Position numbers and translations under genes: made by a program
DNA from: a virus
Lineage: Duplodnaviria > Caudoviricetes
Strand: one strand, 5' to 3'
Virus record (IMG/VR): IMGVR_UViG_3300028797_000101
Span: 32,001 to 96,000 of that record
DNA: 64,000 bases
Shown here: positions 1-64,000 of the stretch, piece by piece
How positions within the stretch are numbered: the first letter of the stretch is position 1
Layout: the number at the start of each line of letters is the position of its first letter
The notes under the pieces: model-generated
Seen by the model: the letters and a program-made list of their open reading frames with translations, nothing else
What the model was told of the DNA's origin: nothing
Databases searched by the model: none

Positions 1-882
1 GCTTTCATTGACCAATGTGCTTCTGCAATAGAAGGAGTTCCAAACGTACCTTGGCAGAAGAAGAGTACTGTCCTTAATCAGCTTGCTACAGATTCTGATA
101 TATTCGAGACGGGTGCACTTGCGAGTTCTTCAGCTTGGAGAACCATGATAGTAACAGGGACATTTCCTTACTACGTGAAGATACCAGAATCTGTAAGACT
201 TCCAGACTCTGTGAATTTGCTAGGAAATGGAAAACCGGTTCCCGAGCAAATTTACAAGAAGACGATGCACTATCTTGAAACTCCGCCGCACTCAGTAGAT
301 CCGGAAATCTTCAATGAATACAGTTCGTTGAAACCTTCTAAGCTGATTGACCTCATCTCGAATACCACAGATCCATTTCCTGGATTCAAGATACCTTGGG
401 GTGAAGTATCCCTTTATTCGTCACTTGCAAATGAACGAGTAGACTTCCCAGTGTATCCGGAAACCGTGTCAGATAGCAGAAAAGCAAACTTCACACAGAT
501 GCCTGATATGCTTTATCAATATGAACCTTGGCAGATATACACATCCTCAGGACCTAGATCCAACACATATGTATTTGATTTTCATAGAGATATGTGGAAC
601 GGAGATCACAGAGACGGAATGGCTAATAAGCTGATAAGATTCTGCGAAGCTAACTGCTACCCAGAGTATCATGGATCTGCTGTATACACCTCACAAGTAT
701 CTCTGCTTATTCGCGGAAAAGTATTGATAACAGGTGTTATGACAGATGTAAGCACAGAGTGGGATGGACCTATTGGATTAGACGGATGGTATCTTCACTG
801 TAAGTTGTCTATAACAATAACAGAAGTTTCTGATGTTCCTCTTGATTTCACTACCATCAGAAACAAAGGAATAATAGAATAA
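1..882 (+). CDS. Tail tube initiator/baseplate tube-like protein (5'-truncated by window edge)
   Basis: The frame of ORF 145..882 is open back to base 1. The C-terminal part (YTSSGPRS..F.F, CYPEY, ITGVMTDVSTEW) resembles contractile-tail tube-initiator proteins, and it lies directly before baseplate genes. Confidence 0.55.
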   Translation, partial: AFIDQCASAIEGVPNVPWQKKSTVLNQLATDSDIFETGALASSSAWRTMIVTGTFPYYVKIPESVRLPDSVNLLGNGKPVPEQIYKKTMHYLETPPHSVDPEIFNEYSSLKPSKLIDLISNTTDPFPGFKIPWGEVSLYSSLANERVDFPVYPETVSDSRKANFTQMPDMLYQYEPWQIYTSSGPRSNTYVFDFHRDMWNGDHRDGMANKLIRFCEANCYPEYHGSAVYTSQVSLLIRGKVLITGVMTDVSTEWDGPIGLDGWYLHCKLSITITEVSDVPLDFTTIRNKGIIE

Positions 883-891
883 CGAGGTAAT

Positions 892-1323
892 GTGATGAAA
901 ATACTAAACACATTAGAGCCTTACAAAGTATTAGACACAGAGGGTGGTATTCAATACGGTGTATGCAGAGATTTTTCACATGTATCTAGATACAGAGGTC
1001 TTCGCCAAGTAACACATTGTCCTGATGTAAGAGAAGATCGTTTCGTTGCATTTGAAACACCTAATCCGTTTACAACACATACATATGTGAAATACTATGA
1101 TGTCCCTGAATTTGAAGAAAATCGACTTGACCTTATTGCGTACAAGTTCCTCGGCGATGCAACATACTCCTGGGTGCTTGCATACTTCAATCATATTGAA
1201 GATGGATTCACAGTAAAAGAGGGTCAGAGACTTATGATTCCAAATTCTATCACAGATCTGTTCAATAAAGGAGAGATGCTTGCTCCTATCAATCCTACAA
1301 AACTCAATCTTGGAGGCGAATAA
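892..1323 (+). CDS. Baseplate wedge protein, T4 gp53/LysM-like
   Basis: Motif RLDLIAYKFLGDATYSWVLAYFN..GQRLMIP; baseplate context. Confidence 0.75.
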   Translation: MMKILNTLEPYKVLDTEGGIQYGVCRDFSHVSRYRGLRQVTHCPDVREDRFVAFETPNPFTTHTYVKYYDVPEFEENRLDLIAYKFLGDATYSWVLAYFNHIEDGFTVKEGQRLMIPNSITDLFNKGEMLAPINPTKLNLGGE

Positions 1324-1883
1324 TGAAACGATACATACGTGCATCGGAAAACATCAGACAGAACGAGTATAACACATATCTTGCTTCACACATACAGGGA
1401 GTAAATGATGTCTGGAACCAGATGCTCAGGCCTGCCGTAACAGAACATCTAGATGAATTAAATGAAGAGTTCGGCATTACAGATGAAGATATCGCTGAAT
1501 GCGATAACACAATCATGTATCATGATGCATCTAAGTATGGTGATGAAGAGTATGATGCGTATTGCAATCATTGGTACCCAACAGAGAAAACTCCTGCAGA
1601 TGAGGATGCATATGAAATAGCTTGGATACATCATAAACGCGTAAATTCTCATCATTGGCAGCATTGGCTTTCAGTTCATGATTCTGGGTCAGTTGTTCCT
1701 GTAGATATGCCAGCAAGTGATGTGTTCGAGATGCTGTGTGATTGGCATTCGTTTTCAAGACGCGATCCAAGTTCTACTGCGCCCGGGTGGTACAAGAAAC
1801 AAAAATCCAAGATGATCTTATCATCTAACACAAAGAAACTTGTCAAAGCTTTACTTCCATTCTTAAAGGAGCCGCTTAAATAA
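1323..1883 (+). CDS. HD-superfamily phosphohydrolase (DUF5662-like) with MKRYIRASE leader
   Basis: H..HDASK, HHKRVNSHHWQHW and EMLCDW motifs. Confidence 0.7.
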   Translation: MKRYIRASENIRQNEYNTYLASHIQGVNDVWNQMLRPAVTEHLDELNEEFGITDEDIAECDNTIMYHDASKYGDEEYDAYCNHWYPTEKTPADEDAYEIAWIHHKRVNSHHWQHWLSVHDSGSVVPVDMPASDVFEMLCDWHSFSRRDPSSTAPGWYKKQKSKMILSSNTKKLVKALLPFLKEPLK

Positions 1884-1886
1884 CAT

Positions 1887-3341
1887 ATGAAGAAACAACC
1901 ATGGGTGTCATTTACATTATCAAATGTATCATTAACTGAATTTGGTTTGAAGATACCCTCTCCGTTTGTATCTTTAACATTGTCTAACAGTGAAATAACT
2001 TCTACTACTTCCTGGACACTAAGATGTGTAGTAGGCGGAGATGATACTAAGAAAGTGAATGTAGCTGCCTTTGAAGCATTACTATACAGCGCAGCACAAG
2101 CTATCAGTTCTTATCCAAACGCAAGCGGAATACCTGTATCTTTTGCATTTGGTTGGTTAGATGAGAAAGGCAAGATAACAGATTACTTGTCTTACCAAGG
2201 ATTCACACTCACATTCAAAGTATCAACTTCTGGGCTGTATATGCAATATGAGATAACAGGATTCGCGTCACTTGCAATACAGTGCAGTATGCCTGTTTTA
2301 CGTATACCAGAACTTACAGGGTTTGTTCAGCCCTCCGCTATCTTCTGTGCACTTGTTAAAGCAACAAAAGCTGATACATTCTATGAAATTGATGTAGATC
2401 ATACAGATGCTCCAACACTTGTTAGCCATGGCGCAATGACAACAAGTTTCAATAAGTATGTTAGAGGCTCATTCTCTGCAGAAGATAACTACGAAGAATT
2501 TCCAGGATTGCTCAAGCTTTCTAAAACATACAGCGGTTCAAGAGACTCTGCAGGTCTAAACAGTTACAAAGCAAAGAAGCTGAGTCAGGTTCTCAACAAT
2601 GCTACTCATACGCCGGTAGAAGAATTCTTAAAGTCTTCTAACACAGATCTAACTCCGCAGTGCTCTGCCTATTCCTACTGGGTAGATGAACCTACTTCTA
2701 CAAAGCTCGGAGTAATTCATTACAAGAGTAACGCGAATCTGTCAATGTCGCAGATATCTGATACACTAAGATATGGAACAAGAGATTCTAATGTGATATC
2801 ACTTCAAGGTTCCTACAATGGCGTAGCATACAACATGACAGACATGAGATTCTCTACAGTAGGATTCTCACTAGACGAAAGCGGTAACACAATTATTCAG
2901 GATGCCGAAGTAGTAAACAGCTGGAGTGCTTCACTTGCTGATGTATTCCAAACAGTTAACATAATCAATGATGTAAACGCAATAGCGTCTCAGTTCAGCG
3001 GAGATTTTACAGTAACTATTCCCGGAACAACAAAGACCTATCAAATCGCACAGCCAGTTTCGTTATTGGTTATGACGGGGAACACTTTATCGCCCGTGTC
3101 TGGAATATACAATGTGATGTCTGTTTCTCATACTATTGGAACTACATTCACAACAACACTAAAGATTCAAAGACTTGTTATGAGCTCTGCTAATGATGTC
3201 GCTTCAAGTCAGGGCATATTCATCTCAGGAAGTGGAGCTTATCCAAGAAGTGCTTATACAACTACATCTAATGTTAAGAGCACTTCTTACGTAGATTTCG
3301 GAATACTTTATCCGGATTTTACGTGTATGCAATTATCATAG
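1887..3341 (+). CDS. Baseplate hub protein (gp27/GpD-like)
   Basis: C-terminal SGIYNVMSVSHTIGTTFTTTLKIQR hub-type motif; position in baseplate cluster. Confidence 0.6.
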   Translation: MKKQPWVSFTLSNVSLTEFGLKIPSPFVSLTLSNSEITSTTSWTLRCVVGGDDTKKVNVAAFEALLYSAAQAISSYPNASGIPVSFAFGWLDEKGKITDYLSYQGFTLTFKVSTSGLYMQYEITGFASLAIQCSMPVLRIPELTGFVQPSAIFCALVKATKADTFYEIDVDHTDAPTLVSHGAMTTSFNKYVRGSFSAEDNYEEFPGLLKLSKTYSGSRDSAGLNSYKAKKLSQVLNNATHTPVEEFLKSSNTDLTPQCSAYSYWVDEPTSTKLGVIHYKSNANLSMSQISDTLRYGTRDSNVISLQGSYNGVAYNMTDMRFSTVGFSLDESGNTIIQDAEVVNSWSASLADVFQTVNIINDVNAIASQFSGDFTVTIPGTTKTYQIAQPVSLLVMTGNTLSPVSGIYNVMSVSHTIGTTFTTTLKIQRLVMSSANDVASSQGIFISGSGAYPRSAYTTTSNVKSTSYVDFGILYPDFTCMQLS

Positions 3342-3362
3342 AAGAAAAGCGAGGATGATAAC

Positions 3363-3923
3363 ATGATCATTGCAAACTGTGCGGTGACAAAATCAGATGC
3401 TACAATTGTAAAGTACTACGTAGACACAGAAAGATCTTCAAAATACAAGATAAATGGCGGATTATGTGCCGGTGTAGTTCTAAAGTCTACATCGGCACAA
3501 GATTTGAGTGCGTATAGCTTGTGTCCAGGCACTGTTGTTTACACAGGTGTTAATAACACAGGTGCTTATGGATGTGACCTTGGAAAGTATGTAGTGATAG
3601 TTATGTACAATAGGTACAACGCTGTAATGTATTCAGGCCTCACATCTCTAAATGTGAAGATCATTGACAAGCTAAACAAAGGCGATAAGCTAGGATCTTG
3701 CAAGAGCATCTTGGTTTCCTATCTTTCCAAAGAGAACGCCTTATGGGCTGTCCGTCTTGACAGCCAAACAACCTGGTACAAGCATGATCCACTTGATATA
3801 CTTCAATCTGGATATGAAGCAACATTCATGTCTATCGACATTCCTGAAGAATCTTCGGAAGACGATCCCGGAGAAGGACTCAATCCTGAAGCTGATTACA
3901 CTTTATCAAACAACCAAGGGTGA
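3363..3923 (+). CDS. Degenerate M23-peptidase-fold baseplate protein
   Basis: PGTVVYTG..GKYVVI..YSGL..LNVK..KGDKLG pattern; the Zn ligands HxxxD and HxH are absent. Confidence 0.5.
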   Translation: MIIANCAVTKSDATIVKYYVDTERSSKYKINGGLCAGVVLKSTSAQDLSAYSLCPGTVVYTGVNNTGAYGCDLGKYVVIVMYNRYNAVMYSGLTSLNVKIIDKLNKGDKLGSCKSILVSYLSKENALWAVRLDSQTTWYKHDPLDILQSGYEATFMSIDIPEESSEDDPGEGLNPEADYTLSNNQG

Positions 3924-3929
3924 TAAACA

Positions 3930-5093
3930 ATGGGTTACAGTTCATTAGTTTCTTACATAAAGCTAAGTCCAAATAAAAACAGCCCTCGAAACCATAAGAT
4001 TGATTCTGTAGCTATTCACTGTATGGCAGGGAATCTATCTGTAGAGACTTGTGGAGATTTGTTTGCTAATCCAGAAAGAAAAGCGTCGTCAAACTATGGA
4101 ATTGGTTCAGATGGTAGGATTGCTCTTTATGTAGATGAAAATGATAGATCCTGGTGTACATCTTCTGGTGGTGTAGATCATAGGGCAATCACAATAGAAG
4201 TCGCTAACAGCAGTATTGGTGATCCATGGCCTGTTTCTGATGCTGCGTATCAATCTCTTTTGAATCTTCTAACTGACATATGTAGAAGGAATCAGATATC
4301 TTCGCTAAGATGGATGGCCAATAAAGCGTATGCTGTTACAGCAGCTAACGGAGGTCCGGTAGATCAGCAAAACATGTTTGTACATAGATGGTTTGCTGCA
4401 AAAGCATGTCCAGGTGACTATCTTTACAACGCACATGGTGCAATTGCTACAGAAGTAAACAGACGTCTTGCATCAGGAGCTCCTATCACTCCAGTAGTTT
4501 CTACTGCAGCTCCTACCGTAGCTATTGATAGGTCTAAACTGAGACCATATGTCCCTATTCTAGATAGAGACTCACCAACTCCTAATTACTCTCAATTTTA
4601 TGCAAACGGTGTAGTAGGTGCGATTGTAGAAGCTGGATATCAGTTTACATCTGCACACATTCGTGTTGAAAACTTCAGAAATCCTAAGGCCTACGATCAG
4701 GTTCAAGCTCTTATCTCTGTGAGACTTCCCTTCGGCTACTACATGATAGCAAGAGCACAAAATTTATCGGAAGTTAGAGAGGAAATGTATCAGCTATCAT
4801 TTCTGGTAAGAAAATACTCTCCAGGGCTTGGTGTGTGGTTGCAATTAGATCTTCCTAAAAATCAACCAGATATAAATGATAATATCTTAAACGCATATAA
4901 GACATATCTCATAAAATTAGGTCTTGTAGGTAAGATAGGAATATATGCTGATAGCAGTACAATCAAAAGTATCAACTGGAGCAAGCATTATCACGAATGG
5001 CTTCTGTGGTATGTAGATAGAGTTTCTGGAGTTGGTCAATTATCTACTGTATTTGACTCTTCGTTCTTCGCTATGTCAGGGAGGTACACATAA
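3930..5093 (+). CDS. Virion-associated N-acetylmuramoyl-L-alanine amidase (Amidase_2) plus GH25-like domain
   Basis: AIHC, SSNYGIG, TIEVA and HRWFAAKACPG motifs; the C-terminal half has a GH25-like pattern. Confidence 0.8.
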   Translation: MGYSSLVSYIKLSPNKNSPRNHKIDSVAIHCMAGNLSVETCGDLFANPERKASSNYGIGSDGRIALYVDENDRSWCTSSGGVDHRAITIEVANSSIGDPWPVSDAAYQSLLNLLTDICRRNQISSLRWMANKAYAVTAANGGPVDQQNMFVHRWFAAKACPGDYLYNAHGAIATEVNRRLASGAPITPVVSTAAPTVAIDRSKLRPYVPILDRDSPTPNYSQFYANGVVGAIVEAGYQFTSAHIRVENFRNPKAYDQVQALISVRLPFGYYMIARAQNLSEVREEMYQLSFLVRKYSPGLGVWLQLDLPKNQPDINDNILNAYKTYLIKLGLVGKIGIYADSSTIKSINWSKHYHEWLLWYVDRVSGVGQLSTVFDSSFFAMSGRYT

Positions 5094-6763
5094 TGGCGTT
5101 TATAGGCTACACTGATACAGACTCCTTAAAAGCTCATGTGCTTTCTGCAAGACAATGGTGGACTAAGGGAACATACAATGATTGTATATTAGGAAACAAC
5201 GCAAATATTGATAGGCCTTGGATAGGTAGTGTACTTCCGAACTGCACAGGCTACGCTTATGGAAGATTCTCAGAGATCCTGCAGAAGAATGCAAAGCTTC
5301 CTATCAGCGATGCTGGTACTTGGTACGCTAATGTTAAAGGTTATGAAAAGGGAAGTAAGCCGAAGATTGGTGCTGTTGCTGTTTGGACAAAACCGGGAGC
5401 TGCCGGTCATGTTGCTATCGTAGAGAAGATAAATGTAGATGGTTCTATTGTGCTTTCTGAAAGTGGATGGTCTGCGTCTAAGATATGTTGGACTTCTGTT
5501 CAGCAGCCACCTAACTACTACAAAGCTCCTTATCAGCTACAAGGATTTATCTACAATCCTCATGTAAATCTAAATAACAAAGTTTATGATTTCTTGAAAG
5601 AAGCTTCAAAGCATGTTGGCGAAGATGGTACATGGACCTGGAAAACTACAGGAATGATTGCAGGAGCTCCTTGGGCAGCAGGATTTATTCTTGCCGTAGG
5701 CAGAACAGTAGGCGATATAATCGACAAAGTTATATTCAACTCAGCTGGTGCAGGAGAGATGGCCAGAGGTGGAGTAGTAAATGGATTAGGAAGATGGATA
5801 AGAGGACCTCATCATGGGCCGTCTTATGTAGTCACTCCAAATCCAGGAGATCTAATACTGTATAGATGGAAGCCTGCAATGAGTTACACGCAAGCCGATG
5901 AATATGTTTCTGATCACATAGGAATTGTTTATCAAGCAGAGAATCAAGTAGTGTATACTATAGAAGGAAACAACGGAGGTATCTGTAAACTTACATCGCA
6001 TAGTATCTCAGATACAACTATCAACGGCTACTATAGACCGTACTGGGAGAGGATTGGCGGGTCGGCAAATGGATATGCTTCTGATGGACTAGAGATGGCT
6101 GTAAGTATGGCCTACAGAGTATTTACATCCGATGACATGACATTGAGGGAAGTGGGTTACATGACAACCAACGCACAACCTTCTATACAATCAACAGGAA
6201 TTCGTCTTGCGGTGATAAATTACACAGATGCATTAGCATCGCTCATCAATGCATATGGTCAGACTGTTGCAGGTGGAGAGATAGTAATAGACGGTGGAGC
6301 TCAAGCAGTTAACATCAACTTACTTTCCAACAACAATGCTAAGATAATCGGTCAGTTTCTTCTAAGCAAAGGAATGAATATTTCACAGGTAGTCGGATTT
6401 CTCGCTAACATACAAGCAGAGTCAAGCTACAGTCCTGCCGCAGTGAATTCTCGTTCAGGAGCTAGTGGAATTTGTCAGTGGTTAGGAAGTAGAAAAACTG
6501 CAATGATAAAAGCCTGCGGAGCTGAATGGAAAACAAATCTTTCTGGGCAGCTGAATTTTATCTGGACAGAGCTAAACAGTACTGAGAAGAATACATGGAA
6601 TCTCTTGCAATCAAGGATTACATCCATTAGTCAATCAGCTGCTGAGGATGCTGCAGAGCTCATAACACGATACTATGAAAGACCCGGTAACTATGATTCA
6701 TCTGTGCCACCACGCAGAGCAATCGCTGCTAGCATCTGGAAACAGATACTTGTCGTCAATTAG
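5093..6763 (+). CDS. Tail-associated lysin: CHAP + second CHAP-like + phage tail lysozyme domain
   Basis: PNCTGYAYGR/GHVAIVE (CHAP); DHIGIV/TIEGN (second CHAP-like); ANIQAES, GICQW and YYERP (Phage_lysozyme2-like). Confidence 0.85.
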   Translation: MAFIGYTDTDSLKAHVLSARQWWTKGTYNDCILGNNANIDRPWIGSVLPNCTGYAYGRFSEILQKNAKLPISDAGTWYANVKGYEKGSKPKIGAVAVWTKPGAAGHVAIVEKINVDGSIVLSESGWSASKICWTSVQQPPNYYKAPYQLQGFIYNPHVNLNNKVYDFLKEASKHVGEDGTWTWKTTGMIAGAPWAAGFILAVGRTVGDIIDKVIFNSAGAGEMARGGVVNGLGRWIRGPHHGPSYVVTPNPGDLILYRWKPAMSYTQADEYVSDHIGIVYQAENQVVYTIEGNNGGICKLTSHSISDTTINGYYRPYWERIGGSANGYASDGLEMAVSMAYRVFTSDDMTLREVGYMTTNAQPSIQSTGIRLAVINYTDALASLINAYGQTVAGGEIVIDGGAQAVNINLLSNNNAKIIGQFLLSKGMNISQVVGFLANIQAESSYSPAAVNSRSGASGICQWLGSRKTAMIKACGAEWKTNLSGQLNFIWTELNSTEKNTWNLLQSRITSISQSAAEDAAELITRYYERPGNYDSSVPPRRAIAASIWKQILVVN

Positions 6764-6771
6764 AGGTAGAT

Positions 6772-7065
6772 ATGATAGTATTAGGATATGTGAAAGATTA
6801 TCAATACACAAGTGATGGTACTCTAACATTACAAGTAAGAATTCCGGCTATACATGGACCTTACAAGCTGTCAGAGTACAAAGGTAAAACAGTTCACAAC
6901 TATGTAAGAGACAACGATCTTCCGTTTTATCCATCATTATTGCTACCACATCTTCCGGTAGAGGGCGAAGTAGTAGCTCTTTCATCTATGAATGAAGACA
7001 CCACTCACTTCATTGTGATAGGTTTAACAGGCGGTTCTTATGCCAACGGTCTTGTAAATTTATAG
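6772..7065 (+). CDS. Baseplate spike gp5 OB-fold-like protein
   Basis: LQVRIPAIHG..LPVEGEVV motif; located between the lysin and the gp25-like gene. Confidence 0.6.
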   Translation: MIVLGYVKDYQYTSDGTLTLQVRIPAIHGPYKLSEYKGKTVHNYVRDNDLPFYPSLLLPHLPVEGEVVALSSMNEDTTHFIVIGLTGGSYANGLVNL

Positions 7066-7075
7066 GAGGTATGAC

Positions 7076-7489
7076 ATGGCTAAAACAACATCATGGGCTT
7101 TTCCTAACATGATTGATCCTTCTAGAAACAAAGTTCAAATAGTAGAGGATGATGCTTCTGTAGTTAACAGAGTTCGTCTTCTCATGCTATCTGACCCTAC
7201 TGAGCTATACAATGAGCCTCAATTTGGACTAGGATTGAAGAGATACCTTTGGCAATATAATAACGCAAATACTCGTGCAATTATACAGAGCAAGATAGTT
7301 GAACAGTTAACATTATTTGAGCCGAGTGTAGAATCTGAGTCCACTTCATTCGCTGATGGATTGTTATTCACAGGCGAAGAAAACATTCCATCTTCTCAAG
7401 AATTCAATCAGCTTAAGATGACGGTAGGCCTTCATACAATATATGGAGACGATTTAACTGTGAATCTGAACACAGACACTCAAGAATGA
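7076..7489 (+). CDS. Baseplate wedge protein, gp25-like
   Basis: LLMLSDPTELYNEPQFGLGLKRYLW..FEP motif. Confidence 0.8.
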   Translation: MAKTTSWAFPNMIDPSRNKVQIVEDDASVVNRVRLLMLSDPTELYNEPQFGLGLKRYLWQYNNANTRAIIQSKIVEQLTLFEPSVESESTSFADGLLFTGEENIPSSQEFNQLKMTVGLHTIYGDDLTVNLNTDTQE

Positions 7490-7505
7490 TCGGAGGTAGT
7501 TATTC

Positions 7506-9557
7506 ATGGATTATGAAAAAGGTGTAGTTAACTACACTTCAAGAGATTATGAATCCATAATGAAGGATTTCTGGGAGTTAGTTCCTACACTAACCGAGTT
7601 ATGGAAGCCAGAAGCTGACGCAGATCCTGGAGTAGTTTTAGGCAAGTTTCTAGCATCTGCTGCGGATATGCTAGGCGTGAATGTTGACATACTTGTAGGT
7701 GAACTACTTGCGCCGTCTGTGTCCCAGAGAAAGAATGCAGAGAAGCTATTCGGATTGATTGGCTATGAACTCGGTTGGTATCGAGCAGCAAGGACAGAGG
7801 TTACGTTCACCAACAACACAAGTGTCAACATGACGCTTGATTTCGGTTTCAATGGAACCAATTTCGCTACACTTAATGCTTACACAGATATCACCAATCA
7901 ATCTAGAGTGTTGACTTACAACATTTTACCGCTTACAAATTCGTATGGTGCAACAGAGTCAAGAAGCAGACGTGTAACTACAACAGAAAATCTGAATGTG
8001 TTTGCCACATCCGATGAAGTTACCTTGCTTCCAGGAGCTAGCGTGACAAGAGTTGCAATTGAAGGCGAACTCAGAAGTTACAGTGTTTCTGTAGATCAGG
8101 TGAAGAAGAATAACTACATAATAAACGTACCTTCACAGCATATTGATACTACAGCCATCTGGATAAAAGCAAAAGCTTCTCAAGGAGCGGAAGATTTCTT
8201 AGCTACGCAGTGGATTCAATGTAATAGCCCTGCAGAGTTTGTAACTCCAGAACCCAGATTCGCGGTAACATATGATTACTACTCCAATGCACAGATACAA
8301 GTAAGCAACTATCTCAATCAACTTGAGAACTACGAAAACAATTACTTGACTGTTTATTGGATAGACTGTTCCGGCATCATAGGATGTGTAGGAACTAATG
8401 TGCTCCGCAATTACCTTCAGGCGAAAGTAACTAGCGGTGTAGTTGTTAGCGATGAAAGCGGAGACCTTAGCGTGTCTAACTTGTCTAACACAGTGGAGTT
8501 ACCACACACCAATACCGTTACAGGCAAGAGCCCTGAGACGGCAAAAGAAGCTTACATCAACAGCAGAAATTATATCAACACTTTCGACAGTTTAGTTACA
8601 CTTCCGGACTTCAATAGGTTCTTAAATAGAGAGCCTGGAGTAGATTGTGGATTGGTCATCGACTGCCAGAAAGCTCTTGACATTAACTTGGCGATTTATG
8701 ATGATGAAAATCTCTCAGACGCACAGAAGTCTAAGATGTACATAAGCAACTACGACTTCCCTGCAGGCAATGAATCACTTGATTGGTCTGCACTTATCAA
8801 CAGCAACTTGAGCTCCAGAACACTTCTTCATCTTGTAAGTGCTGGAGAAACATTAGAGGAAATCTCTTTAAGATACAATGTTACAGAAGCAACCATTCTT
8901 AACTACAACAATCTGACATCTGCGGATGACATTGAAGTAGGAATGAGGTTGAAGATTCCTGGAGGCTTCTCTGTAGCAAAAGCAAAAGGTCTTGTAACTA
9001 ACTTCAAGACATACACAGCGATGTGCTTTGCAATACACAATGACTTCAAAAACAGTGTATGGGGATCTGGTAAAGTATCAACAGCACAGATACAGAACAA
9101 GACTATCTTCACACGGTACAAGCCGCCCATGCAGTTCATCGACAATGTAATCAGAGATTATAGACCCCTTCAGGCCATGACAGTTGAACTTGAATTTGGA
9201 TATCTTCGCGTATTTCCATTTTACGTTGTAGGTCAAATATATCCGAAGAAGCCGGTTAGCAAAGATGTTGCAAACAACATAATCGCAAGAGTAAAAGAAT
9301 CACTTGCGATGTATTTTGCTCCTGCAAATCGTCAGATAGGTCAGAAACCTACTGTAATGGAAGTTGTAAACGTTGTACGAAACGCTGACAGTCGAATTGA
9401 TTACTTCGACGCAGGCAGTTTGAAGAACGAAGTTATTGTCTGGTTTGATTGTGATGTAAGCTATTACAATCCTATCAGCTTCGCTAGATTTTCTGATCCA
9501 GGAGTAACATCCACTAACATAAGGATCGCTCCTGAGTATATTGTTAAGAATCAGTAA
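7506..9557 (+). CDS. Baseplate wedge protein (gp6/J-like) with internal LysM domain
   Basis: NYTSRDYESI, DPGVVL and LVTLPDF motifs; LysM: HLVSAGETLEEISLRYNVT..NNL..IEVGMRLKIP. Confidence 0.8.
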   Translation: MDYEKGVVNYTSRDYESIMKDFWELVPTLTELWKPEADADPGVVLGKFLASAADMLGVNVDILVGELLAPSVSQRKNAEKLFGLIGYELGWYRAARTEVTFTNNTSVNMTLDFGFNGTNFATLNAYTDITNQSRVLTYNILPLTNSYGATESRSRRVTTTENLNVFATSDEVTLLPGASVTRVAIEGELRSYSVSVDQVKKNNYIINVPSQHIDTTAIWIKAKASQGAEDFLATQWIQCNSPAEFVTPEPRFAVTYDYYSNAQIQVSNYLNQLENYENNYLTVYWIDCSGIIGCVGTNVLRNYLQAKVTSGVVVSDESGDLSVSNLSNTVELPHTNTVTGKSPETAKEAYINSRNYINTFDSLVTLPDFNRFLNREPGVDCGLVIDCQKALDINLAIYDDENLSDAQKSKMYISNYDFPAGNESLDWSALINSNLSSRTLLHLVSAGETLEEISLRYNVTEATILNYNNLTSADDIEVGMRLKIPGGFSVAKAKGLVTNFKTYTAMCFAIHNDFKNSVWGSGKVSTAQIQNKTIFTRYKPPMQFIDNVIRDYRPLQAMTVELEFGYLRVFPFYVVGQIYPKKPVSKDVANNIIARVKESLAMYFAPANRQIGQKPTVMEVVNVVRNADSRIDYFDAGSLKNEVIVWFDCDVSYYNPISFARFSDPGVTSTNIRIAPEYIVKNQ

Positions 9558-9567
9558 GGAGGCTTGA

Positions 9568-10671
9568 ATGAGAATTTCTGATATTTCACTTCCTGAAATT
9601 TACAAAGAGTCAATGGACTTCCGGTTCTTTTGTAGATGGATTGAACTTGCTCTATCAAAGATACAAGCTGATACCGAAAACGTTCCTGACATATATGATC
9701 CTCTGAGATGTCCTGCAGACATCTTGTGGATGCTGTGTGACACAATTGGATACAGATATGATGATAGACTACCAACGGCTTTCAATCGTCTTGTAGCCCT
9801 CTACTTCATGTCAATGATTCGGAACAAAGGAAGTAGAGACGGCGTTACACTTGCTGCCGAAGTCAATCTTGCACAATTCAATCTGCTGGACTATGGGAAA
9901 GAGAAAGATATCTTGTACAACCGTCTAGAAGATACATCCATTCCTGTAAATGCAGTTCATGTAACTCCTCATGTAGCAGAAGGATACATTGATGTAGTTT
10001 ACTTGAGTGAAGAACTCCCTGTAGATGCTTGTATAGAATATGTTAGACCGCTTGGAATGTATCTTTTCCAATACGCAGGTGTACAGGTGAACGCGAAGAA
10101 TAAGATCCTTGTAGATGCACGCCTCACTAACTATGCAGATAATAACATATCAATAGGAGCTACACACGTAGGTCATTATCGTAGAGATGATTACGCTAGA
10201 TTACAGAGACTTCCTGTAGAAGACGATCCTCGCCATCCTGTGTATTACCGAAACAGTGATGCAGAAGGTCTTCCAGACCCTGATGTAAATCCTGGATACC
10301 GAGCGCTCTTTTCTATGCAGATATCTAACAATGAACACATTGTAAGATCTCTTTTACCTGATAAGATATTTGGATTAGGCTACACGCCTACAGATGTTGA
10401 GACATATGATGGACCTTCTATCTTGCCGCCTACGGCAGATTTCCCGAAGACTTGGAATCTTCGCTATGATAAATCTGTTGAAGAAGCTGTATCTAGTGAT
10501 GTATACACACTTGATGATGACAGATCTACTGCATATACACACGGCCGTCCGGTTGTCAATCCTGTAATGAGTGCTGTAGGCGATGCAATATCTATGAATG
10601 ATCAAAACAGCCAGTACACAAAGGTAGATGATCAAGGTAACATTCACGTAGTGGATGCAGAAGATCTGTAA
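9568..10671 (+). CDS. Baseplate/tail protein (P2 gpI/gp7-like)
   Basis: LPEIY, DPLRCPADILWML..IGY and RNKGS motifs; follows the gp6-like gene. Confidence 0.65.
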   Translation: MRISDISLPEIYKESMDFRFFCRWIELALSKIQADTENVPDIYDPLRCPADILWMLCDTIGYRYDDRLPTAFNRLVALYFMSMIRNKGSRDGVTLAAEVNLAQFNLLDYGKEKDILYNRLEDTSIPVNAVHVTPHVAEGYIDVVYLSEELPVDACIEYVRPLGMYLFQYAGVQVNAKNKILVDARLTNYADNNISIGATHVGHYRRDDYARLQRLPVEDDPRHPVYYRNSDAEGLPDPDVNPGYRALFSMQISNNEHIVRSLLPDKIFGLGYTPTDVETYDGPSILPPTADFPKTWNLRYDKSVEEAVSSDVYTLDDDRSTAYTHGRPVVNPVMSAVGDAISMNDQNSQYTKVDDQGNIHVVDAEDL

Positions 10672-10675
10672 GCTG

Positions 10676-10686
10676 AACCTTGTATA
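10676..10686 (+). promoter_or_regulatory. Putative late promoter (AACCTTGTATA)
   Basis: Member of the recurring AACCTT(A/G)NATA motif; just upstream of an SD and ATG. Confidence 0.55.
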
Positions 10687-10702
10687 CTGATGGAGGCACA
10701 AT

Positions 10703-11002
10703 ATGGATAGTTATACAATCAATGAACCAATTGTATATGAAGAACGCGAGACACATGTAGAGAAGAAATACATCCCAGTCAAGCAGGGTCCGGCAACACC
10801 TGCTGATGCAGAAGCCCTTGCGAAAGACGAACTAGGACTCACAAATCCTAATCTACATCGCAGAATAGATCCACAACCTCCCACTAATCCCGAAGAGTAC
10901 ACTAGCAGAGAATACATGCTCAGTATATCAAATCTTCAGTCTTACAGAACTACCAAAATAAATACGCATGACGAAGAATCTGTTACGTCAGAGATTCCAT
11001 AG
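10703..11002 (+). CDS. Hypothetical protein
   Basis: ORF with GGAGG SD. Confidence 0.6.
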   Translation: MDSYTINEPIVYEERETHVEKKYIPVKQGPATPADAEALAKDELGLTNPNLHRRIDPQPPTNPEEYTSREYMLSISNLQSYRTTKINTHDEESVTSEIP

Positions 11003-11073
11003 AACGATTTTATAATTACTCGTATAAAATCATATAATTGTTTATAAAATCTAGTTGATAGGAGATAACACCA

Positions 11074-11955
11074 TTGAAGGATATAGTATCCGCATCGAAA
11101 TCAATAGGATTACAACAAAATGTACTTATAAGGATAATAGATCCGGTAACAGGCGATGTAGTTCAAGAGCATCAGGGTCATAACTGTGCGACCAATTCTG
11201 CACTTGTCGGTATTGGACATTATCTTACAGGTGATGGAGTCTTTAATCAGGGCTATGATATGTTGAGTAGATACATTCCTCAGTACATATCTTTAGGTAC
11301 AATGGGTCTTTACACTCAGGAAGAAGATGCTGAAGGACTTCCGTCAGGTATTGGAGTAAACACAACTCTTTCAGAAGTTGATAATTTCAAAAGATATGTA
11401 GCCGAAAGACCTGGATACGGAGCTGACGGGTATGATCCTAATCAGAACAACAATCGTCCGTATTTAGGAATTGGCCCGGTGTTTTCAGATAGACCAGATA
11501 GCACAAAGACCGTAAATTGTGAATTGATCGATGTATCGTTTCCCAGGGCTAAGGTATCTTTCAGAGATATTGTACCGGAGACACAATCGGAAGTTCCCAA
11601 GACGATTGATGTCGTGTTTAGTGCAATGATATCAACAGGAGCTTTAAGAACATTTCGTGAAACTGGGAAAGATTACATATTTATAACTGAAGCAGGTCTT
11701 TGGTCTAAACCTGTTTGGGAGTCAAGTGGAGAGAATGGTTTAATTGCAGCTTATAGAATACTTCCTACAGATGAGGATAACTGGGACATGGAAGATCCTG
11801 AAAACAGAGATCTTCTCAAGAGAAGCATACTAAAAGTAGGGCTGAATCAAGTAGTTCAAGTTATTTGGAAGTTTCAGCTAGGCAGCAAAGATGAACTCGG
11901 TGGATATGATCCAATTCCTATACATTATGAAAATGCAGACATAGTTAGGTACTAG
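11074..11955 (+). CDS. Baseplate/tail-fibre attachment protein
   Basis: TTG start with AGGAG SD; YISLGT and ITEAGLW motifs typical of tail-collar/fibre-anchor proteins. Confidence 0.5.
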   Translation: MKDIVSASKSIGLQQNVLIRIIDPVTGDVVQEHQGHNCATNSALVGIGHYLTGDGVFNQGYDMLSRYIPQYISLGTMGLYTQEEDAEGLPSGIGVNTTLSEVDNFKRYVAERPGYGADGYDPNQNNNRPYLGIGPVFSDRPDSTKTVNCELIDVSFPRAKVSFRDIVPETQSEVPKTIDVVFSAMISTGALRTFRETGKDYIFITEAGLWSKPVWESSGENGLIAAYRILPTDEDNWDMEDPENRDLLKRSILKVGLNQVVQVIWKFQLGSKDELGGYDPIPIHYENADIVRY

Positions 11956-11966
11956 GAGGAACACAT

Positions 11967-12308
11967 ATGAATTCAACATTGTTATTTACACCTGCAGCGC
12001 TCATGGATCTGTTAACACAGATTGAAGAGCTCAAGGACAAAGAGATCGAGATAAATGAAAGTTCAGATGGATCTATTTCCTTGAAAATAGGTGAGTCTAC
12101 TTACAACATAGATTCATCTGATGCAACTGAACTTGCAGCTGATGAAGATACGGTAGATGCTGTAGATGAAATAAATATGGAAGCATATGAAGAGGTGCAG
12201 GACAAATCAGATGCAGATGAACCTGTTACGTCTGGAATTCTTAAAGAGATGGTTAAATCACTCATGCTTGGCGGCATGATTCGGCTTTCTAAAAAATTAT
12301 TAGATTAA
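11967..12308 (+). CDS. Acidic head-associated hypothetical protein
   Basis: SD present; directly upstream of the prohead protease. Confidence 0.5.
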   Translation: MNSTLLFTPAALMDLLTQIEELKDKEIEINESSDGSISLKIGESTYNIDSSDATELAADEDTVDAVDEINMEAYEEVQDKSDADEPVTSGILKEMVKSLMLGGMIRLSKKLLD

Positions 12309-12320
12309 GGAGTGATAGAG

Positions 12321-13724
12321 ATGAAAGATTCAAAGATCAAAGCAGATGTAGCTCTCAATGCGAAGCCTCTTGCTATCTTAGGCGAGTACGCAGGTGAATG
12401 TGCAGATGCAAATATCACTAACAAGAATGGTCTTGATATCACAAGGCCTGTGTGGGAAGGTGTATTTGCATCGGAGGAGTACAACGAAGGCATCAAAAAT
12501 GGTCATTACATCGGGTTCCTCGGACATCCTGAAGATCCAAACTGCATGGATTTCGAGCATGGATGTATTGTGATGACAGAAGGTCACATTGATCCAGATG
12601 GAAAGGTTCAAGGCAAATTCAACCTTGTTAACACGCCTGTAGGTCAGATTGTAAAAACTTTTATAGACGCAGGAGTTAAATTCGGCATATCTGTTAGAGG
12701 TGCTGGTGACATTGTAGACAATTCCGTAGATCCTGATACGTTTGTATTCAGAGGATTTGACCTTGTAGCGTTTCCTGCATATCCTAACTCCATTCCTACT
12801 TTCACAGAGATAGCCGCGTCTACAGACGCTGTTCAGCAAAAGAAATATCAAGCGGTTTGTGCTGCGGTAACAAAAAACTTAGATACACTTAACAAGACTG
12901 AGGTAGATGTTATCCAGGCTAATTTCGCAAAGCAGTCCAAGGAATATGCTGCACTTGAAACCAGAAAGAAAGTTTTAGCGGGTGAGCAAGTAGAAGTAAC
13001 ATCAGAGGCTGCAGAAGCTGTAGTTGCTTCTCAAAAGCTCGACGCTGTAACAGCTCTTTATCTAGAAGCACAGAAAAAGAATAAAGTTTTGCAGTCTGAA
13101 AACATCCATCTTCGTCAGCTACTGAAGACAATAAAATCTGCAGATAGCAGAAAGATCGACAGCTTGAATCGCATAACAGCTGCTCAAATGAGAGACATGG
13201 ATCAAGCTCTTGCAGATGCAGCTAGTAGAACAAAGAAAGCTGTACTGAGCAATCATTCTTTATCCAAAGATCTAGCAGACGTGACAAAGCGTCTTAAGTC
13301 TGCTGAAGATACTAACCTTAAATATAGTCAGAAGATCGAAGCCAACACTCAAATTATTCTGGAAAAGGATTCTATCATTTCTAAGCTTCAATCAAACTTA
13401 TCTGAAACTGTCAGAAAGGCCAATGATGCAGAAGCTAAGACATCAAACTGTGATGCACAGATAGCGAGCCTTCAACGAAAGATCGAGGCTGCACAAGCTC
13501 TCGTAGATGAGTATCAGAACGCATATGCACAGATTTATGCAAATGCAATTGGTGTAGGTCTAGAACACGTTTCTGTAACAGCAACAACGACTGTTTCAGA
13601 ACTCCAACAGATCATAAAGGGATCCTCCAAGTACACTTCTGGAGCGCAAGAAGCTGTTTTAGCTTCGGCACAAATCTCCGAAATAGGTACAGACATGGAT
13701 GACTCTTCCCTCATCACGTTGTAA
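12321..13724 (+). CDS. Prohead protease (T4 gp21-like) fused to a coiled-coil scaffold
   Basis: GFLGHP, FGISVRGAG and FDLVAFPAY protease motifs; long heptad-rich C-terminus; precedes the capsid gene. Confidence 0.85.
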   Translation: MKDSKIKADVALNAKPLAILGEYAGECADANITNKNGLDITRPVWEGVFASEEYNEGIKNGHYIGFLGHPEDPNCMDFEHGCIVMTEGHIDPDGKVQGKFNLVNTPVGQIVKTFIDAGVKFGISVRGAGDIVDNSVDPDTFVFRGFDLVAFPAYPNSIPTFTEIAASTDAVQQKKYQAVCAAVTKNLDTLNKTEVDVIQANFAKQSKEYAALETRKKVLAGEQVEVTSEAAEAVVASQKLDAVTALYLEAQKKNKVLQSENIHLRQLLKTIKSADSRKIDSLNRITAAQMRDMDQALADAASRTKKAVLSNHSLSKDLADVTKRLKSAEDTNLKYSQKIEANTQIILEKDSIISKLQSNLSETVRKANDAEAKTSNCDAQIASLQRKIEAAQALVDEYQNAYAQIYANAIGVGLEHVSVTATTTVSELQQIIKGSSKYTSGAQEAVLASAQISEIGTDMDDSSLITL

Positions 13725-13750
13725 ATAATATATAAAGGAGAAAACGTATT

Positions 13751-15277
13751 ATGAGTATCACGAAAACTATTCATCCCTCTAGCAGACGTCCTGTTGCAAG
13801 CAACAGCCGCCCTGTTATGGCTAGTTCCAATGTTGGTGCTGCACGTCGTCCTGTAGCTCCTACCAATCGTCCTGCATCCGCTATTACAGCCGGTGTTCGT
13901 ACTCGTCAGCAGAGCCCTATTTCGGCTGCTATTTCTAAGCTGTCTCCTGAGAAGCAGATCTTCGCTCGTCAGCTGCAGGCAAATATGAATCGTCAGGCAC
14001 GTACCATCACTGCTGCTACCAACACGACCAACATCATGGCTCGCCCGGATTTCATGGAGCTGCTGCCTATGTTCGTTCAGAAGCTGCTTATCCTGGACGT
14101 TTATGGTTCCGTAGCAATGAAGTCCCGTCAGCAGTTGATTCCTTACTTCAAGTTCATCGCTGAGAACACTAAGGGTGAGACGAAGGCCGGTGACATCCTC
14201 TCCAGTCCTTTCGTAAATCGTCAGGGTGTTGATCCTAACTTCACCAGCAAGACCATCAAGAATGAGGTAATTGCTGAAGGCACCGATATCACCGACAACT
14301 TGACCGTTGTTTACACTCCTGTACTTCCTGGTTCCGTAACCATCAAGTATGTAGCTTCCGGCGTTACTACCGCACTTGTTGATGACGGTAACGGCAACAT
14401 CGTTGAGGCAGGTTCTACTACTACCGCAGGTGTTATCAATTACAGCACCGGTTCCATCAGCTTCGTGAACGGTGTGCTTACTCCTGCAGCAGGCAACAGC
14501 GTTTCTGCAACTTATCAGTACGACAACGAGAACGTAGGTCCTAGAACTCCTGGCAATGGCGGTTATGGTTACGAGTACGGCGCACAGATGGCTAAGGGCT
14601 ACTTGCAGCTGGATGAGATCAACATGGTAGCTGAAGCTCACGAGCTTGCTTGCTACTGGAGCATCTTCTCCGCATTCGCAGCACAGCAAGAGTACGGCTC
14701 CAACGTAGGCGACATCGCGAAGGAAGCTGCTTTCTCTGAACTCACTGCTGAAATCAACACCGATGGCTTCCAGCGTCTGCTCCAGGCTGCATCCTACAAG
14801 CCTCAGTTCAACTGGGATGCATCTCCTGTACTTACCGGTTCTGTTGTTCCTTCCGATTACCTGAACATGTTCAAGCTTAAGCTCACTCAGGCAGCTGCTT
14901 CCATTTATCAGGCAACCAGATTAACGCAGCCTAACAAGCTGATCGTTGGTTCCAACGTAGCTTCTTACATCAGCATGATCAACGGATTTGTTGCACAGGG
15001 CGCAGCAGAGAACGTAGGTCCTTACAAGGCAGGTAAGCTGGATCAGTTCGACATCTATGTAGATCCTAACTACAATCCGGATACTTGGGTAATGGCTTGC
15101 AAGTCTAACGACATCAGACGTAATACCGCTCTCTTCGGCGAGTACATGCCTCTGACGAGTACCGATGCGGTAGGTTTGGCCAATAGCTCGGTACAGCAGG
15201 GTTACGCTACGATGTATGGTATGAAGATCGTAAATCCTGACACCGTTGTATCCGGTAAGATTCTCGGCACATTCTAA
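13751..15277 (+). CDS. Major capsid protein (T4 gp23-like) with basic propeptide
   Basis: gp23-like motifs (FSELTAEIN, GKLDQFDIYVDP, GEYMPL, QGYATMYG); strong codon bias; position after the protease. Confidence 0.9.
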   Translation: MSITKTIHPSSRRPVASNSRPVMASSNVGAARRPVAPTNRPASAITAGVRTRQQSPISAAISKLSPEKQIFARQLQANMNRQARTITAATNTTNIMARPDFMELLPMFVQKLLILDVYGSVAMKSRQQLIPYFKFIAENTKGETKAGDILSSPFVNRQGVDPNFTSKTIKNEVIAEGTDITDNLTVVYTPVLPGSVTIKYVASGVTTALVDDGNGNIVEAGSTTTAGVINYSTGSISFVNGVLTPAAGNSVSATYQYDNENVGPRTPGNGGYGYEYGAQMAKGYLQLDEINMVAEAHELACYWSIFSAFAAQQEYGSNVGDIAKEAAFSELTAEINTDGFQRLLQAASYKPQFNWDASPVLTGSVVPSDYLNMFKLKLTQAAASIYQATRLTQPNKLIVGSNVASYISMINGFVAQGAAENVGPYKAGKLDQFDIYVDPNYNPDTWVMACKSNDIRRNTALFGEYMPLTSTDAVGLANSSVQQGYATMYGMKIVNPDTVVSGKILGTF

Positions 15278-15336
15278 GCAGCTTAACATTCTGAAGATGA
15301 ACTCTCACCCTCTTCAAAAAGAAAGATAACCAATTC

Positions 15337-15369
15337 AGCCCGCGACTTCAAGAGTTGCGGGCTTTCTTT
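15337..15369 (+). terminator. Rho-independent terminator after the capsid gene
   Basis: AGCCCGCGACT/AGTTGCGGGCT stem followed by TTCTTT. Confidence 0.85.
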
Positions 15370-15460
15370 GTGTATAATCATAGGCAAATATCTCACCTTA
15401 TATAACACTGGTACATAAATAAACTATGTATACATTATAGATAAATTGGCGAGGTACATC

Positions 15461-15805
15461 ATGGATTTCACACAGGTTTCTGTAATTTTAGCTCTTCTCC
15501 TTTCCATATTCAATCTTTGGGACAAAATTGAAACGCGAGTAAGACAAGCAAAAGAGCCGACGAAGCAGCTTGAAAATCGGCTAGCTACTATTGAGAAAGT
15601 ATTAAACGAAGATTATGCTCAGAAGTTCAAGACCTATGACGCACACTTTGACAATGATCTGAGAAGAATCGAAGAAATTGAAAAAGGGAACAGAGTAACA
15701 CAACAAGCGATCCTTGCATTACTCAAACACGCAATAGACGGAAATGATGTATCCGCGCTTAAAGAAGCAAGTGATGCTTTAACAAAGTACTTGATAAACA
15801 GATAA
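15461..15805 (+). CDS. Holin-like single-TM coiled-coil protein
   Basis: N-terminal hydrophobic helix, then a coiled coil; late-type motif at 15394. Confidence 0.45.
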   Translation: MDFTQVSVILALLLSIFNLWDKIETRVRQAKEPTKQLENRLATIEKVLNEDYAQKFKTYDAHFDNDLRRIEEIEKGNRVTQQAILALLKHAIDGNDVSALKEASDALTKYLINR

Positions 15806-15856
15806 ACTTTACTTAGAACCTTATATATTTCCAGGTTAGAACTTCACAGAAATTCA

Positions 15857-16090
15857 ATGGAGGTACAACAAATGAATGCCAAATTGATTCAAAACATGAT
15901 AGACGCACTTGACGAAGCGTCTTCTAAGATCTTCAAGGCCTACAAAGCTCTTGAGGTGGCTAAGGACAGTGGAATACATGTGAATCTTGCAGCACAGAAA
16001 AAGGAACTTGTGAATTTGTGCGACCAGCTTGATGAGTTATCTATGTATTACGGACGTGAGCTGGAAAACAGACAAAACGGAGAGCAATAA
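15857..16090 (+). CDS. Hypothetical helical protein
   Basis: ORF after the late-type motif at 15817. Confidence 0.55.
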   Translation: MEVQQMNAKLIQNMIDALDEASSKIFKAYKALEVAKDSGIHVNLAAQKKELVNLCDQLDELSMYYGRELENRQNGEQ

Positions 16091-16220
16091 AGCAGCTACA
16101 GTTAATTCAAGCACTAAAGGTAACCTTATATGTATATAGGAGGGTGAGAGCTCCAGAAAAAGCTGCTGCATAAACGGTTATCTTTTGTTCTAGATCAATT
16201 AAATTAGGAGGATAATTCTT

Positions 16221-16877
16221 ATGTCAGTTACTATCAAGATCGTATATGGCGGTCCTATTGTTGATGTAACACGCCAGGGTCAGAGTATCGCAAGATATTT
16301 CGAGCCTACTAATTCGTATGTTGACACTCCTGTATTCACAGACGGTCACGGCGCGGATTATGGCAAGTCTATCTACGCAACCAACGTTGAAGGTTGGGGC
16401 AAGCTTGATGGTCTGAAGCCTATGGCTTCTACTCCTGTTAAGTTTGCAGAGTACGAGCAGGCGATCATCGCTGCTGCAAATACTGCTGAAGGTGCAGTGA
16501 ACGCAGGTGTAACGTTTGAGGTTGATGGCTACACCGAAGAGCTGTATTGGAACCAGATGGCACCTAACATGGTTTCTCAGGGCTTCTACACCAAGGTTGG
16601 CGACAAGGAGTACGGCGTACTTCCCGAGAACGGCGCACCTTATGTAAAGCTTGACAAGACGTCCGCATCTATCGCAGTAGCAGGTACTGTTACGCTTGTT
16701 GCAACTACGCTTCCCGCAGATGCTTCTGTTACCTGGACTTCTAGCGCAGAAGGTAAGGCTGAGGTTACTGATGGTGTTGTTACCGGTGTTGCAGCTGGTG
16801 ATGCTGTTATCACTGCAGCAATCACTCTTGGCAGCACAACCTACAGCGCAACTTGCGACGTTACGGTAACCGCGTAA
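16221..16877 (+). CDS. Virion protein with C-terminal Ig-like (Big_2) domain, probable capsid decoration protein
   Basis: LDKTSASI..VTWTSS..GVVTGVAAGDAVITA..CDVTV; capsid-like codon bias; late-type motif at 16122. Confidence 0.75.
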   Translation: MSVTIKIVYGGPIVDVTRQGQSIARYFEPTNSYVDTPVFTDGHGADYGKSIYATNVEGWGKLDGLKPMASTPVKFAEYEQAIIAAANTAEGAVNAGVTFEVDGYTEELYWNQMAPNMVSQGFYTKVGDKEYGVLPENGAPYVKLDKTSASIAVAGTVTLVATTLPADASVTWTSSAEGKAEVTDGVVTGVAAGDAVITAAITLGSTTYSATCDVTVTA

Positions 16878-16917
16878 ACAGCATCAATGAATATCTTGGA
16901 AGGAGGATCTAGTTCTT

Positions 16918-17628
16918 ATGACAATAGACGAAGTTGTCGATCAAGTAAGTTTTATGCTAGGTCTTCCTGCCAATGATAACGTAGAAGGATTGCAGCTCAA
17001 AAGAGCTGTACAGATTGCGTTTCAGGAATTGAAGCGCTACATGAAGACACCGGTAGATAAAACAGTACCGTTCGCAACGCGTATAAAACTATCCGATGTA
17101 GGAATCATAACAAAGAATGTGTTATATGTCCAAGCAGCGCAACCTAGGATAGGTTTAACAATGAGCTCTATAGATAGCGGAAATGTATTTCAAGTAGCTG
17201 CAGCAGTTAACACATACAGTGCAATAGGTAATACAAGTACTATCAACATTGACCCTATCATGACTGAGATGGCGATGGCGCAAGTAAGAAACACACTTAG
17301 CACCGACTTCCAGTGGAGATATGATAGCAACAATGATGTAGTGTATTGCACACATAGAGATCCAAGACCTTCACAGATTACTATTCGATATGTTCCGGAT
17401 TACCAGGATGTATCAGAAATCAAGAGTAACATGTGGATCAACTATCTTCTCAGATTAAGCGAAGCTAACATGAAGAAAGCATTAGGTCGTACAAGATCCA
17501 AATACACGATCGAAGGCTCAAATGTAACGTTTGACGGTGAGGTGCTTTTAACAGAAGCTAACGCAGAGCTAGAAGCTATCAGAGCAGAACTTGAAGGTCA
17601 CAGAAGTAAACTTGTGATACTAAACTAA
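16918..17628 (+). CDS. Neck/head-tail adaptor protein (gp13-like)
   Basis: LGRTRSKY..TFDGEVLLTEANAELEAI motif. Confidence 0.65.
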   Translation: MTIDEVVDQVSFMLGLPANDNVEGLQLKRAVQIAFQELKRYMKTPVDKTVPFATRIKLSDVGIITKNVLYVQAAQPRIGLTMSSIDSGNVFQVAAAVNTYSAIGNTSTINIDPIMTEMAMAQVRNTLSTDFQWRYDSNNDVVYCTHRDPRPSQITIRYVPDYQDVSEIKSNMWINYLLRLSEANMKKALGRTRSKYTIEGSNVTFDGEVLLTEANAELEAIRAELEGHRSKLVILN

Positions 17629-17655
17629 ATTTTATAGAAAAGGAGAATTTAACTC

Positions 17656-18096
17656 ATGCGCAATAATAGAAGACACTATCGCGTAGTTGCTGATGAACTC
17701 ATTGATGAGAATCTTGATCAGATCGACGCTATGCCAGATGATGTAGAAGATGTTGCAGATGATGCACAGGTTGACGTAGCACCTGAAGCTTCCGAGCTCT
17801 TGTTCGAAGCTGAAGATGTTGCAGAGCTGCTTGCAGAAGTAACCGGAGACGATGTAGAGGTAACCGTAGATGAGGATTCCGTTAAGTTTACAGTTGGCGA
17901 TGTAGATTACACCGTAGCTGCAGAAGGTGACGAGGAGATCCTTGAGAGTTCTCGCATCTACAACAAGAAGAGTATCAAGGCGTCTGTTCGCAGACCCGTA
18001 AAGTCCTCTACTCAGGCAGCGCCTAAGCGTGCTGTTGCAAGACCTGCTGCTCCCGCACAGAAGCCTGTTCGTAGAGTATCTCGCACAACTCGCTAA
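17656..18096 (+). CDS. Acidic core/scaffold-like head protein with basic tail
   Basis: Acidic centre; the C-terminal RRPV/ARPA tract resembles the capsid propeptide; several [IV]x[AS][SD] motifs. Confidence 0.55.
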   Translation: MRNNRRHYRVVADELIDENLDQIDAMPDDVEDVADDAQVDVAPEASELLFEAEDVAELLAEVTGDDVEVTVDEDSVKFTVGDVDYTVAAEGDEEILESSRIYNKKSIKASVRRPVKSSTQAAPKRAVARPAAPAQKPVRRVSRTTR

Positions 18097-18112
18097 ATAA
18101 CAGCGTAAGAAA

Positions 18113-18168
18113 AAAACGCATGGTTGCATGATTGGACATTTCACACATGCAATCATGCGTATTTTACT
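18113..18168 (+). terminator. Terminator hairpin
   Basis: ACGCATGGTTGCATG/CATGCAATCATGCGT followed by ATTTT. Confidence 0.7.
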
Positions 18169-18190
18169 TTCATGACGAGGTGAAATAAAA

Positions 18191-19249
18191 ATGAGTCTGA
18201 TGGATAAGCTTTTTGGAAAACTGAAAGTGGCTATGTCTGAAGTTACAAATAATCTCATCGGAGATGGAGTAGACATCATAGACAAACATGTTTCTCAAAA
18301 TGGTGTATTTAATTGGGTCATTCGTCTTCAATCTATGGAGAACAAGAATGAGTACAAAGACATTCAGGTGACGGTGGTTCCTGTTGAAGACAAGCCTGGA
18401 TATGTTGACCTAGAGTTCGTGTCAAATGATGGAAAATCAGAATCGTATCTAGATGTTGCTGCAAAAGACATTGAGTACTACTGCAGAGAAGTAGGTAAAG
18501 ATATGTATGGTTTTGAAACTAAATTCTCTTCGACGTTTACAGATTCCGAATCAGCAAAACTAGAGAAGAAGCGTCAAAGAGCTGCAAAACTTGAAGCCCA
18601 GCGTCAGAAAGATGCACAGAGAAATGTAAATAGCGCCAAAGTTATACATGTTACGTGCAGTAAGATAGAGGGAAGTGAAGACATTGAGATCATTCCATCT
18701 GCTTCGTCTTATTCTCTTTGGGAGGCATCAAAAGATCTCAATCTTGCATTAGATGGTGGTGTATTTGATGGCGCTGCTGCAGATAAGTGTTATGCGCTTA
18801 CAGTAGACCCTGAAAGCTTCACTATTGGCGAAGTATGCGAAGATGACACCACGCTGAAGTATCAAACACTTCAAAATATTATCTCCCAGTTGTCTACTAT
18901 TGCAAGACAACTGCATTACATAAGCAACTTTTCGGAGAAGTCATCCTCTAGCCCAAAGTTACGAGATACATCTAACCTGTTCTGGTTGATAGATGAGCAG
19001 ATACGAACCATGTCACAGCTGTCTATTGAGCTTTATCATACAGTAGACTATCCAGAGTCAAGTAAAGACGAGATAATAACTGTTTCTGAAGTCGAAAGTG
19101 CATCTTGTATCGACAGAATTTCGATGGAAATAACTCGTCTGATTGAGTCTTATCAATTCATGTATTTTAGCTATCCAGAAGATATCAAAAATTTAGTAGA
19201 TCAATACATCAGAAGCTTGAACCGGACGGTAAACTTTATTTTACAATAG
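18191..19249 (+). CDS. Hypothetical multi-domain protein
   Basis: Long ORF with GAGGTG SD. Confidence 0.6.
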   Translation: MSLMDKLFGKLKVAMSEVTNNLIGDGVDIIDKHVSQNGVFNWVIRLQSMENKNEYKDIQVTVVPVEDKPGYVDLEFVSNDGKSESYLDVAAKDIEYYCREVGKDMYGFETKFSSTFTDSESAKLEKKRQRAAKLEAQRQKDAQRNVNSAKVIHVTCSKIEGSEDIEIIPSASSYSLWEASKDLNLALDGGVFDGAAADKCYALTVDPESFTIGEVCEDDTTLKYQTLQNIISQLSTIARQLHYISNFSEKSSSSPKLRDTSNLFWLIDEQIRTMSQLSIELYHTVDYPESSKDEIITVSEVESASCIDRISMEITRLIESYQFMYFSYPEDIKNLVDQYIRSLNRTVNFILQ

Positions 19250-19270
19250 CCAACTTCGTTATAGTTATAC

Positions 19271-19699
19271 ATGAAGAGCTATTGGACAAACAACAAATTG
19301 ATAGATACTTTAGCAGCTGCACTTGGAAACAGGTACGCTGCGATACAGTACATAATGAAATTCGCAAGGCATAAAGCGGATGAATGTGATAATGTGATAT
19401 TGCATTCCTCTGCTTTAGTTTGGATTGTTACAGGTTCTGTTCCAAAAGATCTAAAACTTCGTCTGAACATCAAAAAATATCGTCTATCCAAATCTCTCGA
19501 CACATTTCTTGAATACGTCACAGATGATGAAATCAAAGAAGCTGTGAAATACTCTGTAGCACAATCTGTTCAAGCTTTTAACCTTACATATGAATACAAC
19601 AATATACAGGAAGTTTCTAGGCAAGCACGAGTAAGAATACTTGTCAGAATAATACTAGAATCCCTTGATCAGGAGGTTATTTATCATGGAAGAAACTAA
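19271..19699 (+). CDS. Protein with RNA polymerase omega-like N-terminal domain
   Basis: IDTLAAALGNRYAAIQYIMKFAR..SALVWIVTG resembles the RpoZ consensus. Confidence 0.4.
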   Translation: MKSYWTNNKLIDTLAAALGNRYAAIQYIMKFARHKADECDNVILHSSALVWIVTGSVPKDLKLRLNIKKYRLSKSLDTFLEYVTDDEIKEAVKYSVAQSVQAFNLTYEYNNIQEVSRQARVRILVRIILESLDQEVIYHGRN

Positions 19700-20246
19700 A
19701 GTAGAAGTGAACGCAGTGGAAGAAAAACCTGCTAAGCGCACTTATAACAGACAGAAGAAAACAGAAACTGCAGTCAAGTCAGAAACTGCAGAGGTTACGA
19801 AGGACACCGAGTCTATTAAAGTTGAGGTTGCGGAAGAAAAGGCCGAAACTGAGGTTAAAGTAGCTAACGAAGCAAAACAAGAAGAAGTTAAGGCTGAGGA
19901 GAAGAAAGAGGAAATTAAGGTGGAGGAGCCGGTCGAGATTCCGGAAGAAGTTAAGGCTGAGGAGCCTGAGAAACCGGCAGAGACACTGGAAGAGGTTAAG
20001 GCCGTACTGTCTATCGAAAAACCTGAAATCGGCTCAGATGAACCAGATCTCAAAGCTTCTTATGTAATAAGAAAGCCTGTTATGATTTATTTCGTTCCTC
20101 GGGTTTCTGAACGCTACAAGATGTTTGTAGGAGTAGTTCGAGTTCTTGATAAAGTAGATGACAAGTTCGTCAAGATCGCTTATAGAGATAGCGGAACAGG
20201 GAAGGACATAACTGCATATGTATTAACTTCATCTCTCCCGCAGTAA
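19686..20246 (+). CDS. Glu/Lys-rich protein with small C-terminal beta domain
   Basis: AGGAGG SD; late-type motif at 19580. Confidence 0.55.
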   Translation: MEETKVEVNAVEEKPAKRTYNRQKKTETAVKSETAEVTKDTESIKVEVAEEKAETEVKVANEAKQEEVKAEEKKEEIKVEEPVEIPEEVKAEEPEKPAETLEEVKAVLSIEKPEIGSDEPDLKASYVIRKPVMIYFVPRVSERYKMFVGVVRVLDKVDDKFVKIAYRDSGTGKDITAYVLTSSLPQ

Positions 20247-20267
20247 CAAAAGGAGGGCAACTAAAAT

Positions 20268-21458
20268 ATGAATCCTTCAGGAAATGTACAATTTGTTTAT
20301 GTAGTAGGTGATGTATTGCCTGAGGAGGTAGATGATTCTACCATCTACATTGTAGGTACAGAAAAGAAATCTATCTACGTAGGGTCAGAACTCATTGTAT
20401 CTGACCTTACTGGAGACATTGAAACAATTGAAGAACAAATTGGCAATAATACTTTAGGTACTAGCGTTCCAAAGTATGACGTGTCGTTTACAGATCACAC
20501 CTATTCAGCTAGTAACGGTAGTACGGATGGCACCATTACTATTACACAAGAAGCTATTTATGCGCCTAATGATACTGGTGAGCACCATCAACAGATTCCG
20601 GCTGTTTCTTTTACACCTAAAGTGGGTGGATGGGATGAAGTTGTAGCTTCCATTCCTAAATCGTATTATACCGCTACTGCTAATTCATCTATGGGTAATA
20701 AATCTGATAGTACCCGAAATAACTTTAACTTATTATCATATGCCTTTCTCAATAATACTAAAAGTAATAACACGATTATTGGAAAAATAGATTATGGGTA
20801 CAGTGTGAAGGCATTTTCAAGTAGCGCATCAATTATTTTACAGTGTTATTTAGGTAATAACAGTATTTTATACAAAAACATACCTGTAACTAGCACTGGT
20901 CATGTTTATGAAACTGAAATGATTATGACTCAGGCTAATCAATTAAGTGAAAACGGTGTAGCGTACATTGGAATAACGTCATATAATTGCACCATAACTG
21001 GATGCGATGGTACCGTGTATTTATACGCAGGTAATTTAAGTGGACATACAAATTATGTAGAAATGGACGATTTTGATGAATGGACTGCAACTGGAAACGT
21101 ACAATGCAGTTATCAGTCAATGTACGGGGGATGGTTAATTACTACAGACAATGCAAGTCCTGCAAGTTGTAAATTAACTAAAACATTTAATGTTGAGGGC
21201 GATAGAGATTATACGCTAATTATAGATACAATGATGTGTGACGGTGTAAGCGGTTATGCAAGTATAGAAATGGAAGATTTAAGCGTTGGAGCAACTTCAT
21301 ATCCACCAGTAAAAATAGACACAAATAATCAAGGTGGTTTTAGAACTTATCTTACAACTAATGAAGAAGCTACTCAAATGAAAATTACCATTGACTTAAG
21401 TAATGTTTACACCACAGGTACGGCTATGTTCCTGTTAAATAAAATGTATCTTGCTTAA
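20268..21458 (+). CDS. Probable virion fibre/carbohydrate-binding protein
   Basis: Beta-rich, S/T/N/Y-rich sequence; visibly more AT-rich 3' two-thirds. Confidence 0.5.
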   Translation: MNPSGNVQFVYVVGDVLPEEVDDSTIYIVGTEKKSIYVGSELIVSDLTGDIETIEEQIGNNTLGTSVPKYDVSFTDHTYSASNGSTDGTITITQEAIYAPNDTGEHHQQIPAVSFTPKVGGWDEVVASIPKSYYTATANSSMGNKSDSTRNNFNLLSYAFLNNTKSNNTIIGKIDYGYSVKAFSSSASIILQCYLGNNSILYKNIPVTSTGHVYETEMIMTQANQLSENGVAYIGITSYNCTITGCDGTVYLYAGNLSGHTNYVEMDDFDEWTATGNVQCSYQSMYGGWLITTDNASPASCKLTKTFNVEGDRDYTLIIDTMMCDGVSGYASIEMEDLSVGATSYPPVKIDTNNQGGFRTYLTTNEEATQMKITIDLSNVYTTGTAMFLLNKMYLA

Positions 21459-21580
21459 TTAAAACCGATTTTAATAAAGTAATGCATCTAGAAGTTACAT
21501 TAAAAGAACTTGGAGTTTTCTTTAATAAGAAGAAAACCAACAATGTATCTGATAGAGTAACTAGTTCTGAAATTTTATAC

Positions 21581-21617
21581 AAAGACCTTGGTACGAATCG
21601 GCGCGCCAGGGTCTTTT
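21581..21617 (+). terminator. Terminator hairpin
   Basis: AAAGACCTTGG/CCAGGGTCTTT followed by T. Confidence 0.65.
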
Positions 21618-21701
21618 CTATGTGTATCGTTATGTTATTCAACAAAATAAATTTGATGACGATCTCATGTAATGTTGTTATATCAGAATGGAGGTGATTA
21701 A

Positions 21702-21989
21702 ATGAGTGAGTTGGAATATTATCAAGATCTAGACACTCATCCTTTTACAGGAAAGCGTGTGTTACGAAGACCAATTAGAGCAAGGATCAAAGCTACCGAA
21801 CACATTCTGCATTTCTTCGATGGGTCGGAAGGTTACTATCAGGTAAAAGATCTGACGATCGGTAAGACATATGAAATCAAGGCTGTTGAAGGTTTCGGGG
21901 ACGTCGCAGATGCTCTGTTTGAGAATGACAAAGGTGAAGAAACACGAGCAATGATCGGTTGGTTTGAAGCTGTTGATAAAGACGCGTAA
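21702..21989 (+). CDS. Hypothetical protein
   Basis: GGAGGTG SD. Confidence 0.6.
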   Translation: MSELEYYQDLDTHPFTGKRVLRRPIRARIKATEHILHFFDGSEGYYQVKDLTIGKTYEIKAVEGFGDVADALFENDKGEETRAMIGWFEAVDKDA

Positions 21990-22203
21990 TGAGGTAGTCA
22001 ATCATGTATGATATTATACATTTATGGCACAATACACAAGGTGATGCTGACCAATACTTTGTACGTAAAGGAGAAAAAATTTTGTTCAGAATTCCGAAGT
22101 GGTTAGGGAGATTGCTCATGTCATGAATTCGGTTAACTGCAAATATCTTCAATTCTCTGATTCGTTATGTTGTTACATGCATTAAAATAAGAGGAGAAAC
22201 AAC

Positions 22204-22383
22204 ATGAATGATAAGCGAGTAAAAGAGCCTTGTCCGTTCTGCGGAAATCCTGCAGAAAATATTCAGATAAAGCGTTACACTAACGGGTACAACAAGATAA
22301 TGTGCCCAGAGTGCAATGCGACGTTTGAAGGTTTCTATAGCAGACAAGAAGTTATAGACAAGTGGAACCATAGGTTCAGATAG
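22204..22383 (+). CDS. Lar-family restriction alleviation protein (59 aa, not in the ORF track)
   Basis: Translates as MNDKRVKEPCPFCG..MCPECNA..IDKWNHR; GAGGAG SD. Confidence 0.7.
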   Translation: MNDKRVKEPCPFCGNPAENIQIKRYTNGYNKIMCPECNATFEGFYSRQEVIDKWNHRFR

Positions 22384-22400
22384 GAGGTAGGTTGTGTTAT

Positions 22401-23777
22401 GGCGTACCTTTGGAGGATCCTCCGTCAGCCACTTTTCAAATATTAAAGAAAGGAGAATAACATGGCTACATATTGTGTACAGAGTAATGTAATCAGAGGA
22501 TTGAGCAAAGAACAGTATGACGTACTTCGAGAAATGTGCAGATATTCTAATAATCTATACAATGTTGCACTTTATAACATTCGTCAACATTATTTCAACA
22601 CAAAGCAATTTTTAAACTACGAAGGCAACTATCACGAATGTAAGACGAATGAAAATTATAAGCTTTTGCAGGCAGGAATATCACAGCAGATAATGAAAGT
22701 TGTAGACAGAAGTTTCAAATCTTTCTTCAATCTGATTAAGAAATGTAAACTTGGAGATTACAGATATCACGATGTCAATATTCCACATTATAGACCTAAA
22801 GGCGGAATGTTTAATCTGATAATGTCTACAAATGCTCTTGTAGTGAAAAATGGATATCTATATGTTCCAATGAGTAGGAATTTCAGAACTTTGCACCCAG
22901 GTATGAAAGAAATCAAGATTGCATTTCCGGAAAGATTGACAGACAAGATTATTAAAGAAGTTCGCATCTTACCTTTTAACAATGGTCGTTACTTCAAGAT
23001 ACAATATGTATATGAAGTTGAACAAGAAGATGCCTACGTTGACAAGAATAATATTCTGTCAATAGATCTAGGTGTGGACAATCATGCTACTTGTGTTTCA
23101 ACTGTTGGGACACCGTTCATTATGGAAGGTCGTAAACTCAAATCAATCAACCATCAGTGGAACAAAGAATTAGCAAGACTTCGTTCTATTTCTATGAAAC
23201 AGAAATTAAAGACCACAAATCGGATACAGAATATCACAACAAAGCGAAACAATCGAGTCAATGATATTATCAAGAAGTCAGCAAGATACATAATCAACTA
23301 CTGTATCAAAAACAGTATTGGTACGCTCATTGTAGGCTACAGTGTTGATTTCAAAAGATATTCTAACATCGGTAAAGTTAACAATCAGAACTTTGTCCAG
23401 ATACCTTTAGGTGATCTTCGGCAACAACTTGAATTCCTTTGTTGGAAGTATCATATAGATTACATTAAACAAGAAGAAAGTTACACTTCTAAAAGCAGCT
23501 TTCTAGATAAAGATGTGCTTCCGGAGTACAAAGCAGAACAGCCGTATGAAGGTACATTCAGTGGTAAGCGCATAAAAAGAGGACTATACCAATCAAAGAA
23601 CGGTACAATCCTTAATGCTGATGTAAACGGGGCAGCTAATATCTTAAGAAAATGTAAGCAGAATGTCGATTTCGATAGACTGTGTAAAGGGCTTTTGGCG
23701 AGTCCAGTAAGAATAAGGATATCTTAAGTATCAAACTTCTTATGAATCCTATCAGCTTTAGCCGATGGGTACGTCAA
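22401..23777 (+). mobile_element. tnpB-only IS200/IS605-family element
   Basis: Starts after TTAT and ends with a right-end hairpin plus TCAA; removing it recreates ATG GAA ATG ACT in frame with ORF 23782. Confidence 0.8.
22462..23727 (+). CDS. tnpB: RNA-guided endonuclease TnpB
   Basis: LYNVALY, RuvC-I SIDLG, EESYTSK and RuvC-III NADVNGAANI motifs. Confidence 0.9.
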   Translation: MATYCVQSNVIRGLSKEQYDVLREMCRYSNNLYNVALYNIRQHYFNTKQFLNYEGNYHECKTNENYKLLQAGISQQIMKVVDRSFKSFFNLIKKCKLGDYRYHDVNIPHYRPKGGMFNLIMSTNALVVKNGYLYVPMSRNFRTLHPGMKEIKIAFPERLTDKIIKEVRILPFNNGRYFKIQYVYEVEQEDAYVDKNNILSIDLGVDNHATCVSTVGTPFIMEGRKLKSINHQWNKELARLRSISMKQKLKTTNRIQNITTKRNNRVNDIIKKSARYIINYCIKNSIGTLIVGYSVDFKRYSNIGKVNNQNFVQIPLGDLRQQLEFLCWKYHIDYIKQEESYTSKSSFLDKDVLPEYKAEQPYEGTFSGKRIKRGLYQSKNGTILNADVNGAANILRKCKQNVDFDRLCKGLLASPVRIRIS

Positions 23778-23797
23778 GGAAATGACTGTAAAAGAAG
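23653..23797 (+). ncRNA. TnpB omega-RNA (scaffold overlapping the tnpB 3' end, plus flanking guide)
   Basis: Canonical location; right-end hairpin ending TCAA; predicted guide GGAAATGACTGTAAAAGAAG. The 5' boundary is inferred from homology with the second copy. Confidence 0.65.
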
Positions 23798-23991
23798 CGA
23801 AGAGACATGTTGAAGCTTTGCAGGAGTTGAGAAAAGACCTTGATACACTCCATGATCATATTCTTAAGATTCAGGAGGAGCTGCCTGAAACCTTTGTGTG
23901 CGATGGGTCTATCATTGACGCTATCGCATATCTCAAAGATTATGAGATCATCTTAACAAATGCTATTGACAACGCTAAGATTCCGCTGTAG
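23782..23991 (+). CDS. Hypothetical protein whose original start codon was split by the IS
   Basis: The upstream SD AGGAGG (22382) and the AT|G start lie on the other side of the IS. Confidence 0.6.
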   Translation: MTVKEAKRHVEALQELRKDLDTLHDHILKIQEELPETFVCDGSIIDAIAYLKDYEIILTNAIDNAKIPL

Positions 23992-24259
23992 GTGATGTTA
24001 TGAAGAAGATGAAGCATGCTACAGAGATCAAGAAGTACTACAGATATTGTGGTTATACTGATGGAAGCGGAAAGCCTAGTGGCTACATGATCAAATATTA
24101 CACTCAAGCAGAATATGAATACTGGACGAAGCGATGCAAGCATGTTCTGATTGAGATGGGTCAAAACAGAGAGCAATGAAGATGTCGACAGTAGAGGTCT
24201 ATTAGATGAGCAAGCCGATTGAGAGTTATGTATGTATTTCGACTAGAGGAGTGAGTAGC

Positions 24260-24673
24260 ATGAAAAGTCTTTCAGAGATACTGCAGGATATTGCACCTTA
24301 TGTTATTGTCACCGGTTCATATGCATTTGGAACACAGAAAGCTACTTCTGACATTGATTTCTATGTTAAGGCAAGATCTGATGAAGATCGAGAAAAGGAA
24401 TGTGAAGAAACGGGCATAGACTGGAGCGATACAGAAGAGACCTACGTTCCAACATTGATCAGATATTTTGAATCGCTTGGATACGAATGGTCAAGTTGTT
24501 TCATTGAATCTTTTGCAATAGACGAAACAGACATACCGCTAGAGTTTTCATCATTTTACAGCATAGACAATCAGCTGTTTGATATTGAAATTTGCGGAGT
24601 TAAGTTAACAGCTTCTAGAAGCAATTACACTGGCGGAAAGTACATCAACGGTCAGAAACTCAAAAATAGGTAG
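24260..24673 (+). CDS. Minimal nucleotidyltransferase (Pol-beta superfamily)
   Basis: TGSYAFG..SDIDF motif. Confidence 0.75.
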   Translation: MKSLSEILQDIAPYVIVTGSYAFGTQKATSDIDFYVKARSDEDREKECEETGIDWSDTEETYVPTLIRYFESLGYEWSSCFIESFAIDETDIPLEFSSFYSIDNQLFDIEICGVKLTASRSNYTGGKYINGQKLKNR

Positions 24674-24735
24674 TCAGTGAATCTATCATCTAACCTTCTA
24701 TCATGTTATCAAATATCAAAGAGGAGGATTTTACC

Positions 24736-24831
24736 ATGGAAGAAAAGACAGATGTTGAAATTCCCGAAGTTGAAGTTGAAATTCCTGCAGAGATGCTTGA
24801 GGAATTTGAAAATGCGAAAGGAGACGATTGA
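24736..24831 (+). CDS. 31-aa acidic peptide preceding the endolysin
   Basis: GAGGAGG SD; MEEKTDVEIPEVEVEIPAEMLEEFENAKGDD; late-type motif at 24692. Confidence 0.55.
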   Translation: MEEKTDVEIPEVEVEIPAEMLEEFENAKGDD

Positions 24832-24833
24832 TA

Positions 24834-26378
24834 ATGGGTTACACTAATAGTCCCTTAGTGTCGTATGTAGCTCTCAGCCCGAATCATTCAGGTCAGAGAG
24901 TTCACGTTATCGACAGAATTACTCCACACTGCGTAGTAGGTCAAGCTACTGTGGAGAGACTTGGTCAGATATTTGCGCCCACTTCTAGAAAGGCAAGCTG
25001 TCAATATGGTATCGGTGTAGATGGGCGTGTAGGAATGTACGTAGAAGAAAAGAACAGATCTTGGTGCACTTCGTCTAACGCAAATGATCAGAGAGCTGTT
25101 ACAATTGAATGCGCATCGGACAATACTCATCCATACGCAATGAATGCATCGGTGTACACTACACTTGTTAACTTATGTGTAGATATCTGTAGCAGAAACG
25201 GGAAGAATCAGCTGTTGTGGATAAGCGATAAGAACAAGGCTCTGGCGTATGAGCCTAAGTCGAATGAGATGCTCCTTACTGCTCACAGATGGTTTGCTGC
25301 AAAAGCATGTCCCGGCGATTGGTTGTATTCTAGACTCGGAGATCTAGCTACAGCTGTAACCGCAAGGCTTGCAGGCAAATCAACAGACGATCAGGAATCC
25401 GGAACAATCGGAAATGTTCTCTATCGTGTGCAAGTAGGCGCATTTACATTTCAAGCGAATGCCGAACTCTTAAGAGAAACTCTCAGAGAAAAAGGATATG
25501 AGGCCATTGTTTCTAAGAACGGTGAATACTATCGTGTGCAAGTAGGCGCATTTAGAAACAAGCAGAATGCAACGGCTCTTGCAAACAAGTTAAGATTCGA
25601 TGGATATTCTCCATTCCTTGCAACTACAGGCGGCGTGAATGTCGGTAAAGATGCACTTCCGGCGGTTACCGGTACACCTACCACTGGATCTGATTCAGAT
25701 AATCAAGTGATCTGGAATTCGCTTATGGACTTCATAGGCAATGAATATGGTGTAGCAGGACTAATGGGCAACCTGTATGCAGAATCTAGCTTGAGATCTG
25801 ACAACCTTCAGAATTCTTATGAAGCTAAACTCGGATTCAACGATACAACGTATACACAGGCAGTAGATAGCGGTAACTACACTAACTTCGTTCATGACTC
25901 TGCTGGATACGGTTTAGCTCAGTGGACGTTCTGGAGCAGAAAAGAAAAGTATCTTGCATATGCGCAGAAGATGAAGAAGTCTATCGGAGATGGGCAGACA
26001 GCACTTGAATATCTGAAGATTGAGTTGTCTGAAAGCTATCCTTCTGTTGTTAGTACTCTGAAAGCTGCAACATCTGTTCAAGAAGCTTCTGATGTAGTGC
26101 TCGTTCAGTTTGAACGACCTGCTAATCAGAGCCAGAAGAATAAAGATCTCAGAGCTTCATATGGTCAAACATTCTATAACAGATATGCAACTCCTGAGGA
26201 GCCAAAAGAATCTGCTGCACCTGTATCCTCTGATAAGATTTACATTGTTAAGACTGGCGATACTTTGTCTAGAATCGCTAGCATGTATCATACAACCTAC
26301 GCAAAGTTAGCAGAGTATAACAATCTGCAAAATCCTAACAAGATCAGAGCTGGTCAGAAGATCAAAATTCCATCTTAA
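24834..26378 (+). CDS. Endolysin: Amidase_2 + 2x SPOR + phage lysozyme + LysM
   Basis: TPHC/HRWFAAKACPG; YRVQVGAF twice; GNLYAES/GLAQW/FERP; YIVKTGDTLSRIA. Confidence 0.9.
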   Translation: MGYTNSPLVSYVALSPNHSGQRVHVIDRITPHCVVGQATVERLGQIFAPTSRKASCQYGIGVDGRVGMYVEEKNRSWCTSSNANDQRAVTIECASDNTHPYAMNASVYTTLVNLCVDICSRNGKNQLLWISDKNKALAYEPKSNEMLLTAHRWFAAKACPGDWLYSRLGDLATAVTARLAGKSTDDQESGTIGNVLYRVQVGAFTFQANAELLRETLREKGYEAIVSKNGEYYRVQVGAFRNKQNATALANKLRFDGYSPFLATTGGVNVGKDALPAVTGTPTTGSDSDNQVIWNSLMDFIGNEYGVAGLMGNLYAESSLRSDNLQNSYEAKLGFNDTTYTQAVDSGNYTNFVHDSAGYGLAQWTFWSRKEKYLAYAQKMKKSIGDGQTALEYLKIELSESYPSVVSTLKAATSVQEASDVVLVQFERPANQSQKNKDLRASYGQTFYNRYATPEEPKESAAPVSSDKIYIVKTGDTLSRIASMYHTTYAKLAEYNNLQNPNKIRAGQKIKIPS

Positions 26379-26395
26379 ATTCATGAGGGCCCGGT

Positions 26396-26443
26396 ATATC
26401 CACGAAACTGCTGAGTTATTCACGGCGTTTCGTGGATATCTTT
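26396..26443 (+). terminator. Terminator hairpin
   Basis: ATATCCACGAAAC/GTTTCGTGGATAT followed by CTTT. Confidence 0.7.
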
Positions 26444-26498
26444 GTAAATCGTTAACTATAGTGTAACAACAATTTCTCTTTGTAAAGGATGAGTAACC

Positions 26499-28313
26499 AT
26501 GATTCATGTAGTTCAAAATGATAAGATATATGAAATAACTTTTCCATATGATCCTACTGTGATTGATCTTATCAAGCAAGTTCCGGGAAGATCTTGGGTT
26601 CCAGAATCTAAGAAATGGACTATTCCTAAGGATAAACTTGGATTTCTTATCAATCAGTTTAGAGGGACTGCTTATGAATCATCTCTTAACATAATATCTG
26701 ATGAAGCTATCAATGTGAACGCAACAGTTGATAAAACTACACAGATTCCAGACATAGATATCTCAGATGTTGATTTCAAGGTGAAAGATGGGGCAGCTCC
26801 GTACAAGCATCAGCTTGATTTCATGAAATTTGCAAAGTATCGGCAAGATCTAGGTAACTACAATGGCTTCTTGATTGCAGATGAGATGGGAGCAGGTAAA
26901 ACACTAGAGCTCGCAAATCTAGCGATATATAACAGAAAGCGATATGGCTATAAACATTGTTTAGTTATCTGCTGTGTAAACAGCTCTAAATATAACTGGA
27001 AGAATGATATTGAATCACACTTGAAAGAGCCTGCATACATCTTAGGCACTCGATACAAGAGAAACGGTGATATTAGATTTGATACAGGAAGCAAAGAGAA
27101 GATTGAAGATTTGAGTCATAAGGGTGTTTACAATCCAAAGACTAAAACAGCTTCACCCTTCCCGTATTTTATCATAATGAATATTGAAGGCTTCCGATAC
27201 AGAGAAGGAAAGAGATTTCCTATTGCGGAGCTCATTCAGAGATACATTGACCTGGGTGAGATTTCTATGATCGCTATAGACGAAGTGCATAAGAATATGT
27301 CAATGAGTTCTCTTCAAGGAAAAGCGATTCAAGACATTCAGGCCAAGTCCACTAAGCATGCAATGTGGCTTCCAATGACCGGAACGCCTATCGTGAACAA
27401 ACCTACAGATTTGTATCTTCCACTGAAACTGATCGGTGGGCACACATTCAAAAACTTTTACTCCTGGTGTTTAAGATACTGTGTATATGGAGGATACGGA
27501 GACAAAGAAATCATTGGATATAAGAACATATCCGAATTGAAAAATCTTCTTCAGCCTAACATGATTCGTAGATTGAAAGCAGATATACTAGATCTTCCTC
27601 CTAAGATTCAGTATACTGAATATGTAGAGAATACACCGTATCAATCTAGGCTATACGATAAGATATCTCAGGAGATGATAAGCAAGAAGGCAGAGATACT
27701 ATCATCGCTCAACCCAACAGTTGCGTTCATGCGGCTTCGTCAGGTGAATGGGTCTCCTGAACTCCTGGACAACACATTGAGCACAGCGTCAGATGATTAC
27801 ATAAAACACAATGCTAAACTGAAAAGGCTCCTTGAGCTTCTTGAAGATGCTAATGATCGTGGTGAAAAGACAATAGTTTTCTCAAACTGGGTAGAGCCTT
27901 TGCGAACCTTATATAAGTTCGTATCAGCTCGCTACAAAACTTGTTGTTTTACAGGTACAATGAAATCTGATGAAAGAGAGCGTCACAAACAAGTCTTTCA
28001 AACCAATCCAGAATACAAAGTGCTTTTAGGTACTGTTGGGGCAGCCGGAACAACTCATACATTCACAGCTGCAACAAATGTTATATTCTACGATGAGCCT
28101 TGGACACCTGCTGATAAAGTTCAAGCAGAAGATCGAGCTCATAGAATTGGCACAAAGTCCTCTGTTAACATCTTCACGCTCATTTCCAAAGATACAGTAG
28201 ATGATAAAGTCCACGATATACTTTATCAGAAGTCTAGTACCTCTCAGTTTATCGTAGACAACAAGATAGATCTGAGGAACAATCCAGAATTATTTGATAT
28301 GATGTTATCATAG
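26499..28313 (+). CDS. SNF2-family (HARP/SMARCAL1-like) helicase
   Basis: DEMGAGKT, DEVH, TGTP and QAEDRAHRIG motifs; N-terminal HARP-like domain. Confidence 0.9.
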   Translation: MIHVVQNDKIYEITFPYDPTVIDLIKQVPGRSWVPESKKWTIPKDKLGFLINQFRGTAYESSLNIISDEAINVNATVDKTTQIPDIDISDVDFKVKDGAAPYKHQLDFMKFAKYRQDLGNYNGFLIADEMGAGKTLELANLAIYNRKRYGYKHCLVICCVNSSKYNWKNDIESHLKEPAYILGTRYKRNGDIRFDTGSKEKIEDLSHKGVYNPKTKTASPFPYFIIMNIEGFRYREGKRFPIAELIQRYIDLGEISMIAIDEVHKNMSMSSLQGKAIQDIQAKSTKHAMWLPMTGTPIVNKPTDLYLPLKLIGGHTFKNFYSWCLRYCVYGGYGDKEIIGYKNISELKNLLQPNMIRRLKADILDLPPKIQYTEYVENTPYQSRLYDKISQEMISKKAEILSSLNPTVAFMRLRQVNGSPELLDNTLSTASDDYIKHNAKLKRLLELLEDANDRGEKTIVFSNWVEPLRTLYKFVSARYKTCCFTGTMKSDERERHKQVFQTNPEYKVLLGTVGAAGTTHTFTAATNVIFYDEPWTPADKVQAEDRAHRIGTKSSVNIFTLISKDTVDDKVHDILYQKSSTSQFIVDNKIDLRNNPELFDMMLS

Positions 28314-28332
28314 AAAGGAGAAACAAGGTTTC

Positions 28333-29124
28333 ATGAAAATCATTTCCAGTAGACTAGATGATGTTCGCATGGAGAAGGAGAACTACGAACGCGACTATGC
28401 AGAACAGAAGGCTAGATATGATGAACAAAACGCTGCTTACACACGAGCAACTAGAGCGGTGCTTGACAACATTGAATCTGCACTTCTTCAGCAGATAAAC
28501 GCAAGAACTTCTCAGAATGTTAAGGTGAAAGCAGAACGAGACTTTTCTTACAGATATCCTCAAGAGTCCTTTGTACAGGTTAAAGTATATGCAGAAAATC
28601 CTGGATGGCCGTTAAGATGGTCATGGTATGCAAATATCAATCAAGAAACTGGCGAGGTGGAGAAATCTTCCAACAGCTATTCAGGTATCGAAGCTACAAC
28701 TCCTGAAGACATCAACATGCTCAAAGAGTCTTTAGACGTAATGGACTACTTAGTAAATCAAGTAGATTGGAACACATTACTTCATGTGCAGCTTCCTAAA
28801 GGTTCTGATTATTTTACAATGAAGCAGCCTGAGCGTAGAAATTTTGCTCAAGCTGAGGCAGACGCGCTGATTGCCGATTGCGTAGGTCAGCCGATCCTTG
28901 TCAAATGTACTGTAACTAGCGATAATTACAGAGTCAAAAAATGGGTTAGGTTCTTATCACAAACTGCTGCTTTCTACAATGTAATAACTATCAGCTCTTC
29001 TTATTCTGCGGAAGAGCTGGAAAACGATTTCAAAGAACTGACTGAAGTCAAATATCCTCAAAGAATAAGCAAGGCTAAAATCTTCCCTGTTACACCTTTT
29101 GAAACAATAGAGATTTTAGAGTAA
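28333..29124 (+). CDS. Hypothetical protein, MKIISSR leader
   Basis: AAGGAG SD; downstream of the intragenic late-type motif at 27905. Confidence 0.6.
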   Translation: MKIISSRLDDVRMEKENYERDYAEQKARYDEQNAAYTRATRAVLDNIESALLQQINARTSQNVKVKAERDFSYRYPQESFVQVKVYAENPGWPLRWSWYANINQETGEVEKSSNSYSGIEATTPEDINMLKESLDVMDYLVNQVDWNTLLHVQLPKGSDYFTMKQPERRNFAQAEADALIADCVGQPILVKCTVTSDNYRVKKWVRFLSQTAAFYNVITISSSYSAEELENDFKELTEVKYPQRISKAKIFPVTPFETIEILE

Positions 29125-29163
29125 GCGCATATTCAATCATTCACAAAAGGAGGAACATAATCA

Positions 29164-29400
29164 ATGTTAGCATACATTAAATCTGCTCAAGACCCTAATG
29201 CAGATCCATTAGGTGATATCATGGACACAGTCGAAGATGATTTCGATTTCATCATGTCAGGATTAGATAAGCTGGGTCGAGAGAAGTCGACACAAGGTCA
29301 AGCTCTGACAATTGCATCTAACATGGCAGATGGGTTCCAGAGCATAATCAAAGACATAGCGAGTGCGCTGAAAGGAGAAAGAGTAAATGAGACCGAATAG
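29164..29400 (+). CDS. Hypothetical protein, MLAYIKSAQ leader
   Basis: AGGAGG SD. Confidence 0.6.
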   Translation: MLAYIKSAQDPNADPLGDIMDTVEDDFDFIMSGLDKLGREKSTQGQALTIASNMADGFQSIIKDIASALKGERVNETE

Positions 29401-30034
29401 ATGCTCTTCAGAAGAATTCATGCAGATATTAGAGGATCGTATCTCTAATCTGGAACAAGACGATTACGTAGCTAGCTCTCAAGCTATTCAAGCCGATGAG
29501 GAGATTGATGAGGAGACATTGGATGCCATTTGGGACATTGCAAACAGATATGTCACATCTTATCCTGTTTCGGGTGATTGGGAGACTGAGACACCACATG
29601 CGATGCACGCCATCATGGATGAGCTTGGCGTAGACGAAGCTACAGCTCAGAGGTACATGATCGAAGGACTTGGATATTCACCTGAAGAATTTGAGTCTAT
29701 GAACAAACAAGCTAAAGTAGAGAAAGAAGTTTTAGATGTGCTTGCGAAGCATGGTTATGATATCAGCACAGAAGCTGCTCGGTATCTTGCAAATGCTGCA
29801 ACAATGTATATCCTCGAGTGGCCTGAGGGCGAGTACGATGCAGAAACATGGTTCAACGATACAAAGACGAACTATCCAGAAGAGCTCGAATACCTCAAAT
29901 ACCCCGAAGAAATCGAAAGTGCTTGCAATACAACTGGAATGCCTGCAGCTGTAACTCAGTTAGATGACGTAGACAAGATCGAGGGCTGCGGAATCAACTG
30001 CTCCACGAACATTGACGGACTTATCACCGTCTAA
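29387..30034 (+). CDS. Acidic modular hypothetical protein
   Basis: Internal VASS, IQAD, IESA and INCS motifs. Confidence 0.6.
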   Translation: MRPNRCSSEEFMQILEDRISNLEQDDYVASSQAIQADEEIDEETLDAIWDIANRYVTSYPVSGDWETETPHAMHAIMDELGVDEATAQRYMIEGLGYSPEEFESMNKQAKVEKEVLDVLAKHGYDISTEAARYLANAATMYILEWPEGEYDAETWFNDTKTNYPEELEYLKYPEEIESACNTTGMPAAVTQLDDVDKIEGCGINCSTNIDGLITV

Positions 30035-30045
30035 TTCAACAAGCT

Positions 30046-30549
30046 ATGAATGATACATTAGGAAAAGACGCCGAAGATAAAATTACAGAATGGCTAGACA
30101 AGCCGGAAGAAGGATATTCATTTGATCGCATATACGATCAGATGACAGGCTTCTGGGGATCTTCTAACATATGTGATTTCATTTGTTTCAAATCACCTTA
30201 CTTGTATTACATCGAAAGTAAGGCAACTTGGGAAGATAGATTCGACTTCTCAATGCTTTCTAAAAAACAGCATGATGATCTACAGGACAAAGCGAAAATA
30301 CCTTATGTTAGAGGCCTAGTTATTGTTCTATTCGCAACGTACCAAAGAGCATTTATCTTTGATATACGTGATATCATATACATAGAGGAAGAACTACATA
30401 AGAAATCCATCAACATCAAGAAGATAGATTCTTACAACATTCCCTACGCAGAGATAGAAACCATTCCGAATAAACGAAAACGTCTATTGGATTACACAGG
30501 TTCTCTCGAAACGTACTGTTCTAAATTGCGAGAAACTAGCACCTTTTAA
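30046..30549 (+). CDS. RecU-like Holliday junction resolvase (PD-(D/E)xK)
   Basis: G..AE, CDF, IESKAT and Q...L motifs. Confidence 0.7.
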   Translation: MNDTLGKDAEDKITEWLDKPEEGYSFDRIYDQMTGFWGSSNICDFICFKSPYLYYIESKATWEDRFDFSMLSKKQHDDLQDKAKIPYVRGLVIVLFATYQRAFIFDIRDIIYIEEELHKKSINIKKIDSYNIPYAEIETIPNKRKRLLDYTGSLETYCSKLRETSTF

Positions 30550-30694
30550 CTTTGCTTGTTTCAAGTTCATTTGTAGTCTCCTTATTCAACATGGCGCGAA
30601 CCCTAGGCATGAGTCCTGCCAGCTTATGTCTAGGGTTCGTGCTATGTACGATTCGTTATGTAAGTTACAAATAATTCATAAAGGAGTGTTACAT

Positions 30695-31564
30695 ATGGCA
30701 AGTGTATTGTTAGCAAACTATCCGAAGTACTCAACTTTCACCTACTGGTTCGTGAGAACTAATACATTCAGTGTGTATGATGTGTACCGCAAGGACACAA
30801 AAGAAAAGATGGGAAGGATCATAGACCTGCCTAGTGAATTTAAGATTCATGAAGACAAGCCCATTCTTCCAGAGATTTGCAAAGCTGATTTTGCAATGTT
30901 TCATGAACGTCCTGAATTCATCAGATTCCAAGGAATTTATGATCAGGACACTTATGAACGCACCTTACTCGGCGTGTTCTTGATTCATCTCTTCCGGACT
31001 ATCGAACCAGGTAAGGACTTAGATGCAGAAGAAAATCTCAACAGAATAAATGCTTGTTTAGAGTGGTTGAAATCTACAGATTTCTACACCTGTCCTGCAA
31101 GCTCTCGATATCATGAATGCTATGATGGGGGCCTACTTGCGCATACATTAAAAGTAGCAAAGCTCTCCTCAGAACTATGCGGGCTAAAGGTATTCAAGAC
31201 TGTAAACTGGGAGGAAGCTATATTTGTTGCACTTGTCCATGATTGGTGCAAGATCGGCTACTATGAAAGTTATGAGAAAAACGTGAAGAATGCTTCCGGT
31301 AACTGGGTGAAAGAGAAAGCATACAAGACACGGGACACTTCTTTAACGTGCTTCGGTCATGGAGTATCTTCTATGTTCTTGGCCCAGAGATTCTTCAACC
31401 TTTCTGTACCTGTTGCGCTTGCTATTAGATGGCATATGGCTGCTTGGAGAGTAGTTGATTCTGAGATGAATGAGTTACAGCAGGCTAACGAAACTACGCC
31501 GCTTGTTCACCTTATTCAATTTGCTGATCAGCTGTCCATCACTAAGTATCCTTTAATATCTTGA
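30695..31564 (+). CDS. HD-domain phosphohydrolase
   Basis: PASSRYH..GGLLAH, HDWCK, GHG, IRWHM and AD motifs. Confidence 0.85.
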   Translation: MASVLLANYPKYSTFTYWFVRTNTFSVYDVYRKDTKEKMGRIIDLPSEFKIHEDKPILPEICKADFAMFHERPEFIRFQGIYDQDTYERTLLGVFLIHLFRTIEPGKDLDAEENLNRINACLEWLKSTDFYTCPASSRYHECYDGGLLAHTLKVAKLSSELCGLKVFKTVNWEEAIFVALVHDWCKIGYYESYEKNVKNASGNWVKEKAYKTRDTSLTCFGHGVSSMFLAQRFFNLSVPVALAIRWHMAAWRVVDSEMNELQQANETTPLVHLIQFADQLSITKYPLIS

Positions 31565-31621
31565 ACCTTGTATACTTGTTGAAATGATTCTTTTACATTT
31601 ATCATTATGGAGGTTAGAGTG

Positions 31622-32029
31622 ATGAGAATTTCTGTTAACAAACATACAGTGACAGCATCTCAGAGAATTGTAGCTGCAGATGAAGATAATCCATTTGAGG
31701 GAATGCAGGCAGACAAGGTCGAGGAGGACAACTTCGATACCTCTTTTGAATCTACTGAGGATGATGTAACAGATCAGTTAGACGACATATCTGATGATGT
31801 TGAAGACCTTCAGGACGCTTTATCTGATGTTCAGGAGGATGACACAAACATCGAGATAGACAACAACATCTCCGGACATTACATAGCTGAATGTGAGAGA
31901 TGTCATGGAATCTTTATTTCAGCTGTAACCGAATCTGATCAAACTGTCAAGAAAATAACCGGTGTGTGTCCTCTGTGTGACAGAGAGACAGATCAGTATT
32001 TGAAATGGGTGGTGAAGGATATTGAGTAA
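31622..32029 (+). CDS. Acidic Zn-ribbon protein, VTAS/IVAAD leader
   Basis: CERC..CPLC; late-type motif at 31564. Confidence 0.65.
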   Translation: MRISVNKHTVTASQRIVAADEDNPFEGMQADKVEEDNFDTSFESTEDDVTDQLDDISDDVEDLQDALSDVQEDDTNIEIDNNISGHYIAECERCHGIFISAVTESDQTVKKITGVCPLCDRETDQYLKWVVKDIE

Positions 32030-32255
32030 AGCTGATCACGAAGGCAGGTACTGTTGTGATTTCTGTGGTAATTTTCATAGACGATTACCTGGAAACATAT
32101 ACAAGTTAGCTATAAAAGGGAAAACTTTTCATTTTTGTAGCTGGACATGCTACGAATCGGCAAAAAGAATAAAAGCCTCTACTTCTGGAGAAGACGCGAG
32201 GCGGCGATTAGAAAAGAGAAGGGAGAAGTTTTCTAGCAATGAAGCGATATGTTAA
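32022..32255 (+). CDS. Small Zn-binding (TRASH-like) protein
   Basis: CDFCG..FCSWTC motif. Confidence 0.55.
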   Translation: MSKADHEGRYCCDFCGNFHRRLPGNIYKLAIKGKTFHFCSWTCYESAKRIKASTSGEDARRRLEKRREKFSSNEAIC

Positions 32256-32616
32256 TTGTTCACAAGAAAAAACATTGGATATCAATCAGGACAATCATAT
32301 AACTTTCTATCATGGCCGCAGGATGTTTGCTGCAAACATTCGGATGATTCAGCCATATCCATTGTTTGTAGGACATGTATATCAGCCACATCCATATGAT
32401 GATGCTGAATACACAACCGCGTATATTGGTAGACGCGGAATTATGTACGTAGAATTTGTGCGGGATGGAAAAGTTATCAGCAGAATGCAGCTCCATGTTT
32501 ACGACGAGGAAGACTACGAGAGACCAGAAGACTATGTGAATGATGTTCTAGATCAGATTGCAGTAGAAATATTGGATCTGGATAGAAATGTAGAACCTAG
32601 GATGGTTCATAACTAG
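32239..32616 (+). CDS. Hypothetical protein, MKRYVNCSQ leader
   Basis: ORF overlapping the previous stop codon. Confidence 0.6.
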   Translation: MKRYVNCSQEKTLDINQDNHITFYHGRRMFAANIRMIQPYPLFVGHVYQPHPYDDAEYTTAYIGRRGIMYVEFVRDGKVISRMQLHVYDEEDYERPEDYVNDVLDQIAVEILDLDRNVEPRMVHN

Positions 32617-32628
32617 GAGGGGAAGCAC

Positions 32629-33606
32629 ATGGCCTACAGTGCATATGATGCAGAAATGCTGAGCAAGCAGCAAGATGAAGGATATCAATATGAGTTACGT
32701 CACGGATGGGGGCCTGGTACTCTTCCAAAGGATGTTGAAGTCTTTGAACATACTGTGGATGGCTACAAGGACTACGTGACGCTCAATCGGAAACTAACTC
32801 CGGAAGAATTGAAGGAGTACGATATAAAAGAAAGGAGCAATACCGCAATGAATGATGATTTCAAGTCTGCATCCACAGGCGACCTTACGCTTGAGTACAT
32901 AAATCACATTTATTATGTCATTGATGAGTTCGCTGATGACGAGGACAACACATTGTTCTACACGTCTAGACTAGAAGGAATTAAAGAAAACTACCCATCG
33001 CTTTATCAAGCGTTTGTCAACAAGTATGGAGTAATCGAAGATTATGACAACAACGATGATGTAGATTATGCTAGCGATGATGAAGACTACGACAACAACG
33101 ATGATGAAACTTATGAACTCATTGATCGTAAGGACGTTCTTGATTCAGATGGGTTCTACACAGAGTATTCGATGTATCGAGATCTTTCTACCGGTGAATA
33201 TGTTTTCGTGTTTGGCGACAGCGATATTTACAGACCTGAGGATGGCGATTTCGATCATGTAACTGACAGTGAAGACGAAGCCTGGGAGTGGTTCAACAGC
33301 TATGAAGGATTCGCAGAGGATGAGGACGAAGATATCTACAGCAGCGTAGAACTTGATGCAGCTGCTCAAGACAGGCTTGAAGATATCGAGTTCGTAATGA
33401 ACAATTATGTCAATGGAACATATGGCATGACTGTAGAGTCTCAAGGCAACGGCAAGTTCATTGTAGACTACGAGGGCTTGATTGCAGAAGTGCAGTTTAA
33501 TCCTGCCGCAGATGAATTTGTTTACACTATCAATGGAGCAGGACCTTTTGATCACAGCTCATATGAATACATTGCTAAAGACATCTACGATGTTCTGATG
33601 TTCTGA
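32629..33606 (+). CDS. Acidic multi-module protein with N-terminal DarA_C-like domain
   Basis: YELRHGWGPGTLPK..YVTLNRKLTPEELKEYDIK resembles the defence-against-restriction A C-terminal domain. Confidence 0.55.
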   Translation: MAYSAYDAEMLSKQQDEGYQYELRHGWGPGTLPKDVEVFEHTVDGYKDYVTLNRKLTPEELKEYDIKERSNTAMNDDFKSASTGDLTLEYINHIYYVIDEFADDEDNTLFYTSRLEGIKENYPSLYQAFVNKYGVIEDYDNNDDVDYASDDEDYDNNDDETYELIDRKDVLDSDGFYTEYSMYRDLSTGEYVFVFGDSDIYRPEDGDFDHVTDSEDEAWEWFNSYEGFAEDEDEDIYSSVELDAAAQDRLEDIEFVMNNYVNGTYGMTVESQGNGKFIVDYEGLIAEVQFNPAADEFVYTINGAGPFDHSSYEYIAKDIYDVLMF

Positions 33607-33629
33607 TGCAGGAGTAGGAGGACGTCTAA

Positions 33630-35531
33630 ATGGATTTTATGTTTGATCAAGATGCAGGATTCTTTACAAGAGATGATCTAAACGAGTTTTCAAGTGAACT
33701 GGAGGATGCGCTTTCCGGATATGGTGACTTTGGAGTTAGTGAAAGCTACATGGAGAAAGAAGGCAAATCATACATCTTTTACATCAGCATTGTCAACATG
33801 GACACGATGTCTGAGTTTGAGATCGACATTCCTATCGACATGAGGAAAATAAGAAAGCCTTCCGATCTTATTACTAAGTACATTCCTCAAGCTGTAGACG
33901 AAGTATTATCCACAGAACGTGAGCTAGGTGAAATAACTAGCTCGGAAGAGGTTACTTCCGGCACCTCATTAAAGCGAATTGTCAAAGAAGACAGTGCCGA
34001 TAACTATCATGTTCTTCGTAACTGGAAGCGCATGACGGACGACGAAGCAGAAGATGCAGCAAAGCAAGCTTCATTGGACGACCCAGAGGGCGTCTACTAC
34101 GTAGCGTATGATGACGTTATGAATCCATCATCTGAATACAGATGGAAGAATGGTGTGAAGAAAAGCATCTACGCGGATGAAGATGTAGATGAAGAAGAGG
34201 ATTACATCGACACACCAGAACAGGAATTCACTTCTGAGAAAACCTCTATCAATGCTGACAAGCTGCCCGCATTGTTTAAGATGGTTAAGTTCGCACCGAA
34301 TTCTCTGAACTTAGACTACGGCGGAGGAAAATTCGACAATGTTACAGATTTCTTAGCCGAGCAGAATGTAGAAAATCTTGTTTATGATCCTTACAACAGA
34401 AGCGCAGAGCACAATAAATCCGTTCTCGCTAAGGTTCGTAGCAACGGCGGTGCTGACACCATTACTTGTTCCAATGTTTTGAACGTAGTAAAAGAGCCTG
34501 AGGTTCGTCAGTCCATCTTAACCAACATCAAGAAGCTGCTCAAGCCTAACGGAACTGTTTACATCACAGTTTACGAAGGCCTGAAAGACAAACCTGAAGG
34601 GCCTACAAAATCCGGATATCAACTCAACAGAAAAACAGAAGATTATCTAGATGAGATCCGGCAGGTCTTCCCAGATGCAGAAAGGAGAGGTAAATTGATT
34701 ACAGCACACAACGGAGCTAGTGCAGTAAAGAGCGCAACCGCTATTACATCTGCTTCCGATGAACAAACACTCTTGTCCGAACTTCAATCAGCTTTAACAG
34801 AAATCATGAAGTCCTTCGGATTTGAAGATAAAGAAGTACCGCTGTACTCGAGAATCGACATTTCTGAAAATAAAGATGGCTACATAATAATCGAAGTAGG
34901 TGCGGAGTTGAGTTATGACGGAATGTCGGAACTGGGTGATGCACTTGATCCTATCGTTCAGAAGTATGATTCAGATGCTTATTTCGACATGGAAGATCCC
35001 GGATTGATGTCTGCATTCCTTGCACCTGGTTCAATCAAAATAAAGGCTAGCGAAGACATTGAGGATGGTGTAGATGTGATACAAGCTGTATACAATGTTC
35101 CTGATCACGATTTAGAACCCGATGAAGAAGAGCCTGTAGAGCTTGATGATGACGAAGCTGTAATTGACGTTTCACTCGATGCAGATGTGGAAATAGATGA
35201 GGATGGTAATTGGGATTTCACCGACACTCAATACCCCTGGGTAAGTGATCAAACATTCTACTTAGAGGATGGTGGAGCTCAAATCTATCTTGCAGATAAA
35301 CTCAGTGTAGTAGAAGATGTATGTGATATCATTGAGCCGCTGCTTCCTGCAGAGCCGGGTGTATATCATGTAAGCGGATTCCCGAATCTCATTTACAACA
35401 TAACAAACAAGATCAGCTACAAGGACAGTGATTACGAGTACGAACCAGAAGACGTAAAGGTTTCATTTGATCTGTCTAAGTCCTACGTAGAGCAGTTCAA
35501 GTGTTACAAGACTTCTGATAGCTCAAAGTAA
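33630..35531 (+). CDS. Acidic multi-module protein containing a class I SAM methyltransferase domain
   Basis: LDYGGG, YDPY, CSNVLNVV and LLKPNG..YITVYEG motifs. Confidence 0.75.
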   Translation: MDFMFDQDAGFFTRDDLNEFSSELEDALSGYGDFGVSESYMEKEGKSYIFYISIVNMDTMSEFEIDIPIDMRKIRKPSDLITKYIPQAVDEVLSTERELGEITSSEEVTSGTSLKRIVKEDSADNYHVLRNWKRMTDDEAEDAAKQASLDDPEGVYYVAYDDVMNPSSEYRWKNGVKKSIYADEDVDEEEDYIDTPEQEFTSEKTSINADKLPALFKMVKFAPNSLNLDYGGGKFDNVTDFLAEQNVENLVYDPYNRSAEHNKSVLAKVRSNGGADTITCSNVLNVVKEPEVRQSILTNIKKLLKPNGTVYITVYEGLKDKPEGPTKSGYQLNRKTEDYLDEIRQVFPDAERRGKLITAHNGASAVKSATAITSASDEQTLLSELQSALTEIMKSFGFEDKEVPLYSRIDISENKDGYIIIEVGAELSYDGMSELGDALDPIVQKYDSDAYFDMEDPGLMSAFLAPGSIKIKASEDIEDGVDVIQAVYNVPDHDLEPDEEEPVELDDDEAVIDVSLDADVEIDEDGNWDFTDTQYPWVSDQTFYLEDGGAQIYLADKLSVVEDVCDIIEPLLPAEPGVYHVSGFPNLIYNITNKISYKDSDYEYEPEDVKVSFDLSKSYVEQFKCYKTSDSSK

Positions 35532-35601
35532 CACAAAATACCAAAATCGTTATAGACTGTGATACAATATGTGTCACAGTCTATTTTTATGGAGGTACAG
35601 G

Positions 35602-37266
35602 ATGTTAAATGAAGAACAGCAGGCCGTAGTTGATTCTACGGATAGTAAGATACTTGTTCTTGCAGGGGCAGGAACAGGAAAAACGCACTGTATGCTTGAA
35701 CGGATAAACCATCTCATTGACGACGGAGCGTCTGCAACATCTATGCTTGTTTTAACATTTACTAACGCAGCTGCATTAGAAATGAAAACAAGATTCATGA
35801 ATAATCAAAACAAGTTCAGATCTATTCCTCCTGAATTCAGAACATTCCACGCGTTCTGCTACAATCTACTCAGCCAAGATAAAGCTATCTTAAGAGAGCT
35901 CGGATACACTTCGCTTCCAAGTATAATCACGGACGTGGAATTAGATAAAATTCACAAAGAAATAATTTTACAGCTTAACTTACATCTGAGCATTAAGAAA
36001 CTGAAGTCTGGGTCCGCACTCAGTCGTCAAGATCAATATGAATTAACTATCTTCAACAAAGCAAAGGACAAAACACTTAAGAAGAAAAATCTAATTACAT
36101 TCGACCTTCTTTGCTCAACTGTATGTAACTTGTTCGAGACTAACTCACCGCTTATTCAAACATACAAAGAGCGATATAAATACATATTTGTAGATGAGTT
36201 TCAAGATACCGATCCCATTCAATGGAACTTTGTGAAGTCTTTCATACCGAATTCAAATATTTATGTTGTAGGCGACGCACTACAAGCTATCTACGCATTT
36301 AGAAACGCGGATTCTACAATAATAAAGAAACTTGCGCATACACCGGATTGGAAATGCTACAGGCTATCAAGAAACTACAGATCCACAGAGCCGATTTGCG
36401 ATTATGCAAACTCTTACAGCAAACTTCGAGAGGACAGCGTAGCACTTGTATCAGATAAAGAAGGCTGCGCTGTTGTAGAGAAGACTTATCTGTACGATGC
36501 ATTTGCTAAACCAAATGCTCCTCAGTTAAATCAACTGAAGGAATGGATAAAAACATTTGAAGGATCTTCTGCAATCCTTTGCCGTTCAAACAAAGAAGTA
36601 GACGATTTGCAGATGTGGTTGAGTTCAGAAAACATACCGTATTCTACAAAGAGAAAATCCGTAGACACATTATCTGTTCTCAACTCTATCATGGATAATG
36701 AATATCTCAAGAACTGGCTTGCTACTTTATTACCTGCAGAAGAGTACACAACCTTCTTGAAGACAGAAAAGATCCATCAGGTAGATGACGGGGAATATTC
36801 ATGCGAAACATTTATAAAAGATTTTGCAATGAACTCTCCTATTCTAACAGAGTCAGCACAAAAAGTATTTGAATGTCGAGAGATTCTAGCTACGTCCGAC
36901 TACGATGCAAGATTGAAGTTTATGAAGCTTTCAGAAAAGCTTCACATACCTCTGTCTCGTAATCATCTCCATTTCATAACTAACACAGAAACAAACAAAG
37001 AAATAGTAGCTTCGTTTATAACAATGTACATGAATATAGAATCTACTGCTTCCGCAGATTCTACAGATCTATATGTAGGCACAATACACTCTGTGAAGGG
37101 GCTTGAGTATGACAATGTCATTGTGCTGAACGTTGACGGAGATTCGTTTCCGGTTTACACAGGGGATAATCTTAACTTGTTCTACGTAGCAGTAACAAGA
37201 GCAAAATCACATCTGTATGTTATGTGGACGGAAGATGATGACGAGGAGGATGAAAATGAGACCTAA
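35602..37266 (+). CDS. UvrD/PcrA-like SF1 helicase
   Basis: AGAGTGKT, TFTNAAA, DEFQD, GDALQAIYAFR, NYRS, HSVKGLE and YVAVTRAK motifs. Confidence 0.95.
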   Translation: MLNEEQQAVVDSTDSKILVLAGAGTGKTHCMLERINHLIDDGASATSMLVLTFTNAAALEMKTRFMNNQNKFRSIPPEFRTFHAFCYNLLSQDKAILRELGYTSLPSIITDVELDKIHKEIILQLNLHLSIKKLKSGSALSRQDQYELTIFNKAKDKTLKKKNLITFDLLCSTVCNLFETNSPLIQTYKERYKYIFVDEFQDTDPIQWNFVKSFIPNSNIYVVGDALQAIYAFRNADSTIIKKLAHTPDWKCYRLSRNYRSTEPICDYANSYSKLREDSVALVSDKEGCAVVEKTYLYDAFAKPNAPQLNQLKEWIKTFEGSSAILCRSNKEVDDLQMWLSSENIPYSTKRKSVDTLSVLNSIMDNEYLKNWLATLLPAEEYTTFLKTEKIHQVDDGEYSCETFIKDFAMNSPILTESAQKVFECREILATSDYDARLKFMKLSEKLHIPLSRNHLHFITNTETNKEIVASFITMYMNIESTASADSTDLYVGTIHSVKGLEYDNVIVLNVDGDSFPVYTGDNLNLFYVAVTRAKSHLYVMWTEDDDEEDENET

Positions 37267-37627
37267 TAATCGTTATGTTAACACATCATTACTTCTAAGA
37301 GCTATGTCACGTAGGTTGTCTAGTCGAAAGGATTGTAAGCAACAGATCTACTGGGTGACTATTTCAATCACAGGAGAGATTGAATTCAAGCCTTATACAT
37401 ACGTCTTCCCAGATACGCACCATAGAGTGAGTCCGGCAAAGTTAGGTATTGTAGAATTTACTCTCACTAGACCGGAATTTGAACGTCTACATCCTAGGAA
37501 AAACAAAGATGGCAGGATGTTTGTTGATCATGATGCAGTAGTGCCTGGAGAATATGTATACGACTATGTCGGTGAGATCAAATCTAGAAGATGGATGACC
37601 GTCGAGTTACGAAACTCGTTGAAATAA
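37256..37627 (+). CDS. Hypothetical protein
   Basis: GGAGG SD; ORF. Confidence 0.45.
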   Translation: MRPNNRYVNTSLLLRAMSRRLSSRKDCKQQIYWVTISITGEIEFKPYTYVFPDTHHRVSPAKLGIVEFTLTRPEFERLHPRKNKDGRMFVDHDAVVPGEYVYDYVGEIKSRRWMTVELRNSLK

Positions 37628-37641
37628 GGAGGATATTACAC

Positions 37642-39570
37642 ATGAAATTAAAGTCAGTTACTATCAAAGGATTTCACAACGTCAAGGATGTTACCTACAC
37701 GTTCGATGAATCGCCTGTAACATATTTTGCAGGCCACAACGGCGCTGGAAAGTCCACAGCGCTTCAAGCTATTCAGCTTGCATTGCTTGGATACATTCCG
37801 GGAACAAGTAAGAGCAGCAAAGAAGCTTTATTCAAGCATGCTAATGGAAACAGCATGGAAGTTGGGGTAAAGCTTGAGGACAATGGGACAGAAGTTACTG
37901 TCACTCGAGGATGGATGAGATCTTCATCTACTATTGTAAGCTCAATCAATGTGACTCCGTCTACTTACACTGTAGAAACAATCGCAGATGCTGTAAAGGA
38001 TCTTGAGCTTCCGGTATTCAACTTCACGGAGTTCTCGTCTATGACTGCAAACAAGTTGAAGGATTGGTTCATCAACTTTCTTCCGAAGCATGAGTTCGAG
38101 ATCGATTGGACGAAAGAGCTCAAGGATGCACTTAAGGGCTTGTATGATCGCGGAGAGGATGCACAGATGCTTGATAGCATTGTGAAACGCGAAGCTGATC
38201 AAATCAGTACAAATACTAAGAAGGGCGTAGAAGTTGTTAGAGACTTCAATGCGTACATCAAGAACATGCTGACCTTCACGAAGCAAGATCAGACAAGAAT
38301 TCAAAGTTCTATTCAGTCACTTGTTTATCATGAAGACGCAAGCGATGTGAACTTGACGATTCCAGAGATCGAGGCAGAGTACAACAAGCTGGATGGTCTT
38401 CGCAGAAGATTATGGGACTACAACAAAGCTGTTCAATTTAATGAGTCTGTAAATGCAAAGATTCAAGCAAACTGTCAGGGTCTGTATGAAGACCTTGCTT
38501 CTGATCCGAATCATGCTGCAAGCGTAAAGAGCATAGATGAGTATCAGAAGGAAGTTGAATCGCACAACGATAAACTAGACGATCTGGATACACAAGAAGA
38601 GGTGGTACTTGCAGACCTGAATAATTTCTACCAGGAGAGACAGTCTCTGTTGATGTCTGTAGAGTCAAAGAAATCTCTGATAGAATCTAACGGAGTGTGC
38701 CCTTACACAAAGTCTGCTTGTGATCCTATACTCAAGCAGATTGAGCAATATCGCAAAGAGGTTGCAGCAACTGAGAAAACTATCGAAGCTAAGACGAAGG
38801 AAGCTGCGAAGCTGGAAGAGAAGCTTCATAGTGTTAGAGCTGAGAAAGGAAGTATTTTGTCAGCGATTGAGATCCTCCGAGTAGCTATACAGCGAGAGTC
38901 TGCGAATATCTTAGATCTTACACGAAGATACGAAATGGCGAAGTCTTTAGCAGGTAGCAAGACTGAACTTCCGGATGTTTCAGACATCGACATCACTGTT
39001 GAGGAGATCGAAGCAAAGATGAAGCAGCTGCAGGACACCAAAGCCAACCTGATTGCAAATGAAAGATACAATGAGCTTCTGAATAAGCTAACTGCTGAAA
39101 AGTACAAAGTGGAGCTCGAGATTGAATGCTACAAGTTGTGGGAGAAGTTAACAGGTGTGAATGGGCTTCAAGCGAATGATTCCGCATCTGTACCGTTTGT
39201 TGATCTTAGCAACGACATGACCGGTTACATCAAGCAGCTGTTTGTGGACGACTACAAAGCGGTGTTTAATATCTCCGGAGGCGCGAACAGTTTCAGTTTT
39301 GGAGTTGTCAAGGGAGAAAAGTTCATTCCGTTTGATCTGCTTTCTTCTGGAGAAAGATGTTTGTTTACGCTTGTGTTGTTTGTCTCGCTGACAAAGTTAT
39401 CCAAGGATCAGCTTCAACTCATCATGATTGATGATCTATTTGATCACTTAGATGATAAAAATGTAGAATCGTTATTTACAATGCTAACAAACATAGAAGG
39501 AATTCAGATGGTGTTCGCCGGTATTGCTAAACTTCCTGAAGTGGCAAACATTCATATCATCAATGTATGA
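37642..39570 (+). CDS. Rad50/SbcC-like SMC ATPase
   Basis: GHNGAGKS, coiled coil with central CPYT..C hook-like motif, LSSGE and IMIDD motifs. Confidence 0.9.
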   Translation: MKLKSVTIKGFHNVKDVTYTFDESPVTYFAGHNGAGKSTALQAIQLALLGYIPGTSKSSKEALFKHANGNSMEVGVKLEDNGTEVTVTRGWMRSSSTIVSSINVTPSTYTVETIADAVKDLELPVFNFTEFSSMTANKLKDWFINFLPKHEFEIDWTKELKDALKGLYDRGEDAQMLDSIVKREADQISTNTKKGVEVVRDFNAYIKNMLTFTKQDQTRIQSSIQSLVYHEDASDVNLTIPEIEAEYNKLDGLRRRLWDYNKAVQFNESVNAKIQANCQGLYEDLASDPNHAASVKSIDEYQKEVESHNDKLDDLDTQEEVVLADLNNFYQERQSLLMSVESKKSLIESNGVCPYTKSACDPILKQIEQYRKEVAATEKTIEAKTKEAAKLEEKLHSVRAEKGSILSAIEILRVAIQRESANILDLTRRYEMAKSLAGSKTELPDVSDIDITVEEIEAKMKQLQDTKANLIANERYNELLNKLTAEKYKVELEIECYKLWEKLTGVNGLQANDSASVPFVDLSNDMTGYIKQLFVDDYKAVFNISGGANSFSFGVVKGEKFIPFDLLSSGERCLFTLVLFVSLTKLSKDQLQLIMIDDLFDHLDDKNVESLFTMLTNIEGIQMVFAGIAKLPEVANIHIINV

Positions 39571-39589
39571 TTGGTAGAAAGGAGATACA

Positions 39590-40009
39590 ATGAAACCTTA
39601 CAGAGTACTTATTAAGCCGTTGGCAGCGTCTTCAAATTTTTCAGAATGCACTGTAATGACTGCCATGTTATCTGTTAATGATAAGGGTCAGCGAAGCATC
39701 TACATTACACAGCGATCTTCTGAAATTCTGGGTCAATTGGTGATGAATTCTGTTAGAGAAGATATCGCCAAAATGATTGCGCATGAGGTGTGCACCAAGA
39801 AAAATTCTACCATTCTCGCTACATATAAGATCAAGAATTTCATTACAGAGGATCAGGAGTTCATGTATAAGATCTATGTAGCAGAAGGTAAAAACAATGT
39901 CCGGAGCATAGCTGATGCACCTCTGGAGTACACACAAGAGGATTGCTTGAAAGCATGTATGGAGCATTTCTGCAAAACTCATGGATTAGAAATAGAGAAA
40001 ACATTATAA
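39590..40009 (+). CDS. Hypothetical protein
   Basis: AAGGAG SD. Confidence 0.55.
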   Translation: MKPYRVLIKPLAASSNFSECTVMTAMLSVNDKGQRSIYITQRSSEILGQLVMNSVREDIAKMIAHEVCTKKNSTILATYKIKNFITEDQEFMYKIYVAEGKNNVRSIADAPLEYTQEDCLKACMEHFCKTHGLEIEKTL

Positions 40010-40020
40010 GGAGAATAAAG

Positions 40021-40257
40021 ATGTCTAAAATCTTAGTCATTAAAACAGAAGATGGAGAAACAATGGAGGAAGTGTTAGCACAAGTTGCCGATGGATTGAC
40101 TCAGCAGTCTAATGCCAAGCTCATTCAGTTGATCGAGAACATGGATCATGTTAGAGCTCAGTATAACGCAAAGTTAGAAGAGCTTAGATCCATCTATGAA
40201 CCTATCTTGAATGATCTTGTTAATAAGATCAATGATGAGTTGCAGACACAGATGTAG
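40021..40257 (+). CDS. Hypothetical coiled-coil protein
   Basis: AGGAG SD before ATG 40021, in frame with the track ORF. Confidence 0.55.
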   Translation: MSKILVIKTEDGETMEEVLAQVADGLTQQSNAKLIQLIENMDHVRAQYNAKLEELRSIYEPILNDLVNKINDELQTQM

Positions 40258-40269
40258 GAGGGCGCAAAC

Positions 40270-42195
40270 ATGACAGAGCTTGAAACTAAGATCAAGAACG
40301 CAGCTCAAAAATACTATGAAGATGGGTCCTCTGATCTGACAGATGCAGAATTTGATGAACTTGTAGATCAGCTCAAGAAAGAGAATCCAGACTCACCTCT
40401 GCTCCATACACCAGGATGGGGCTACTCCGTGTCAGATGATTCTACAGCCGGAAAAAGAGTTAAACACAAGTATGGAATTGTCGGATCTTTAGACAAAGTA
40501 CACTCCTTAGAGGAAGCTACAAAATTGTCTAGTTTGAAGCGTGGAAGTACATTGTTCTGCGACGCATCCCTGAAGCTAGATGGTCTAAGTGTAGTCCTCT
40601 ATTTTAACTATGGCCGGTTCTATCAAGCGTTAACACGCGGTGAAAACGGGCTAGGTATTGACATCACGAACAAGATCTTGAAGATTTATCAAGACAAGGG
40701 TCTAGATGACATTGATCTCAAAGGCCCTCTGTTCCAAGCTACTTGCGCTATTCGAGGAGAAATTCTCATGTATCAAAGATCATTCGATCAATACAAGCGC
40801 GTGCATCCGGAAGCTAAGAATCCTAGAAACTCTGCTGCAGGTATCATAAATGGAAAGAATACTGATGACGACCTCAAGTATCTAGATGTTGTAGTTTATA
40901 CAATCATCGGAGGTACTCCAAACTTCGGTCAATTGACAATAGGAGACGTCCGCAACATACTGTCAAATGGAACATGTTTTTCAGTAGTCCCATACATGAA
41001 CCTAGAGCTGTCGAATGTAGACGAATCGGAATTCGTTTCTTCTATGTACGAACTACGAGATAAGTGGTACAACTTGTGCCCTGCAGATGGAATAGTTCTA
41101 ACAGCTCCAGAACTTAGATATGTAGAAAATGATGCAGCTGTTCTGTACGACGCTGTAGCGTTCAAATTCAAATCCGAAGAAAAGAAAGCAATCGTTGATC
41201 ACGTAGACTGGACTATGAGCAAGACACATTATGCAGTGCCCGTAGTGCACATCCAACCTGTAGAGCTTGCAGGTACTACTGTGAGAAAATGCACAGGCTT
41301 CAACGCACAGTTTATCGTCAACAATAACATTGGAAAAGGCAGCGAAGTACTTGTAGAGAAGAGGGGAGAAATCATTCCCGTCATAAATGAAGTAGTTAAA
41401 TCTACTTCCGCTGACATGATTACCTCTTGCCCTACTTGCGGAAGCACACTTGAATGGTCTGGTGTGCACTTAGTATGTAACAATCCTTGCTGCGGAAACG
41501 CAAAACTACAAGACTTGATTGTTTGGATAGACAATATTGCGCCTGTTGATGGATTGGGCGATTCTTTAAGAATCAAGTATTTATCCGATATGTTTAAGGA
41601 CTTGTCGGTGGAAACTGTTATGGATTATAAGAAGCAAGCTACGCTAATGTATGCACCGGGTGGACACATGGCGCTCGTGGCTGAGATGTTTAATAAACTC
41701 TATAACTTTGATAAATCTACCATATCTCTTCCAAAGGCTCTTCTCGCCTTAAATATTCCGAGAGTAGGTGGACTTACAGCTATCAAGATTGCAGAAGCAG
41801 CTTCTGAAGAAATCGCGCAGTGTTTGGTGTGTTCCATAAGTTTTGGTGATTTGTGCGAAAAGATATCCAAAGTAACAGGTCCCGCAACAGCTCTTTCTGT
41901 TTGTCAGAACCGAGAGAAGTTCTTTAGACTTCATTACATTTCGGATAGAATCACCTGGACGCAAAACACTGCTACTGTAAAAGGCAAAGTAGCTATAACA
42001 GGAAAGCTCAGTGTAAGACGTGCAGACTTTGAGGAACAGCTCAAAGGTGCTGGATTTTATGTAGGAAACATCACAAAAGATACTAACTATCTCATTACCG
42101 ATGATCCTACATCGTCATCTGAAAAGAACAAGAAAGCTGACCAGTGGGGCATCGTTAAACTAACAGAAGAAGAGTTCAGATCAAAATTCCTATAG
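40270..42195 (+). CDS. ligA: NAD-dependent DNA ligase
   Basis: KLDG, TRG..G.DIT, RGE, NPRN..AG, DGIV, Zn finger and BRCT motifs. Confidence 0.95.
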   Translation: MTELETKIKNAAQKYYEDGSSDLTDAEFDELVDQLKKENPDSPLLHTPGWGYSVSDDSTAGKRVKHKYGIVGSLDKVHSLEEATKLSSLKRGSTLFCDASLKLDGLSVVLYFNYGRFYQALTRGENGLGIDITNKILKIYQDKGLDDIDLKGPLFQATCAIRGEILMYQRSFDQYKRVHPEAKNPRNSAAGIINGKNTDDDLKYLDVVVYTIIGGTPNFGQLTIGDVRNILSNGTCFSVVPYMNLELSNVDESEFVSSMYELRDKWYNLCPADGIVLTAPELRYVENDAAVLYDAVAFKFKSEEKKAIVDHVDWTMSKTHYAVPVVHIQPVELAGTTVRKCTGFNAQFIVNNNIGKGSEVLVEKRGEIIPVINEVVKSTSADMITSCPTCGSTLEWSGVHLVCNNPCCGNAKLQDLIVWIDNIAPVDGLGDSLRIKYLSDMFKDLSVETVMDYKKQATLMYAPGGHMALVAEMFNKLYNFDKSTISLPKALLALNIPRVGGLTAIKIAEAASEEIAQCLVCSISFGDLCEKISKVTGPATALSVCQNREKFFRLHYISDRITWTQNTATVKGKVAITGKLSVRRADFEEQLKGAGFYVGNITKDTNYLITDDPTSSSEKNKKADQWGIVKLTEEEFRSKFL

Positions 42196-42198
42196 GAG

Positions 42199-42684
42199 GT
42201 GAACACAATGACTACGCAGAATCTTACACCGGCACAGAAGAAGGTCAAGAGACCTAGGCCGGTACGATATGATGGACCCAACAAGAATCTGAATGATTTT
42301 GTTGCTCGAGACATCATTACACTCTATCTTACATGCGGATTAGGATACAGTCCAATTCGTCATATTCTGGGTCTGGAGACTGACAAGAAGATTGAAGATG
42401 TAGTTCGTCAGCACATGCTTGGCAGAACTAAAGCAAATGGAGCAGAGGGCGAGCTTTACTGCCCGCCGCAGAAGAACCTGACTCAGCTTTCTCGAAGCAT
42501 TATCAATCAGCTGACTGTCATGTATGAAACATACTCAGATCCATACATCATTGAAATGTTAGATAAAGGTGTATGGAAAGACGATCCAGTTTACAACAGC
42601 ATCAAGTGTGTTTGCGGCGCAGACTTAGATCCTTCCTGGAAGCTCTGTCCGTTCTGCGGAGATACTAGCAAGCTTCACAAGTAA
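42199..42684 (+). CDS. Hypothetical protein with C-terminal Zn ribbon
   Basis: CVCG..CPFCG motif. Confidence 0.6.
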   Translation: MNTMTTQNLTPAQKKVKRPRPVRYDGPNKNLNDFVARDIITLYLTCGLGYSPIRHILGLETDKKIEDVVRQHMLGRTKANGAEGELYCPPQKNLTQLSRSIINQLTVMYETYSDPYIIEMLDKGVWKDDPVYNSIKCVCGADLDPSWKLCPFCGDTSKLHK

Positions 42685-42693
42685 GATCAAAAG

Positions 42694-42743
42694 ACCTCCT
42701 ATGAACCTTGTATACAGATGATACAAGAAGCATAGGAGGTTTT
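42694..42743 (+). promoter_or_regulatory. SD-sequestering hairpin containing a late-type promoter motif
   Basis: ACCTCCTATG/CATAGGAGGT and CTTGTAT/ATACAAG stems; AACCTTGTATA at 42704. Confidence 0.65.
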
Positions 42744-42745
42744 CT

Positions 42746-42985
42746 ATGGACACTATCCAAATCACATATGTAGATAACGACGGTGCTACACGTTCATTGC
42801 ATCCAGGAGCTCACATAAAACTAGGAAGATTTGAATCTGATGAATGGGTTCTTGCTTTCGGTTGGTATTCCTGGGGTGGAAATCGTCCGGTTTGCGGATG
42901 GTACATGGTTGATGTTAAAAATCCTTCCAATGTAAGACCTCTTCAATTACCCGATCTTGATGATATCTATTATGTAGAACAATAG
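42746..42985 (+). CDS. Small virion-type protein (GWYS-GWY motif)
   Basis: Shares W..GWYS..GWY with the N-terminus of the next ORF. Confidence 0.55.
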   Translation: MDTIQITYVDNDGATRSLHPGAHIKLGRFESDEWVLAFGWYSWGGNRPVCGWYMVDVKNPSNVRPLQLPDLDDIYYVEQ

Positions 42986-42998
42986 GAGGTATTAAACT

Positions 42999-43724
42999 GT
43001 GACTAATGATATGATACAAGTGCCTGGTACGTCTACTTATCTTACAGACGGAAGTGTTGTTATGTTTCCGGATGGTTCGGAAACAAAGTGGTTGGTGAAA
43101 TACGGGTGGTACAGCTATTTAGGAACTACTGTGTTTGGTTGGTACTACAGGTCAATCTCTGCAGGAGTTGTTGAGCCGCTCACAGCGGCAAGCCTGAGTG
43201 ATATCATTATCATTTCCGGAGCGTTTGTTCCTGATTGTCCATGTCCTCCGCCACCAGTTCCACCTTGTCCGCCGTATCCTCCATTTCCACCCGGACCTGA
43301 ACCCACTCCAGAAAAACCTGCATTCATATCTGAAGAGGAAAAAGCGAGATATGATGCAGCGTTTATCACATTCGCTACAATAGAAGCAAGAGATGAGTTT
43401 ACACTCAACAATGATATTCCAGATGGTAAGATCATAAGGGTGAACAATGCAGGAGATGATGAGGTTGGATATTTCCAATGGAACAGCGATGCGCAGGAGT
43501 GGGATCCATGGGAAGCACCTTCAGTTACTTCTGTAAGTGCCGATGACAAGATATTAGGCATTGACAATAGCGGAGCACTTTATAGTACATTAGCAGCTTC
43601 TTTACAGATTGACGCAGAAGATCAAACAGCAGAGATAAACATCACTGGAAAAGATGGAGCACAAGTAACTTCTGTAGATGTAACTCCGCTGATACCTAAG
43701 TGGCGTGTTGTAACTACTGAATAA
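42999..43724 (+). CDS. Virion-type protein with Pro-rich linker
   Basis: GTG start with SD; PPPPVPPCPPYPP tract. Confidence 0.6.
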   Translation: MTNDMIQVPGTSTYLTDGSVVMFPDGSETKWLVKYGWYSYLGTTVFGWYYRSISAGVVEPLTAASLSDIIIISGAFVPDCPCPPPPVPPCPPYPPFPPGPEPTPEKPAFISEEEKARYDAAFITFATIEARDEFTLNNDIPDGKIIRVNNAGDDEVGYFQWNSDAQEWDPWEAPSVTSVSADDKILGIDNSGALYSTLAASLQIDAEDQTAEINITGKDGAQVTSVDVTPLIPKWRVVTTE

Positions 43725-43736
43725 GGAGGTTTTACA

Positions 43737-45497
43737 ATGTCTCGTGAAATATGGAACGAGGGTAGAGTAGTAGGTAGCTCTGCCTATGAAGTATATGTTA
43801 AACAGCATCTAAGTGAATATCCCGAAGTGCCTCCCGCTACAGAGCGTCAATGGTTAGCTGCTAGTCTTGCGATGGGTTCGTCCATGATACTCAAGATGCC
43901 TAATGTGACGGGAGTTACGCCACAAACACCTGTAACAGTAGATGTTGTTTTGCCCAACAACTGTAGATTAGCTGCTGCAAACACTATTGTAGCATCTTTC
44001 TTCGATGGCGAAGTAACTCTTGATAGCACAGGAAAATGGGCAACCAACGTCACCAGCTACGGTAAGTTGATCGGCAACAATGCAACAGAAAATCCTGGAG
44101 ATGCTACCTACACTACACAGAACCTTTCGTCTATCCCGCAGAATACATCCGGTTACAATGAATCCGCAATGATTACAAAACTGAAAGATTACTGCAACAT
44201 TGTAGATGGTGTAATCATACAATCCGGTACCTGGTCTGATAGCGAAGCAGCAGCTCCTGAAAAAGATCTTGCTCCTAATTTAGGGGATGGAGCTTTATTG
44301 AGATTTATTGTGAGAAATCACAACATAACTAACAGTCCGCTTATCCTTTTAACAGGTTTCACATTAAGATATGTTCTGTCAGGCGTAGCAGGGCTAGACG
44401 GCTCTACAAGCACTCCTACTCCCGGTGATGGAGATTTCTTAGGACCTAGCGTATTCCCTTGGGCAAACAAAATTATACTCACCGTTCCTAATCAATACAT
44501 ATCCTACATCGCTTCTCAAGATTATTTGAGATCTGTTCCAGCTTCTGCAGCGGCACAGCTTGTGACAGATACTCCAGTAATCGACATGAAAGCTACTAGG
44601 CCTGAAACATATTACAACGGAAGTAGTGCGCGTGTTGAGATAAATGTCGATAGATTTTCAACGATGGGCGACGGAACGCCGGTTCTTACAGTATACCAGA
44701 AATCAAGCAGCTATCCGCCTGCATTGTACGGTACATACGTCACACAAGGATTAACTAACTACTTATGTCCGCTTGACAGTGTAGCACCAGGCACTGTTAA
44801 GATGTTCCAGAATGCTTCACAATCTACGCTTATAGATTATGAGAACACGTTCGATGGGACATTTGCAGTTAATAGAAACAATGACGGAACACTTCAGACT
44901 CTAGATTCTAACAACAACATGGTTTCTGTAGCTGATTCTAAACTTGTAGATGTCAACTACACGAGCCGAGACAACGCGCATGCAAAAGCTAAAGCAGTTG
45001 TAACTTCTACCGGAACTAAGCGATCTGCTAGCGTTTCTGTAAGCGATGCATTAGGAAGCAGCGTGGATCCTACACAGTACACATTCTCCTCGGCTCCATC
45101 AAACACGATAACACCTGATAGCAACGGTAACATTACATGGGCTATGCTGTTTGAAGCAATGGCGAATGATTTAGGTGTAGATTTGCTGGAAGCTGCATTG
45201 AAAGACTTCAAGTCGCACCTTCCGGATGTTCAGTCTGGTACCAATGGCGTACTGAACATATTAGGAACAGGTCAATCGGCTATTGGAGGTGGGCTGAACT
45301 TAGGTGGAAATCTTGCAGCAGCTGGAACAGGCACACATACCTTTGCAGGTAACGTTGAATTATCAAGCACCAAGACTCTTAAAGTAGGTAAGAACTACAT
45401 TGACTTCAACGGTTTGAGATTGTATATTTCTAGTACCGCACCTACAGATACAGATGTTCCGGTAGGATCAATAGGAATAGGTTGGGGCTTCATTTAA
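43737..45497 (+). CDS. Tail fibre/spike-like structural protein
   Basis: SAYE..WLA fibre-type N-terminus; LYISSTAP..GSIGIG C-terminus. Confidence 0.6.
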   Translation: MSREIWNEGRVVGSSAYEVYVKQHLSEYPEVPPATERQWLAASLAMGSSMILKMPNVTGVTPQTPVTVDVVLPNNCRLAAANTIVASFFDGEVTLDSTGKWATNVTSYGKLIGNNATENPGDATYTTQNLSSIPQNTSGYNESAMITKLKDYCNIVDGVIIQSGTWSDSEAAAPEKDLAPNLGDGALLRFIVRNHNITNSPLILLTGFTLRYVLSGVAGLDGSTSTPTPGDGDFLGPSVFPWANKIILTVPNQYISYIASQDYLRSVPASAAAQLVTDTPVIDMKATRPETYYNGSSARVEINVDRFSTMGDGTPVLTVYQKSSSYPPALYGTYVTQGLTNYLCPLDSVAPGTVKMFQNASQSTLIDYENTFDGTFAVNRNNDGTLQTLDSNNNMVSVADSKLVDVNYTSRDNAHAKAKAVVTSTGTKRSASVSVSDALGSSVDPTQYTFSSAPSNTITPDSNGNITWAMLFEAMANDLGVDLLEAALKDFKSHLPDVQSGTNGVLNILGTGQSAIGGGLNLGGNLAAAGTGTHTFAGNVELSSTKTLKVGKNYIDFNGLRLYISSTAPTDTDVPVGSIGIGWGFI

Positions 45498-45510
45498 GGA
45501 GAGTGAATAA

Positions 45511-48261
45511 ATGGCACAATATGGCGTAACAGCACTGTATAACTCCACTTACATATCTGGTGTAGTGGGCGGCGGTCATTACAACGCAGGCGACACTGTG
45601 TATTTGACTGTGTACCCAAAACCGGGCTGCACATTCACACACTGGACAGGAGATGTTTCAGGTGGAAGCAATCCACTCATATTTACTATGCCAGAAGCAG
45701 ATGTTTATGCGTACGCTGAAGGAGAAGGAGTTCCATATGATTACACTATAACATACAATAACAACGGTGGTACTGGATCGCCCTCTCCTACGTACAAGTA
45801 TGCAGGTCAGCCAGTGAATCTATCTCTCACTAGACCCACATATACAGGCTATCAATTCATAGGTTGGGGCCTTTCTCCTAGCGATACAATTCCTACATAT
45901 CAACCTGGTGATGTTTACACAAATGATGCAAGCGTAACCTTGTACGCCTTATGGGAAGAGGAAGAAATATGCATCACATATCACAGTAATGAAGGATCCA
46001 GTTTAGTTGTGTATGATGAGAAGACTGCTGGTACGCCACTAACTATTCGAACTATTGAATCCACGAGTTGGTCTAAGTACTACACAGTTACTTTCAATGC
46101 TAACGGCGGATCTATATCACCTTCCACAAGAGAAGTGGATTGTATATTCAACGGATGGAATACAGCAAGCGATGGAACAGGTACGTACTATGAACCAGGC
46201 GATTCATATGCTACAGAAAGCTCTTTAGATCTGTATGCCATCTGGCTTCCAAATACCATTGGATTGCTTCCTACTCCTACTAGAACACATTGTCAATTTG
46301 AAGGATGGACAACTACACTTAATGGATCTACTTTCATAGATCAAAGCTATGTAGTTTCTGCAGATACTATAGTGTACGCCAAGTGGTTGTACAATGTTAT
46401 ACTTCGAGCCAACAGCGGTAAGATTGTAGATAGCAGTGGACAAGATCCTGTAGAAGTAGAAGAAGTGGTTATAAACAAAGACGTAGGAGATACTGTCAGC
46501 TTTGCAGACTACACCGCTTACAAGATTGACATTGCACAAAGTTCTGAAGTTCTCACAGGACTTGTGTTATCTGATCCTTATGACTCGTCAAGTGAGTCTG
46601 GTCAATGTCTTGCTAGCGTAGGAAATAACATCTTTGTATTCAGTAGTGCTTCTGATGATACTAAGATTCAGAAAGTTAACACAAGTGCTAGATCTGTTTC
46701 AACGCTTGTATCTCCTTCCGGAATGGTTGGCGTAGATAAATCTTCTGGATGCGCAGCTGTAGGTACTGACATCTACCTTTTAGGTTCCAAAGTAGATACA
46801 ACTCAGCTTGATTGGTCATCTTACAATGTCATTCAAAAATATAACACAACCACAGGCACAATACAAACACTTGCAGATACACTTGCAAGAATGGTTCACA
46901 AAGCTGCTTGTGTTACATGTGGTACTGACATATATATCATCGGCGGCGAGTACATGTCTCAGGCAACTACAGAAACCACAATTGCTTCTGACGTAAGTAA
47001 GACGCTTCTGAGTGAGCCATCATGGCCTTATGATTCTACAGGTCATGGCGATTCACCCGGACCGCGTGTAGTAGATCGCATCATATTAGATTTATCTGGA
47101 TATGATCTTACAGACTATGATTCGCTTGAGATTGAGTGGAAAACAGAATCCATTAGAGTCAGTGACGGCTACATGCCTCTTCATGAGTTGGAGTACTGGT
47201 CTAGTCTTGATAGTACACATACTGTATTGTTTAATGAAGTTATCTCACTTAGCCAGGTTCCTTATATATACACCGGAACCATTTCTATTGATTTGACGGG
47301 CGTTATATCTATGTCTAGTTTCACGATGCAAGGTGCTGTAGAAAGCAGATCTACTTACATGTACTACCGTGCACAGATGACTATGACGATTGAATCTGCT
47401 AAGCTGATTGGGCACACATCCACTCAAGAAATCAAAGCTCATAAAGGTATACAGAAGTACGACACTACACAAGGTACAGTCACAAATCTTTCGGTATCGC
47501 TCCCATATGACGTTACTTCTGGGAACAATGCAGCAGCACTTATTGGTGATAATATTTACATTGTAGCAGACAATCTAACAATATACAAGTTAGATACTAC
47601 AGACAATAGTTTGACCACCGTGAAATCTATAGGAACTGCAACAGATGTTGAAGTAACTTGCGGAGCTATCGGAGACGATATTTACATCTTTACAGCAGAC
47701 CACACATATAGATTTGATACTCAAAGAAATGCTATGTCTGTAGCTCATGCAGATCTTACGTATGATCCTACAGGGGCTGGATGTGCAGTAATTTTTGACT
47801 ACGCGTATCTCGTAGGTACTGCAAATGATACGGTAGACGATCATTTTGATAAATATGCAGAAATCTATCAAGCTTTCTTGAATCCTACTTCTGCTAAGAT
47901 ATGGGTAGGATGGTCAGAAGATCCTACTGCAACGGTTCCTACTTACACACAACAGTCCACTTATTCAACAGATGCGCCCATCGTGTTATACGCAGTGTAT
48001 GTAGATAATGCATATACCGTTACGTTCTACTTAGATAGTTCATTCACTACAGTACTTCAGACATACACGAATGTTCTTCCTGGAACTTCCTTGACACCTC
48101 CGCCTACTCCTACCAAACCTGGATATGCTTTCCAAGGATGGAGTACAAATGCTTATTTGAACGTAACACAAGACTTAAATGTATTCGGTATGTGGGGAAT
48201 GGCTTATGTGTGGTTCTACGCAAGTGGCCAGGGCTGGATACCTTATGAACCAGAGGAGTAA
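45511..48261 (+). CDS. Adhesin-like protein with Listeria-Bacteroides (InlB-B) repeats and a Kelch-like propeller
   Basis: Repeated F.GW..LYA.W units; AAVGTDIYLLG, CGTDIYIIGG, IGDNIYI and IGDDIYIF blades. Confidence 0.75.
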   Translation: MAQYGVTALYNSTYISGVVGGGHYNAGDTVYLTVYPKPGCTFTHWTGDVSGGSNPLIFTMPEADVYAYAEGEGVPYDYTITYNNNGGTGSPSPTYKYAGQPVNLSLTRPTYTGYQFIGWGLSPSDTIPTYQPGDVYTNDASVTLYALWEEEEICITYHSNEGSSLVVYDEKTAGTPLTIRTIESTSWSKYYTVTFNANGGSISPSTREVDCIFNGWNTASDGTGTYYEPGDSYATESSLDLYAIWLPNTIGLLPTPTRTHCQFEGWTTTLNGSTFIDQSYVVSADTIVYAKWLYNVILRANSGKIVDSSGQDPVEVEEVVINKDVGDTVSFADYTAYKIDIAQSSEVLTGLVLSDPYDSSSESGQCLASVGNNIFVFSSASDDTKIQKVNTSARSVSTLVSPSGMVGVDKSSGCAAVGTDIYLLGSKVDTTQLDWSSYNVIQKYNTTTGTIQTLADTLARMVHKAACVTCGTDIYIIGGEYMSQATTETTIASDVSKTLLSEPSWPYDSTGHGDSPGPRVVDRIILDLSGYDLTDYDSLEIEWKTESIRVSDGYMPLHELEYWSSLDSTHTVLFNEVISLSQVPYIYTGTISIDLTGVISMSSFTMQGAVESRSTYMYYRAQMTMTIESAKLIGHTSTQEIKAHKGIQKYDTTQGTVTNLSVSLPYDVTSGNNAAALIGDNIYIVADNLTIYKLDTTDNSLTTVKSIGTATDVEVTCGAIGDDIYIFTADHTYRFDTQRNAMSVAHADLTYDPTGAGCAVIFDYAYLVGTANDTVDDHFDKYAEIYQAFLNPTSAKIWVGWSEDPTATVPTYTQQSTYSTDAPIVLYAVYVDNAYTVTFYLDSSFTTVLQTYTNVLPGTSLTPPPTPTKPGYAFQGWSTNAYLNVTQDLNVFGMWGMAYVWFYASGQGWIPYEPEE

Positions 48262-48266
48262 AGATT

Positions 48267-49064
48267 ATGGGTTGGATAATGTCTACTAGAGATCCTAGCA
48301 AGAAAAGAATATACAACTTCTACAAAGGATCGAATTCTTATGTACTGTATACAGATGAGGGAGGTCCGGATAACACTCGGGACTCTTGGAGCTGGCAGGA
48401 CAAGGGTCTTTGGGAAGCTAGAGACGAATGTATACTATATTACAATGACGAGGGCAAAGCTAAGGTCATCAACACAGCAACACTTGGCACATTGTCATGT
48501 AATTCTGGCGGGTCTAGGTTCTGGTCGTCTACTGGTATGATAGGCCCTGCATATGGTCAAGGTGGAACCTATGTGTCCTGGGCACATGTATATCATCTGA
48601 GTGCAGCTGGTCAGACGTTTGATCAATCACAACTTCAGACAATTTTAGCTGCATGTGAACAAGCTGGTGCAGTAGAAGCTTCTAATGTGGGTGCAACAGT
48701 AAACATAGCTGATCAACCGCCTAACATGATATCTCCGGGATCGTCTACTAACAGTACTGCATTGTTTGGCCTTAATCGTATACCAGGAGAATTCGTTCGA
48801 ACAACTTACACCGTTCCAGATTGCCCTATCATTTATCCTGGAGACATCTGTTTCTTGCACATAAGGATTGTTTCGTTTTCATCTGCAAGCTATACAGTAG
48901 TTCTTTTCAATTTAGCTGCGGATGATGTTCCGGTAGAGGATGCAGCTAAGAAGTATATCTGGCAATATCAATCAGATCATAGATGGCATCTCGTTAGACC
49001 ATACATGATAAAGGCAAGCACAGGTTGGATGAATGTAGAAGATGTTCACCACTGGCCTATCTAG
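48267..49064 (+). CDS. Structural/hypothetical protein
   Basis: ORF with SD in the fibre cluster. Confidence 0.55.
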   Translation: MGWIMSTRDPSKKRIYNFYKGSNSYVLYTDEGGPDNTRDSWSWQDKGLWEARDECILYYNDEGKAKVINTATLGTLSCNSGGSRFWSSTGMIGPAYGQGGTYVSWAHVYHLSAAGQTFDQSQLQTILAACEQAGAVEASNVGATVNIADQPPNMISPGSSTNSTALFGLNRIPGEFVRTTYTVPDCPIIYPGDICFLHIRIVSFSSASYTVVLFNLAADDVPVEDAAKKYIWQYQSDHRWHLVRPYMIKASTGWMNVEDVHHWPI

Positions 49065-49079
49065 TACAAAGGAGTAAAC

Positions 49080-49502
49080 ATGATAATAAATTCAGCAAAA
49101 TCAACTTCAAAAACAAAGAATTTGCAGCCAAATCAAATCATTCCAAAAGTTGCAAAATATCTTTATAAATCTATCGACAGTGCATATGATTTGAAAACTT
49201 CTGTTAACACAGCAGATGTTTTCATTTCAGTGTTGTATCAGCTTCCAGTTTACATCGGTGTTAGCAAAACCAGATCCTACGATTCAGATGTCAATGAAAT
49301 GAAGCTTAACATCAATCTTACAACCTATGCAAAGAAGATAAGGATGAATATCATAGAGATCAGCCCAGAAGAGAAGACACTCGGTTTTGATACTTTCAAT
49401 CCAGAAGACTTAGAAGATGTTGTAGAAGCTAGAAAGAAGATCATGAATAAAATAAAGAAGCGTATATCTAAAGAATTTGCGGATTACGAATTTATATTCT
49501 AA
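49080..49502 (+). CDS. Hypothetical protein, MIINSAK leader
   Basis: AAGGAG SD. Confidence 0.6.
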   Translation: MIINSAKSTSKTKNLQPNQIIPKVAKYLYKSIDSAYDLKTSVNTADVFISVLYQLPVYIGVSKTRSYDSDVNEMKLNINLTTYAKKIRMNIIEISPEEKTLGFDTFNPEDLEDVVEARKKIMNKIKKRISKEFADYEFIF

Positions 49503-49581
49503 ATTCGTTATTGAACGTATGATCTACCTATTTTGAACCTTATTTACAATTGAAAAACCTTAACACATGGAGGTTATAGAA

Positions 49582-50109
49582 ATGAAGAGATTGATAGTTG
49601 CATCTGTTTCAACAAATGATGATTCTATCAGTAAAGAAGTACTTAGAATCAGATCTGAATTAGATTCTACAGGCGAATCAAGCACCTGTTCAAAAGATGT
49701 AGCAGATATGTACAGAGCTAACAAGAATCTTTTTCGGAAGTTCGAGGTTACTGATCAGCCGGATGGCTGCTACTTAATACGCGTTACTGCTTCCACAGAT
49801 CCTAACGATGAAATTTTCATGCTTATGGAGTATGATCCCGGAAGTCCTGAGGATGGAATGGACGCAGACGACTTCTACTGTATCGGCAAATTCTTTGCAA
49901 GAAGCTTGCAAGATGCAAAAGATCGTCTCGCATCACTAGAATATGATCTTCAGTTTGCTTCAGGTGATTTCTACGTAGACGAATACAATGAAGCGTTTGA
50001 TGACGATGATGAAGTATACAGCAGCTTAGATGCGCTGATCCAGGACAAGTTTGATTTCGAACACATTGGAATGGATTCTGCAGATGACGACACTTTACCA
50101 TTTGAATAA
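49582..50109 (+). CDS. Acidic two-module protein, MKRLIVAS leader
   Basis: Late-type motif at 49536; internal VTAS motif. Confidence 0.6.
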   Translation: MKRLIVASVSTNDDSISKEVLRIRSELDSTGESSTCSKDVADMYRANKNLFRKFEVTDQPDGCYLIRVTASTDPNDEIFMLMEYDPGSPEDGMDADDFYCIGKFFARSLQDAKDRLASLEYDLQFASGDFYVDEYNEAFDDDDEVYSSLDALIQDKFDFEHIGMDSADDDTLPFE

Positions 50110-50138
50110 GACGTTCATCTCAACGATAACAAAGGAGT

Positions 50139-50480
50139 ATGAAGAACATGAAGGTAGATAGTTACGAAGATTGGCGTGAAGACGATGATATTATCCTGGA
50201 TGTCGTTTTTGACATCGAGAACGATGTATTATCAGAAAGAGGTCTGTTCTTAGACACTTCTGCTGTTAGAGGAGACACAGGACCTGTATTCCTGGGAGAA
50301 GATAACGGTACAGACATGATAGATGATCCTGCTGAAGCGTTCTATACTGCAGAGATCAGAGAATACGAAGATATGGAACGCAACATGTACGAACAGGCTT
50401 GCGATGAAGATGGGTTCTTCGATGCACAGAAATATCGAAACCTGTTTGCACAGTGGATAGATAGTGTAGTGGAACAATGA
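50139..50480 (+). CDS. Acidic hypothetical protein
   Basis: ORF with SD. Confidence 0.6.
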   Translation: MKNMKVDSYEDWREDDDIILDVVFDIENDVLSERGLFLDTSAVRGDTGPVFLGEDNGTDMIDDPAEAFYTAEIREYEDMERNMYEQACDEDGFFDAQKYRNLFAQWIDSVVEQ

Positions 50481-50537
50481 CATTTCGTTTAATATTGTGA
50501 AACTGTAGATTCACTGTAGTTGATCGAGGATGTAGAA

Positions 50538-51029
50538 ATGAAACGACATATCATGGCAGAAGAAGATTGGGAGCCCAACGATAACGACGAACTGAACAGC
50601 CTGAAAGAGCTCATGCAGGATAACATATCGAAACAAGATGATATCCAAGTAGGTATCTTCTGGTATGATCCTGAAGAAGCCGAGCTATTCGGTGTAGTAA
50701 CCGCCGATATAGAGGATGTGCAATTCTACAAGTCGAATCTATTCAATACCGAAGTAAAGACCTGCAGGCCGCTGCATTACAAAGTATGGGAGAGAAACTT
50801 CGTCAAAGGTAAGGATAAAAGGTTCCAGGGTGACTATACACTAGTTCCTAGAGGTCGTGTATTTTATGTCAAGAACAAAGGCCCAGTAGTTATCGTAGGC
50901 GATTGGATTGACGAATATCCCTCTGCAAAAGAGCAGATACTCTTAGAATTCAATCTACCACAATCAACAGAGTTCAGGAAAGACGTCCATTGGAATATTG
51001 GACATGAATGGTCAGATAAATTTATGTAA
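50538..51029 (+). CDS. Hypothetical protein, MKRHIMAEE leader
   Basis: VGIFWY, H..W, PRGRV and HW motif-like residues. Confidence 0.6.
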   Translation: MKRHIMAEEDWEPNDNDELNSLKELMQDNISKQDDIQVGIFWYDPEEAELFGVVTADIEDVQFYKSNLFNTEVKTCRPLHYKVWERNFVKGKDKRFQGDYTLVPRGRVFYVKNKGPVVIVGDWIDEYPSAKEQILLEFNLPQSTEFRKDVHWNIGHEWSDKFM

Positions 51030-51047
51030 TTCCGGAGGGATCAACAC

Positions 51048-51206
51048 ATGAAGAAATATGTAAAAGCTGCATCGGAAGAGAAAATGTCTTTTAGAGAGTG
51101 GTTAGATTTCACATACTATCCAGGATTCTATGAAGCTGCTTCTGGATTGTCCGATGAAGAATACTACGAATTGGAAGATGCTTATCAAGAGTACTTGAGA
51201 GAATAA
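51048..51206 (+). CDS. 52-aa acidic protein, MKKYVKAASE leader (not in the ORF track)
   Basis: GGAGG SD; open frame ending at TAA 51206. Confidence 0.65.
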   Translation: MKKYVKAASEEKMSFREWLDFTYYPGFYEAASGLSDEEYYELEDAYQEYLRE

Positions 51207-51256
51207 GCTATGTACTAGAGACGAGAACATGAAATAGTTCAAGGAGGAAATTAAAC

Positions 51257-51475
51257 ATGATTGTAGTACAACAGGTTATTATGGACATCGCTTGCGATTC
51301 AGAAGTAGATGCTGCAGAACAGGTCAAGATCGCACTCTCTAAGAGCGCAGTGTTTACAAAAGATGATTATCTCCAGGGTGGCTGCTACATAGCAGGTGAA
51401 CCCACTTGTGAAACATCCTGGACACCTGCAGAGTATGAAAGGATAACAGGTGTTGATGTAATGAGTTTAGATTAG
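51257..51475 (+). CDS. Hypothetical protein
   Basis: AGGAGG SD. Confidence 0.55.
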   Translation: MIVVQQVIMDIACDSEVDAAEQVKIALSKSAVFTKDDYLQGGCYIAGEPTCETSWTPAEYERITGVDVMSLD

Positions 51476-51515
51476 ACTCCGAAAATCAATGTCAAAACTG
51501 AGAGGAGATTGATTC

Positions 51516-51857
51516 ATGAAACTGCATATTAGTTCCGCATCAAACAGTGATGCACCATATACAGCCAAGCTGTTCTACAATACAGCTTGTGCTGAGCGTA
51601 GACCCTATCGCAATCGGGAAGAATTCAGAGAGGATTTTTCGATAGTAAACGTCCCTGGAGCTAATGACCTTGAAGCTTTTGAAAATCTCCAGGATTTTTT
51701 AGACGAGTACCAGGACTTCAAGACTCCTCAAGAATACATAGACTTCTGGGATTCTCAAGACCTTGGAGATGGTTCTACTATTGTCCTTTGGGTCAAAAGA
51801 GGCTCTAAGTATGTTTACAACTCCGGGTTGACTATGAAGGATCTTTGGGAGAGTTAA
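51516..51857 (+). CDS. Acidic hypothetical protein, MKLHISSAS leader
   Basis: GAGGAG SD. Confidence 0.6.
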   Translation: MKLHISSASNSDAPYTAKLFYNTACAERRPYRNREEFREDFSIVNVPGANDLEAFENLQDFLDEYQDFKTPQEYIDFWDSQDLGDGSTIVLWVKRGSKYVYNSGLTMKDLWES

Positions 51858-51873
51858 CTACTAAATAACTTCA

Positions 51874-51992
51874 TTCGCAGTTTTGTACAAAACCTGACAT
51901 CCTGCGAAACATAAATGAAAAATAACGGATACATATTGAAACAAAAGTAAGGTCCGTTCATGTATCTCTATACACATGCACGGACTTATTTT
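51874..51992 (+). promoter_or_regulatory. Candidate preQ1-I-like riboswitch 1 with terminator platform
   Basis: TTCGCAG/CTGCGAA stem, 21-nt loop TT..ATC, A-rich tail, then a terminator-like hairpin 51952-51992. Confidence 0.6.
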
Positions 51993-52002
51993 ATGGTAAT
52001 AT

Positions 52003-52064
52003 CCGCAGTTTGGTTTTACTTTCCCAGTCCTGCGGTTTACAAATAAAAACACTACTAAAGGAGG
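52003..52064 (+). promoter_or_regulatory. Candidate preQ1-I-like riboswitch 2 (translational, queF SD)
   Basis: CCGCAG/CTGCGG stem, 21-nt loop TT..GTC, A-rich tail running into AAAGGAGG. Confidence 0.6.
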
Positions 52065-52073
52065 ACATGAATA

Positions 52074-52607
52074 ATGTCAGAAACAAAAAGCAACATTGCA
52101 CAGAGAAGTAAAGAGGAGTTGAGGGCAGATGGTGTGACTTTGCTTGGTGCAGGCCATACTGAGTACCCTAACACCTACAATCCAGGAGTGCTTCAGTCAT
52201 TTGAGAACAAGAACAAAGATGTCGATTATGTAATTACTTTCGACATTACAGAAGGCACAAGCCTTTGCCCTGTTACGCATCAGCCAGATTTCTTTAAGAT
52301 GGTTGTTACGTACATTCCTGCAGATAGATGCCTCGAATCAAAATCTGCAAAGTTATACAATTTTGGTTGGAGAGAGACTCCTTCCTACCATGAGGATATT
52401 GTCAATACTACTATGAAGGATATCAGAGATCTTATCCACCCGAAACTGATCGTAGTCAAAGGTATATTCTCGGTTCGTGGTGGCATCGCCTTGTTCCCTG
52501 TAGCTACATATGCTGATCCTAAGTATCCTGAGTATGTTGAGATGGAGAAGCAGATCAAGATGCAGTCCATGTGCGATGCAATCAATCGTACTGTCAAGTA
52601 TGACTAA
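52074..52607 (+). CDS. queF: NADPH-dependent preQ0 reductase (type I)
   Basis: GVTLLG, SLCPVT.QPDF, ESKSAKLY, HED and RGGI motifs. Confidence 0.9.
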   Translation: MSETKSNIAQRSKEELRADGVTLLGAGHTEYPNTYNPGVLQSFENKNKDVDYVITFDITEGTSLCPVTHQPDFFKMVVTYIPADRCLESKSAKLYNFGWRETPSYHEDIVNTTMKDIRDLIHPKLIVVKGIFSVRGGIALFPVATYADPKYPEYVEMEKQIKMQSMCDAINRTVKYD

Positions 52608-52631
52608 GTAACTACGGAAGGTGGAACGCAA

Positions 52632-53372
52632 ATGAAAGCGATAGTATTGAATTCAGGCGGTATGGACAGCTCAACGCTAGTCGGCGTGGCTGTTGAAAAA
52701 TATGGCAAAGAAAATGTAGTAACTGCAAGCTTGTTTTACGGACAGAAGCATTTCAAGGAGTTAGAGTGTGCTAAAAAGATTGCAGAATACTACGGAGTAC
52801 GTCACATTGAGGAGGATGTGTCATGCGTAATGAAGTATGCAGGCGATGTTTGCTCTCTCATTCAGGGCTCTAAAGACGAAATCATAGACAAAAGTTATGC
52901 TGATCAGATCGCAGAGAACGGAGAAGGCAGAGTCAACAGTTATGTACCCTTCCGGAATGGTCTCTTTTTATCAATCGCTGCGGCTTATGCAGATAGCTTG
53001 TTTCCAGGAGAGCCTTCCGAAGTATGGTACGGGGCTCACACGGACGACGCCGCAGGAAATGCGTATGCAGATTGCTCCTCAGAATTTGCAGAAGCTATGA
53101 ACAAAGCAATAAATATCGGCACATACGGAAACATAAATGTAGTGAGACCTCTCATCAACATGAACAAGGCCGATGTGTGTAGAGAAGGACTTAAGTTAAA
53201 TGTTCCTTATCACCTCACCACATCTTGCTATCATGGTAGAGAGAAGGCTTGTGGAAAGTGTGGAACATGTTTAGATCGCATTGAAGCATTTCGTGCAAAC
53301 GGTGTGATTGACCCTGTTGAGTATGAATCTGCTGTCGATTGGACAGGATGCAAGCCGGTTGAGATTCAGTAA
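52632..53372 (+). CDS. queC: 7-cyano-7-deazaguanine synthase
   Basis: SGGMDS, YGQKH, YVPFRN, Y.DC and SCY..CGKCGTC motifs. Confidence 0.95.
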   Translation: MKAIVLNSGGMDSSTLVGVAVEKYGKENVVTASLFYGQKHFKELECAKKIAEYYGVRHIEEDVSCVMKYAGDVCSLIQGSKDEIIDKSYADQIAENGEGRVNSYVPFRNGLFLSIAAAYADSLFPGEPSEVWYGAHTDDAAGNAYADCSSEFAEAMNKAINIGTYGNINVVRPLINMNKADVCREGLKLNVPYHLTTSCYHGREKACGKCGTCLDRIEAFRANGVIDPVEYESAVDWTGCKPVEIQ

Positions 53373-53385
53373 AGGAGAACATAGT

Positions 53386-53817
53386 ATGGCTACAGAAGTA
53401 GAAACTTATTTTTCATTCGAGGCAGCTCATAGGCTGTATGATGTTGACACGTATTCTGAGGAGTGCCGAAATAATCTTCATGGGCACTCTTATGTAGTTA
53501 AAGTAGTAGTGTCTAGTCGGAGCCTCAACAATGCGGGAATGGTGATTGACTTCAAGCTTCTTAAGAAGATTCTCAAGGAGACTATTGAGGACAAGTATGA
53601 TCATTCTTGTATTCTTCGTTCCTGTGATCCACTTGCAGAGGTTGTAAAGGCTAATTGTAAGAAGGTTCACATTGTAGAAGATAATCCTACTGCCGAGTGG
53701 ATGGCTAAGAAATTTTTCATGGATATCTTGTTTGCTCTTTCTTCCATGGAGTATATTACTGTTGAAAAAGTTTCTGTTCAGGAGACAGAACATAACATTG
53801 CTACGTTCATGGGGTGA
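53386..53817 (+). CDS. queD: 6-carboxytetrahydropterin synthase
   Basis: FEAAHRL, C.NLHGHSY, GMVIDF, DH, PTAE and ET motifs; SD before ATG 53386. Confidence 0.95.
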   Translation: MATEVETYFSFEAAHRLYDVDTYSEECRNNLHGHSYVVKVVVSSRSLNNAGMVIDFKLLKKILKETIEDKYDHSCILRSCDPLAEVVKANCKKVHIVEDNPTAEWMAKKFFMDILFALSSMEYITVEKVSVQETEHNIATFMG

Positions 53818-53821
53818 TAAG

Positions 53822-54457
53822 ATGAAAATAACAGAAATTTTCAAAAGTATTTCAGGTGAATCTATACAGGCCGGATATCCGGCAACATTCATAAGAACAC
53901 ATGGATGTTTGCTAAGATGCAGCTATTGCGATTCGATGTATGCTGTAGAAGGCGATGGCTACGGGAACATGTCAATCGCTGAGATATTAGAGACAGTGCT
54001 GAAGCTAAACTGCAAGCGAATTGTGTTAACTGGTGGTGAGCCGCTCATTCAGCATGATGCATTTGATCTTGTTCAAGAACTTCTTGCTTATGGATGTTCT
54101 GTAGAGATTGAAACATGCGGCGCAGTAGATATTTCAAAGTATATTTTACCTGGCGTAATTGTTACCATGGACTGGAAATCTATAAGCAGCGGAATGAATG
54201 GCAGAATGCTGCCAAGCAACTTGAGTAAGCTTCGAGATACAGATGTACTTAAGTTTGTAGTTTCTACCGAGGATGATCTAGAAGACATGGCTAAAGTATC
54301 AACACAAACTAAAGCACAGTGCTTCGTCAGTCCGATATTTGGGAAAATTGACCCGCAGGAGATTGTCATGTATCTTATCCAGAATGATCTCAACAACATT
54401 CGGATTCAATTACAGCTACATAAAATAATTTGGGATCCAAACAGAAAAGGAGTGTAA
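53822..54457 (+). CDS. queE: 7-carboxy-7-deazaguanine synthase (radical SAM)
   Basis: [21 protein letters not shown] and QLHK motifs. Confidence 0.95.
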
Positions 54458-54458
54458 C

Positions 54459-55034
54459 ATGAAGAATATAGACAGCAAGAAGATCGAAGAGCTTACAAGA
54501 GAGTTTCTCATAGCTCTCGGAGATGATCCAGATCGCGAAGGGTTGAAGAAAACACCCTACAGAGTAGGTAAGATGTGTCAAGAGATTTTTGAAGGAATGC
54601 AGTATACTAATGAAAATATTGCGAAGATGTTCAACACCTGTTTTGAAGATGTAGCGACTGGCGATTTAGTTGTAGAGTGTCACATTCCTATTCACAGCTT
54701 CTGCGAGCATCATTTGATGCTAATGTACGAAGTAGATGTAGCTATCGGCTACATTCCTAATGGCCGTGTCATTGGTCTCAGTAAACTCGCAAGGATTGCA
54801 GACATGGTAGGCAAAAGACTTCAGCTTCAGGAGAGAATTGGTTCTGACATTGCCGATATTTTACAAATGGTTCTGAATACAGAAGACATCATTGTAGTTA
54901 TCGAGGGTAAACACGGCTGCATGACAGCAAGGGGCATCAAAGCTAGAGAAGCTGTAACGCGTACCGCTACACTTAGAGGTAGATTTAACACAGATTCTGA
55001 TCTGAGGGCGGAGTTCTATTCTTTAATAAAGTAG
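54459..55034 (+). CDS. folE: GTP cyclohydrolase I
   Basis: REGL..TP.R, CEHH, GLSKLAR, QLQER and H.CM..RG motifs. Confidence 0.95.
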
Positions 55035-55058
55035 TGCTTCGTTATAGCATATGATACT

Positions 55059-55122
55059 AGTCATGGTTCAGTGAACCTCACCTAATCCCATGACTCAAAA
55101 TAATGAAAAACCAAAAAGGAGG
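55059..55122 (+). promoter_or_regulatory. Candidate preQ1-I-like riboswitch 3 (translational, transporter SD)
   Basis: AGTCATGG/CCATGACT stem, 21-nt loop TTC..ATC, A-rich tail into AGGAGG; TCGTTAT motif at 55039. Confidence 0.65.
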
Positions 55123-55132
55123 AACTTAGAAC

Positions 55133-55855
55133 ATGAATTCTAAGAAAACAAGTCTTGTAGCGGACTATAAAATGCTACTCAGAAACGTACCTGCCCTTGT
55201 AACTGTCACATTTGTTGTCGGTACGCTTGCGATGAACTTAGCTGCCGCTAAGGTGATCTTCAATTTCGGCATCGTTGCCGGAACAGGCGGAATAATTCTG
55301 TCATGGCTTCCTTTCTTATGCATGGACACAGTGTCTAAGCATTTCGGAGCTAGGGCATCAATACTTCTTAACATCTTATCGTCGGCATTCAACATCTTAG
55401 TAACTATCTTTCTTGCAATCGTCGCAGCAATTCCTACTGAGCAAGATTATTCTGCGTTCAATACTTCATTTAGCGCAGTATGGTTTATTGTAGTAGCATC
55501 TAATGTCGCATTCATTCTTTCGGGAGTAGTAAACTCACTTCTTAATGTATCTGTTGGCAAATTGTTTAAAAATAAAACCAGCGGAGCTGAGTTCTTTACA
55601 AGGAGTGCGATTTCGACATTTGTCGGACAGGTAGTTGATAATTTCTTATTCATGTGGCTTCTTTATACTGTCTTCGCACCTATTTTCTGGGGCATGGAGC
55701 CTATGTCTGCTTTAACCTGTCTTGGAACTGGAATTCTTGGCGGCTTGCTAGAACTTGTATGTGAATTGATTCTTACACCCTTCGGCTACAAGATCATCAA
55801 GAACTGGGAACGCGATGGCGTAGGTCAAGAGTACATTGATGCACATAATGCGTAA
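55133..55855 (+). CDS. yhhQ: Queuosine-precursor transporter (YhhQ/VUT family)
   Basis: About 6 TM segments; N..A.K, FL..D....FG and R...ST..GQ..DN..F motifs; que context. Confidence 0.8.
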   Translation: MNSKKTSLVADYKMLLRNVPALVTVTFVVGTLAMNLAAAKVIFNFGIVAGTGGIILSWLPFLCMDTVSKHFGARASILLNILSSAFNILVTIFLAIVAAIPTEQDYSAFNTSFSAVWFIVVASNVAFILSGVVNSLLNVSVGKLFKNKTSGAEFFTRSAISTFVGQVVDNFLFMWLLYTVFAPIFWGMEPMSALTCLGTGILGGLLELVCELILTPFGYKIIKNWERDGVGQEYIDAHNA

Positions 55856-55881
55856 GATTTTGAGATAATATAGACACGATT

Positions 55882-55917
55882 ACAACCCAGGAGCAACTAA
55901 AAGCTTCTGGGTTGTTT
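55882..55917 (+). terminator. Terminator after the que operon
   Basis: ACAACCCAGGAGC/GCTTCTGGGTTGT followed by TT. Confidence 0.8.
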
Positions 55918-55990
55918 ACTGGTTCGTTATAGTTATCACAACCTTAAATACTATCAGTAGTAACACAATATCTGAATAAAGGAGGTTTAT

Positions 55991-56380
55991 GTGATGATAG
56001 AAATTGACTTCAGTCAGCCCTGTCCTAAGAAGTATGTCGACATCGTTCAGTATGGTGATGGCGATATGATAGACGATGAGGACATCGGCCTGATCGATGT
56101 AACCGGAGTAGATCCTGAAGAATATGCTCTGGAAGACGAAGGTGATCTGTATTATTTTCTTGTATCCAAGTTTGATGACGCATCTTGGAAGCAGCTTATC
56201 GATGCTATCATAGCAGCTACAGATTATTATGATCTGTATGCAAACATTGGTATCGACAATAACATACGAGAAGCTTTGAACCTTGGTCACACAGGCGCAG
56301 TAGTTATCACAGCAGTAGGTGATAACAGAGAAACCGGTGAAACGGAAGATTTCCAGATTGCATACTTCGCGTTAGAGTAA
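55991..56380 (+). CDS. Very acidic hypothetical protein
   Basis: Late-type motif at 55940; AGGAGG SD. Confidence 0.6.
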   Translation: MMIEIDFSQPCPKKYVDIVQYGDGDMIDDEDIGLIDVTGVDPEEYALEDEGDLYYFLVSKFDDASWKQLIDAIIAATDYYDLYANIGIDNNIREALNLGHTGAVVITAVGDNRETGETEDFQIAYFALE

Positions 56381-56466
56381 ATTATCAAATAGAGCATATC
56401 TCAGTACATAGGTATGCTCTATCTTTATGGTTGAATCGTTATATACTACAGTAAGGAGGTATTCAG

Positions 56467-57993
56467 ATGAATATAAACAACTATAAGGGTCTAGAAACAC
56501 TATCTGCTCTAGAGTTAGGCGAAAAGGTAAATTTCAAAGAAATTTCACCTGTAGAGGTAATCGAATATTTTAGAGCACGAGTAGAATCTAGAAACCCCTC
56601 TATCAATGCATTTGTGTATACAAAGTTTGATGAAGCACTGAAAGAAGCCGAAGAACTAGAGAAGATGATACTCGCAGGAGATCATTTCAAGCCTCTGGCA
56701 GGTGTACCAATTGGGTTGAAAGACTTCTTGCCCACCAAGAAAGGATGGACAGCGTCACATGGCGGAGTGCCAAGTTTAATAACTGTCGATGATTGCGATT
56801 CTGAGTTCTACAAAGCTGCAAAGAGCTTAGGTGCAATCGCCATTGGGAAGACTAATGCACCTTCTTTCGGATTCCGCGGTGTATGCGATAACAAGATGTA
56901 TGGACCTACCTCAACTCCATTCAATGTAAAATACAATTCTGGCGGGTCGTCTGGTGGTTCTGCATCAGCAGTAGGTGATGGACTTGCACTTGCGTGTGAA
57001 GGAGGAGATGCTGGCGGATCTACTAGAATTCCGTCTGCTTGGTGTGGATGCTTTGGGTTCAAACCGTCTGCCGGAATTGTTCCAAGTGTATGTAGGCCTG
57101 ATGCTTGGGCCGCAACACACCCGTATTGCTGTTCTGGCCCAATCACGAAAACTGTATCAGATGCCGCAGCTATTCTCAGAAAGATGATAAGATTCGATTT
57201 ACGCGACCCTCTCAGTGTTCCAGTACCCGCAAATCTTCTGAGTATATGCGCCGACCTTGTAACACACCTGAACAAGCCGCTAGAAGGCGTTAGGATCGGT
57301 GTAACTAAGACATTCGATATTTTTCCTAATCCGGATGATCCTGTTTCATCTGCCATTGATGAAGCTGCAAAACTGCTTAAAGATCTGGGCGCAGAAATCG
57401 TTGAGACGAAATTCGATTTCGGATGTGATCGGGAATACATAGAAAACATGTGGTTACGAAGCATCAGTATCGATACTGCACTTGATTTTGAATGCAACAG
57501 AATTGCTACAGGAGAAGACATGCTTGAGAAGTTGCAAGATGAGCTTCCGATTAAGATGATGGTATGGACTAGAATAGCATTCTCATCGACTATGATGGAT
57601 TACAGGAAGTTTCATGAAATCCGAACAAAGATACTGGATGAGCATTTCAAGAACTTTGAAAAATGCGATATCTTACTAGCTCCGGTTACCGGTTGTTTAC
57701 CAGTTCTGAATAAAAATACAGATGCTGAGGGCCTTGTTGCAGGACCTTCTTTCATAGGCGGAGAGAAAGTTGATCCCTTCATCGGTTTTGGATACACCTA
57801 TCTTGAAAACTTGACTGGATTTCCGGCTGCATCTGTACCATTCAAGATAGATTCAGCTAACAATCTTCCTGTAGGTATCCAGTTAATCGGCAGAAGATAC
57901 ATGGACGATGAAGTTATCAATGTGGCCAGATGTATTGAATACGTTCACCCTTGGAGAGATTTCTACAAGATTCCTTTTGGTAGATCGTTATAA
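56467..57993 (+). CDS. Amidase-signature family enzyme (GatA-like fold)
   Basis: GVPIGLKD, GKTN, GGSSGGSA, DAGGSTRIP and LPVGIQL motifs (Lys-Ser-Ser triad). Confidence 0.9.
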   Translation: MNINNYKGLETLSALELGEKVNFKEISPVEVIEYFRARVESRNPSINAFVYTKFDEALKEAEELEKMILAGDHFKPLAGVPIGLKDFLPTKKGWTASHGGVPSLITVDDCDSEFYKAAKSLGAIAIGKTNAPSFGFRGVCDNKMYGPTSTPFNVKYNSGGSSGGSASAVGDGLALACEGGDAGGSTRIPSAWCGCFGFKPSAGIVPSVCRPDAWAATHPYCCSGPITKTVSDAAAILRKMIRFDLRDPLSVPVPANLLSICADLVTHLNKPLEGVRIGVTKTFDIFPNPDDPVSSAIDEAAKLLKDLGAEIVETKFDFGCDREYIENMWLRSISIDTALDFECNRIATGEDMLEKLQDELPIKMMVWTRIAFSSTMMDYRKFHEIRTKILDEHFKNFEKCDILLAPVTGCLPVLNKNTDAEGLVAGPSFIGGEKVDPFIGFGYTYLENLTGFPAASVPFKIDSANNLPVGIQLIGRRYMDDEVINVARCIEYVHPWRDFYKIPFGRSL

Positions 57994-58058
57994 GTAGTGT
58001 AAACAACCTTACATACAAGAGAAGTAACAGTTGAAAAGTTTTAAGAAAGCGTGATAAT

Positions 58059-58376
58059 ATGATAATAACAGCATCGTTCAACAAATCTCAGTTTCAGAAA
58101 AACTTAATACGTGTTAAATCTTCTAACATGTGGGGATACGCAGCGGATGTGAAAGATCCTAAGTCCAAGGTGTGTGATGTTTACATCCAATTCAAAGGAA
58201 GAAATGGTGGACCTGATGATGTCTACATCTACTATGACGTACCTTTGATCGTTTATAGACGTATGCACACAGCTCCATCAAAGGGCCATTACTTCTATCA
58301 GTACATTCGTAATAATTACATGTACCGGAAACTGACGGGTGATAAGAGGACGAAACTTAAAAATGGAATAAATTGA
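58059..58376 (+). CDS. KTSC-domain protein, MIITAS leader
   Basis: VKSSN..Y..IQFK..Y.YYDVP..Y....APSKG.YF...IR..Y; late-type motif at 58005. Confidence 0.8.
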   Translation: MIITASFNKSQFQKNLIRVKSSNMWGYAADVKDPKSKVCDVYIQFKGRNGGPDDVYIYYDVPLIVYRRMHTAPSKGHYFYQYIRNNYMYRKLTGDKRTKLKNGIN

Positions 58377-58537
58377 GATCGTTATATACATTAGAAATGA
58401 AACATACGGCGAGGCACAGAAGGTTTCACAGAGATGCAAAGAGAAGCTGCTACTGAGATCAGGGCGGAGATAATGACGAGGAAGTTAAGTCTTTGTAGAA
58501 CAATCTTTTCTTCAGTGCCGGAACTCCTTTCTTTAAT

Positions 58538-58672
58538 GTAGATGTAAGGTGACGGAACTCATGGTAAACGTGGCGATGGAGGTAATTGGCTAACTACCAT
58601 CCCTGAACAGGTTCGAAACCGCTTACCTTTTAGTAAAAGGATTGTAGGTTCAAGTCCTACTCTTACATCTAC
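58538..58672 (+). ncRNA. tRNA-like RNA with expanded anticodon region
   Basis: 12-bp acceptor-like stem, Leu-type D arm, GTAGG-TTCAAGT-CCTAC T arm; no canonical anticodon arm. Confidence 0.55.
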
Positions 58673-58675
58673 TAC

Positions 58676-58748
58676 GCTCTTGTAGCACAATTGGCAGTGC
58701 AGCTGATTTGTAATCAGCAGGTTGGGGGTTCGAGTCCCTCCAGGAGCT
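58676..58748 (+). tRNA. tRNA-Thr(UGU)
   Basis: Full cloverleaf; GCTGA-TT TGT AA-TCAGC anticodon arm. Confidence 0.95.
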
Positions 58749-58869
58749 TTGAAAGCTGATATATCCTATCGGACTCAACAATGGGGATGGCGTAGATAAC
58801 TCCGCAGAACCGCGCTTCAGCTTTCTCCCCTCTAAACTCCGCATCATCTATACAAAGGAGGTTGAACTC

Positions 58870-59064
58870 ATGCAAGTTAAGATCGCCTGGAAAACACTCG
58901 ACAATGTACAGCTTAAAACATTCAAGGACGAGTTCGCTTGTATTGAGTGGTGCCGTAGGAACGCAACAAACATCATGAGCATCAACGGTGTGCTTACAGG
59001 CAGGAACAACTTATCACATTTTGATGTTAAAGATTGTTTAGAGAGCAAGTTTTTCGACTATTAG
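58870..59064 (+). CDS. Hypothetical protein
   Basis: AGGAGG SD. Confidence 0.55.
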   Translation: MQVKIAWKTLDNVQLKTFKDEFACIEWCRRNATNIMSINGVLTGRNNLSHFDVKDCLESKFFDY

Positions 59065-59079
59065 ATTTTAATATATTTT

Positions 59080-59152
59080 CGGGATGTGGTGCAGTTGGTA
59101 GCATGCGTGATTTGGGATCACGAGGTCGTGGGTTCGAGTCCCGTCATTCCGA
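59080..59152 (+). tRNA. tRNA-Pro(UGG)
   Basis: Cloverleaf; CGTGA-TT TGG GA-TCACG anticodon arm. Confidence 0.9.
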
Positions 59153-59583
59153 TTTACAAACCAGAGAAGGAGATGGTATACATGAAATACGCAAGAAAAT
59201 GTATTTGTCATGGGGCAGCAACCAAGAGAATTGGCAAACTTGATCTCTGCAATGATTGCGCAAAACGTGTCCATAGAAAGAAAAGTAAATATGTGTTGAC
59301 TGATGTTCATGTATTCACTATTCCTCCCAGTCTGAAAATATACAGAGATATCATCATCAATGTGTACTGATATCAATGTGCCAATTATTCTGCAGAAGTG
59401 AGGTAGAATCATGAAAGGATCTAAAAGACATCGTTGGTTCAAAGAAGGTGTTCATGCAAGCAGAAAATACATGAAGCATGTCATGAATCGCAGAGTTAGA
59501 CACATGAATAACATCTCTAGCGGATGCAGTTACAAGCGAATACTTAAGGAAGGAGAGTTCTGCAGAGTGGATTAAATGTATAC

Positions 59584-59656
59584 TGGAGGCTACCCAAGCG
59601 GTTATGGGGCGGGCCTTATAAGCCCGTTGCGTCGAGTTCGACTCTCGAGCCTCCAA
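59584..59656 (+). tRNA. tRNA with UAU anticodon (Ile, AUA reader)
   Basis: TGGAGGC/GCCTCCA acceptor; CGGGC-CT TAT AA-GCCCG anticodon arm; TTCGACT T loop. Confidence 0.85.
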
Positions 59657-59694
59657 TTTTCTACTAGGTTGTTGAATTAAGGAGGAAACAAAAC

Positions 59695-59946
59695 ATGATG
59701 AATGATCTCAAGGACACTATTGAGTTGATGCAGAGCGAGGATTACAAAGATCGCTTCAGGGCTGAGTATTATCAGACTAAGATCCGGTACAACAAGCTGC
59801 ATACACTTCTTCTTCAGTTGGACGCCGGAACTGCAAAAATTACACCGAAGTGTCCCAAAGATCTGCTTAAAAGACAATGTGCTGACATGGGTTCGTATCT
59901 GTGTGCTCTGGAAGTTAGAGCTGAAATCGAAGAAATCGATCTGTAG
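59695..59946 (+). CDS. Conserved small phage protein (crAss001_48-like)
   Basis: M.SEDYKDRFRAEY.Q..IR..KL..LL..Q...M..Y...L..R pattern. Confidence 0.6.
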   Translation: MMNDLKDTIELMQSEDYKDRFRAEYYQTKIRYNKLHTLLLQLDAGTAKITPKCPKDLLKRQCADMGSYLCALEVRAEIEEIDL

Positions 59947-59963
59947 AAATGAGAGGCGATTTG

Positions 59964-60863
59964 ATGAAAGTCAAAACGTGGCGTGATCCTTATAATTCCG
60001 GATTTTCTGTAACACGCCCTAGAGAAATAGAATTTCATGAAGGATTGACCGTGCTTGTAGGATGCAATGGCGCAGGAAAATCTACATTACTACAAAATAT
60101 AAAAGAGCATTGCAAACATCAAAATTTACCTTGCTTCTTTTATGATAATTTACATTCTGGGGGCAGCCATGCACTACAAGAAGCAATGTATTCTGACTTA
60201 ACATCATTTGTTTCACTTTTATCATCTTCTGAAGGAGAAGCTATCAGAGAAAATCTTGCAGAGAAAAGCAGCTACTTTCTGCATTTTATTCAAACAGGCC
60301 TAATAAATGACCGACATAATAACTTCTTAAGAGCTATGAAGGCATTATCAGGTGAACCTAATACTGAAGTAGATAGCGATGTACGAGTATTTCTGTTTGA
60401 TGCTATAGATAGCGGAATGTCGGTAGACGCTGTTGTAGAAGTAAAAGAGATGTTCAAGCAGATTGAAGAGGATTGCAAGAAAGAAAACAAAAAAGTCTAC
60501 ATTCTGATTTCTGCAAATGAATACGAATTGGCTAGAGAGTGTGATTGCTTCGATGTAAACACCGGCAAGTATCTTAGATTTTCTGACTACATGGATTACA
60601 GAGAGTTTATCTGCAAGTCTAGAGTACGAAAAGAGAAACGATACGCTGATCAAAAGATATGGATCGAGAAGCAGAAAGAAAAAGAGCTAGCAAAGTATCG
60701 TAAGCTTCTACAAGCTACTAAAGAGAAAAGAGATAAGCTCTTAGCTTCCAAACATCCTGATCGTTGGGAGCTTAGAGACCTCGAAGACGAACCTAAAGAA
60801 TTCTTACGGTCAGCTAGATTCATATCTGAAGAAGACGTAGCATTCATAGAAAATTCCACATGA
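59964..60863 (+). CDS. ABC-type ATPase
   Basis: GCNGAGKS, SSEGE and FLFDAIDSG motifs. Confidence 0.8.
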   Translation: MKVKTWRDPYNSGFSVTRPREIEFHEGLTVLVGCNGAGKSTLLQNIKEHCKHQNLPCFFYDNLHSGGSHALQEAMYSDLTSFVSLLSSSEGEAIRENLAEKSSYFLHFIQTGLINDRHNNFLRAMKALSGEPNTEVDSDVRVFLFDAIDSGMSVDAVVEVKEMFKQIEEDCKKENKKVYILISANEYELARECDCFDVNTGKYLRFSDYMDYREFICKSRVRKEKRYADQKIWIEKQKEKELAKYRKLLQATKEKRDKLLASKHPDRWELRDLEDEPKEFLRSARFISEEDVAFIENST

Positions 60864-60904
60864 ATACACAGGAGTAGAAATCTCCTTGTAAAACTCGTTA
60901 GCAT

Positions 60905-61117
60905 AGACGATAGGTGTGATACGGTAAATGCTTTGACAGACAAGATTCTGGTGACTTTGGTAGTGGGAAAAGAAAACTACCACATGTCTCTTGTAAGCGT
61001 AGACATTAAATAAAACTTTCTGATCATCTAATGATGAGGGCATGGCATCCTATGAGTGCACACCTGAAAAGGTTTAGGATGGGAAAAGAGAGTCCATGTA
61101 GAGCGGTGGTATCGTCT
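60905..61117 (+). ncRNA. Candidate structured ncRNA
   Basis: AGACGATA/TATCGTCT closing stem, nested helices, GAAA tetraloop; follows a TCGTTA motif. Confidence 0.45.
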
Positions 61118-61129
61118 CATTAGATTTAT

Positions 61130-61270
61130 TGTAAGCAGAATCTCGACTACGAGAAACTGTGTAATGGGCTGTTGGCGAGCCCTCAAAGAATAAGGCTCTC
61201 GTAGCAACCTTCTTTGGAATCCCAGTGGCTTTAGCCGCTGGGAGTGTCAAATACTCCTCAATAGCTCAAT
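61130..61270 (+). ncRNA. Orphan TnpB omega-RNA (scaffold 61130-61250 plus guide)
   Basis: Colinear with 23653-23777; right-end hairpin CCCAGTGGCT/AGCCGCTGGG plus TCAA; no adjacent tnpB. Confidence 0.75.
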
Positions 61271-61330
61271 CGGTTAGTTAGCGCTCGCTTGTTAACCGAG
61301 TTGTTGCAGGTTCGAGTCCTACCTGGGGAG
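61255..61330 (+). pseudogene. Degenerate tRNA-Asn(GUU)
   Basis: Recognisable cloverleaf with a GTT anticodon but a mismatch in each of the four stems. Confidence 0.7.
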
Positions 61331-61332
61331 TT

Positions 61333-61642
61333 CCTGTCAAATCAGGCGTGTAGAAAGATCGCGTAAGTATCTTTCGGTTGATATCTTCTTCTAATGAAGA
61401 AGCGAAGCTTTTACTGCTGAGGGTAAATCAGCGGCGCAAAACGGGTGAAGCGTCATTCACCCGTCGTTTACTTAGTAGTGGGAAAAGGGAAATCGTTCAA
61501 ATCGTGGAGGATATCTATTGTATATCTGTTGAAACGGTGATGATAAGACTAGATTGGTTGAGAATCTAGATGATGGTGCAGCCCTCGGTCAAGGTGAAGC
61601 AGTTCATTCCAGAAACTGATAGTCTTGTGGTTAAACTACTAA
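61333..61642 (+). ncRNA. Candidate multi-hairpin ncRNA
   Basis: At least seven hairpins plus a long-range TTAGTAGT/ACTACTAA pairing; no credible ORF. Confidence 0.45.
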
Positions 61643-61643
61643 T

Positions 61644-61727
61644 GCTATTGTGGTGGAATAGGCAGACACAAGGGACTTAAAATCCCTCGATGGAAACATC
61701 ATACGAGTTCAAGTCTCGTCAATAGCA
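61644..61727 (+). tRNA. tRNA-Leu(UAA)
   Basis: Cloverleaf with long variable arm; AGGGA-CT TAA AA-TCCCT. Confidence 0.95.
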
Positions 61728-61730
61728 TTT

Positions 61731-61880
61731 GTCTCGGTGGCGGAATAAGTAGACGCTAAAGTAGACGGTCGAAAGATGTTGTGAGGAAACAGTTCGAGTC
61801 TGTGAGTCTCCTGGTTCGACTCCTGGGGGCGCATGGTGCAATATCAACATCATGTAAGGTGCAAATCCTTACCCGAGATA
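61731..61880 (+). ncRNA. tRNA-like RNA with multi-T-loop insert
   Basis: GTCTCGG/CCGAGAT acceptor, Leu-type D arm, GTAAGG-TGCAAAT-CCTTAC T arm; no anticodon arm. Confidence 0.55.
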
Positions 61881-62005
61881 TACACCGCACGGATGGCCTT
61901 GGGTGCAACCGACGGGTGGAGACAGTTAATGCAACTTCGGTGCGGTATACAAATGAATATGGGCCTCAAGCAGAAAGTGGTACACCCTTCATGAGTATGC
62001 AATAT

Positions 62006-62078
62006 AGCCCTTTCGCCAAGCGGTGAAGGCACAGCACTTTGACTGCTGTATTCGATGGTTCAAATCCATCAAGGGCTG
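62006..62078 (+). tRNA. tRNA-Gln(UUG)
   Basis: Cloverleaf; CAGCA-CT TTG AC-TGCTG; G73. Confidence 0.95.
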
Positions 62079-62281
62079 CGCATTATCTTTTCTTGTTTTC
62101 CATTTTTGTTGTTTGATGGAGACGCCACGACAGCTGACTTCGTCTCCACGACACGTGTTCCCTAGCACATGTTCCATACAGGAGTCAGCAAGAAGAAATG
62201 ATACATCCTCTGTAGTGAGAAATCACCTTCGTCTACTGGTTAGGGGTGAAAGATGTCAGACCAGTATCCTAGCATATTTCC

Positions 62282-62309
62282 AGGTTAGATCTAATGATCT
62301 AACCTTTTT
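62282..62309 (+). terminator. Terminator ending the RNA region
   Basis: AGGTTAGAT/ATCTAACCT followed by a T run. Confidence 0.8.
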
Positions 62310-62790
62310 CTGTGATTCGTTATAAAATATGCAGATAAAATTATGTGGCGTGCGAAATTGGAGGTGTACTAATAAATGGTAGAGGCGTATTTATTTCTGT
62401 GTTTTGCATCCTTTGGAGTCATCGTGCTCTTGTGTTTTCTCGAAATGCTGTGGTGCAAATTTGTATCAGACCGAGAGGAAGAAGATGAAACATGAGTTGA
62501 AATATCCAGAAAATGATGAAATGATGTTGAGACGTCTTGACGAAAAGATTGAAGAAATAAAGGAATGGTATGAGAAAATGCTTCCTTATTCTCCATCAAA
62601 AGAAGAATATGATTGTTTCAACCGTTCTTACTGTGACACAATTCATCCGTATCTTGCACAAAAAGCTAGAATCATTGAAAACAGTTGTCCTAAGATGATA
62701 ATAACCGCTGAAACAACAGAGGAGATGCAAGAAATACTGAAAAGATTGAAGTAACAGAGTGGAGCATACAAGAAATAGTGGGGTAGAAGA

Positions 62791-63033
62791 ATGAGCGATA
62801 CTGAATTGAAACCTTGTCCGTTTTGTGGAGGAGAAGCATATCTTAAATCTGTTTTGTCTGATATAGTAGTTGCATATACCATCCCAGTTAATGAATACAA
62901 GGTGGTATGCAAGAAATGCAGATGCAACAGCGGAGTATGGATGCAGAAATCAAAAGCTATCGAAACATGGAATAGGAGGACGCAGAATGAGTGTGATAGT
63001 GACGGGAATGGAAATGCCGAAGAATTGTGTTGA
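62791..63033 (+). CDS. Lar-family restriction alleviation protein
   Basis: ELKPCPFCGG..C..C..AIETWNRR motif. Confidence 0.8.
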   Translation: MSDTELKPCPFCGGEAYLKSVLSDIVVAYTIPVNEYKVVCKKCRCNSGVWMQKSKAIETWNRRTQNECDSDGNGNAEELC

Positions 63034-63295
63034 ATGTAATGAAAATGGCATACGGAATCTACTTGACTGCGATCTTATATTAAGTGGCTGTGCGAATTGC
63101 GGTAGGCATCCGAAGTGTCCGTTAAAAAGTGTAGACGGATTGATTGAGAAGTTAAAACATTGTGCAGATCGGAAATTAGGTATTGCATTAGGTTGTAATA
63201 ACTTAAATGAGAGACAAAAGCACATTGAAGCAGTTAATACTTATCAGCATTGTATATCAATCATCAAAGAATACTGTGGAATGGAGGACGCAGAA

Positions 63296-63600
63296 TGATT
63301 ACAACAGAAAAACTGATTAAAATTTTGTCACAGGAATTGGCGTATCATCAGATAATGGCTGATTGTTGGTTTTATTTAAGTAAAGACAGCAATATGTCAT
63401 CTAAGCACCTCGACGATGTTACGGAGTTGAAAAATGTTATTTCATTGCTTGATTTGCCAATTGACAAGGTATATGAAGAGGCAAAGAAAATTTATGATTT
63501 TACTGATAGCGGGAAAAAGGATTTTGTTCCAGACTTAGATAATCTTAGAAGGTTGAGAACGGAGTTTTGTGAAAAATTCCAAAAGGAACGTTTGATTTAA
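63296..63600 (+). CDS. Hypothetical protein (start uncertain)
   Basis: ORF in a run of short + strand genes; GGAGG SD before MITTEK. Confidence 0.45.
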
Positions 63601-63616
63601 TGAGGAGGGAACAAAA

Positions 63617-63904
63617 ATGATCGATATTGAATTAAAACCTTGTCCGTTTTGTGGATACACAAAAAGCAGAGTAATGGAAAAGAAAATTAGAGGAAGTTAT
63701 AGGTCTAGTTATTTAAGCAATTTTGTCCAAGTTAGATATTATGTCATGTGCAATAAATGTCATGCAAAAGGTGGTAGTGTTGTATCAGCCTGTATGTCAC
63801 ATGACGAGGTTTCGATATACACACCGGTTAAATACTCAAAAGAGGTAACAGCTATGTATAAACAACAAGCAATCGAATCATGGAATAGGAGGATATCTGA
63901 ATGA
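63617..63904 (+). CDS. Lar-family restriction alleviation protein
   Basis: ELKPCPFCG..CNKC..AIESWNRR motif. Confidence 0.8.
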   Translation: MIDIELKPCPFCGYTKSRVMEKKIRGSYRSSYLSNFVQVRYYVMCNKCHAKGGSVVSACMSHDEVSIYTPVKYSKEVTAMYKQQAIESWNRRISE

Positions 63905-64000
63905 GTTTAGAAACAATGAATCGGGGAACGGAAGGAATGAAAGAGCAAGCTCAGAAACTTATTGAGCAGGCTTACAATCGTGGATTCAAAACAGGATATG

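Follow-up and report, generated by a model that had tools for sequence, protein, structure and literature searches.

About 25 unrelated proteins encoded by the genome of an uncultured gut-type phage were found to begin with the same tag of exactly 8 residues, M-K-[RK]-Y-[IV]-[KR]-[AS]-[SA] (typically M-K-R-Y-I-K-A-S). The tag is under selection at the peptide level and is a modular add-on. Its residues 5–8 fit the motif [IV]-x-[A/S/G]-[S/A/T/D/E], which 60–76 related metagenomic phages conserve in four types of location: the start of conservation in the capsid protein (I-T-A-A-TNT), the protease-scaffold junction, the scaffold body and the N-terminal propeptides of head-module proteins. From the sequences and the analogy with phage T4, the reading that we somewhat favour is that the tag is a propeptide similar to the T4 capsid-targeting sequence (CTS), by which the tagged proteins would be loaded into the capsid and trimmed by a re-specified head protease.

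The N-terminal tag

The analysed genome of 159,304 bp is Firmicutes-style with strong AGGAGG. The window, i.e. the whole stretch of 64,000 nucleotides from which the analysis started, corresponds to genome positions 32001–96000. Most tagged genes lie outside the window, at 9.0–15.1, 19.2–20.9 and 155.0–157.7 kb of the genome. The tagged proteins, described as fast-turnover, are small and mostly ORFans.

The original prediction proposed a leader code, [IV]-x-[ASC]-[SADE], enriched over background near the N-terminus. With random internal 15-aa windows as the control (2000 draws in the window test), the motif was detected in the first 15 residues of 16 of the 84 window genes, compared to 6.5 ± 2.3 (maximum 17). 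Genome-wide, it was present in 44 of 233 genes, compared to the expected 16.2 ± 3.5 (maximum 29), which confirms the enrichment. The code is real, but the proposed consensus was too loose compared to the actual tag. The strict form, MK.[YFH][IVL].[SAC][SA], was determined at 15 N-termini among the 233 genes, while 0.016 were expected from the internal rate; column permutation resulted in a mean of 0.15 and a maximum of 2.

Different synonymous codons are used in the leaders, among them both TCN and AGY for Ser and both AGA and CGN for Arg, and the upstream regions of tagged genes showed no conservation. The 62 tagged proteins from four genomes fell into 50 families, with the information content at background beyond residue 8, and one leader family of 9 members has expanded by duplication. 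After 10 residues had been stripped, only one matching pair was left among 27 tagged proteins. The pI was below 5.5 in 16 of 23 tagged proteins, and several carry additional internal motif sites. No hydrophobic or lipobox feature pointing to secretion was detected in the tagged N-termini. The leader was missing from capsid and sheath, the most highly expressed genes, and, as had been predicted, from the helicases, ligase and que enzymes.

The claim that most of the leader genes follow the AACCTT(A/G)NATA motif is weak and did not hold for the strict leaders. The motif occurs 11 times genome-wide, always on the + strand, and was found before none of the strict-leader genes in the genome-wide scan. 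Of the 13 proposed members, only 31622 and 58059 have it in the 60 nt upstream, and for 28333 it is located 428 nt upstream. The big arrays of tagged genes have no AACCTT-type motif in front and resemble early-gene clusters near the genome ends, which counts against the propeptide reading.

Tagged and candidate proteins in the window

All 13 predicted leader N-termini were present, and the starts chosen at 12321, 31622, 49582 and 50538 have the Shine-Dalgarno sequence. The core set of the 13 was upheld; MIINSAK at 49080 was not conserved in orthologs, and MIITASF at 58059, a KTSC protein, was ambiguous.

The protein MKRYIRAS (1323..1883, +), encoded in the tail/baseplate module, contains a DUF5662 domain (Pfam PF18907, residues 13–177). 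In its AF2 model (pLDDT 96.8) residues 1–12 form a coil ahead of the domain, and the distant homologs outside the clade lack the leader and start at the domain core, which indicates that the tag is an add-on. MKRYIRAS is kept in the ortholog from the relative G004. The fold search with the domain gave no significant match. Due to the HD-like invariant residues (H..HD..H..HH..D), the predicted label 'HD hydrolase' is plausible for this protein. Of the rest of the predicted payload, the KTSC protein is ambiguous as noted above, a leader is missing from the methyltransferase (33630), and Pfam recognized no DarA-like domain.

The acidic head-module protein at 17656..18096 (+) has a basic N-terminal propeptide with the predicted end R-V-V-A↓D (17683–17694). 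In 15 of 15 orthologs, the N-terminus is basic, variable in length (7–50 aa) and terminates with [KR]-[IV]-x-A-[DESG]; several bear extra [IV]-x-A-S repeats. The C-terminal tail of this protein is similar to the capsid propeptide (RRPVKSS). The N-terminus (M)KDIVSAS of the head-module protein directly upstream of the protease (11074..11955, +; no Pfam family) makes it a doubtful member, as [IL]-x-A-[AG] is present at the N-terminus of some orthologs only.

The short leader M-K-I-I-S-S (28333..29124, +) is kept as MKI[ITYV][SCA][SNT][RK] in 5 orthologs that are 25–30% identical overall. The 78-aa protein MLAYIKSA (29164..29400, +) has orthologs with MKRVIMSA, MKRLSRINAA or MKKRYRYITTA and with extended forms containing VDAS and IKAA sites. 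The protein at 31622..32029 (+) contains the N-proximal sites V-T-A-S and I-V-A-A-D (31667–31678) after its Shine-Dalgarno-supported start, and A-I-F-A-A-D-E is retained at the equivalent place in the G002 ortholog. The strict leader MKRYVNCS was determined in a 125-aa ORFan (32239..32616, +) with no family in Pfam and PHROG searches. A four-gene leader array is headed by the 175-aa ORFan MKRLIVAS (49582..50109, +), which has 3 motif sites compared to 0.43 expected and no family in Pfam or PHROG. Leader matches were also determined in the ORFans MKRHIMAE (50538..51029, +; 163 aa, no Pfam family, G002 ortholog beginning with MKRYIKSP), MKKYVKAA (51048..51206, +; 52 aa) and MKLHISSA (51516..51857, +; 113 aa).

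Protease-scaffold and capsid proteins

The gene at 12321..13724 (+) encodes a prohead protease of the gp21 fold (residues ~1–163) fused to a coiled-coil scaffold, as assigned by Pfam, PHROG and the AF2 fold (Peptidase_S77, 28.7 bits with a cut-off of 27; phrog_207, E 5e-22). In the Foldseek search, the AF2 model matched T4 gp21 (5JBL) with a TM of 0.66 and a probability of 1.0, and herpesvirus proteases ranked next. H69 and S124 are invariant, and their spacing of 55 residues equals that of the catalytic H85/S140 of T4 gp21 (PMC12991175).

The conserved candidate cut sites of this protein (all +) are IKAD (12336–12347), IAAS at the protease/scaffold junction (12810–12821), VCAA (12855–12866), ITAA (13173–13184) and VTAT (13575–13586). 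In total, 8 motif sites were counted compared to 2.6 expected. Among 60 orthologs the retention was 1.00 for IAAS, 0.87 for VCAA and VTAT, and 0.83 for ITAA; the mean over the scaffold motif sites was 39%, compared to 15% for the reversed-motif control. The junction is [IV]-[AS]-A-[SA] in 38 distinct contexts. The strings that had been reported for the capsid (VMASS, ISAA, ITAAT) and the protease/scaffold (IAAS, VVAS, IKSA, ITAA, VLAS) are all present; in the scaffold, IAAS and ITAA were conserved in relatives together with VCAA and VTAT, whereas VVAS, IKSA and VLAS were not.

The Gp23-type major capsid protein (13751..15277, +; Pfam Gp23, E 3.9e-18) has a basic propeptide of ~88 aa. Its predicted maturation site, I86-T-A↓A89 (14006–14017, +), is located at the start of the conserved region, and the second site, ITAG (13883–13894, +), is conserved as well. 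In 22 aligned relatives with 45 distinct contexts, the conservation begins exactly at [IV]-[TMN]-[AG]-A-T-N-T and everything upstream is variable, with no conserved Glu in the propeptide. The density of motif sites in the capsid by itself reached only p~0.04. The gp21-type proteases studied so far all cut after Glu (PMC5694885). The comparison of sequences indicates [IV]-x-small instead of [IL]-x-Glu as the most likely recognition rule of the clade's head protease, which supports the small-residue specificity of the original prediction.

Relatives

The number of tagged genes per relative was 0–26. Complete relatives range from about 7 to 26, which marks the tag set as dispensable and is a point against the propeptide reading. 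In relatives with 24–26 tagged genes, all were on the coding strand and the reversed-pattern control gave 0. The tag is present in relatives whose capsids are 57–72% identical. No tags were found in HSE3 and GXN1, distant cultured phages with Glu-type capsid sites. The ratio of Tyr4 to Val4 tags is lineage-specific, 26:1 in G001 and 0:8 in G007. Such variants could also arise via duplication or cassette recombination without co-evolution of a partner, which is a point against the propeptide reading.

Comparison with known systems

Both the T4 CTS (MKTYQEFIAE; on IPI-III and Alt, removed by gp21) and the tag are short N-terminal leaders on unrelated, fast-evolving proteins, begin with M-K-x-Y and end in the motif of their own head protease (I-A-E in T4). 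The two phages also share a gp21-fold protease, a Gp23-type capsid and head-core proteins with the site of the leader. The T4 CTS leaves the capsid after a single cut, and it is all that the T-even internal proteins have in common (PMC8442874; PMC3012670). In contrast to T4, the predicted site is [IV]-x-[A/S/G]↓ instead of [IL]-x-E↓, and the protease is scaffold-fused. Further differences weigh against the propeptide reading: the leader of 7–8 residues is shorter than the 10–20 of T4, ~25 putative cargo species per genome are many compared to the handful in T4, and the putative cargo is mostly acidic whereas T4 internal proteins are basic. The motif is also short and composed of common residues, another such point.

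Herpesvirus assemblin/pUL26 (protease, release site, scaffold, maturation site) shares its fold with the phage protease, and both are protease-scaffold fusions with a site immediately after the protease domain. Herpesviruses are not known to place such a site in a leader that many cargo proteins carry. In both sequence and structure the phage protease is far closer to T4 gp21 (TM 0.66 vs about 0.4–0.5). The HSV-1 cleavage sites Y-L-Q-A↓S-E-K and L-V-N-A↓S (PMC5613695) are similar to the predicted rule, aliphatic-x-Ala↓Ser, to which the leaders add a Tyr at P4. The head proteases of the giant phages phiKZ, 201phi2-1 and SPN3US are also related to gp21; each acts on the capsid, on the C-terminus of the protease itself and, via N-terminal propeptides, on many internal or ejected proteins. 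Unlike here, these proteases cut after Glu (A/S/G-x-E), and their long propeptides, which often exceed 100 residues, are not a shared short tag (PMC5694885).

Discussion

The identity of the leader motif with the head-protein sites would be equally expected if the leader were a true substrate of the head protease and the cleavage, in the cytoplasm or briefly at the prohead, served timing late in infection (activation, inactivation or release) with no retention in the virion or injection. Since T4 gp21 is able to cleave a host protein in the cytosol (PMC12991175), a cut leader would not have to mean a packaged protein. The acidic cargo, the arrays resembling early-gene clusters and the extra internal sites fit this explanation as well. 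However, it is unlikely that 50 unrelated folds would all change their activity when 7 unstructured residues are lost, the known N-terminal propeptides of T4/phiKZ-like phages that end in the protease motif are all on head-internal proteins (PMC5694885), and gp21-type proteases work mostly within proheads and are kept in check by autoproteolysis (PMC12991175). We consider a role in timing unlikely.

An equally unlikely explanation is that the tag is read by another shared partner (a chaperone, a modifying enzyme, or a localization or degradation system) and resembles the head motif by coincidence. This agrees with the shortness and common residues of the motif and with M-K-R-Y falling outside the usual protease subsites, and the lineage-specific variants say no more than that the tag is modular. 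On the other hand, the last four residues of the tag equal the motif at the capsid boundary and the protease-scaffold junction in 38–45 distinct contexts, related N-terminal sites are present on the head-module proteins themselves, and the tag is absent from the distant relatives with Glu-type sites. Also, the N-termini do not suggest secretion, and no candidate partner gene was identified in this analysis.

It is quite improbable that the N-terminus is an expression module, a favourable Lys-Arg-Tyr-Ile start spread with the ribosome-binding site by duplication or recombination and carrying no protein signal. Low-GC genomes often have Lys as the second residue and early codons rich in A (position table), leader codons are fairly uniform in the relative G003, and the 9-member family did expand by duplication. 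However, the conservation reaches residues 7–8 ([AS][SA]), with Ser from both TCN and AGY, upstream regions are unconserved, the most highly expressed genes lack the leader, and neither the match to the head-protein sites nor the lack of the tag in relatives with Glu-type sites is explained. Chance resemblance or a single diverged paralog family has a negligible probability and, apart from 49080 and 58059, which look like chance, is refuted for the core set by the 15 strict matches against 0.016 expected, the 50 unrelated families and the same tag in relatives with diverged capsids.

The comparative evidence supports the original claims of a protease-type site in a leader common to unrelated proteins and of the T4 CTS as the right analogy. 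According to the propeptide reading, the scaffold-fused gp21-type protease would have exchanged the cutting rule [IL]-x-Glu for [IV]-x-[Ala/Ser/Gly] with a small or acidic residue after it, and the motif would be the cleavage site with the scissile bond at the predicted position. By analogy with the T4 CTS, the leader would bring the tagged protein into the assembling prohead core, where the protease would remove ~7 residues. After trimming, the protein would remain in the head until its injection into the host along with the DNA. There, the injected proteins may have later functions, including an anti-defence role.

The N-terminal tag and selection on the leader peptide

Approximately 25 proteins genome-wide were found to start with M-K-[KR]-[Y]-[IV]-[KR]-[SA]-[SA]. 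The strict pattern was present in 15 of 233 N-termini, compared with 0.016 expected from its internal frequency, and within-column shuffling of the N-terminal residues produced it 0.15 times on average and twice at most. Seven strict tagged genes start inside the window, at 1323, 29164, 32239, 49582, 50538, 51048 and 51516, and the majority lie outside it, forming tandem arrays at 9.0-15.1, 19.2-20.9 and 155.0-157.7 kb of the genome. The original prediction had assigned a looser leader, [IV]-x-[ASC]-[SADE], to 13 window genes and had read it as a mark of capsid-packaged cargo. All 13 quoted N-termini are present in the sequence, the chosen starts being those with a ribosome site, and the loose motif is enriched (16 of 84 window genes vs 6.5 +/- 2.3). 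The observation was thereby confirmed and its interpretation is partly supported. Of the individual members, 49080 (MIINSAK) has an N-terminus that is not conserved in its orthologs, and 58059 (KTSC) is ambiguous.

The synonymous codons of the leader vary freely (Ser as TCN and AGY; Arg as AGA, CGA and CGT; Ile as all three) and the DNA upstream of the tagged genes is not conserved, from which it follows that selection acts on the leader peptide. A nucleotide element or regulatory RNA behind the common N-terminus is ruled out by the same codon variation and differing upstream regions. In a logo built with one protein per family (50 families), the counts at positions 1-8 were M50, K50, R32/K10, Y44, I41/V8, K19/R15, A21/S19/C6 and S23/A19, and position 9 onward corresponded to background. 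The tag is almost certainly a functional peptide module. A secretion or lipoprotein signal was ruled out, as a TM-like or signal-like hydrophobic stretch was found in 0 of 23 tagged proteins. An A-x-E (phiKZ-like) reading, suggested by leaders such as ASE, ADE and AEE, was dropped because many leaders have no Glu and conservation does not extend to position 9. A literature search for the leader strings returned nothing.

The genome has 11 copies of the AACCTT[AG]NATA motif, all of them on the + strand and most at a distance of 30-60 nt before a gene start. Nine copies vs 0.34 expected are located in the window (10676, 13314, 15817, 19580, 27905, 31564, 42704, 55940 and 58005), and the others at genome 24086 and 150093. 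Several copies precede structural genes. The motif is probably a phage-specific promoter. It had been proposed to lie upstream of most leader genes; the strict-leader genes do not have it in front of them, and the link between a late promoter and the tag was rejected. A scan of the main tagged array for sigma-70 promoters and terminators gave 45 sites vs 52 expected, i.e., background.

Proteins carrying the tag

When the first ten residues were stripped, BLAST similarity was detected in only one pair among 27 tagged proteins. In four complete clade genomes, 62 tagged proteins fell into 50 families, only five of them common to different genomes. Paralogy as the origin of the shared leader is ruled out by these two results, and the leader is, as in CTS-type systems, a short N-terminal element on unrelated proteins. 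Nearly all tagged proteins are without a Pfam or PHROG family, the exceptions being DUF5662 (window 1323) and a protein with BspA-type leucine-rich repeats (genome 155903). Pfam searches of 30 tagged or neighbouring proteins returned DUF5662, BspA-type LRR and KTSC only. The DarA-like domain that had been placed in the payload was not detected among these 30 proteins, and the methyltransferase (33630), named as payload as well, has no leader. Most of the cargo is acidic, with a pI below 5.5 in 16 of 23 proteins.

The DUF5662 protein is a clean test case, showing that the tag is a bolt-on addition. The Pfam match begins at residue 13 of the 1323 protein, and in its model (pLDDT 96.8) residues 1-12 form a coil ahead of helix 1. 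Distant homologs have nothing ahead of the domain core (MS-x-x-Y-[DN]-x-Y-L-x-x-H), and closer homologs have an extension of 10-20 residues starting with MKRYI[KR][AS]S or MKRVIRAS. The earlier designation of this protein as an HD hydrolase is plausible in view of H23, H67-D68, H104, H110-H111 and D140, which are invariant in 60 homologs and form an HD-phosphohydrolase-like signature. Foldseek with the DUF5662 model yielded no significant match or solved relative, and HD hydrolases appeared only among the weak matches. The gene (window 1323-1883) is situated in the tail/baseplate module, both here and in the related genome G004.

The tagged protein encoded at genome 155903-157333 (L037:15903-17333) has 476 residues and BspA-type leucine-rich repeats (Pfam LRR_5, E 1.8e-37), an unusual domain for candidate head cargo. 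In the related genome G003 (loci L052-L053), one tagged family is present in seven tandem copies (genes 69945-80999, reverse-complement coordinates), five of which begin with MKRYIK[AS][AS]KTIEDY…. This family is related to two tagged genes of the genome studied, G000 (genome 9060 and 10064); the tagged proteins include no other paralog family of notable size. The tagged proteins at genome 10676, genome 14527 and window 49582 have three [IV]-x-[AS]-[AS] sites each, compared with about 0.3-0.4 expected, and may also be cut at internal positions.

The phage, its relatives and the distribution of the tag

The window originates (bases 32001-96000) from a contig of 159,304 bp with direct terminal repeats, rated complete. 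Nearly every gene is on the + strand, the ribosome sites are strong and of the AGGAGG type, and the GC content is about 40%. The head is T4-like: gene 12321-13724 matched Pfam Peptidase_S77 and PHROG 207, and gene 13751-15277 matched Pfam Gp23. Nucleotide searches of the GenBank phages with the head genes gave no match, and a close relative was not found among these phages; the best capsid matches there, Streptococcus phage GXN1, Bacillus phage HSE3 and Listeria phage LIS04, were about 26% identical. Comparisons were made with 26 and then 76 related IMG/VR loci, whose capsids were 57-97% identical and whose protease domains shared at least 52% identity. Three relatives described as complete or near-complete, L058, L059 and L060, were assigned to MAG bins with the labels Bacteroidaceae, Clostridia and Muribaculaceae (contigs of 142, 20 and 145 kb), and are probably mis-binned phage contigs, not prophages. 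Because these labels conflict, no host was assigned. From the strong Shine-Dalgarno usage, the host may be of the Firmicutes type.

Leaders with Tyr at residue 4 were searched for with a degenerate DNA pattern, which matched 26, 25 and 24 times in three complete relatives, 12 times in the present genome and 11 times in a relative that is 71% complete. These matches were all on the coding strand, and the pattern in reverse, used as a control, gave 0-1. The other clade members had 0-6 matches. Genomes G007 and G006 had zero Tyr-type leaders, and 8 and 5 of the Val type (MKRV[IV]R[SA]S), respectively; by the gene calls made here, the Val-type leaders of G007 are on at least six different proteins. 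The Tyr:Val counts ranged from 26:1, 25:3 and 24:3 to 0:8 and 0:5, with G009 being mixed (4:8), so that the tag behaves as a module that differs between lineages. Such variation is consistent with the tag co-evolving with a common phage partner; it could also result from duplication or cassette exchange inside genomes. The leader pattern had zero matches in HSE3 and GXN1, the two cultured distant relatives examined, whose capsid propeptides end in classical Glu sites (HMTE↓S and LLE↓S).

The head protease and its predicted sites

The product of 12321-13724 passed the Peptidase S77 profile (PF03420) marginally, with E 1.2e-6 and 28.7 bits vs a cut-off of 27, and matched PHROG 207, 'head maturation protease', with E 5e-22. 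The clade protease profile gave no hit against PDB sequences. An AlphaFold (AF2) model of residues 1-170 had a pLDDT of 80.8, and its top Foldseek match was T4 gp21, 5JBL (TM 0.66, probability 1.0), followed by the KSHV, HSV, PrV, HCMV and EBV proteases (probability 0.5-0.94, TM 0.4-0.5). As modelled, the protease has the gp21/assemblin fold. H69 and S124, invariant in 20 clade members, are candidates for the catalytic His and Ser; they are 55 residues apart, as are the catalytic H85 and S140 of T4 gp21 (PMC12991175).

In the alignment of the relatives' capsids, the propeptide is variable in length and sequence, and conservation begins at one exact point. The boundary reads x-x-x-x-[IV]-[TMN]-[AG]-A-T-N-T-x-N-I in 45 distinct contexts, and a further [IV]-T-[AS]-x site within the variable propeptide is also kept. 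No conserved Glu was found anywhere in the capsid propeptide of the clade relatives. The capsid has six [IV]-x-[AS]-[AS] sites vs 2.5 expected, four of them within the first 90 residues. In the protease-scaffold there are eight such sites, where its composition predicts 2.6 (p ~0.002), and [IV]-[AS]-A-[SA]-[STK]-[DN] directly follows the protease domain in 38 of 38 distinct contexts. Across 60 aligned orthologs, retention of the scaffold's reference sites was 100% (IAAS), 87% (VCAA), 87% (VTAT) and 83% (ITAA); the mean retention of motif sites in the scaffold half was 39%, compared with 15% for the reversed motif. Nearly all of about 25 aligned relatives share a conserved acidic stretch and L-[VI]-T-L at the C-terminus of the protease-scaffold, where the scaffold tip probably binds the capsid. 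Within 12321-13724, no internal in-frame start was observed from which a scaffold protein could be made separately.

Similar sites were detected in other head-module proteins. In 15 of 15 orthologs of the 17656 protein, the N-terminus is basic, differs in length and closes with [KR]-[IV]-x-A-[DESG], sometimes with extra [IV]-x-A-S repeats before it, and N-proximal sites are also kept in 28333, 29164 and 31622. The C-terminal tail of this acidic protein (17656-18096; …IKASVRRPVKSSTQAAPKRAVARP…) is similar to the basic propeptide of the capsid (RRPVAS…SRPVMASS…ARRPVAP), and the protein may be a scaffold or core-like component with a capsid-interior binding element in common.

The head proteases of T4, phiKZ, 201phi2-1 and SPN3US all cleave after Glu (PMC5694885). 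Since the propeptide here has no conserved Glu and the boundaries carry [IV]-x-[AGS]-[AS], we infer a non-Glu rule, and the cleavage after Glu of the gp21-type S77 proteases ([IL]-x-E or [ASG]-x-E) does not appear to apply. The simplest rule that would cover all sites is Ile/Val at P3, Ala/Ser/Gly at P1 and a tolerant P1'. Residues 5-8 of the leader match the motif of the capsid boundary, junction and scaffold sites, i.e., the predicted cleavage site. Applied to the leader, the rule would remove a 7-residue propeptide, with the scissile bond placed as MKRYIK[AS]↓[SA].

Discussion

The arrangement of the herpesvirus pUL26, with protease, release site, scaffold and maturation site in this order (PMC4498786), and the HSV-1 sites Y-L-Q-A↓S-E-K and A-L-V-N-A↓S-S (PMC5613695) follow the same pattern as the fused protease-scaffold of the phage and its Y-I-[KR]-A-S-E leader. 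The likeness to assemblin is otherwise found in the fold matches only; as the phage protease is far closer to gp21, it was classified as gp21-type with an assemblin-like rule and not as S21.

The T4 CTS, MKTYQEFIAE, is cut once, after which the peptide exits and the head retains the protein (PMC8442874), and the T-even internal proteins are a diverse, defence-related set with only the CTS in common (PMC3012670). The phage leader also begins with M-K-x-Y and also ends in the predicted site of its own phage. It differs from the T4 system in the P1 residue of this site, in length (8 residues vs 10-20), in the number of tagged genes and in the mostly acidic cargo. In sum, the phage would have a leader system of the CTS type and, coupled to it, a gp21-family protease whose rule is apparently non-Glu and assemblin-like.

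That the head protease reads the tag is reasonably likely. For packaging and delivery of the tagged proteins, the chances are about even. One rival is that the leader is cleaved by the head protease and the protein is not packaged; it stays live because gp21 is able to cut a cytosolic protein (PMC12991175). The likeness to the T4 CTS, whose proteins stay in the head, fits packaging. It was also kept in consideration that the tag belongs to some partner other than the head protease; the match of residues 5-8 to the head sites favours the protease. For the clade as a whole, we tentatively propose, at somewhat less than even confidence, that in these large phages of the gut/rumen type a gp21-family protease has been re-specified to Tyr/Val-aliphatic-x-Ala↓Ser, and that a matching 8-residue leader loads up to about 26 unrelated, rapidly changing ORFans per genome into the capsid for injection. 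It is pure speculation that leaving Glu lets the phage dodge host sensors tripped by Glu-specific head proteases.

If these readings are correct, a gp21-type prohead protease with a non-Glu rule would have been found for the first time. A rule mirroring that of herpesvirus assemblin would bear on the evolution of specificity in the ancient protease lineage of phages and herpesviruses. The T4 CTS serves as a packaging handle in the engineering of E. coli phages, and the present tag could be a short handle of this kind for phages of Firmicutes-type hosts. The approximately 50 unrelated families from just four genomes, nearly all without a known domain, would be a list of counter-defence or takeover candidates. 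The 8-residue string would then predict from sequence alone what a large uncultured phage clade carries into the host, making the set of injected proteins, a likely source of factors for counter-defence and host takeover, directly readable.

Follow-up and report, generated by a model that had tools for sequence, protein, structure and literature searches.

The 633-amino-acid (aa) protein described here comes from a phage of the gut or rumen with a 159-kb genome, and the short protease-type sites between the protein's folded modules make it probable that it is processed into fragments. For its family, sequence comparison makes the polyprotein reading well supported because the N-terminal leaders, the capsid protein, and the head protease of these phages share one site motif and because relatives reorder or split the modules. 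A polyprotein whose parts would also serve as head cargo is the best explanation as a whole, and we give it about an even chance of being right. The window analyzed is a stretch of 64,000 nucleotides of the phage genome, and all positions refer to it. The gene and its immediate surroundings are as follows.

32629 to 33606, plus strand: acidic upstream open reading frame (ORF), 325 aa, without a leader.
33610 to 33621, plus strand: strong ribosome-binding site (RBS) of the 633-aa ORF, AGGAGTAGGAGG, read directly from the sequence.
33630 to 35531, plus strand: five-module, beads-on-a-string ORF, 633 aa, 71 kDa, pI 4.2.
35552 to 35584, plus strand: terminator-like hairpin with a 15-bp stem and a 3-nt loop, then TTTTATGG.

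The 633-aa ORF starts with an ATG that immediately follows an in-frame TAA, which excludes read-through from the upstream genes as a source of a leader. The ORFs at 32239 and 32629 share a frame and have a TAG between them, which overlaps a normal RBS. On the other side of the gene, the hairpin stands before the gene for a UvrD-type helicase and is likely the end of the transcription unit. The gene sits among genes of DNA metabolism (RecU, HD, UvrD, SbcC-like, and ligase), and this synteny is kept in relatives. A scan for sigma-70 promoters found sites no more common than in shuffled sequences and is therefore uninformative on timing. The N-terminal GPGTLP module of the 325-aa upstream ORF, as well as its DSDGFYTEY module, is fused to the methyltransferase in other phages (P0050, P0078, P0081, P0160, and others). 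A reading of this upstream ORF as DarA_C was unsupported, with a sub-threshold Pfam match (E 0.061) and an hhalign probability of 0.1% against the C-terminal 140 residues of P1 DarA.

In an AlphaFold2 (AF2) model built from a 40-sequence alignment (mean pLDDT 74.6), the protein has five folded modules. These modules and the junctions between them are listed here, with arrows at the predicted cuts.

33660 to 33929 (aa 11-100), plus strand: module M1, alpha/beta, pLDDT 80-88.
33930 to 33962 (aa 101-111), plus strand: junction 1, EITSSEEVTSG, disordered, predicted cuts ITS↓S and VTS↓G.
33963 to 34163 (aa 112-178), plus strand: module M2, small beta/alpha.
34164 to 34202 (aa 179-191), plus strand: junction 2, SIYAD and an acidic spacer, predicted cut IYA↓D.
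34203 to 34715 (aa 192-362), plus strand: class I SAM-dependent methyltransferase (MTase) module, from Pfam, AF2, and Foldseek.
34716 to 34754 (aa 363-375), plus strand: junction 3, ASAVKSATAITSA, double predicted site VKS↓A and ITS↓A.
34755 to 35033 (aa 376-468), plus strand: module M3, ferredoxin-like alpha/beta sandwich, pLDDT >94.
35034 to 35120 (aa 469-497), plus strand: junction 4, IKIKASED and an acidic run, disordered, predicted cut IKA↓S.
35121 to 35519 (aa 498-630), plus strand: module M4, beta-rich with one helix, pLDDT >90.

The original prediction, made from the letters of the sequence, had seen about five compositionally distinct blocks separated by motif clusters, two of which bracket a SAM methyltransferase domain at about 34215-34710. 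The model bears this out. All of the quoted clusters are present (EITSSEEVTSG in junction 1; SIYADE, aa 179-184; AVKSATAITSASD, aa 365-377; and IKASED..IQAV, aa 471-487), as are the motifs quoted for the ORFs at 29387, 49567/49582, and 18191. The internal stretches with pLDDT below 50 are, in full, residues 102-110, 125-130, 181-191, 324-329, 363-375, and 471-497. The four of these that lie between modules coincide with the four clusters, and the module borders, including those of the MTase, match the motif positions.

One or more copies of [IV]-x-[AS]-[ASDE] are present in every linker of the protein. The strict form, [IV]x[ASC][ASDE], occurs eight times, five of them within the linkers, which make up 13% of the residues. 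This placement gave p ~0.001 in whole-protein shuffles and p ~0.003 in within-linker shuffles, for linker windows drawn after the model had been seen. In the family, the motif was counted over 95 junctions of 61 non-redundant homologues. Junctions have 0.036 copies per residue and module interiors 0.0053, a difference of about sevenfold; 85 of the 95 junctions bear it (30 expected), and the junctions hold 122 motifs compared to 35.8 ± 5.5 in composition-preserving shuffles. The joints of the family are strongly enriched in the motif, independent of composition. For example, the motif was found in all 25 of the MTase-to-M3 junctions tested, and S368 in junction 3 is more than 90% conserved.

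Clustered at 90% identity, the family forms about 1,900 clusters of proteins, 167 to 1,580 aa long, from uncultured gut and rumen phages, and 120 homologues arrange its modules in at least 19 different ways. M1 is optional (28 of the 120) and takes other positions in the chain elsewhere. M2 is optional as well (31 of the 120) and is precisely missing from a close relative, P0006, in which the gap lies exactly between two sites. M3 is found in 113 homologues, before or after the MTase, and M4 in 118, being the last module in 118. Modules can also be genes of their own. At one locus (L031), leader plus MTase, leader plus M3, and M4 are three separate genes in the syntenic spot before UvrD; at another (L032), a lone MTase gene precedes the genes for the S77 protease and the capsid protein by 3 kb; and at a third (L003), the M1-first protein is a separate gene, also leaderless. 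Solo MTases number more than 100, and some are without any leader. An LPD11 polyvalent-protein domain stands beside the MTase in some relatives only, and no paralogues of the modules were found elsewhere in the 159-kb genome. In multi-module relatives, the MTase, M3, and M4 travel together even when split, which suggests one functional set; they may not be the several independent small effectors that had originally been proposed.

The joint motif is also the end of a leader found on about 30 proteins of this phage. The leader occurs in 30 of 191 plus-strand proteins of the genome vs 1% at internal Met residues. Its common form in relatives is MK-basic-x-[IV]-x-[AS]-[AS], and 73 of the 120 homologues of similar length carry it by a strict rule, or 94 by a looser one. 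These homologue leaders align with internal junctions of the 633-aa protein. In the alignment, the counterpart of junction 1 is the leader at the N terminus of P0067 (..SVTAG↓TSLKRI), and that of junction 2 is the leader of homologues in which the MTase comes first (MKRYIRTS↓TQDEF..QEFTSE). At the other end of the chain, 15 short MTases terminate in the motif, an acidic run, and L-I/V-T-L, resembling scaffold C-termini. Neither the leader nor a scaffold-like tail is present on the 633-aa ORF, which begins MDFMFDQD and ends ..YKTSDSSK, or on its five closest relatives.

The same motif recurs in the head genes of the phage.

12312 to 13724, plus strand: Peptidase_S77 (T4 gp21 family) protease with a coiled-coil, scaffold-like tail, by profile match.
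13751 to 15277, plus strand: Gp23-family major capsid protein, by profile match.

The protease ORF has 10 copies of the motif, including a conserved [IV]AA↓S right after the protease domain, and its orthologues retain [IV][AS]A↓[SAT] immediately after that domain. In the capsid protein, the N-terminal 88 aa are variable and basic with repeated motifs and end in the conserved ITA↓ATNTTNIMARPDF. At this border between variable and conserved sequence, [IV][TM][AG]A↓TNTxNI is kept in 19 capsid orthologues drawn from 26 IMG/VR loci. When a position-specific matrix of the capsid site was run against the MTase family, the top seven matches all fell in junctions or non-module stretches, e.g., VTSATNTANIAA, and the joints of some relatives hold twelve-residue near-copies of the capsid site. 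From these likenesses, [IV]-x-[AS]-[ASDE] seems to be the cut site of a gp21-type (S77) protease, cleaved after the third residue, and the enzyme encoded at 12312 to 13724 is presumed to do the processing.

Sequence and model identify the middle module as a SAM methyltransferase of class I, with methyl transfer as its predicted activity. Pfam Methyltransf_23 (PF13489) matches aa 227-399 (E 3.1e-9; 37.2 bits vs a cut-off of 27), and motif I, the Gly-rich SAM-binding motif, is LDYGGGKF (aa 227-234). Among 40 homologues, D229 and G231-G233 of this motif and D253, the acidic residue that follows strand 2, are invariant or more than 90% conserved. The invariant residues include Y252, D253, P254, and N256; G273, G274, A275, and D276; and the run S281, N282, V283, L284, N285, and V286. 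The modeled module has a Rossmann-like MTase fold, and its Foldseek matches are exclusively SAM MTases (GSMT, SgvM, a halide MTase, Coq5, and METTL6), at E 1e-5 to 2e-4, with none specific. A regular-expression search found no (D/N/S)PP(Y/F/W) motif in the whole 633-aa protein. Pfam gave no match at E ≤ 0.01 to the DNA-MTase profiles N6_N4_Mtase, MethyltransfD12, and N6_Mtase, and NCBIfam gave nothing. The module resembles small-molecule, RNA, and protein MTases. With that likeness and the missing motif, an action on phage DNA, which had been one of the roles first suggested, is not indicated. The genes for FolE, QueC, and QueE lie 17 kb downstream, and a role for the MTase as a preQ1-type base methylase of the 7-deazaguanine pathway was rejected because the MTase family is also present in KVP40-like Vibrio phages.

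Pfam (to E 5), PHROGs, NCBIfam, and a PDB sequence search gave nothing on the function of M1 to M4; M1 had no family match, and an ESM Atlas feature search with aa 1-180 gave no usable one. With the M3+M4 model, Foldseek against the PDB returned nothing at E ≤ 0.001, a wide VIA-align search returned only generic ferredoxin-like matches to M3 (Z ≤ 7.6) and barely covered M4, and BFVD returned only unannotated family members, one of them auto-named NodS. M3 thus has no specific structural relative in these fold searches. None of the modules gave a peptidase match, either by profile or by fold, with the MTase and M3+M4 models as fold queries.

These observations suggest how the system might work. 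The S77 protease would cut after [IV]-x-[AS], with a hydrophobic P3 and Ala or Ser at P1, and would release M1 (~12 kDa), M2 (8-9 kDa), the MTase (21 kDa), M3 (11 kDa), and M4 (18 kDa); the predicted products are all acidic, at pI 4.1-5.0. The leader and the scaffold-mimic tail would be capsid-loading signals, by analogy with the capsid-targeting sequence of T4. Taken as such, they would make the family most likely head cargo, cleaved at maturation and delivered with the DNA. Once released, the MTase, M3, and M4 would probably act as one unit on a substrate that is probably not DNA. The 633-aa ortholog would have lost, or never had, both loading signals, which makes its packaging uncertain. 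T4-type proteases act and become activated within proheads (PMC9026906), so an unpackaged 633-aa protein would stay uncut, and reaching the protease is the weakest step of the scheme.

This gap leads to the most serious alternative, an uncut multidomain enzyme of the cytoplasm whose junction motifs, a legacy of polyprotein or leader-tagged ancestry or of a recent gene fusion, now stand idle for want of a capsid-loading signal. We consider it unlikely, but with enough in its favor to be weighed closely. The ORF has its own strong RBS and neither leader nor tail, and its surroundings are genes of replication and repair. The leaderless M1 gene of L003 suggests fusion of a leaderless M1 onto a tagged MTase gene. 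Also, with 85-91% identity the leaderless subgroup is of recent origin, so that relic sites may not have had time to decay, and the leaderless solo MTases imply that the enzyme can function in the cytoplasm in the ordinary way. Against idle sites stand the very strong family-wide selection on the junctions, the M2 deletion bounded exactly by sites in P0006, and the pattern at all four junctions, which six leaderless relatives retain despite about ten substitutions, all of them pattern-preserving (e.g., ITSS to VYSS and IKAS to INSS); since I/V and A/S exchanges are common, this last retention at 85-91% identity is weak evidence of selection. The original idea of a polyprotein processed by the prohead protease holds in part. 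It agrees with the enriched joint motif, with the identity of that motif to the leader end and to the capsid and S77 sites, and with the split genes of L031, but the 633-aa ORF itself lacks the leader or tail that would bring it to the protease.

In another scenario, the junctions are cut in the cytoplasm and the pieces do their work inside the cell that makes them, instead of serving as head cargo, with S77 working outside proheads or with another phage protease or a host protease in its place. The conservation of the junction motif even without a loading signal, the acidity of the products, and the DNA-metabolism context would fit such cleavage. It is nevertheless improbable, given that the neighborhood of the locus showed no other protease gene, that the motif matches the sites of the capsid protein and head protease, that proteases of the T4 type are activated in proheads (PMC9026906), and that some relatives have scaffold-like tails or adjoining head genes. 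Finally, given the brevity and degeneracy of the motif (chance alone would put about 4.7 copies into a sequence of like length and composition, and 8 are seen), it could be a by-product of flexible linkers rich in Ser, Ala, and Thr, or plain chance without any signal function, which is very improbable in view of the 95-junction shuffles (36 ± 5 vs 122 observed), the twelve-residue near-copies of the capsid site in junctions, and the identity of the motif to the leader end.

The reading as polyprotein and head cargo can be set beside several known systems. The capsid-targeting tag of T4 begins MK-x-Y, as does the leader here. The T4 proteins IPI, IPII, IPIII, and Alt rely on a capsid-targeting sequence and gp21 cleavage, and the Peptidase_S77 and Gp23 families are also in the present phage. 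In both cases, a short N-terminal tag ending in a protease site is carried by many unrelated small proteins (PMC9026906). However, the T4 site is [LI]-x-E↓ rather than [IV]-x-[AS]↓[AS], and sites between the modules of long chains, seen here, are not described for T4. T4 internal proteins are also tagged and basic, whereas the 633-aa ORF is untagged and its predicted products are acidic.

In the giant phages phiKZ, 201phi2-1, and SPN3US, head and ejection proteins are processed by gp175/gp245 at A/S-x-E (PMC10052503, PMC9026906). As is proposed here, a T4-related prohead protease recognizes a three-residue motif in many head-internal proteins, with several sites per propeptide. The giant-phage cuts differ in having Glu at P1 and in trimming off N-terminal propeptides rather than parting folded modules with stand-alone counterparts elsewhere. 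Herpesvirus assemblin, the UL26 protease-scaffold, cuts at (V/L/I)-x-A↓S in its release and maturation sites. The phage motif has the same hydrophobic P3, Ala at P1, and Ser at P1', with the phage specificity deduced from sequence. Like assemblin, the phage S77 enzyme is a protease-scaffold fusion, and its protease domain is immediately followed by a conserved site. We know of no cargo polyproteins in herpesviruses. The gp21-type and herpesvirus proteases are homologous (PMC9026906).

Polyvalent proteins are likewise long chains of shuffled, mostly uncharacterized modules for which co-delivery with DNA has been proposed (Iyer et al. 2017; PMC5512222). Their release is proposed to occur via embedded zincin peptidase domains (PMC5512222), whereas the 633-aa protein lacks an embedded peptidase and has, at its joints, a constant motif that would serve a trans-acting protease. 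The MTase of polyvalent proteins is a DarB-type N6-adenine DNA methylase coupled to an SNF2 helicase, in contrast to the Methyltransf_23-type module without NPPY seen here, and no LPDs, MPTase, ART, ArdC, or DarB-type MTase were found in the 633-aa ORF at E ≤ 5. The Dar proteins of phage P1 (DarA and DarB) are head-packaged, injected antirestriction proteins that include a methyltransferase. The shared idea is that of a packaged and injected MTase; DarB, however, is a 2,255-aa N6-adenine methylase-helicase, and its MTase class differs from that of the 633-aa protein.

In the literature, we found no account of such a leader, of an Ala/Ser-type site for a phage head protease, or of phage polyproteins cut by a protease. 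A broader picture can be offered tentatively, as one that we would not yet bet on. A widespread lineage of gut and rumen phages with T4-type heads may have retuned a gp21-type protease to an assemblin-like [IV]-x-Ala/Ser as a universal joint, so that cargo could be encoded interchangeably as leader-tagged genes, as proteins with scaffold-mimic tails, or as polyproteins, and the MTase-M3-M4 set could be injected and modify a non-DNA host target before phage expression. If this is true, tailed phages would use true polyproteins, an expression strategy usually linked to RNA viruses, cut in trans by the head-maturation protease. A protease of the T4 family could then bear the cutting rule of its herpesvirus relatives. 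The simple sequence rule for leader, joint, and tail would make it possible to list what thousands of uncultured gut phages inject, and the MTase, with its ~1,900 protein clusters, would be one abundant item on that list.

The 633-aa ORF lies on a phage contig of 159,304 bp whose genes are almost all on the plus strand. Its start is firm, since a strong ribosome-binding site precedes the ATG and an in-frame TAA stands directly 5' of it. The UvrD-type helicase gene after it probably starts at a later methionine (MLNEEQQ) rather than at 35569.

33610-33621, plus strand, strong ribosome-binding site of the 633-aa ORF (sequence reading)
33630-35531, plus strand, the 633-aa ORF (ORF call)
35552-35584, plus strand, terminator-like hairpin between the methyltransferase (MTase) gene and the UvrD-type helicase gene: perfect 15-bp stem, 3-nt loop, then the T-run TTTTATGG

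The sole Pfam domain of the ORF is Methyltransf_23 (aa 227-399, E 3e-9); all PHROGs matches were to families without a known function, and nothing useful came from sequence searches of NCBIfam and PDB. Genes for RecU, HD, UvrD, SbcC-like and ligase proteins surround it, with synteny kept in relatives, where a nearby holin gene means that the block is not purely early. The best sigma-70-like match in a 12.5-kb scan falls inside the ORF (33796-33767, minus strand, TTGACA-18-TATGAT, 11/12); it is probably chance, as no minus-strand gene follows it.

Elsewhere, a 7-deazaguanine synthesis block (52074-55034, plus strand) holds two GTP cyclohydrolase-type genes, a QueC-like and a QueE-like gene, and the phage probably modifies its own DNA bases. 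There are two amidase-type endolysin paralogues (3930-5093 and 24828-26378, plus strand), the second with a C-terminal cell-wall-binding part, and a transposase-family gene (22462-23727, plus strand; phrog_506, E 7e-39) separates the head-tail genes from the second endolysin. A Gram-positive host is suggested by a LysM motif in ORF 7506-9557 of the baseplate region.

With an alignment of 40 homologues, AlphaFold2 folds the protein into five modules: M1 (aa 11-100), M2 (112-178), the MTase (192-362), M3 (376-468) and M4 (498-630). Between them, pLDDT drops below 50 at aa 102-110, 181-191, 363-375 and 471-497. The original prediction held that four motif clusters separate distinct blocks, two of them bracketing the MTase; compared with the model's domain borders, all four coincide exactly with these joints, two of which flank the MTase, and this observation is thereby confirmed. 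In a separate model of aa 376-633 (pLDDT 87.7), the joint was again disordered. Under the strict motif [IV]x[ASC][ASDE], the putative cut site of the head protease, the protein holds eight copies, five of them in linkers that make up 13% of its residues (p ~0.001 by whole-protein shuffles, p ~0.003 by shuffles within linkers).

The same bias runs through the family. Among 61 representatives with <70% mutual identity, the motif rate per residue is 0.0357 in junctions between recognised modules vs 0.0053 within modules, and the motif occurs in 25/25 MTase-to-M3, 9/9 M2-to-MTase and 30/36 M3-to-M4 junctions. When each junction was shuffled within itself, 35.8 +/- 5.5 motifs were expected in 95 junctions and 122 were observed, with 85 junctions carrying one vs 30 expected. 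The typical joint is a double site, V-E-S-S-T-x-I-T-A-A. The family joints are thus a signal and not a product of composition.

At E <= 0.001, the family comprises about 1,104 clusters close to the ORF product in length, plus 475 that are shorter and 312 that are longer, all metagenomic and many on 90-210 kb contigs; solo MTases of 167-215 aa number more than 100. By HMMs of the five modules, the 120 best matches, a set skewed to proteins with many modules in common, fall into at least 19 architectures: MT-M3-M4 is commonest (51), M3 precedes the MTase in 20, M1 and M2 are optional and vary in position, and M4 is the final module in 118. LPD11, a domain described from polyvalent proteins (Iyer et al., PMC5512222), occurs in a few relatives.

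The phage encodes a candidate protease for these sites, together with a Gp23-family capsid protein.

12312-13724, plus strand, protease of family Peptidase_S77 (that of T4 gp21) with a fused ~300-aa coiled-coil, scaffold-like tail (profile match)

Residues 1-88 of the capsid protein are basic and hold 4-5 motifs, of which ITA↓ATNTTNI (↓, predicted cut) stands last. In 19 orthologues (from 26 IMG/VR loci), this part is free to vary and always ends in [IV][TM][AG]A↓TNTxNIMA(R/K)PDF. A PSSM built from the capsid site alone was run against the MTase family; the seven top matches all lay in junctions or outside recognised modules (e.g., VTSATNTANIAA and VNSATNTSNINA), and none inside a module. The 19 protease orthologues, upstream of the capsid gene in loci L007-L027, carry F-T-x-[IV]-[AS]-A↓[SAT] (also given as F-T-x-[IV]-A-A↓S-T-D) directly after the protease domain, and their C-termini all read acidic-x-L-V-T-L. 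The layout is reminiscent of herpesviruses, whose protease-scaffold protein carries a release site.

Inside the prohead, T4 gp21 cleaves after [LI]-x-E, and internal proteins are loaded there by a 10-residue capsid-targeting sequence (PMC9026906); giant phages cleave head proteins at A/S-x-E (PMC10052503). In the present phage, the pattern has I/V at P3 and A/S at P1. The homologous herpesvirus protease, assemblin, follows (V/L/I)-x-A↓S. The P3/P1 rule of the phage enzyme, as predicted from sequence patterns, would be the same. No description of an Ala/Ser-type phage protease site was found in the literature.

Leaders of the form MK-basic-x-[IV]-x-[AS]-[AS] begin 73/120 similar-length homologues by a strict rule (94/120 have a motif within 30 aa of the N-terminus) and 78/120 long ones (90/120). 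Across the genome, 30/191 plus-strand proteins have one, vs 1% at internal methionines. Leaders and joints correspond: that of homologue P0067 (..SVTAG↓TSLKRI) aligns to the internal joint EVTSG↓TSLKRI of the 633-aa protein, and that of P0030 (MKRYIRTS↓TQDEF..QEFTSE) to SIYAD↓EDVDEEED..QEFTSE. In relative L031, separate genes at the syntenic place, upstream of the UvrD and SbcC-like genes, encode the MTase (MKRLIYAS-MTase, 185 aa), M3 (MKIRRTVTAA-M3, 117 aa) and M4 (158 aa). Five of six adjoining small genes there (5363-8606) have such leaders (MKRYIRNS, MKRLIYAA, MKRLIYAS, MKKLVRIV, MKIRRTVTAA), so the leader system is common to the phage group, and tagged genes are concentrated at the MTase locus. 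L003 has M1 as a gene of its own, upstream and without a leader; in L032, only 3 kb separate a solo MTase from the S77 protease and capsid genes downstream of it.

In 15 short MTases, the C-terminus consists of a motif, an acidic run and L-[IV]-T-L (e.g., AVTSS↓TDYEDDDIELITL), matching the ending conserved among protease-scaffold proteins (..DDSSLITL, ..DDDLVTL). This tail may be a second, C-terminal loading signal, removed by cleavage. A 215-aa acidic ORF (29387-30034, plus strand) ends in ..GINCS↓TNIDGLITV, a junction-type motif with TNI as at the capsid site, then a scaffold-like tail resembling ..DDSSLITL. Among 199 plus-strand proteins, only it and the protease-scaffold protein pair such an ending, a candidate C-terminal capsid-loading signal, with a motif among the 30 C-terminal residues.

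The ORF upstream of the 633-aa ORF (32629-33606, plus strand) is acidic and itself modular, matching Pfam DarA_C at E 0.061 only. In other phages, its GPGTLP module stands behind a leader, N-terminal on MTase-bearing chains (P0050, P0078, P0081, P0241, P0244), followed by a ..CTITAS joint; the MTase block of P0050 starts near residue 308. In P0131, P0160, P0179 and P0210, a solo MTase is joined to the DSDGFYTEY module of this ORF.

The MTase core (DYGGG, VYDPYN, CSNVLNV, YEG..EGPTKSGYQLNR) and an N-terminal extension (QEFTSENTSIN..KLPAIFK) are strongly conserved. The (D/N/S)PP(Y/F/W) motif is absent from the 633-aa protein, and the fold is like that of generic MTases for small molecules, protein and RNA, none of which stands out as a specific partner. 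By fold search, M3 is a ferredoxin-like sandwich; searches of the M3+M4 model in PDB and BFVD detected no relative of M4 outside its own family, and a third, wide search barely covered M4. Several small effectors had been proposed, but the MTase, M3 and M4 occur together in both fused and split forms, so one functional set is more likely than independent effectors.

How far does the polyprotein reading extend? In homologue P0006, M2 is missing exactly between two sites. The 633-aa protein and its five closest relatives have neither leader nor tail; all four joints are kept in these relatives through pattern-preserving changes, but this support is weakened because I and V, like A and S, often replace each other, and the group is of recent origin. 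The DNA-metabolism surroundings, the lack of leader and tail, and the predicted pieces, all acidic, weaken the polyprotein reading of this ORF. Among known systems, those nearest to it are the T4 internal proteins with their capsid-targeting sequence, phiKZ-like processed head proteins, polyvalent proteins (Iyer et al.) and P1 Dar; in none of these does a head protease acting in trans go together with a fixed joint between modules and with split and fused forms that are interchangeable. Judged from sequence patterns, the polyprotein reading is probable for the family, and for the leaderless 633-aa ortholog the chances are about even.

Follow-up and report, generated by a model that had tools for sequence, protein, structure and literature searches.

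The window analysed here (64,000 nt, positions 32,001 to 96,000 of the IMG/VR record IMGVR_UViG_3300028797_000101) is part of a complete 159-kb phage genome with terminal repeats, and carries on its plus strand a set of 7-deazaguanine synthesis genes. The first of these is queF (52074-52607, +), which encodes the nitrile reductase that converts preQ0 to preQ1 and is identified by Pfam QueF as well as by NCBIfam TIGR03139 (preQ(1) synthase; 118.8 bits, cut-off 86.9). The protein has the catalytic-type Cys within SLCPVTHQPD and also the motif ESKSAKLY. Pfam further identifies queC (52632-53372, +), queD/PTPS (53308-53817, +, start uncertain), the radical SAM gene queE (53732-54457, +) and folE (54459-55034, +), and all five synthesis genes lie 3' of the leader elements termed units 1 and 2 below. 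A DpdA-like transglycosylase homologue, 38% identical to Gp7 of Streptococcus phage Dp-1, is encoded outside the window (G000:C1:137527-138306); the Pfam TGT search of the phage genome found no DpdA, and NCBIfam also misses this homologue. The region around it (L495) has the promoter-like motif TCGTTATA about 290 nt upstream of the gene, and no riboswitch copy was found there. The complete preQ1 pathway in the window and the DpdA homologue in the genome, as obtained from Pfam, NCBIfam and the Dp-1 Gp7 search, bear out the phage deazaguanine pathway that a preliminary description had proposed from the letters of the sequence. PHROGs gave no match for the neighbouring genes. The DNA of Dp-1 carries dPreQ1, and several deazaguanine bases are in use among phages (PMC6884629). 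Thus, with queF-queC-queD-queE-folE and a DpdA homologue, the phage is equipped to make preQ1 and, presumably, to insert a 7-deazaguanine into its DNA like Dp-1.

The leader of queF holds two similar elements, unit 1 with a terminator and unit 2 with the Shine-Dalgarno (SD) sequence, all inside 190 nt upstream of the gene. The aptamer of unit 1 (51874-51930, +) is made of a 7-bp stem, P1, formed by TTCGCAG (51874-51880) and CTGCGAA (51902-51908), a 21-nt loop (51881-51901) and an A-rich tail (51909-51930) that ends in AACGGAUACA. Its presumed P2 joins GG of the tail (51927-51928) to CC of the loop (51893-51894) and is only 2-3 bp long. The expression platform (51950-51994, +) consists of a terminator hairpin (51950-51987) with a computed dG of -15.8 kcal/mol, followed by a U-rich tract (51988-51994; AUUUUAU). 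Folding also gives an antiterminator, in which the tail (51924-51930) pairs with the 5' arm of the terminator (51953-51959; -8.4 kcal/mol) before the 3' arm has been made. A simple terminator scanner left the hairpin unflagged, which we attribute to the 10-nt loop and the interrupted U tract, since these break the rule of the scanner. The aptamer of unit 2 (52003-52064, +) includes the queF SD and has a 6-bp P1 of CCGCAG (52003-52008) and CTGCGG (52030-52035), a 21-nt loop (52009-52029) and a tail (52036-52056) that leads into the SD AAAGGAGG (52057-52064), nine bases 5' of the queF ATG at 52074. In both units, the loop starts with TT after a G-C pair and ends with ATC or GTC. The pattern CGCAGTTT..TCCTGCG is found at two places in the window, where 0.00 are expected, and the fold of the complete leader has a z of -3.7. 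An extended -10-like sequence, TGGTAATAT (51994-52002), overlaps the terminator U tract directly 5' of unit 2; if active, it would let transcripts begin inside unit 2 and escape both switches, leaving the two units uncoupled.

Much of this had been anticipated in the preliminary description. The layout of unit 1 (stem, 21-nt loop, A-rich tail) and the two loops of exactly 21 nt with a TT opening and an (A/G)TC end are present in the sequence as it said, its competing antiterminator and terminator were both recovered by computation, with the hairpin at 51950-51987, and the two-level control that it suggested has a counterpart in the terminator platform of unit 1 and the SD platform of unit 2, found by sequence and folding. 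It differs in one detail, the pairing of the unit 2 loop at the SD, for which a comparison with the family favours UUUCC (52020-52024) with GGAGG (52060-52064) no less than CTTT with AAAG.

A third element, unit 3 (55059-55122, +), lies 5' of yhhQ, ahead of the next transcription unit. It has a P1 (55060-55066 with 55088-55094), a 21-nt loop (55067-55087) followed by an A-rich tail, and the SD GGAGG (55118-55122), to the GAGG of which the loop CCUC (55076-55079) is able to pair. The stem sequence differs from those of units 1 and 2, whereas loop length and loop ends are equal. The gene yhhQ (55133-55855, +), identified by Pfam Vut_1 and NCBIfam TIGR00697 (59.5 bits, cut-off 50.95), encodes a transporter of queuosine precursors (preQ0/preQ1). 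Directly upstream of unit 3 is a copy of TCGTTATA (55039-55046, +), a motif with 13 forward sites and one reverse site in the phage genome, as against 4 and 3 for the controls, and also present upstream of yhhQ-leader copies in other phage loci (L002, L003, L004). Its sites, which include 55039-55046, 55924-55931 and 56436-56443 of the window and others elsewhere in the genome, usually lie in intergenic leaders, and the motif is probably part of a phage promoter. An amidase-family gene (56467-57993) follows shortly 3' of yhhQ with a 129-aa ORF between them, and in a related contig (L350, oriented, 4225-5703) an amidase-family gene lies directly 3' of yhhQ; this gene may be part of the deazaguanine module.

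Copies and distribution of the RNA family

Comparison with other phages shows that these units belong to a conserved RNA family and are not chance hairpins. The same element, with different stem sequences, is found in the yhhQ leaders of three other phages, two of which have a further copy between yhhQ and queF. A first covariance model was built from eight copies (those of the window phage and of the three others) and, on the four whole phage genomes, found only the 8 known copies. When applied to 84 phage loci (757 kb) fetched through YhhQ and QueF protein alignments, it gave 81 matches (49 distinct), all on the gene strand and most of them ending at a gene start. A search of viral contigs with a single QueF protein had found no match, and the protein alignments were needed. 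Among 53 distinct copies, the gene that follows encodes a YhhQ homologue in 32 cases and a QueF homologue in 19. Retrieval by protein is biased toward YhhQ and QueF, and therefore the search was repeated from the RNA side, using an RNA-only pattern on IMG/VR in which P1 was left unspecified. This matched 61 IMG/VR stretches, equal to 50 distinct sites. A P1 of 5-8 bp flanks 47 of these sites, and 46 have YhhQ (30) or QueF (16) directly downstream. Two RNA-only sites without any P1 were set aside as evident false positives. In the negative controls, unrelated viral DNA totalling 1.59 Mb, there were two matches, both at chance level (E 0.68 and 0.35). Loose IUPAC scans of viral contigs had yielded loci from which the motif was absent in every case among the matches listed, and these loci were used as negative controls.

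In all, the family has over 60 distinct copies in uncultured gut phages, and one more is found in the queF leader of Streptococcus phage Dp-1. The Dp-1 copy (L491:77-130, HQ268735), unannotated in the record, lies between the annotated promoter -10 box and the queF RBS, and has a P1 of AGCAG/CUGCU, an 18-nt loop, an A-rich tail and AGGAGG. The RNA pattern was also run on 185,579 prokaryote genomes and gave four real matches, one per MAG. Three of these are on contigs of 127-142 kb that encode a homologue of the capsid protein of this phage (68-69% identical in two, 29% in the third), and so represent phage DNA binned into MAGs; a bacterial origin of the MAG copies was rejected, as the contigs carry the capsid homologue or are short. 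No family copy was found in 150 other Lachnospiraceae genomes. In the searches of this analysis, the family is so far found only in phage DNA. In the literature we found no description of it, though McCown 2014, Sabri 2011 and the 2024 MMBR review might mention the Dp-1 leader.

The relation of the window units to the family was assessed with a leave-out model (R3) built from other genomes, with no window sequence, and searched over the 64-kb window. The score is 48.2 bits for unit 1 (E 4e-7) and 31.3 bits for unit 2 (E 7e-4). Unit 3 is missed with default filters and reaches 13.3 bits with filters off, and is described as divergent because of this score of only 13 bits. Its position is that of clear family members found 5' of yhhQ genes that are 62-66% identical (L249, L250), and the architecture together with this orthologous position support its homology to the family. 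Units 2 and 3 both lack the loop motifs UGUA and UGA(C/A)A described below and keep every other family feature; judged by their scores with the model made without the window (31 and 13 bits), they appear to be divergent members.

Conserved structure of the family

The stem P1 shows strong compensatory covariation. Over 49 distinct rows, 97.2% of P1 cells are paired, compared with 60% after shuffling and 37-54% after sliding of the partner strand; in 90 cells both sides have changed, and the G-C pair that closes the stem never varies. The second helix, P2, joins CCU of the loop to AGG of the tail, and the pair adjacent to these forms in 80% of the copies, compared with 64% in shuffles (p 0.002). 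Replacements of the whole of P2 are also seen, viz., AACCUU with AAGGUU in the terminator-type copies, GCCUU with AAGGC in L321, CUCAU with AUGAG in L540 and UCUACU with AGUAGA in L546. The pair counts exclude a MAFFT alignment (A5), in which the tails were misaligned. Together, the covariation of P1 and P2 describes an H-type pseudoknot, P1 with a P2 from the loop to the 3' tail, which is the architecture expected of preQ1-I.

Outside the helices, the unpaired U1, U2 and the last C of the loop are present in 53/53 distinct copies, and G5, U6, A7, G-6, A-5, A-3 and the A run of the tail in more than 85%. The additional loop bases UGUA and UGA(C/A)A are likewise kept in more than 85% of copies, and tail positions 13-17 and 19-20 after the top of P1 are A in 43-51 of the 53. 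Loop length varies, with 19 nt in 2 copies, 20 in 17, 21 in 21, 22 in 9, 25 in 1 and 28 in 3, which with the 18 nt of Dp-1 gives a range of 18-28 nt, so that the 21 nt of the window units is no rule of the family. The first connecting loop, L1, is about 7-9 nt long and carries UGUA, L2 is about 6-7 nt with UGA(C/A)A, and L3 about 13-16 nt. A 2-bp inner helix of N4-G5 with bases -6 and -7 is pairable in 96-98% of copies, its changes being mostly one-sided, and is proposed only tentatively. A Watson-Crick helix between UUUUGU of the loop and ACAAAA of the tail was considered and dropped, as the UUA and UUC loop variants are uncompensated in the tail. In one lineage (L259:3890-3968 and L260), the A-rich tail contains an extra 14-nt hairpin (CAGCAGAAAUGCUG); variable insertions of this sort are typical of genuine structured RNAs.

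Expression platforms and tandem arrangement

In most copies, the 3' strand of P2 is the Shine-Dalgarno sequence itself. A second kind of platform is seen in the copies between yhhQ and queF in L249, L250, L323 and L325, where the tail AGGUUACAC has the same sequence as the 3' arm of a strong downstream terminator, and can therefore pair either with the loop or with the 5' arm of the terminator. These four and L321 follow the logic of unit 1 with longer complementarity, and unit 1 itself is of the terminator-type design with a shorter one. In L249 and L250, TCGTTATA sits between aptamer and terminator. This placement hints at additional control and could be taken to favour a leader that works without a small molecule, either as a pseudoknot operator to which a phage or host protein binds or as a constitutive brake or timing device. 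Such a leader would have to account for an association with queF and yhhQ that is exclusive across many phage lineages, including that of Dp-1, for about a dozen near-invariant unpaired bases located where preQ1-I contacts its ligand, and for a single aptamer core that is combined with expression platforms of two kinds. Such features are classic for a metabolite sensor, and we regard a ligand-free leader as very unlikely.

A tandem riboswitch has two complete aptamers, each with its own platform, in one leader, and this is what the window has upstream of queF. The same succession of a terminator-type unit and an SD-type unit upstream of queF is seen in one other phage lineage (L321/L322). A 2022 review lists preQ1-I, -II and -III among the riboswitch classes never found in tandem (PMC9481103). 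It could be argued that only unit 1 works as a sensor and that units 2 and/or 3 are decayed duplicates, which keep an SD-occluding hairpin and provide no true two-level control, given that both lack UGUA and UGA(C/A)A and score only 31 and 13 bits. However, both retain P1, the 21-nt loop, the UU, the terminal UC-C, the A-rich tail and the anti-SD, and another copy (L252) has the same loop ends as these two. Also, unit 3 is found exactly where clear members are located in relatives, and the combination of a terminator unit with an SD unit recurs in L321/L322. Hence, decay of units 2 and/or 3 appears unlikely. Two family copies 260 nt apart also occur upstream of a single yhhQ in L546 (4247-4575); the first is followed only by a mini-ORF of 2 to 6 codons, and the second has its own TATAAT box and the fully compensated P2 (UCUACU with AGUAGA).

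Comparison with known riboswitches and proposed function

Rfam 15 found only tRNAs in the window at gathering score, and RF00522 (preQ1-I) at gathering score found no match in the window or in 21 related loci. The models of preQ1-II (RF01054) and preQ1-III (RF02680) likewise had no match in the window, and none of the three preQ1 models had one at gathering score in 17 related loci. With permissive filters and E up to 10, the preQ1-I, -II and -III models found no match on 51800-52120 or 55030-55145, and the Dp-1 leader gave no preQ1 match in Rfam either at gathering score or at E up to 10. In one related phage locus (L261:7792-7828), Rfam matched an abiF RNA with 40.6 bits (gathering score 37). 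The comparisons with Rfam and the wider covariance-model search had both been proposed in the preliminary description, which held the units to be an aptamer subtype with an enlarged loop. The former left no match to RF00522 or to classes II and III, the latter found homologues tied to queF and yhhQ, and the units indeed appear as copies of one conserved, covarying pseudoknot family. Given the absence of an Rfam preQ1 match and a loop about twice the size of that of class I, the units are described as preQ1-I-like and not as members of RF00522.

Several features are nevertheless common to the phage family and preQ1-I (RF00522, types I-III). Both form an H-type pseudoknot with a G-C-closed P1, a U(U) after the 5' strand of P1, a C before its 3' strand and an A-rich L3, and in both P2 either takes in the first bases of the SD or leads to a terminator. 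As here, the targets of control by preQ1-I are queCDEF-type operons and yhhQ. The UU, the specificity C, the A-rich L3 and the SD pairing are described for the preQ1-I types, and type III controls E. coli yhhQ (PMC11625349, PMC10622847); examples are those of Carnobacterium antarcticum, B. subtilis/T. tengcongensis and the E. coli yhhQ leader (PMC11625349, PMC10622847). In contrast to the 18-28 nt of the phage family, the preQ1-I loop is about 8-14 nt, and by description (PMC10622847, PMC11625349) preQ1-I is compact, about 34 nt, with an L1 of 1-3 nt and a short L2, all of which are larger in the phage family; its tail is longer, too. The dinucleotide before the 3' strand of P1 is UC in type I, which binds two ligands, and AC in types II and III, whereas in the phage family the base before the C is C, U or G (CC 24, UC 20, GC 9, never AC), with UC in all three window copies. 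Also, the phage family is known here from phage DNA only.

Other systems offer partial parallels. In the preQ1-I riboswitch of B. subtilis queC, the 3' tail joins either P2 or an antiterminator that competes with an intrinsic terminator, forming an OFF switch on a que operon, as is proposed for unit 1; its aptamer core differs, and the P2 of unit 1 has only 2-3 bp. The tandem TPP, AdoCbl and SAM-I riboswitches (PMC9481103) have two complete aptamers in one leader with their own platforms, presumably sensing the same ligand, as is presumed here, with a sharper response expected. Unlike these, the phage tandem combines two kinds of platform, termination followed by translation. The preQ1-II and preQ1-III riboswitches resemble the phage family in controlling preQ1 transporter genes, and preQ1-II also in burying the SD in the pseudoknot helix; preQ1-III is known from gut Ruminococcaceae. 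Both differ from the phage family in being HLout pseudoknots that span about 80-100 nt and contain extra helices.

What the data above show directly is the family with its structure, its two kinds of expression platform and its link to queF and yhhQ. Based on these, we propose, with a probability of roughly 70%, that units 1-3 represent a phage-borne, preQ1-I-like riboswitch family that senses a 7-deazaguanine base and throttles the queF operon and yhhQ. When the base is plentiful, it would stabilise P2. In unit 1, P2 would then withdraw the GG-containing segment of the tail from the antiterminator, such that the hairpin at 51950-51987 terminates transcription before queF-queC-queD-queE-folE; in unit 2, it would cover the SD of queF, and in unit 3 that of yhhQ. 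The phage would in this way throttle both synthesis and import of the base that the DpdA homologue presumably puts into DNA, with the synthesis operon under control at two successive levels. Here we infer the ligand, the OFF direction and the presence of units 1 and 2 on one transcript.

The ligand is most likely preQ1, with preQ0 as the main alternative. The YhhQ family has been reported to prefer preQ0 (PMC10622847), and therefore the ligand could be preQ0; also, the pocket-forming loops differ from those of all three preQ1 classes, and the use of several deazaguanine bases by phages (PMC6884629) would allow for another 7-deazaguanine or purine derivative of phage DNA modification, with the RNA family and the switching logic unchanged. 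However, the operon starts with a true QueF, a preQ(1) synthase above the NCBIfam cut-off, and therefore preQ1 is the free-base end product of the pathway. Dp-1, which carries the element, has dPreQ1 in its DNA (PMC6884629), and the specificity-type C and the UU are the same as in preQ1-I. Thus, a ligand other than preQ1 seems quite unlikely, and a sensor of preQ1 is preferred. The enlarged L1, L2 and L3 may nonetheless form a different pocket, and it is conceivable, though doubtful, that the family represents, rather than class I with an insertion, a fourth structural class of 7-deazaguanine-sensing riboswitch, so far only viral, in which the enlarged L1 and L2 and the long A-tail build a different pocket, perhaps for preQ0 or two ligands.

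If the proposed reading is true, the phage family is an uncatalogued addition to the best-studied small riboswitch family, its tandem is the first natural one of any preQ1-type sensor, and phages use metabolite sensors of their own to control the amount of a precursor of DNA hypermodification. As a copy is carried by the cultured phage Dp-1, in which dPreQ1 DNA has been measured, the idea is directly testable at the bench, and inclusion of the family in Rfam would improve the annotation of phage 7-deazaguanine clusters. The base may also have a second use in this phage. A tRNA-Asn (GUU) is present in the phage tRNA cluster (61254-61331 of the window), and it is tRNAs with GUN anticodons that receive queuosine (PMC11130926); with such an anticodon at hand, phage-made preQ1 could also serve tRNA modification.

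Follow-up and report, generated by a model that had tools for sequence, protein, structure and literature searches.

Riboswitches of the preQ1-I type I class share a few hallmarks, namely UU atop the 5' strand of the P1 helix, UC before the P1 3' strand, a G-C pair as the floor of the binding pocket and, further on in the 3' tail, a conserved cytosine, as a 2024 review sets out (PMC11625349). In bacteria, yhhQ genes sit under preQ1 riboswitches (PMC5372724, PMC11625349), and the YhhQ family transports preQ0 in Escherichia coli (PMC5372724). A survey of riboswitch distribution reports that phage genomes seldom contain these RNAs and speculates that phages may favour undiscovered classes (PMC5473149); a second report likewise describes phage riboswitches as rare and places glutamine riboswitches in marine phages (PMC9004378). 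Our literature search found no description of a phage preQ1-type riboswitch. The leader element described here, copy 3, is of interest because metabolite riboswitches have rarely been reported in phages.

The window, which is the whole stretch of DNA that was analysed (64,000 nucleotides), covers bases 32001-96000 of a virus record that is complete at 159,304 bp and bounded by direct terminal repeats. The phage carrying copy 3 is a cattle-gut phage. The genes queF-queC-queD-queE-folE are followed by copy 3 and then by a yhhQ-type gene, and two sister elements, copies 1 and 2, are hairpins with 21-nt loops that both lie before queF (Table 1). The gene product, which the initial annotation had called a preQ transporter, was assigned to the Vut_1/YhhQ family by Pfam, and neither TGT nor DpdA was seen in the phage by the same means. 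On re-reading, the letters of copy 3 matched their earlier description exactly. Copy 3 is a real and conserved cis-regulatory RNA. With a probability of roughly 0.7, we read it as a putative preQ1/preQ0 translational OFF switch, a stretched variant of the type I-like preQ1-I riboswitch, that controls yhhQ.

Table 1. Features of copy 3, its sister copies and the gene that it precedes, in window coordinates
Feature	Position	Strand	Remarks
Sister copy 1, subtype A	51874-51908	+	R1 38.8 bits; terminator-like hairpin follows
Sister copy 2, subtype B, over the queF SD	52003-52035	+	R2 63 bits
Promoter-like motif TCGTTATA	55039-55046	+	12 nt upstream of P1
P1 5' strand AGTCATGG (= AGUCAUGG)	55059-55066	+	pairs with 55088-55095, 8 bp
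P1 top pair	G55066-C55088		conserved G-C closing P1; floor of the putative pocket
Loop TTCAGTGAACCTCACCTAATC (= UUCAGUGAACCUCACCUAAUC), 21 nt	55067-55087	+	begins with UU, ends with UC, anti-SD between them
Inner hairpin GUGA/UCAC, inside the loop	55071-55081	+	overlaps the anti-SD
Anti-SD CCUCACCU	55076-55083	+	two CCU units
Loop 3' end	C55087		candidate ligand-pairing cytosine
P1 3' strand CCATGACT (= CCAUGACU)	55088-55095	+	pairs with 55059-55066
A-rich tail CAAAATAATGAAAAACCAAAAAGGAGG (= CAAAAUAAUGAAAAACCAAAA)	55096-55116	+	A-run 55106-55110, then conserved C55111
SD AGGAGG	55117-55122	+	10 nt before ATG at 55133; 3' strand of the proposed pseudoknot P2
yhhQ-type (Vut_1, COG1738) 7-deazaguanine precursor transporter gene, 240 aa	55133-55855	+	Pfam PF02592, E 2.8e-23

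Copy 3 resembles preQ1-I type I riboswitches (RF00522; Carnobacterium antarcticum aptamer) in its P1 hairpin with a G-C top pair, in the UU and UC ends of its loop, in an A-rich 3' tail with a C after the A-run, in a pyrimidine anti-SD within the loop that is able to pair with the SD, in its placement before yhhQ and queF, and in the OFF logic that we propose for it. It departs from them in its dimensions. The loop has 21 nt (19-24 nt across subtype B, defined below) against 12-15 in preQ1-I, where about 10-15 nt would be expected of a compact aptamer; it exceeds the loops of solved preQ1-I aptamers by about 9 nt, so that its pocket geometry is an assumption. Between P1 and the SD the tail has 21 nt against roughly 7-12, P1 has 8 bp against 5-6, and copy 3 measures 64 nt from P1 through the SD against a total of about 34-45 nt for the preQ1-I aptamer. 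Also unlike preQ1-I, the copy 3 loop contains an internal hairpin, and its two CCU units may clamp the whole AGGAGG. Among the features by which preQ1-I is recognised, copy 3 has a covarying P1 with the G-C pair, UU and UC, an A-rich tail with its C, and a position in the leader of a queuosine gene; it lacks the compact size and a score at the gathering threshold of RF00522 (39 bits). By size and score, the element is outside the curated preQ1-I family. It probably works like a type I preQ1-I riboswitch and very probably descends from one. The preQ1-II (RF01054) and preQ1-III (RF02680) classes share with it the presumed ligand and queuosine-related genes, and preQ1-II also sequesters the SD, but these classes form larger HLout pseudoknots with extra helices, whereas copy 3 has one outer helix and a 4-bp inner hairpin.

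Among YhhQ homologues on IMG/VR and JGI metagenome contigs, nearly all were preceded by the same type of leader. In the closest of these relatives, L034, L035 and L036, the identity of YhhQ was 98, 82 and 69%, respectively. The loops of L034 and L036 are identical to that of copy 3, and their stem (AGUCACGG/CCGUGACU) carries a compensatory change from U-A to C-G compared with copy 3. Between L036 and the window, the leader is 94.6% identical and the coding sequence 71.5%. L035 keeps the plan of the loop (UUCAGUG-UCCUAACCUAAUC), with 17 of its 21 positions identical to copy 3, on a stem (CCGCAG/CUGCGG) that is wholly unlike that of copy 3.

Covariation of the stem had been claimed from the three copies of this phage; it is seen among them and is more convincing across phages. 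In an alignment of 48 rows, fitted to the model, P1 was paired in 100% of 250 cells, double changes occurred at all six of its six pairs, and the top pair was G-C in 42 of 43 rows. The covariation score of P1 was 0.71, compared with 0.16 +/- 0.02 in shuffles (reached in 0/500) and at most 0.15 when the partners were slid. The P1 helix was also returned by RNAalifold from A4, a MAFFT alignment of 15 subtype-B sequences. Positions U9, U10, U33 and C34 of A4, which are U55067, U55068, U55086 and C55087 in copy 3, are invariant, as are A positions of the tail; subtype B thus carries all of the type I hallmarks named above as invariant A4 columns.

The family falls into two subtypes, A (copy 1 and the leader of Streptococcus phage Dp-1) and B (copies 2 and 3). 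The initial annotation had treated the three copies as alike; the shared 21-nt loop length stands, but the copies are not equivalent, since copy 1 is of the other subtype and the copy 2 loop ends in GTC, not in the ATC of copy 3. Position 4 of the copy 3 loop is A, where G is usual elsewhere. The consensus of subtype A is P1, UUUUGUA-N2-5-UCCU(U)GA(C/A)ANC, P1', AAAA-Y-AAAAA-U-AAA-GGAG. A model of this subtype built from 12 IMG/VR leaders, R1, scored other members at 45-79 bits (copy 1, Table 1) and reached 36.1 bits (E 6e-6) on the leader of the cultured phage Dp-1, at record positions 77-125. The Dp-1 element lies directly after an annotated -10 box and before gp01, the first gene of the queuosine cluster, and the GenBank record annotates this leader with a promoter and RBS only. 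On copies 2 and 3, R1 reached 4 and 7 bits, which amounts to no score, and it aligned copy 3 in the tail only. Subtype B often has the stem CCGCAG/CUGCGG, with a loop of 19-24 nt (UUCG(U/G)A...CCUUA...(A)AUC) and the tail (U)UACAAAUAAAAAC...AAGGAGG. R2, the model of this subtype built on A4, gave 57 bits on copy 3, a value obtained by construction with copy 3 in the seed, and 12-31 bits on subtype-A members. Outside its seed, R2 matched L037 at 2281-2347 before queF, L037 at 665-737 before a long hairpin, and L042. Subtype A resembles copy 3 in overall plan, genes and phage setting and differs from it in the variable base before the final C of the loop, in its unstructured loops and in an R1 model that leaves copy 3 without a score.

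Of 30 IMG/VR loci, about 25 have the same design ahead of yhhQ, as do most of the 25 metagenome loci. Elsewhere, family copies lie ahead of queF (L004, L005, L014 and L037), of an SDR-like gene (L029) and of an unknown gene (L039). Before yhhQ and queF, the family is found on dozens of viral and metagenome contigs. When IMG/VR was scanned with a subtype-A pattern, about one quarter of the 80 loci listed were real (26 matches in 21 loci); when it was scanned for loops of the copy 3 type (TTCAGTG..CCTAATCC), all of the 80 loci listed were chance occurrences as judged by R2, which makes this second scan uninformative. One 142-kb contig binned as Bacteroidaceae carries the stretched form (L073, R1 48 bits). 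It was absent from the other 79 bacterial yhhQ leaders, and stretched forms otherwise occurred on viral or metagenome contigs and were not found in the bacteria searched. R1 had no match over 151 Clostridia genomes, a weak test in which 37 candidates were scored per genome. Against GenBank phages, blastn of the region gave two weak unannotated matches only and tblastn of YhhQ gave none; a QueF query had no match in IMG/VR.

Copy 3 is not a chance structure. A descriptor composed after copy 3 was known requires a stem of 6 bp or more topped by a G-C pair, a loop of 19-24 nt bounded by UU and UC at its 5' and 3' ends and containing CCU, UCC or CUUU, a tail with AAAAC, and then an SD and start codon. 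On both strands of the window only copies 2 and 3 matched it, and there were 0 matches in 200 dinucleotide shuffles. Over the whole phage, the family models reported just three sites, copies 1-3. The minimum free energy of the 102-nt stretch is unremarkable (z-score -0.55), and for this reason the case is built on comparative evidence. In the predicted fold, the outermost pair of P1 has a pairing probability of 0.63 and the other seven 0.94-1.0, and the SD is unpaired with a probability of 0.41-0.98 when the pseudoknot is disallowed. A competing GGTTC/GAACC hairpin, whose dominance was named at the outset as an argument against the element, does exist. Its predicted probability is about 0 (-4.6 versus -12.0 kcal/mol), so the P1 fold dominates and the GGUUC/GAACC fold was rejected; the hairpin is not kept in the relative L035. 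Reading P1 as an intrinsic terminator was likewise rejected because no U-tract follows it.

The earlier proposal that the CCUC/CCU of the loop can pair with the SD holds for copy 3 and extends to the family, whose loops prefer their own SD regions over permuted ones. In copy 3, CCUC (55076-79) and GAGG of the SD form a duplex of -6.2 kcal/mol with 4 contiguous pairs, and CCU-CA-CCU can pair with the whole AGGAGG given a 2-nt bulge; L035 has CCU-AA-CCU. Over 37 members, the mean energy of the loop:SD duplex was -5.47 kcal/mol, compared with -3.99 +/- 0.28 kcal/mol for shuffled loops (0/300). Loop and SD region also change together between members, as UCCAA with UUGGA in L046-48, CUUUGA with UCAAAG in L044 and UCCUUA with UAAGGA in L005; no such covariation of P2 was found inside the lineage of copy 3 itself. 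Because relatedness inflates the comparison of own with permuted SD regions (in subtype B, -6.02 versus -5.35 +/- 0.20, p = 0.0006), we hold the P2 pseudoknot to be likely, on the strength of these pairings, and not proven.

The loops of subtype B fold on their own (-1.53 versus -0.35 +/- 0.19 kcal/mol in shuffles, 0/500), and in copy 3 the inner GUGA/UCAC hairpin has predicted pair probabilities of 0.75-0.99. An inner helix UGU/ACA considered for subtype A was rejected because these loops are less structured than shuffles. For copy 3, the predicted structures suggest an ON state with the inner hairpin and a free SD, and an OFF state with ligand and pseudoknot. A bolder reading of the same structures is that the form with a 19-24-nt loop is a distinct, phage-specific preQ1 aptamer architecture and not a padded preQ1-I, in which the inner hairpin would store the anti-SD when ligand-free and, in the lineage of copy 3, two CCU units would clamp AGGAGG upon ligand binding; we regard this as possible and on balance doubtful.

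None of the curated preQ1 models recognised the element. In a 96-nt Rfam scan of copy 3, there was no match to any family, preQ1-I, -II and -III among them, even at E <= 10. The Rfam preQ1 families also had no match in the window, in narrow slices of it or in the whole phage, under conditions in which the Bacillus subtilis control was positive, and no preQ1 family matched in 20 related loci. The behaviour of RF00522 on bacterial leaders bears on how these results are read. RF00522 gave 30 bits, under its cut-off, to bacterial yhhQ leaders whose loop has 12 nt (UUCGUAACCAUC); two of these are seed leaders of the model R3 described below. A yhhQ leader of rumen Clostridia, which has a 15-nt loop (CAG-UUCGGGUCCGAUAUC-CUG ... 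AAAACCAAAGGAG) and occurs in about 60 bacterial genomes, was not matched by RF00522, and neither was the 15-nt-loop leader of L058. The RF00522 model is narrow, and since it misses leaders with 15-nt loops, the absent Rfam match is weak evidence against kinship.

Models of our own do connect the phage and bacterial leaders. R2 matched 69 of 80 retrieved bacterial yhhQ leaders at 16-38 bits. The leader of rumen Clostridia shares with copy 3 the pocket bases, a nearly identical tail (AAAACCAAA(AA)GGAG), the same gene and cross-detection with R2; it differs in its 15-nt loop, in having no inner hairpin and in being bacterial. In the opposite direction, we built R3 from bacterial leaders only, including two that RF00522 recognises. 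Among phage subtype-B members, R3 detected L050 (39 bits, E 1.5e-8), L037 (31 bits, E 2.2e-6), L056 (26 bits, E 5.7e-5) and L035, the relative of copy 3 (23.2 bits, E 4e-4), and it gave 17.2 bits (E 0.016) on copy 2 and 14.8 bits (E 0.075) on the copy 3 orthologue in L034. On copy 3 itself it reached 9 bits and aligned the tail only; the sole part aligned, AAAACCAAA..GGAG, is common to the copy 3 tail and the bacterial yhhQ leaders. A subtype-B nhmmer profile from which copy 3 and L034 had been left out likewise missed copy 3, whether L035 was included or not; when copy 2 was left out as well, the profile still found copy 2 (37 bits, E 1e-10).

Because the models that exclude copy 3 (R1, R3 and the leave-out nhmmer profiles) fail on its hairpin, it is the most divergent of the three copies and a divergent member of the family. 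Four things support its membership: its shape and invariant bases, its context, the match to the descriptor, and the link that L035 and L034 provide. These same failures, together with the A in place of the usual G at loop position 4, are what would be expected if copy 3 had decayed or become independent of ligand, leaving a stable 5' hairpin that serves as an mRNA stabiliser or a constitutive modulator of translation. We consider such decay decidedly unlikely, since copy 3 keeps every invariant position of subtype B, since the loop is 100% conserved in L034 and L036 above a compensatory stem change with a leader far better conserved than the gene, and since in L035 the plan of the loop persists although the stem differs.

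If copy 3 is the OFF switch that we propose, transcription would start a few bases downstream of TCGTTATA, and P1, to which the covariation attests, would form. By analogy with preQ1-I, the ligand would then stack on G55066-C55088 and be read by C55087, with U55067, U55068 and tail adenines completing the pocket. Binding would favour the pairing of CCUC/CCU with AGGAGG in an H-type pseudoknot, and with the yhhQ ribosome-binding site buried in it, less importer would be made when the base is plentiful. Without ligand, the hairpin in the loop would hold part of the anti-SD and the SD would be free. Copies 1 and 2 before queF, together with copy 3, would place both the synthesis and the uptake of 7-deazaguanine under feedback. 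On the bolder reading given above, and since the phage has three such switches and no TGT or DpdA by Pfam, the sensed base may feed queuosine in host tRNA or an unrecognised DNA transglycosylase.

The same gap in the pathway makes its end-product uncertain and, along with a loop that exceeds those of known preQ1-I by 6-9 nt and the lack of any curated match, lends something to the view that the fold family is the same and the ligand another, whether a different 7-deazaguanine such as preQ0 only, CDG or ADG, or another purine-like base. That view is very unlikely given that neither the cytosine preceding the P1 3' strand nor the UU/UC bases of the pocket vary, that the phage encodes QueF, the maker of preQ1, and that the regulated genes are exactly those found under bacterial preQ1 riboswitches (PMC5372724). 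It is highly improbable that the hairpin and A-rich tail, as an operator or a processing site, instead bind a small RNA or a protein of phage or host and do not respond to a metabolite: phages often use translational repressors that bind 5' hairpins beside the SD, but in unrelated phages the element keeps company with queuosine genes, its pocket positions resemble bacterial preQ1-I leaders nucleotide for nucleotide, and the loci examined show no candidate regulator gene that accompanies it.

On the reading of copy 3 as a preQ1/preQ0 OFF switch, one complete phage holds three putative preQ1-type switches that the curated model misses, within a family that recurs on phage contigs by the dozen and in Dp-1. 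Should a response to the ligand be confirmed, phages would be seen to apply metabolite feedback to their own supply of 7-deazaguanine, in synthesis as well as import. The smallest riboswitch fold would then gain a wider range of sequence and size, which would help aptamer engineering and the repair of the Rfam model, and the element would provide a simple virome marker of 7-deazaguanine metabolism. What copy 3 alone adds is a transporter with a separate candidate promoter-plus-switch module.

The promoter part of this module was suggested in the initial annotation by a TCGTTAT motif just upstream of the hairpin, and that motif proved to be enriched, strand-biased, intergenic and recurrent in relatives, from which a promoter function may be inferred. 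The window has TCGTTATA 8 times where 2.0 are expected, always on the + strand, and 8 or more were obtained in 0/100 shuffles; for TCGTTAY, the split between the strands is 16 to 3. The TCGTTATA sites are intergenic and lie before genes or the tRNA island, several of them after terminator-like hairpins. Most relatives that have the motif place it 10-14 nt upstream of P1, L002 at a distance of about 30 nt, and a start site just upstream of P1 would fit a transcript that begins with its riboswitch. Judging from these arrangements, yhhQ has a separate candidate promoter-plus-switch module that moves as a unit. In L034, the motif is kept upstream of P1 in an upstream region of 100 nt that is otherwise only 61% identical, and the module directly adjoins a copy-1-like switch, with no que operon between them.

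In L034, a relative locus whose YhhQ is 98% identical to that of the window, a copy-1-like element and its terminator are followed directly, in order, by a TCGTTATAG motif, an orthologue of copy 3 (the putative preQ1-type stretched-loop element before yhhQ) and yhhQ itself (positions 1277-1500). The queF-folE operon is absent between the copy-1-like element and the copy-3 orthologue/yhhQ. Because the L034 arrangement has no queF-folE operon in between, the predicted promoter-switch-transporter unit is, judged from gene order, a movable module in its behavior.

Family copies also precede other genes, namely a 246-aa short-chain-dehydrogenase-like gene (L029, 592-640) and an uncharacterised 152-aa gene (L039, 893-952); both are possible further regulon members. 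In two other phages, L012 (1313-1480) and L021 (1322-1500), a tiny ORF of 8 and 13 codons, respectively, lies between the switch and yhhQ, and the Shine-Dalgarno sequence controlled by the predicted switch is that of the tiny ORF. This arrangement suggests leader-peptide coupling. In the variant found in L014/L015 (1391-1470), a small hairpin (CAGCAGAAAUGCUG) is inserted at the junction of the 3' strand of the outer stem (P1) and the A-rich tail.

Many rumen and gut Clostridia genomes have a near-invariant yhhQ leader in common (L074-L144, about 60 bacterial loci), and the Rfam preQ1-I model RF00522 did not match this 15-nt-loop leader, narrow scan included. In Streptococcus phage Dp-1 (L375, NC_015274), a subtype-A element, AGCAG-UUUUGUAAACCUGACAUC-CUGCU-AAAUAAAAAUAAAGGAGG, was found at positions 77-125 in the leader of gp01, the first gene of the queuosine cluster. 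This element is directly 3' of an annotated -10 box, and no riboswitch is entered at these positions in the annotation of the NC_015274 record.

The complete phage record (G000; 159,304 bp) contains queF-queC-queD-queE-folE and yhhQ with three switches, yet a six-frame search of it with Pfam TGT (PF01702) gave no match at E <= 0.01, a search that a divergent DpdA may have escaped. The same search was positive in 14 of 14 control genomes.

Features 3' of yhhQ in the window, and the bacterial yhhQ leader
Feature	Position	Details
7-bp hairpin GGGTTGT/ACAACCT	window 55909-55944	loop carries another TCGTTATA motif
Terminator-like hairpin	window 56389-56422	upstream of amidase gene
Amidase-signature protein, stand-alone, 508 aa	window 56467-57993	Pfam Amidase E 1e-81
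tRNA genes (n=6)	window 58676-62079	Thr-UGU, Pro-UGG, Ile-UAU, Asn-GUU, Leu-UAA, Gln-UUG
Clostridia yhhQ leader	about 50-90 nt before yhhQ	15-nt loop, CAG-UUCGGGUCCGAUAUC-CUG, tail AAAACCAAAGGAG

The 7-bp hairpin is located just 3' of yhhQ and 5' of an uncharacterised 129-aa ORF at 55991, and the amidase gene has its own TCGTTATA motif. Of the six window tRNAs, tRNA-Asn alone belongs to the queuosine-modified set.
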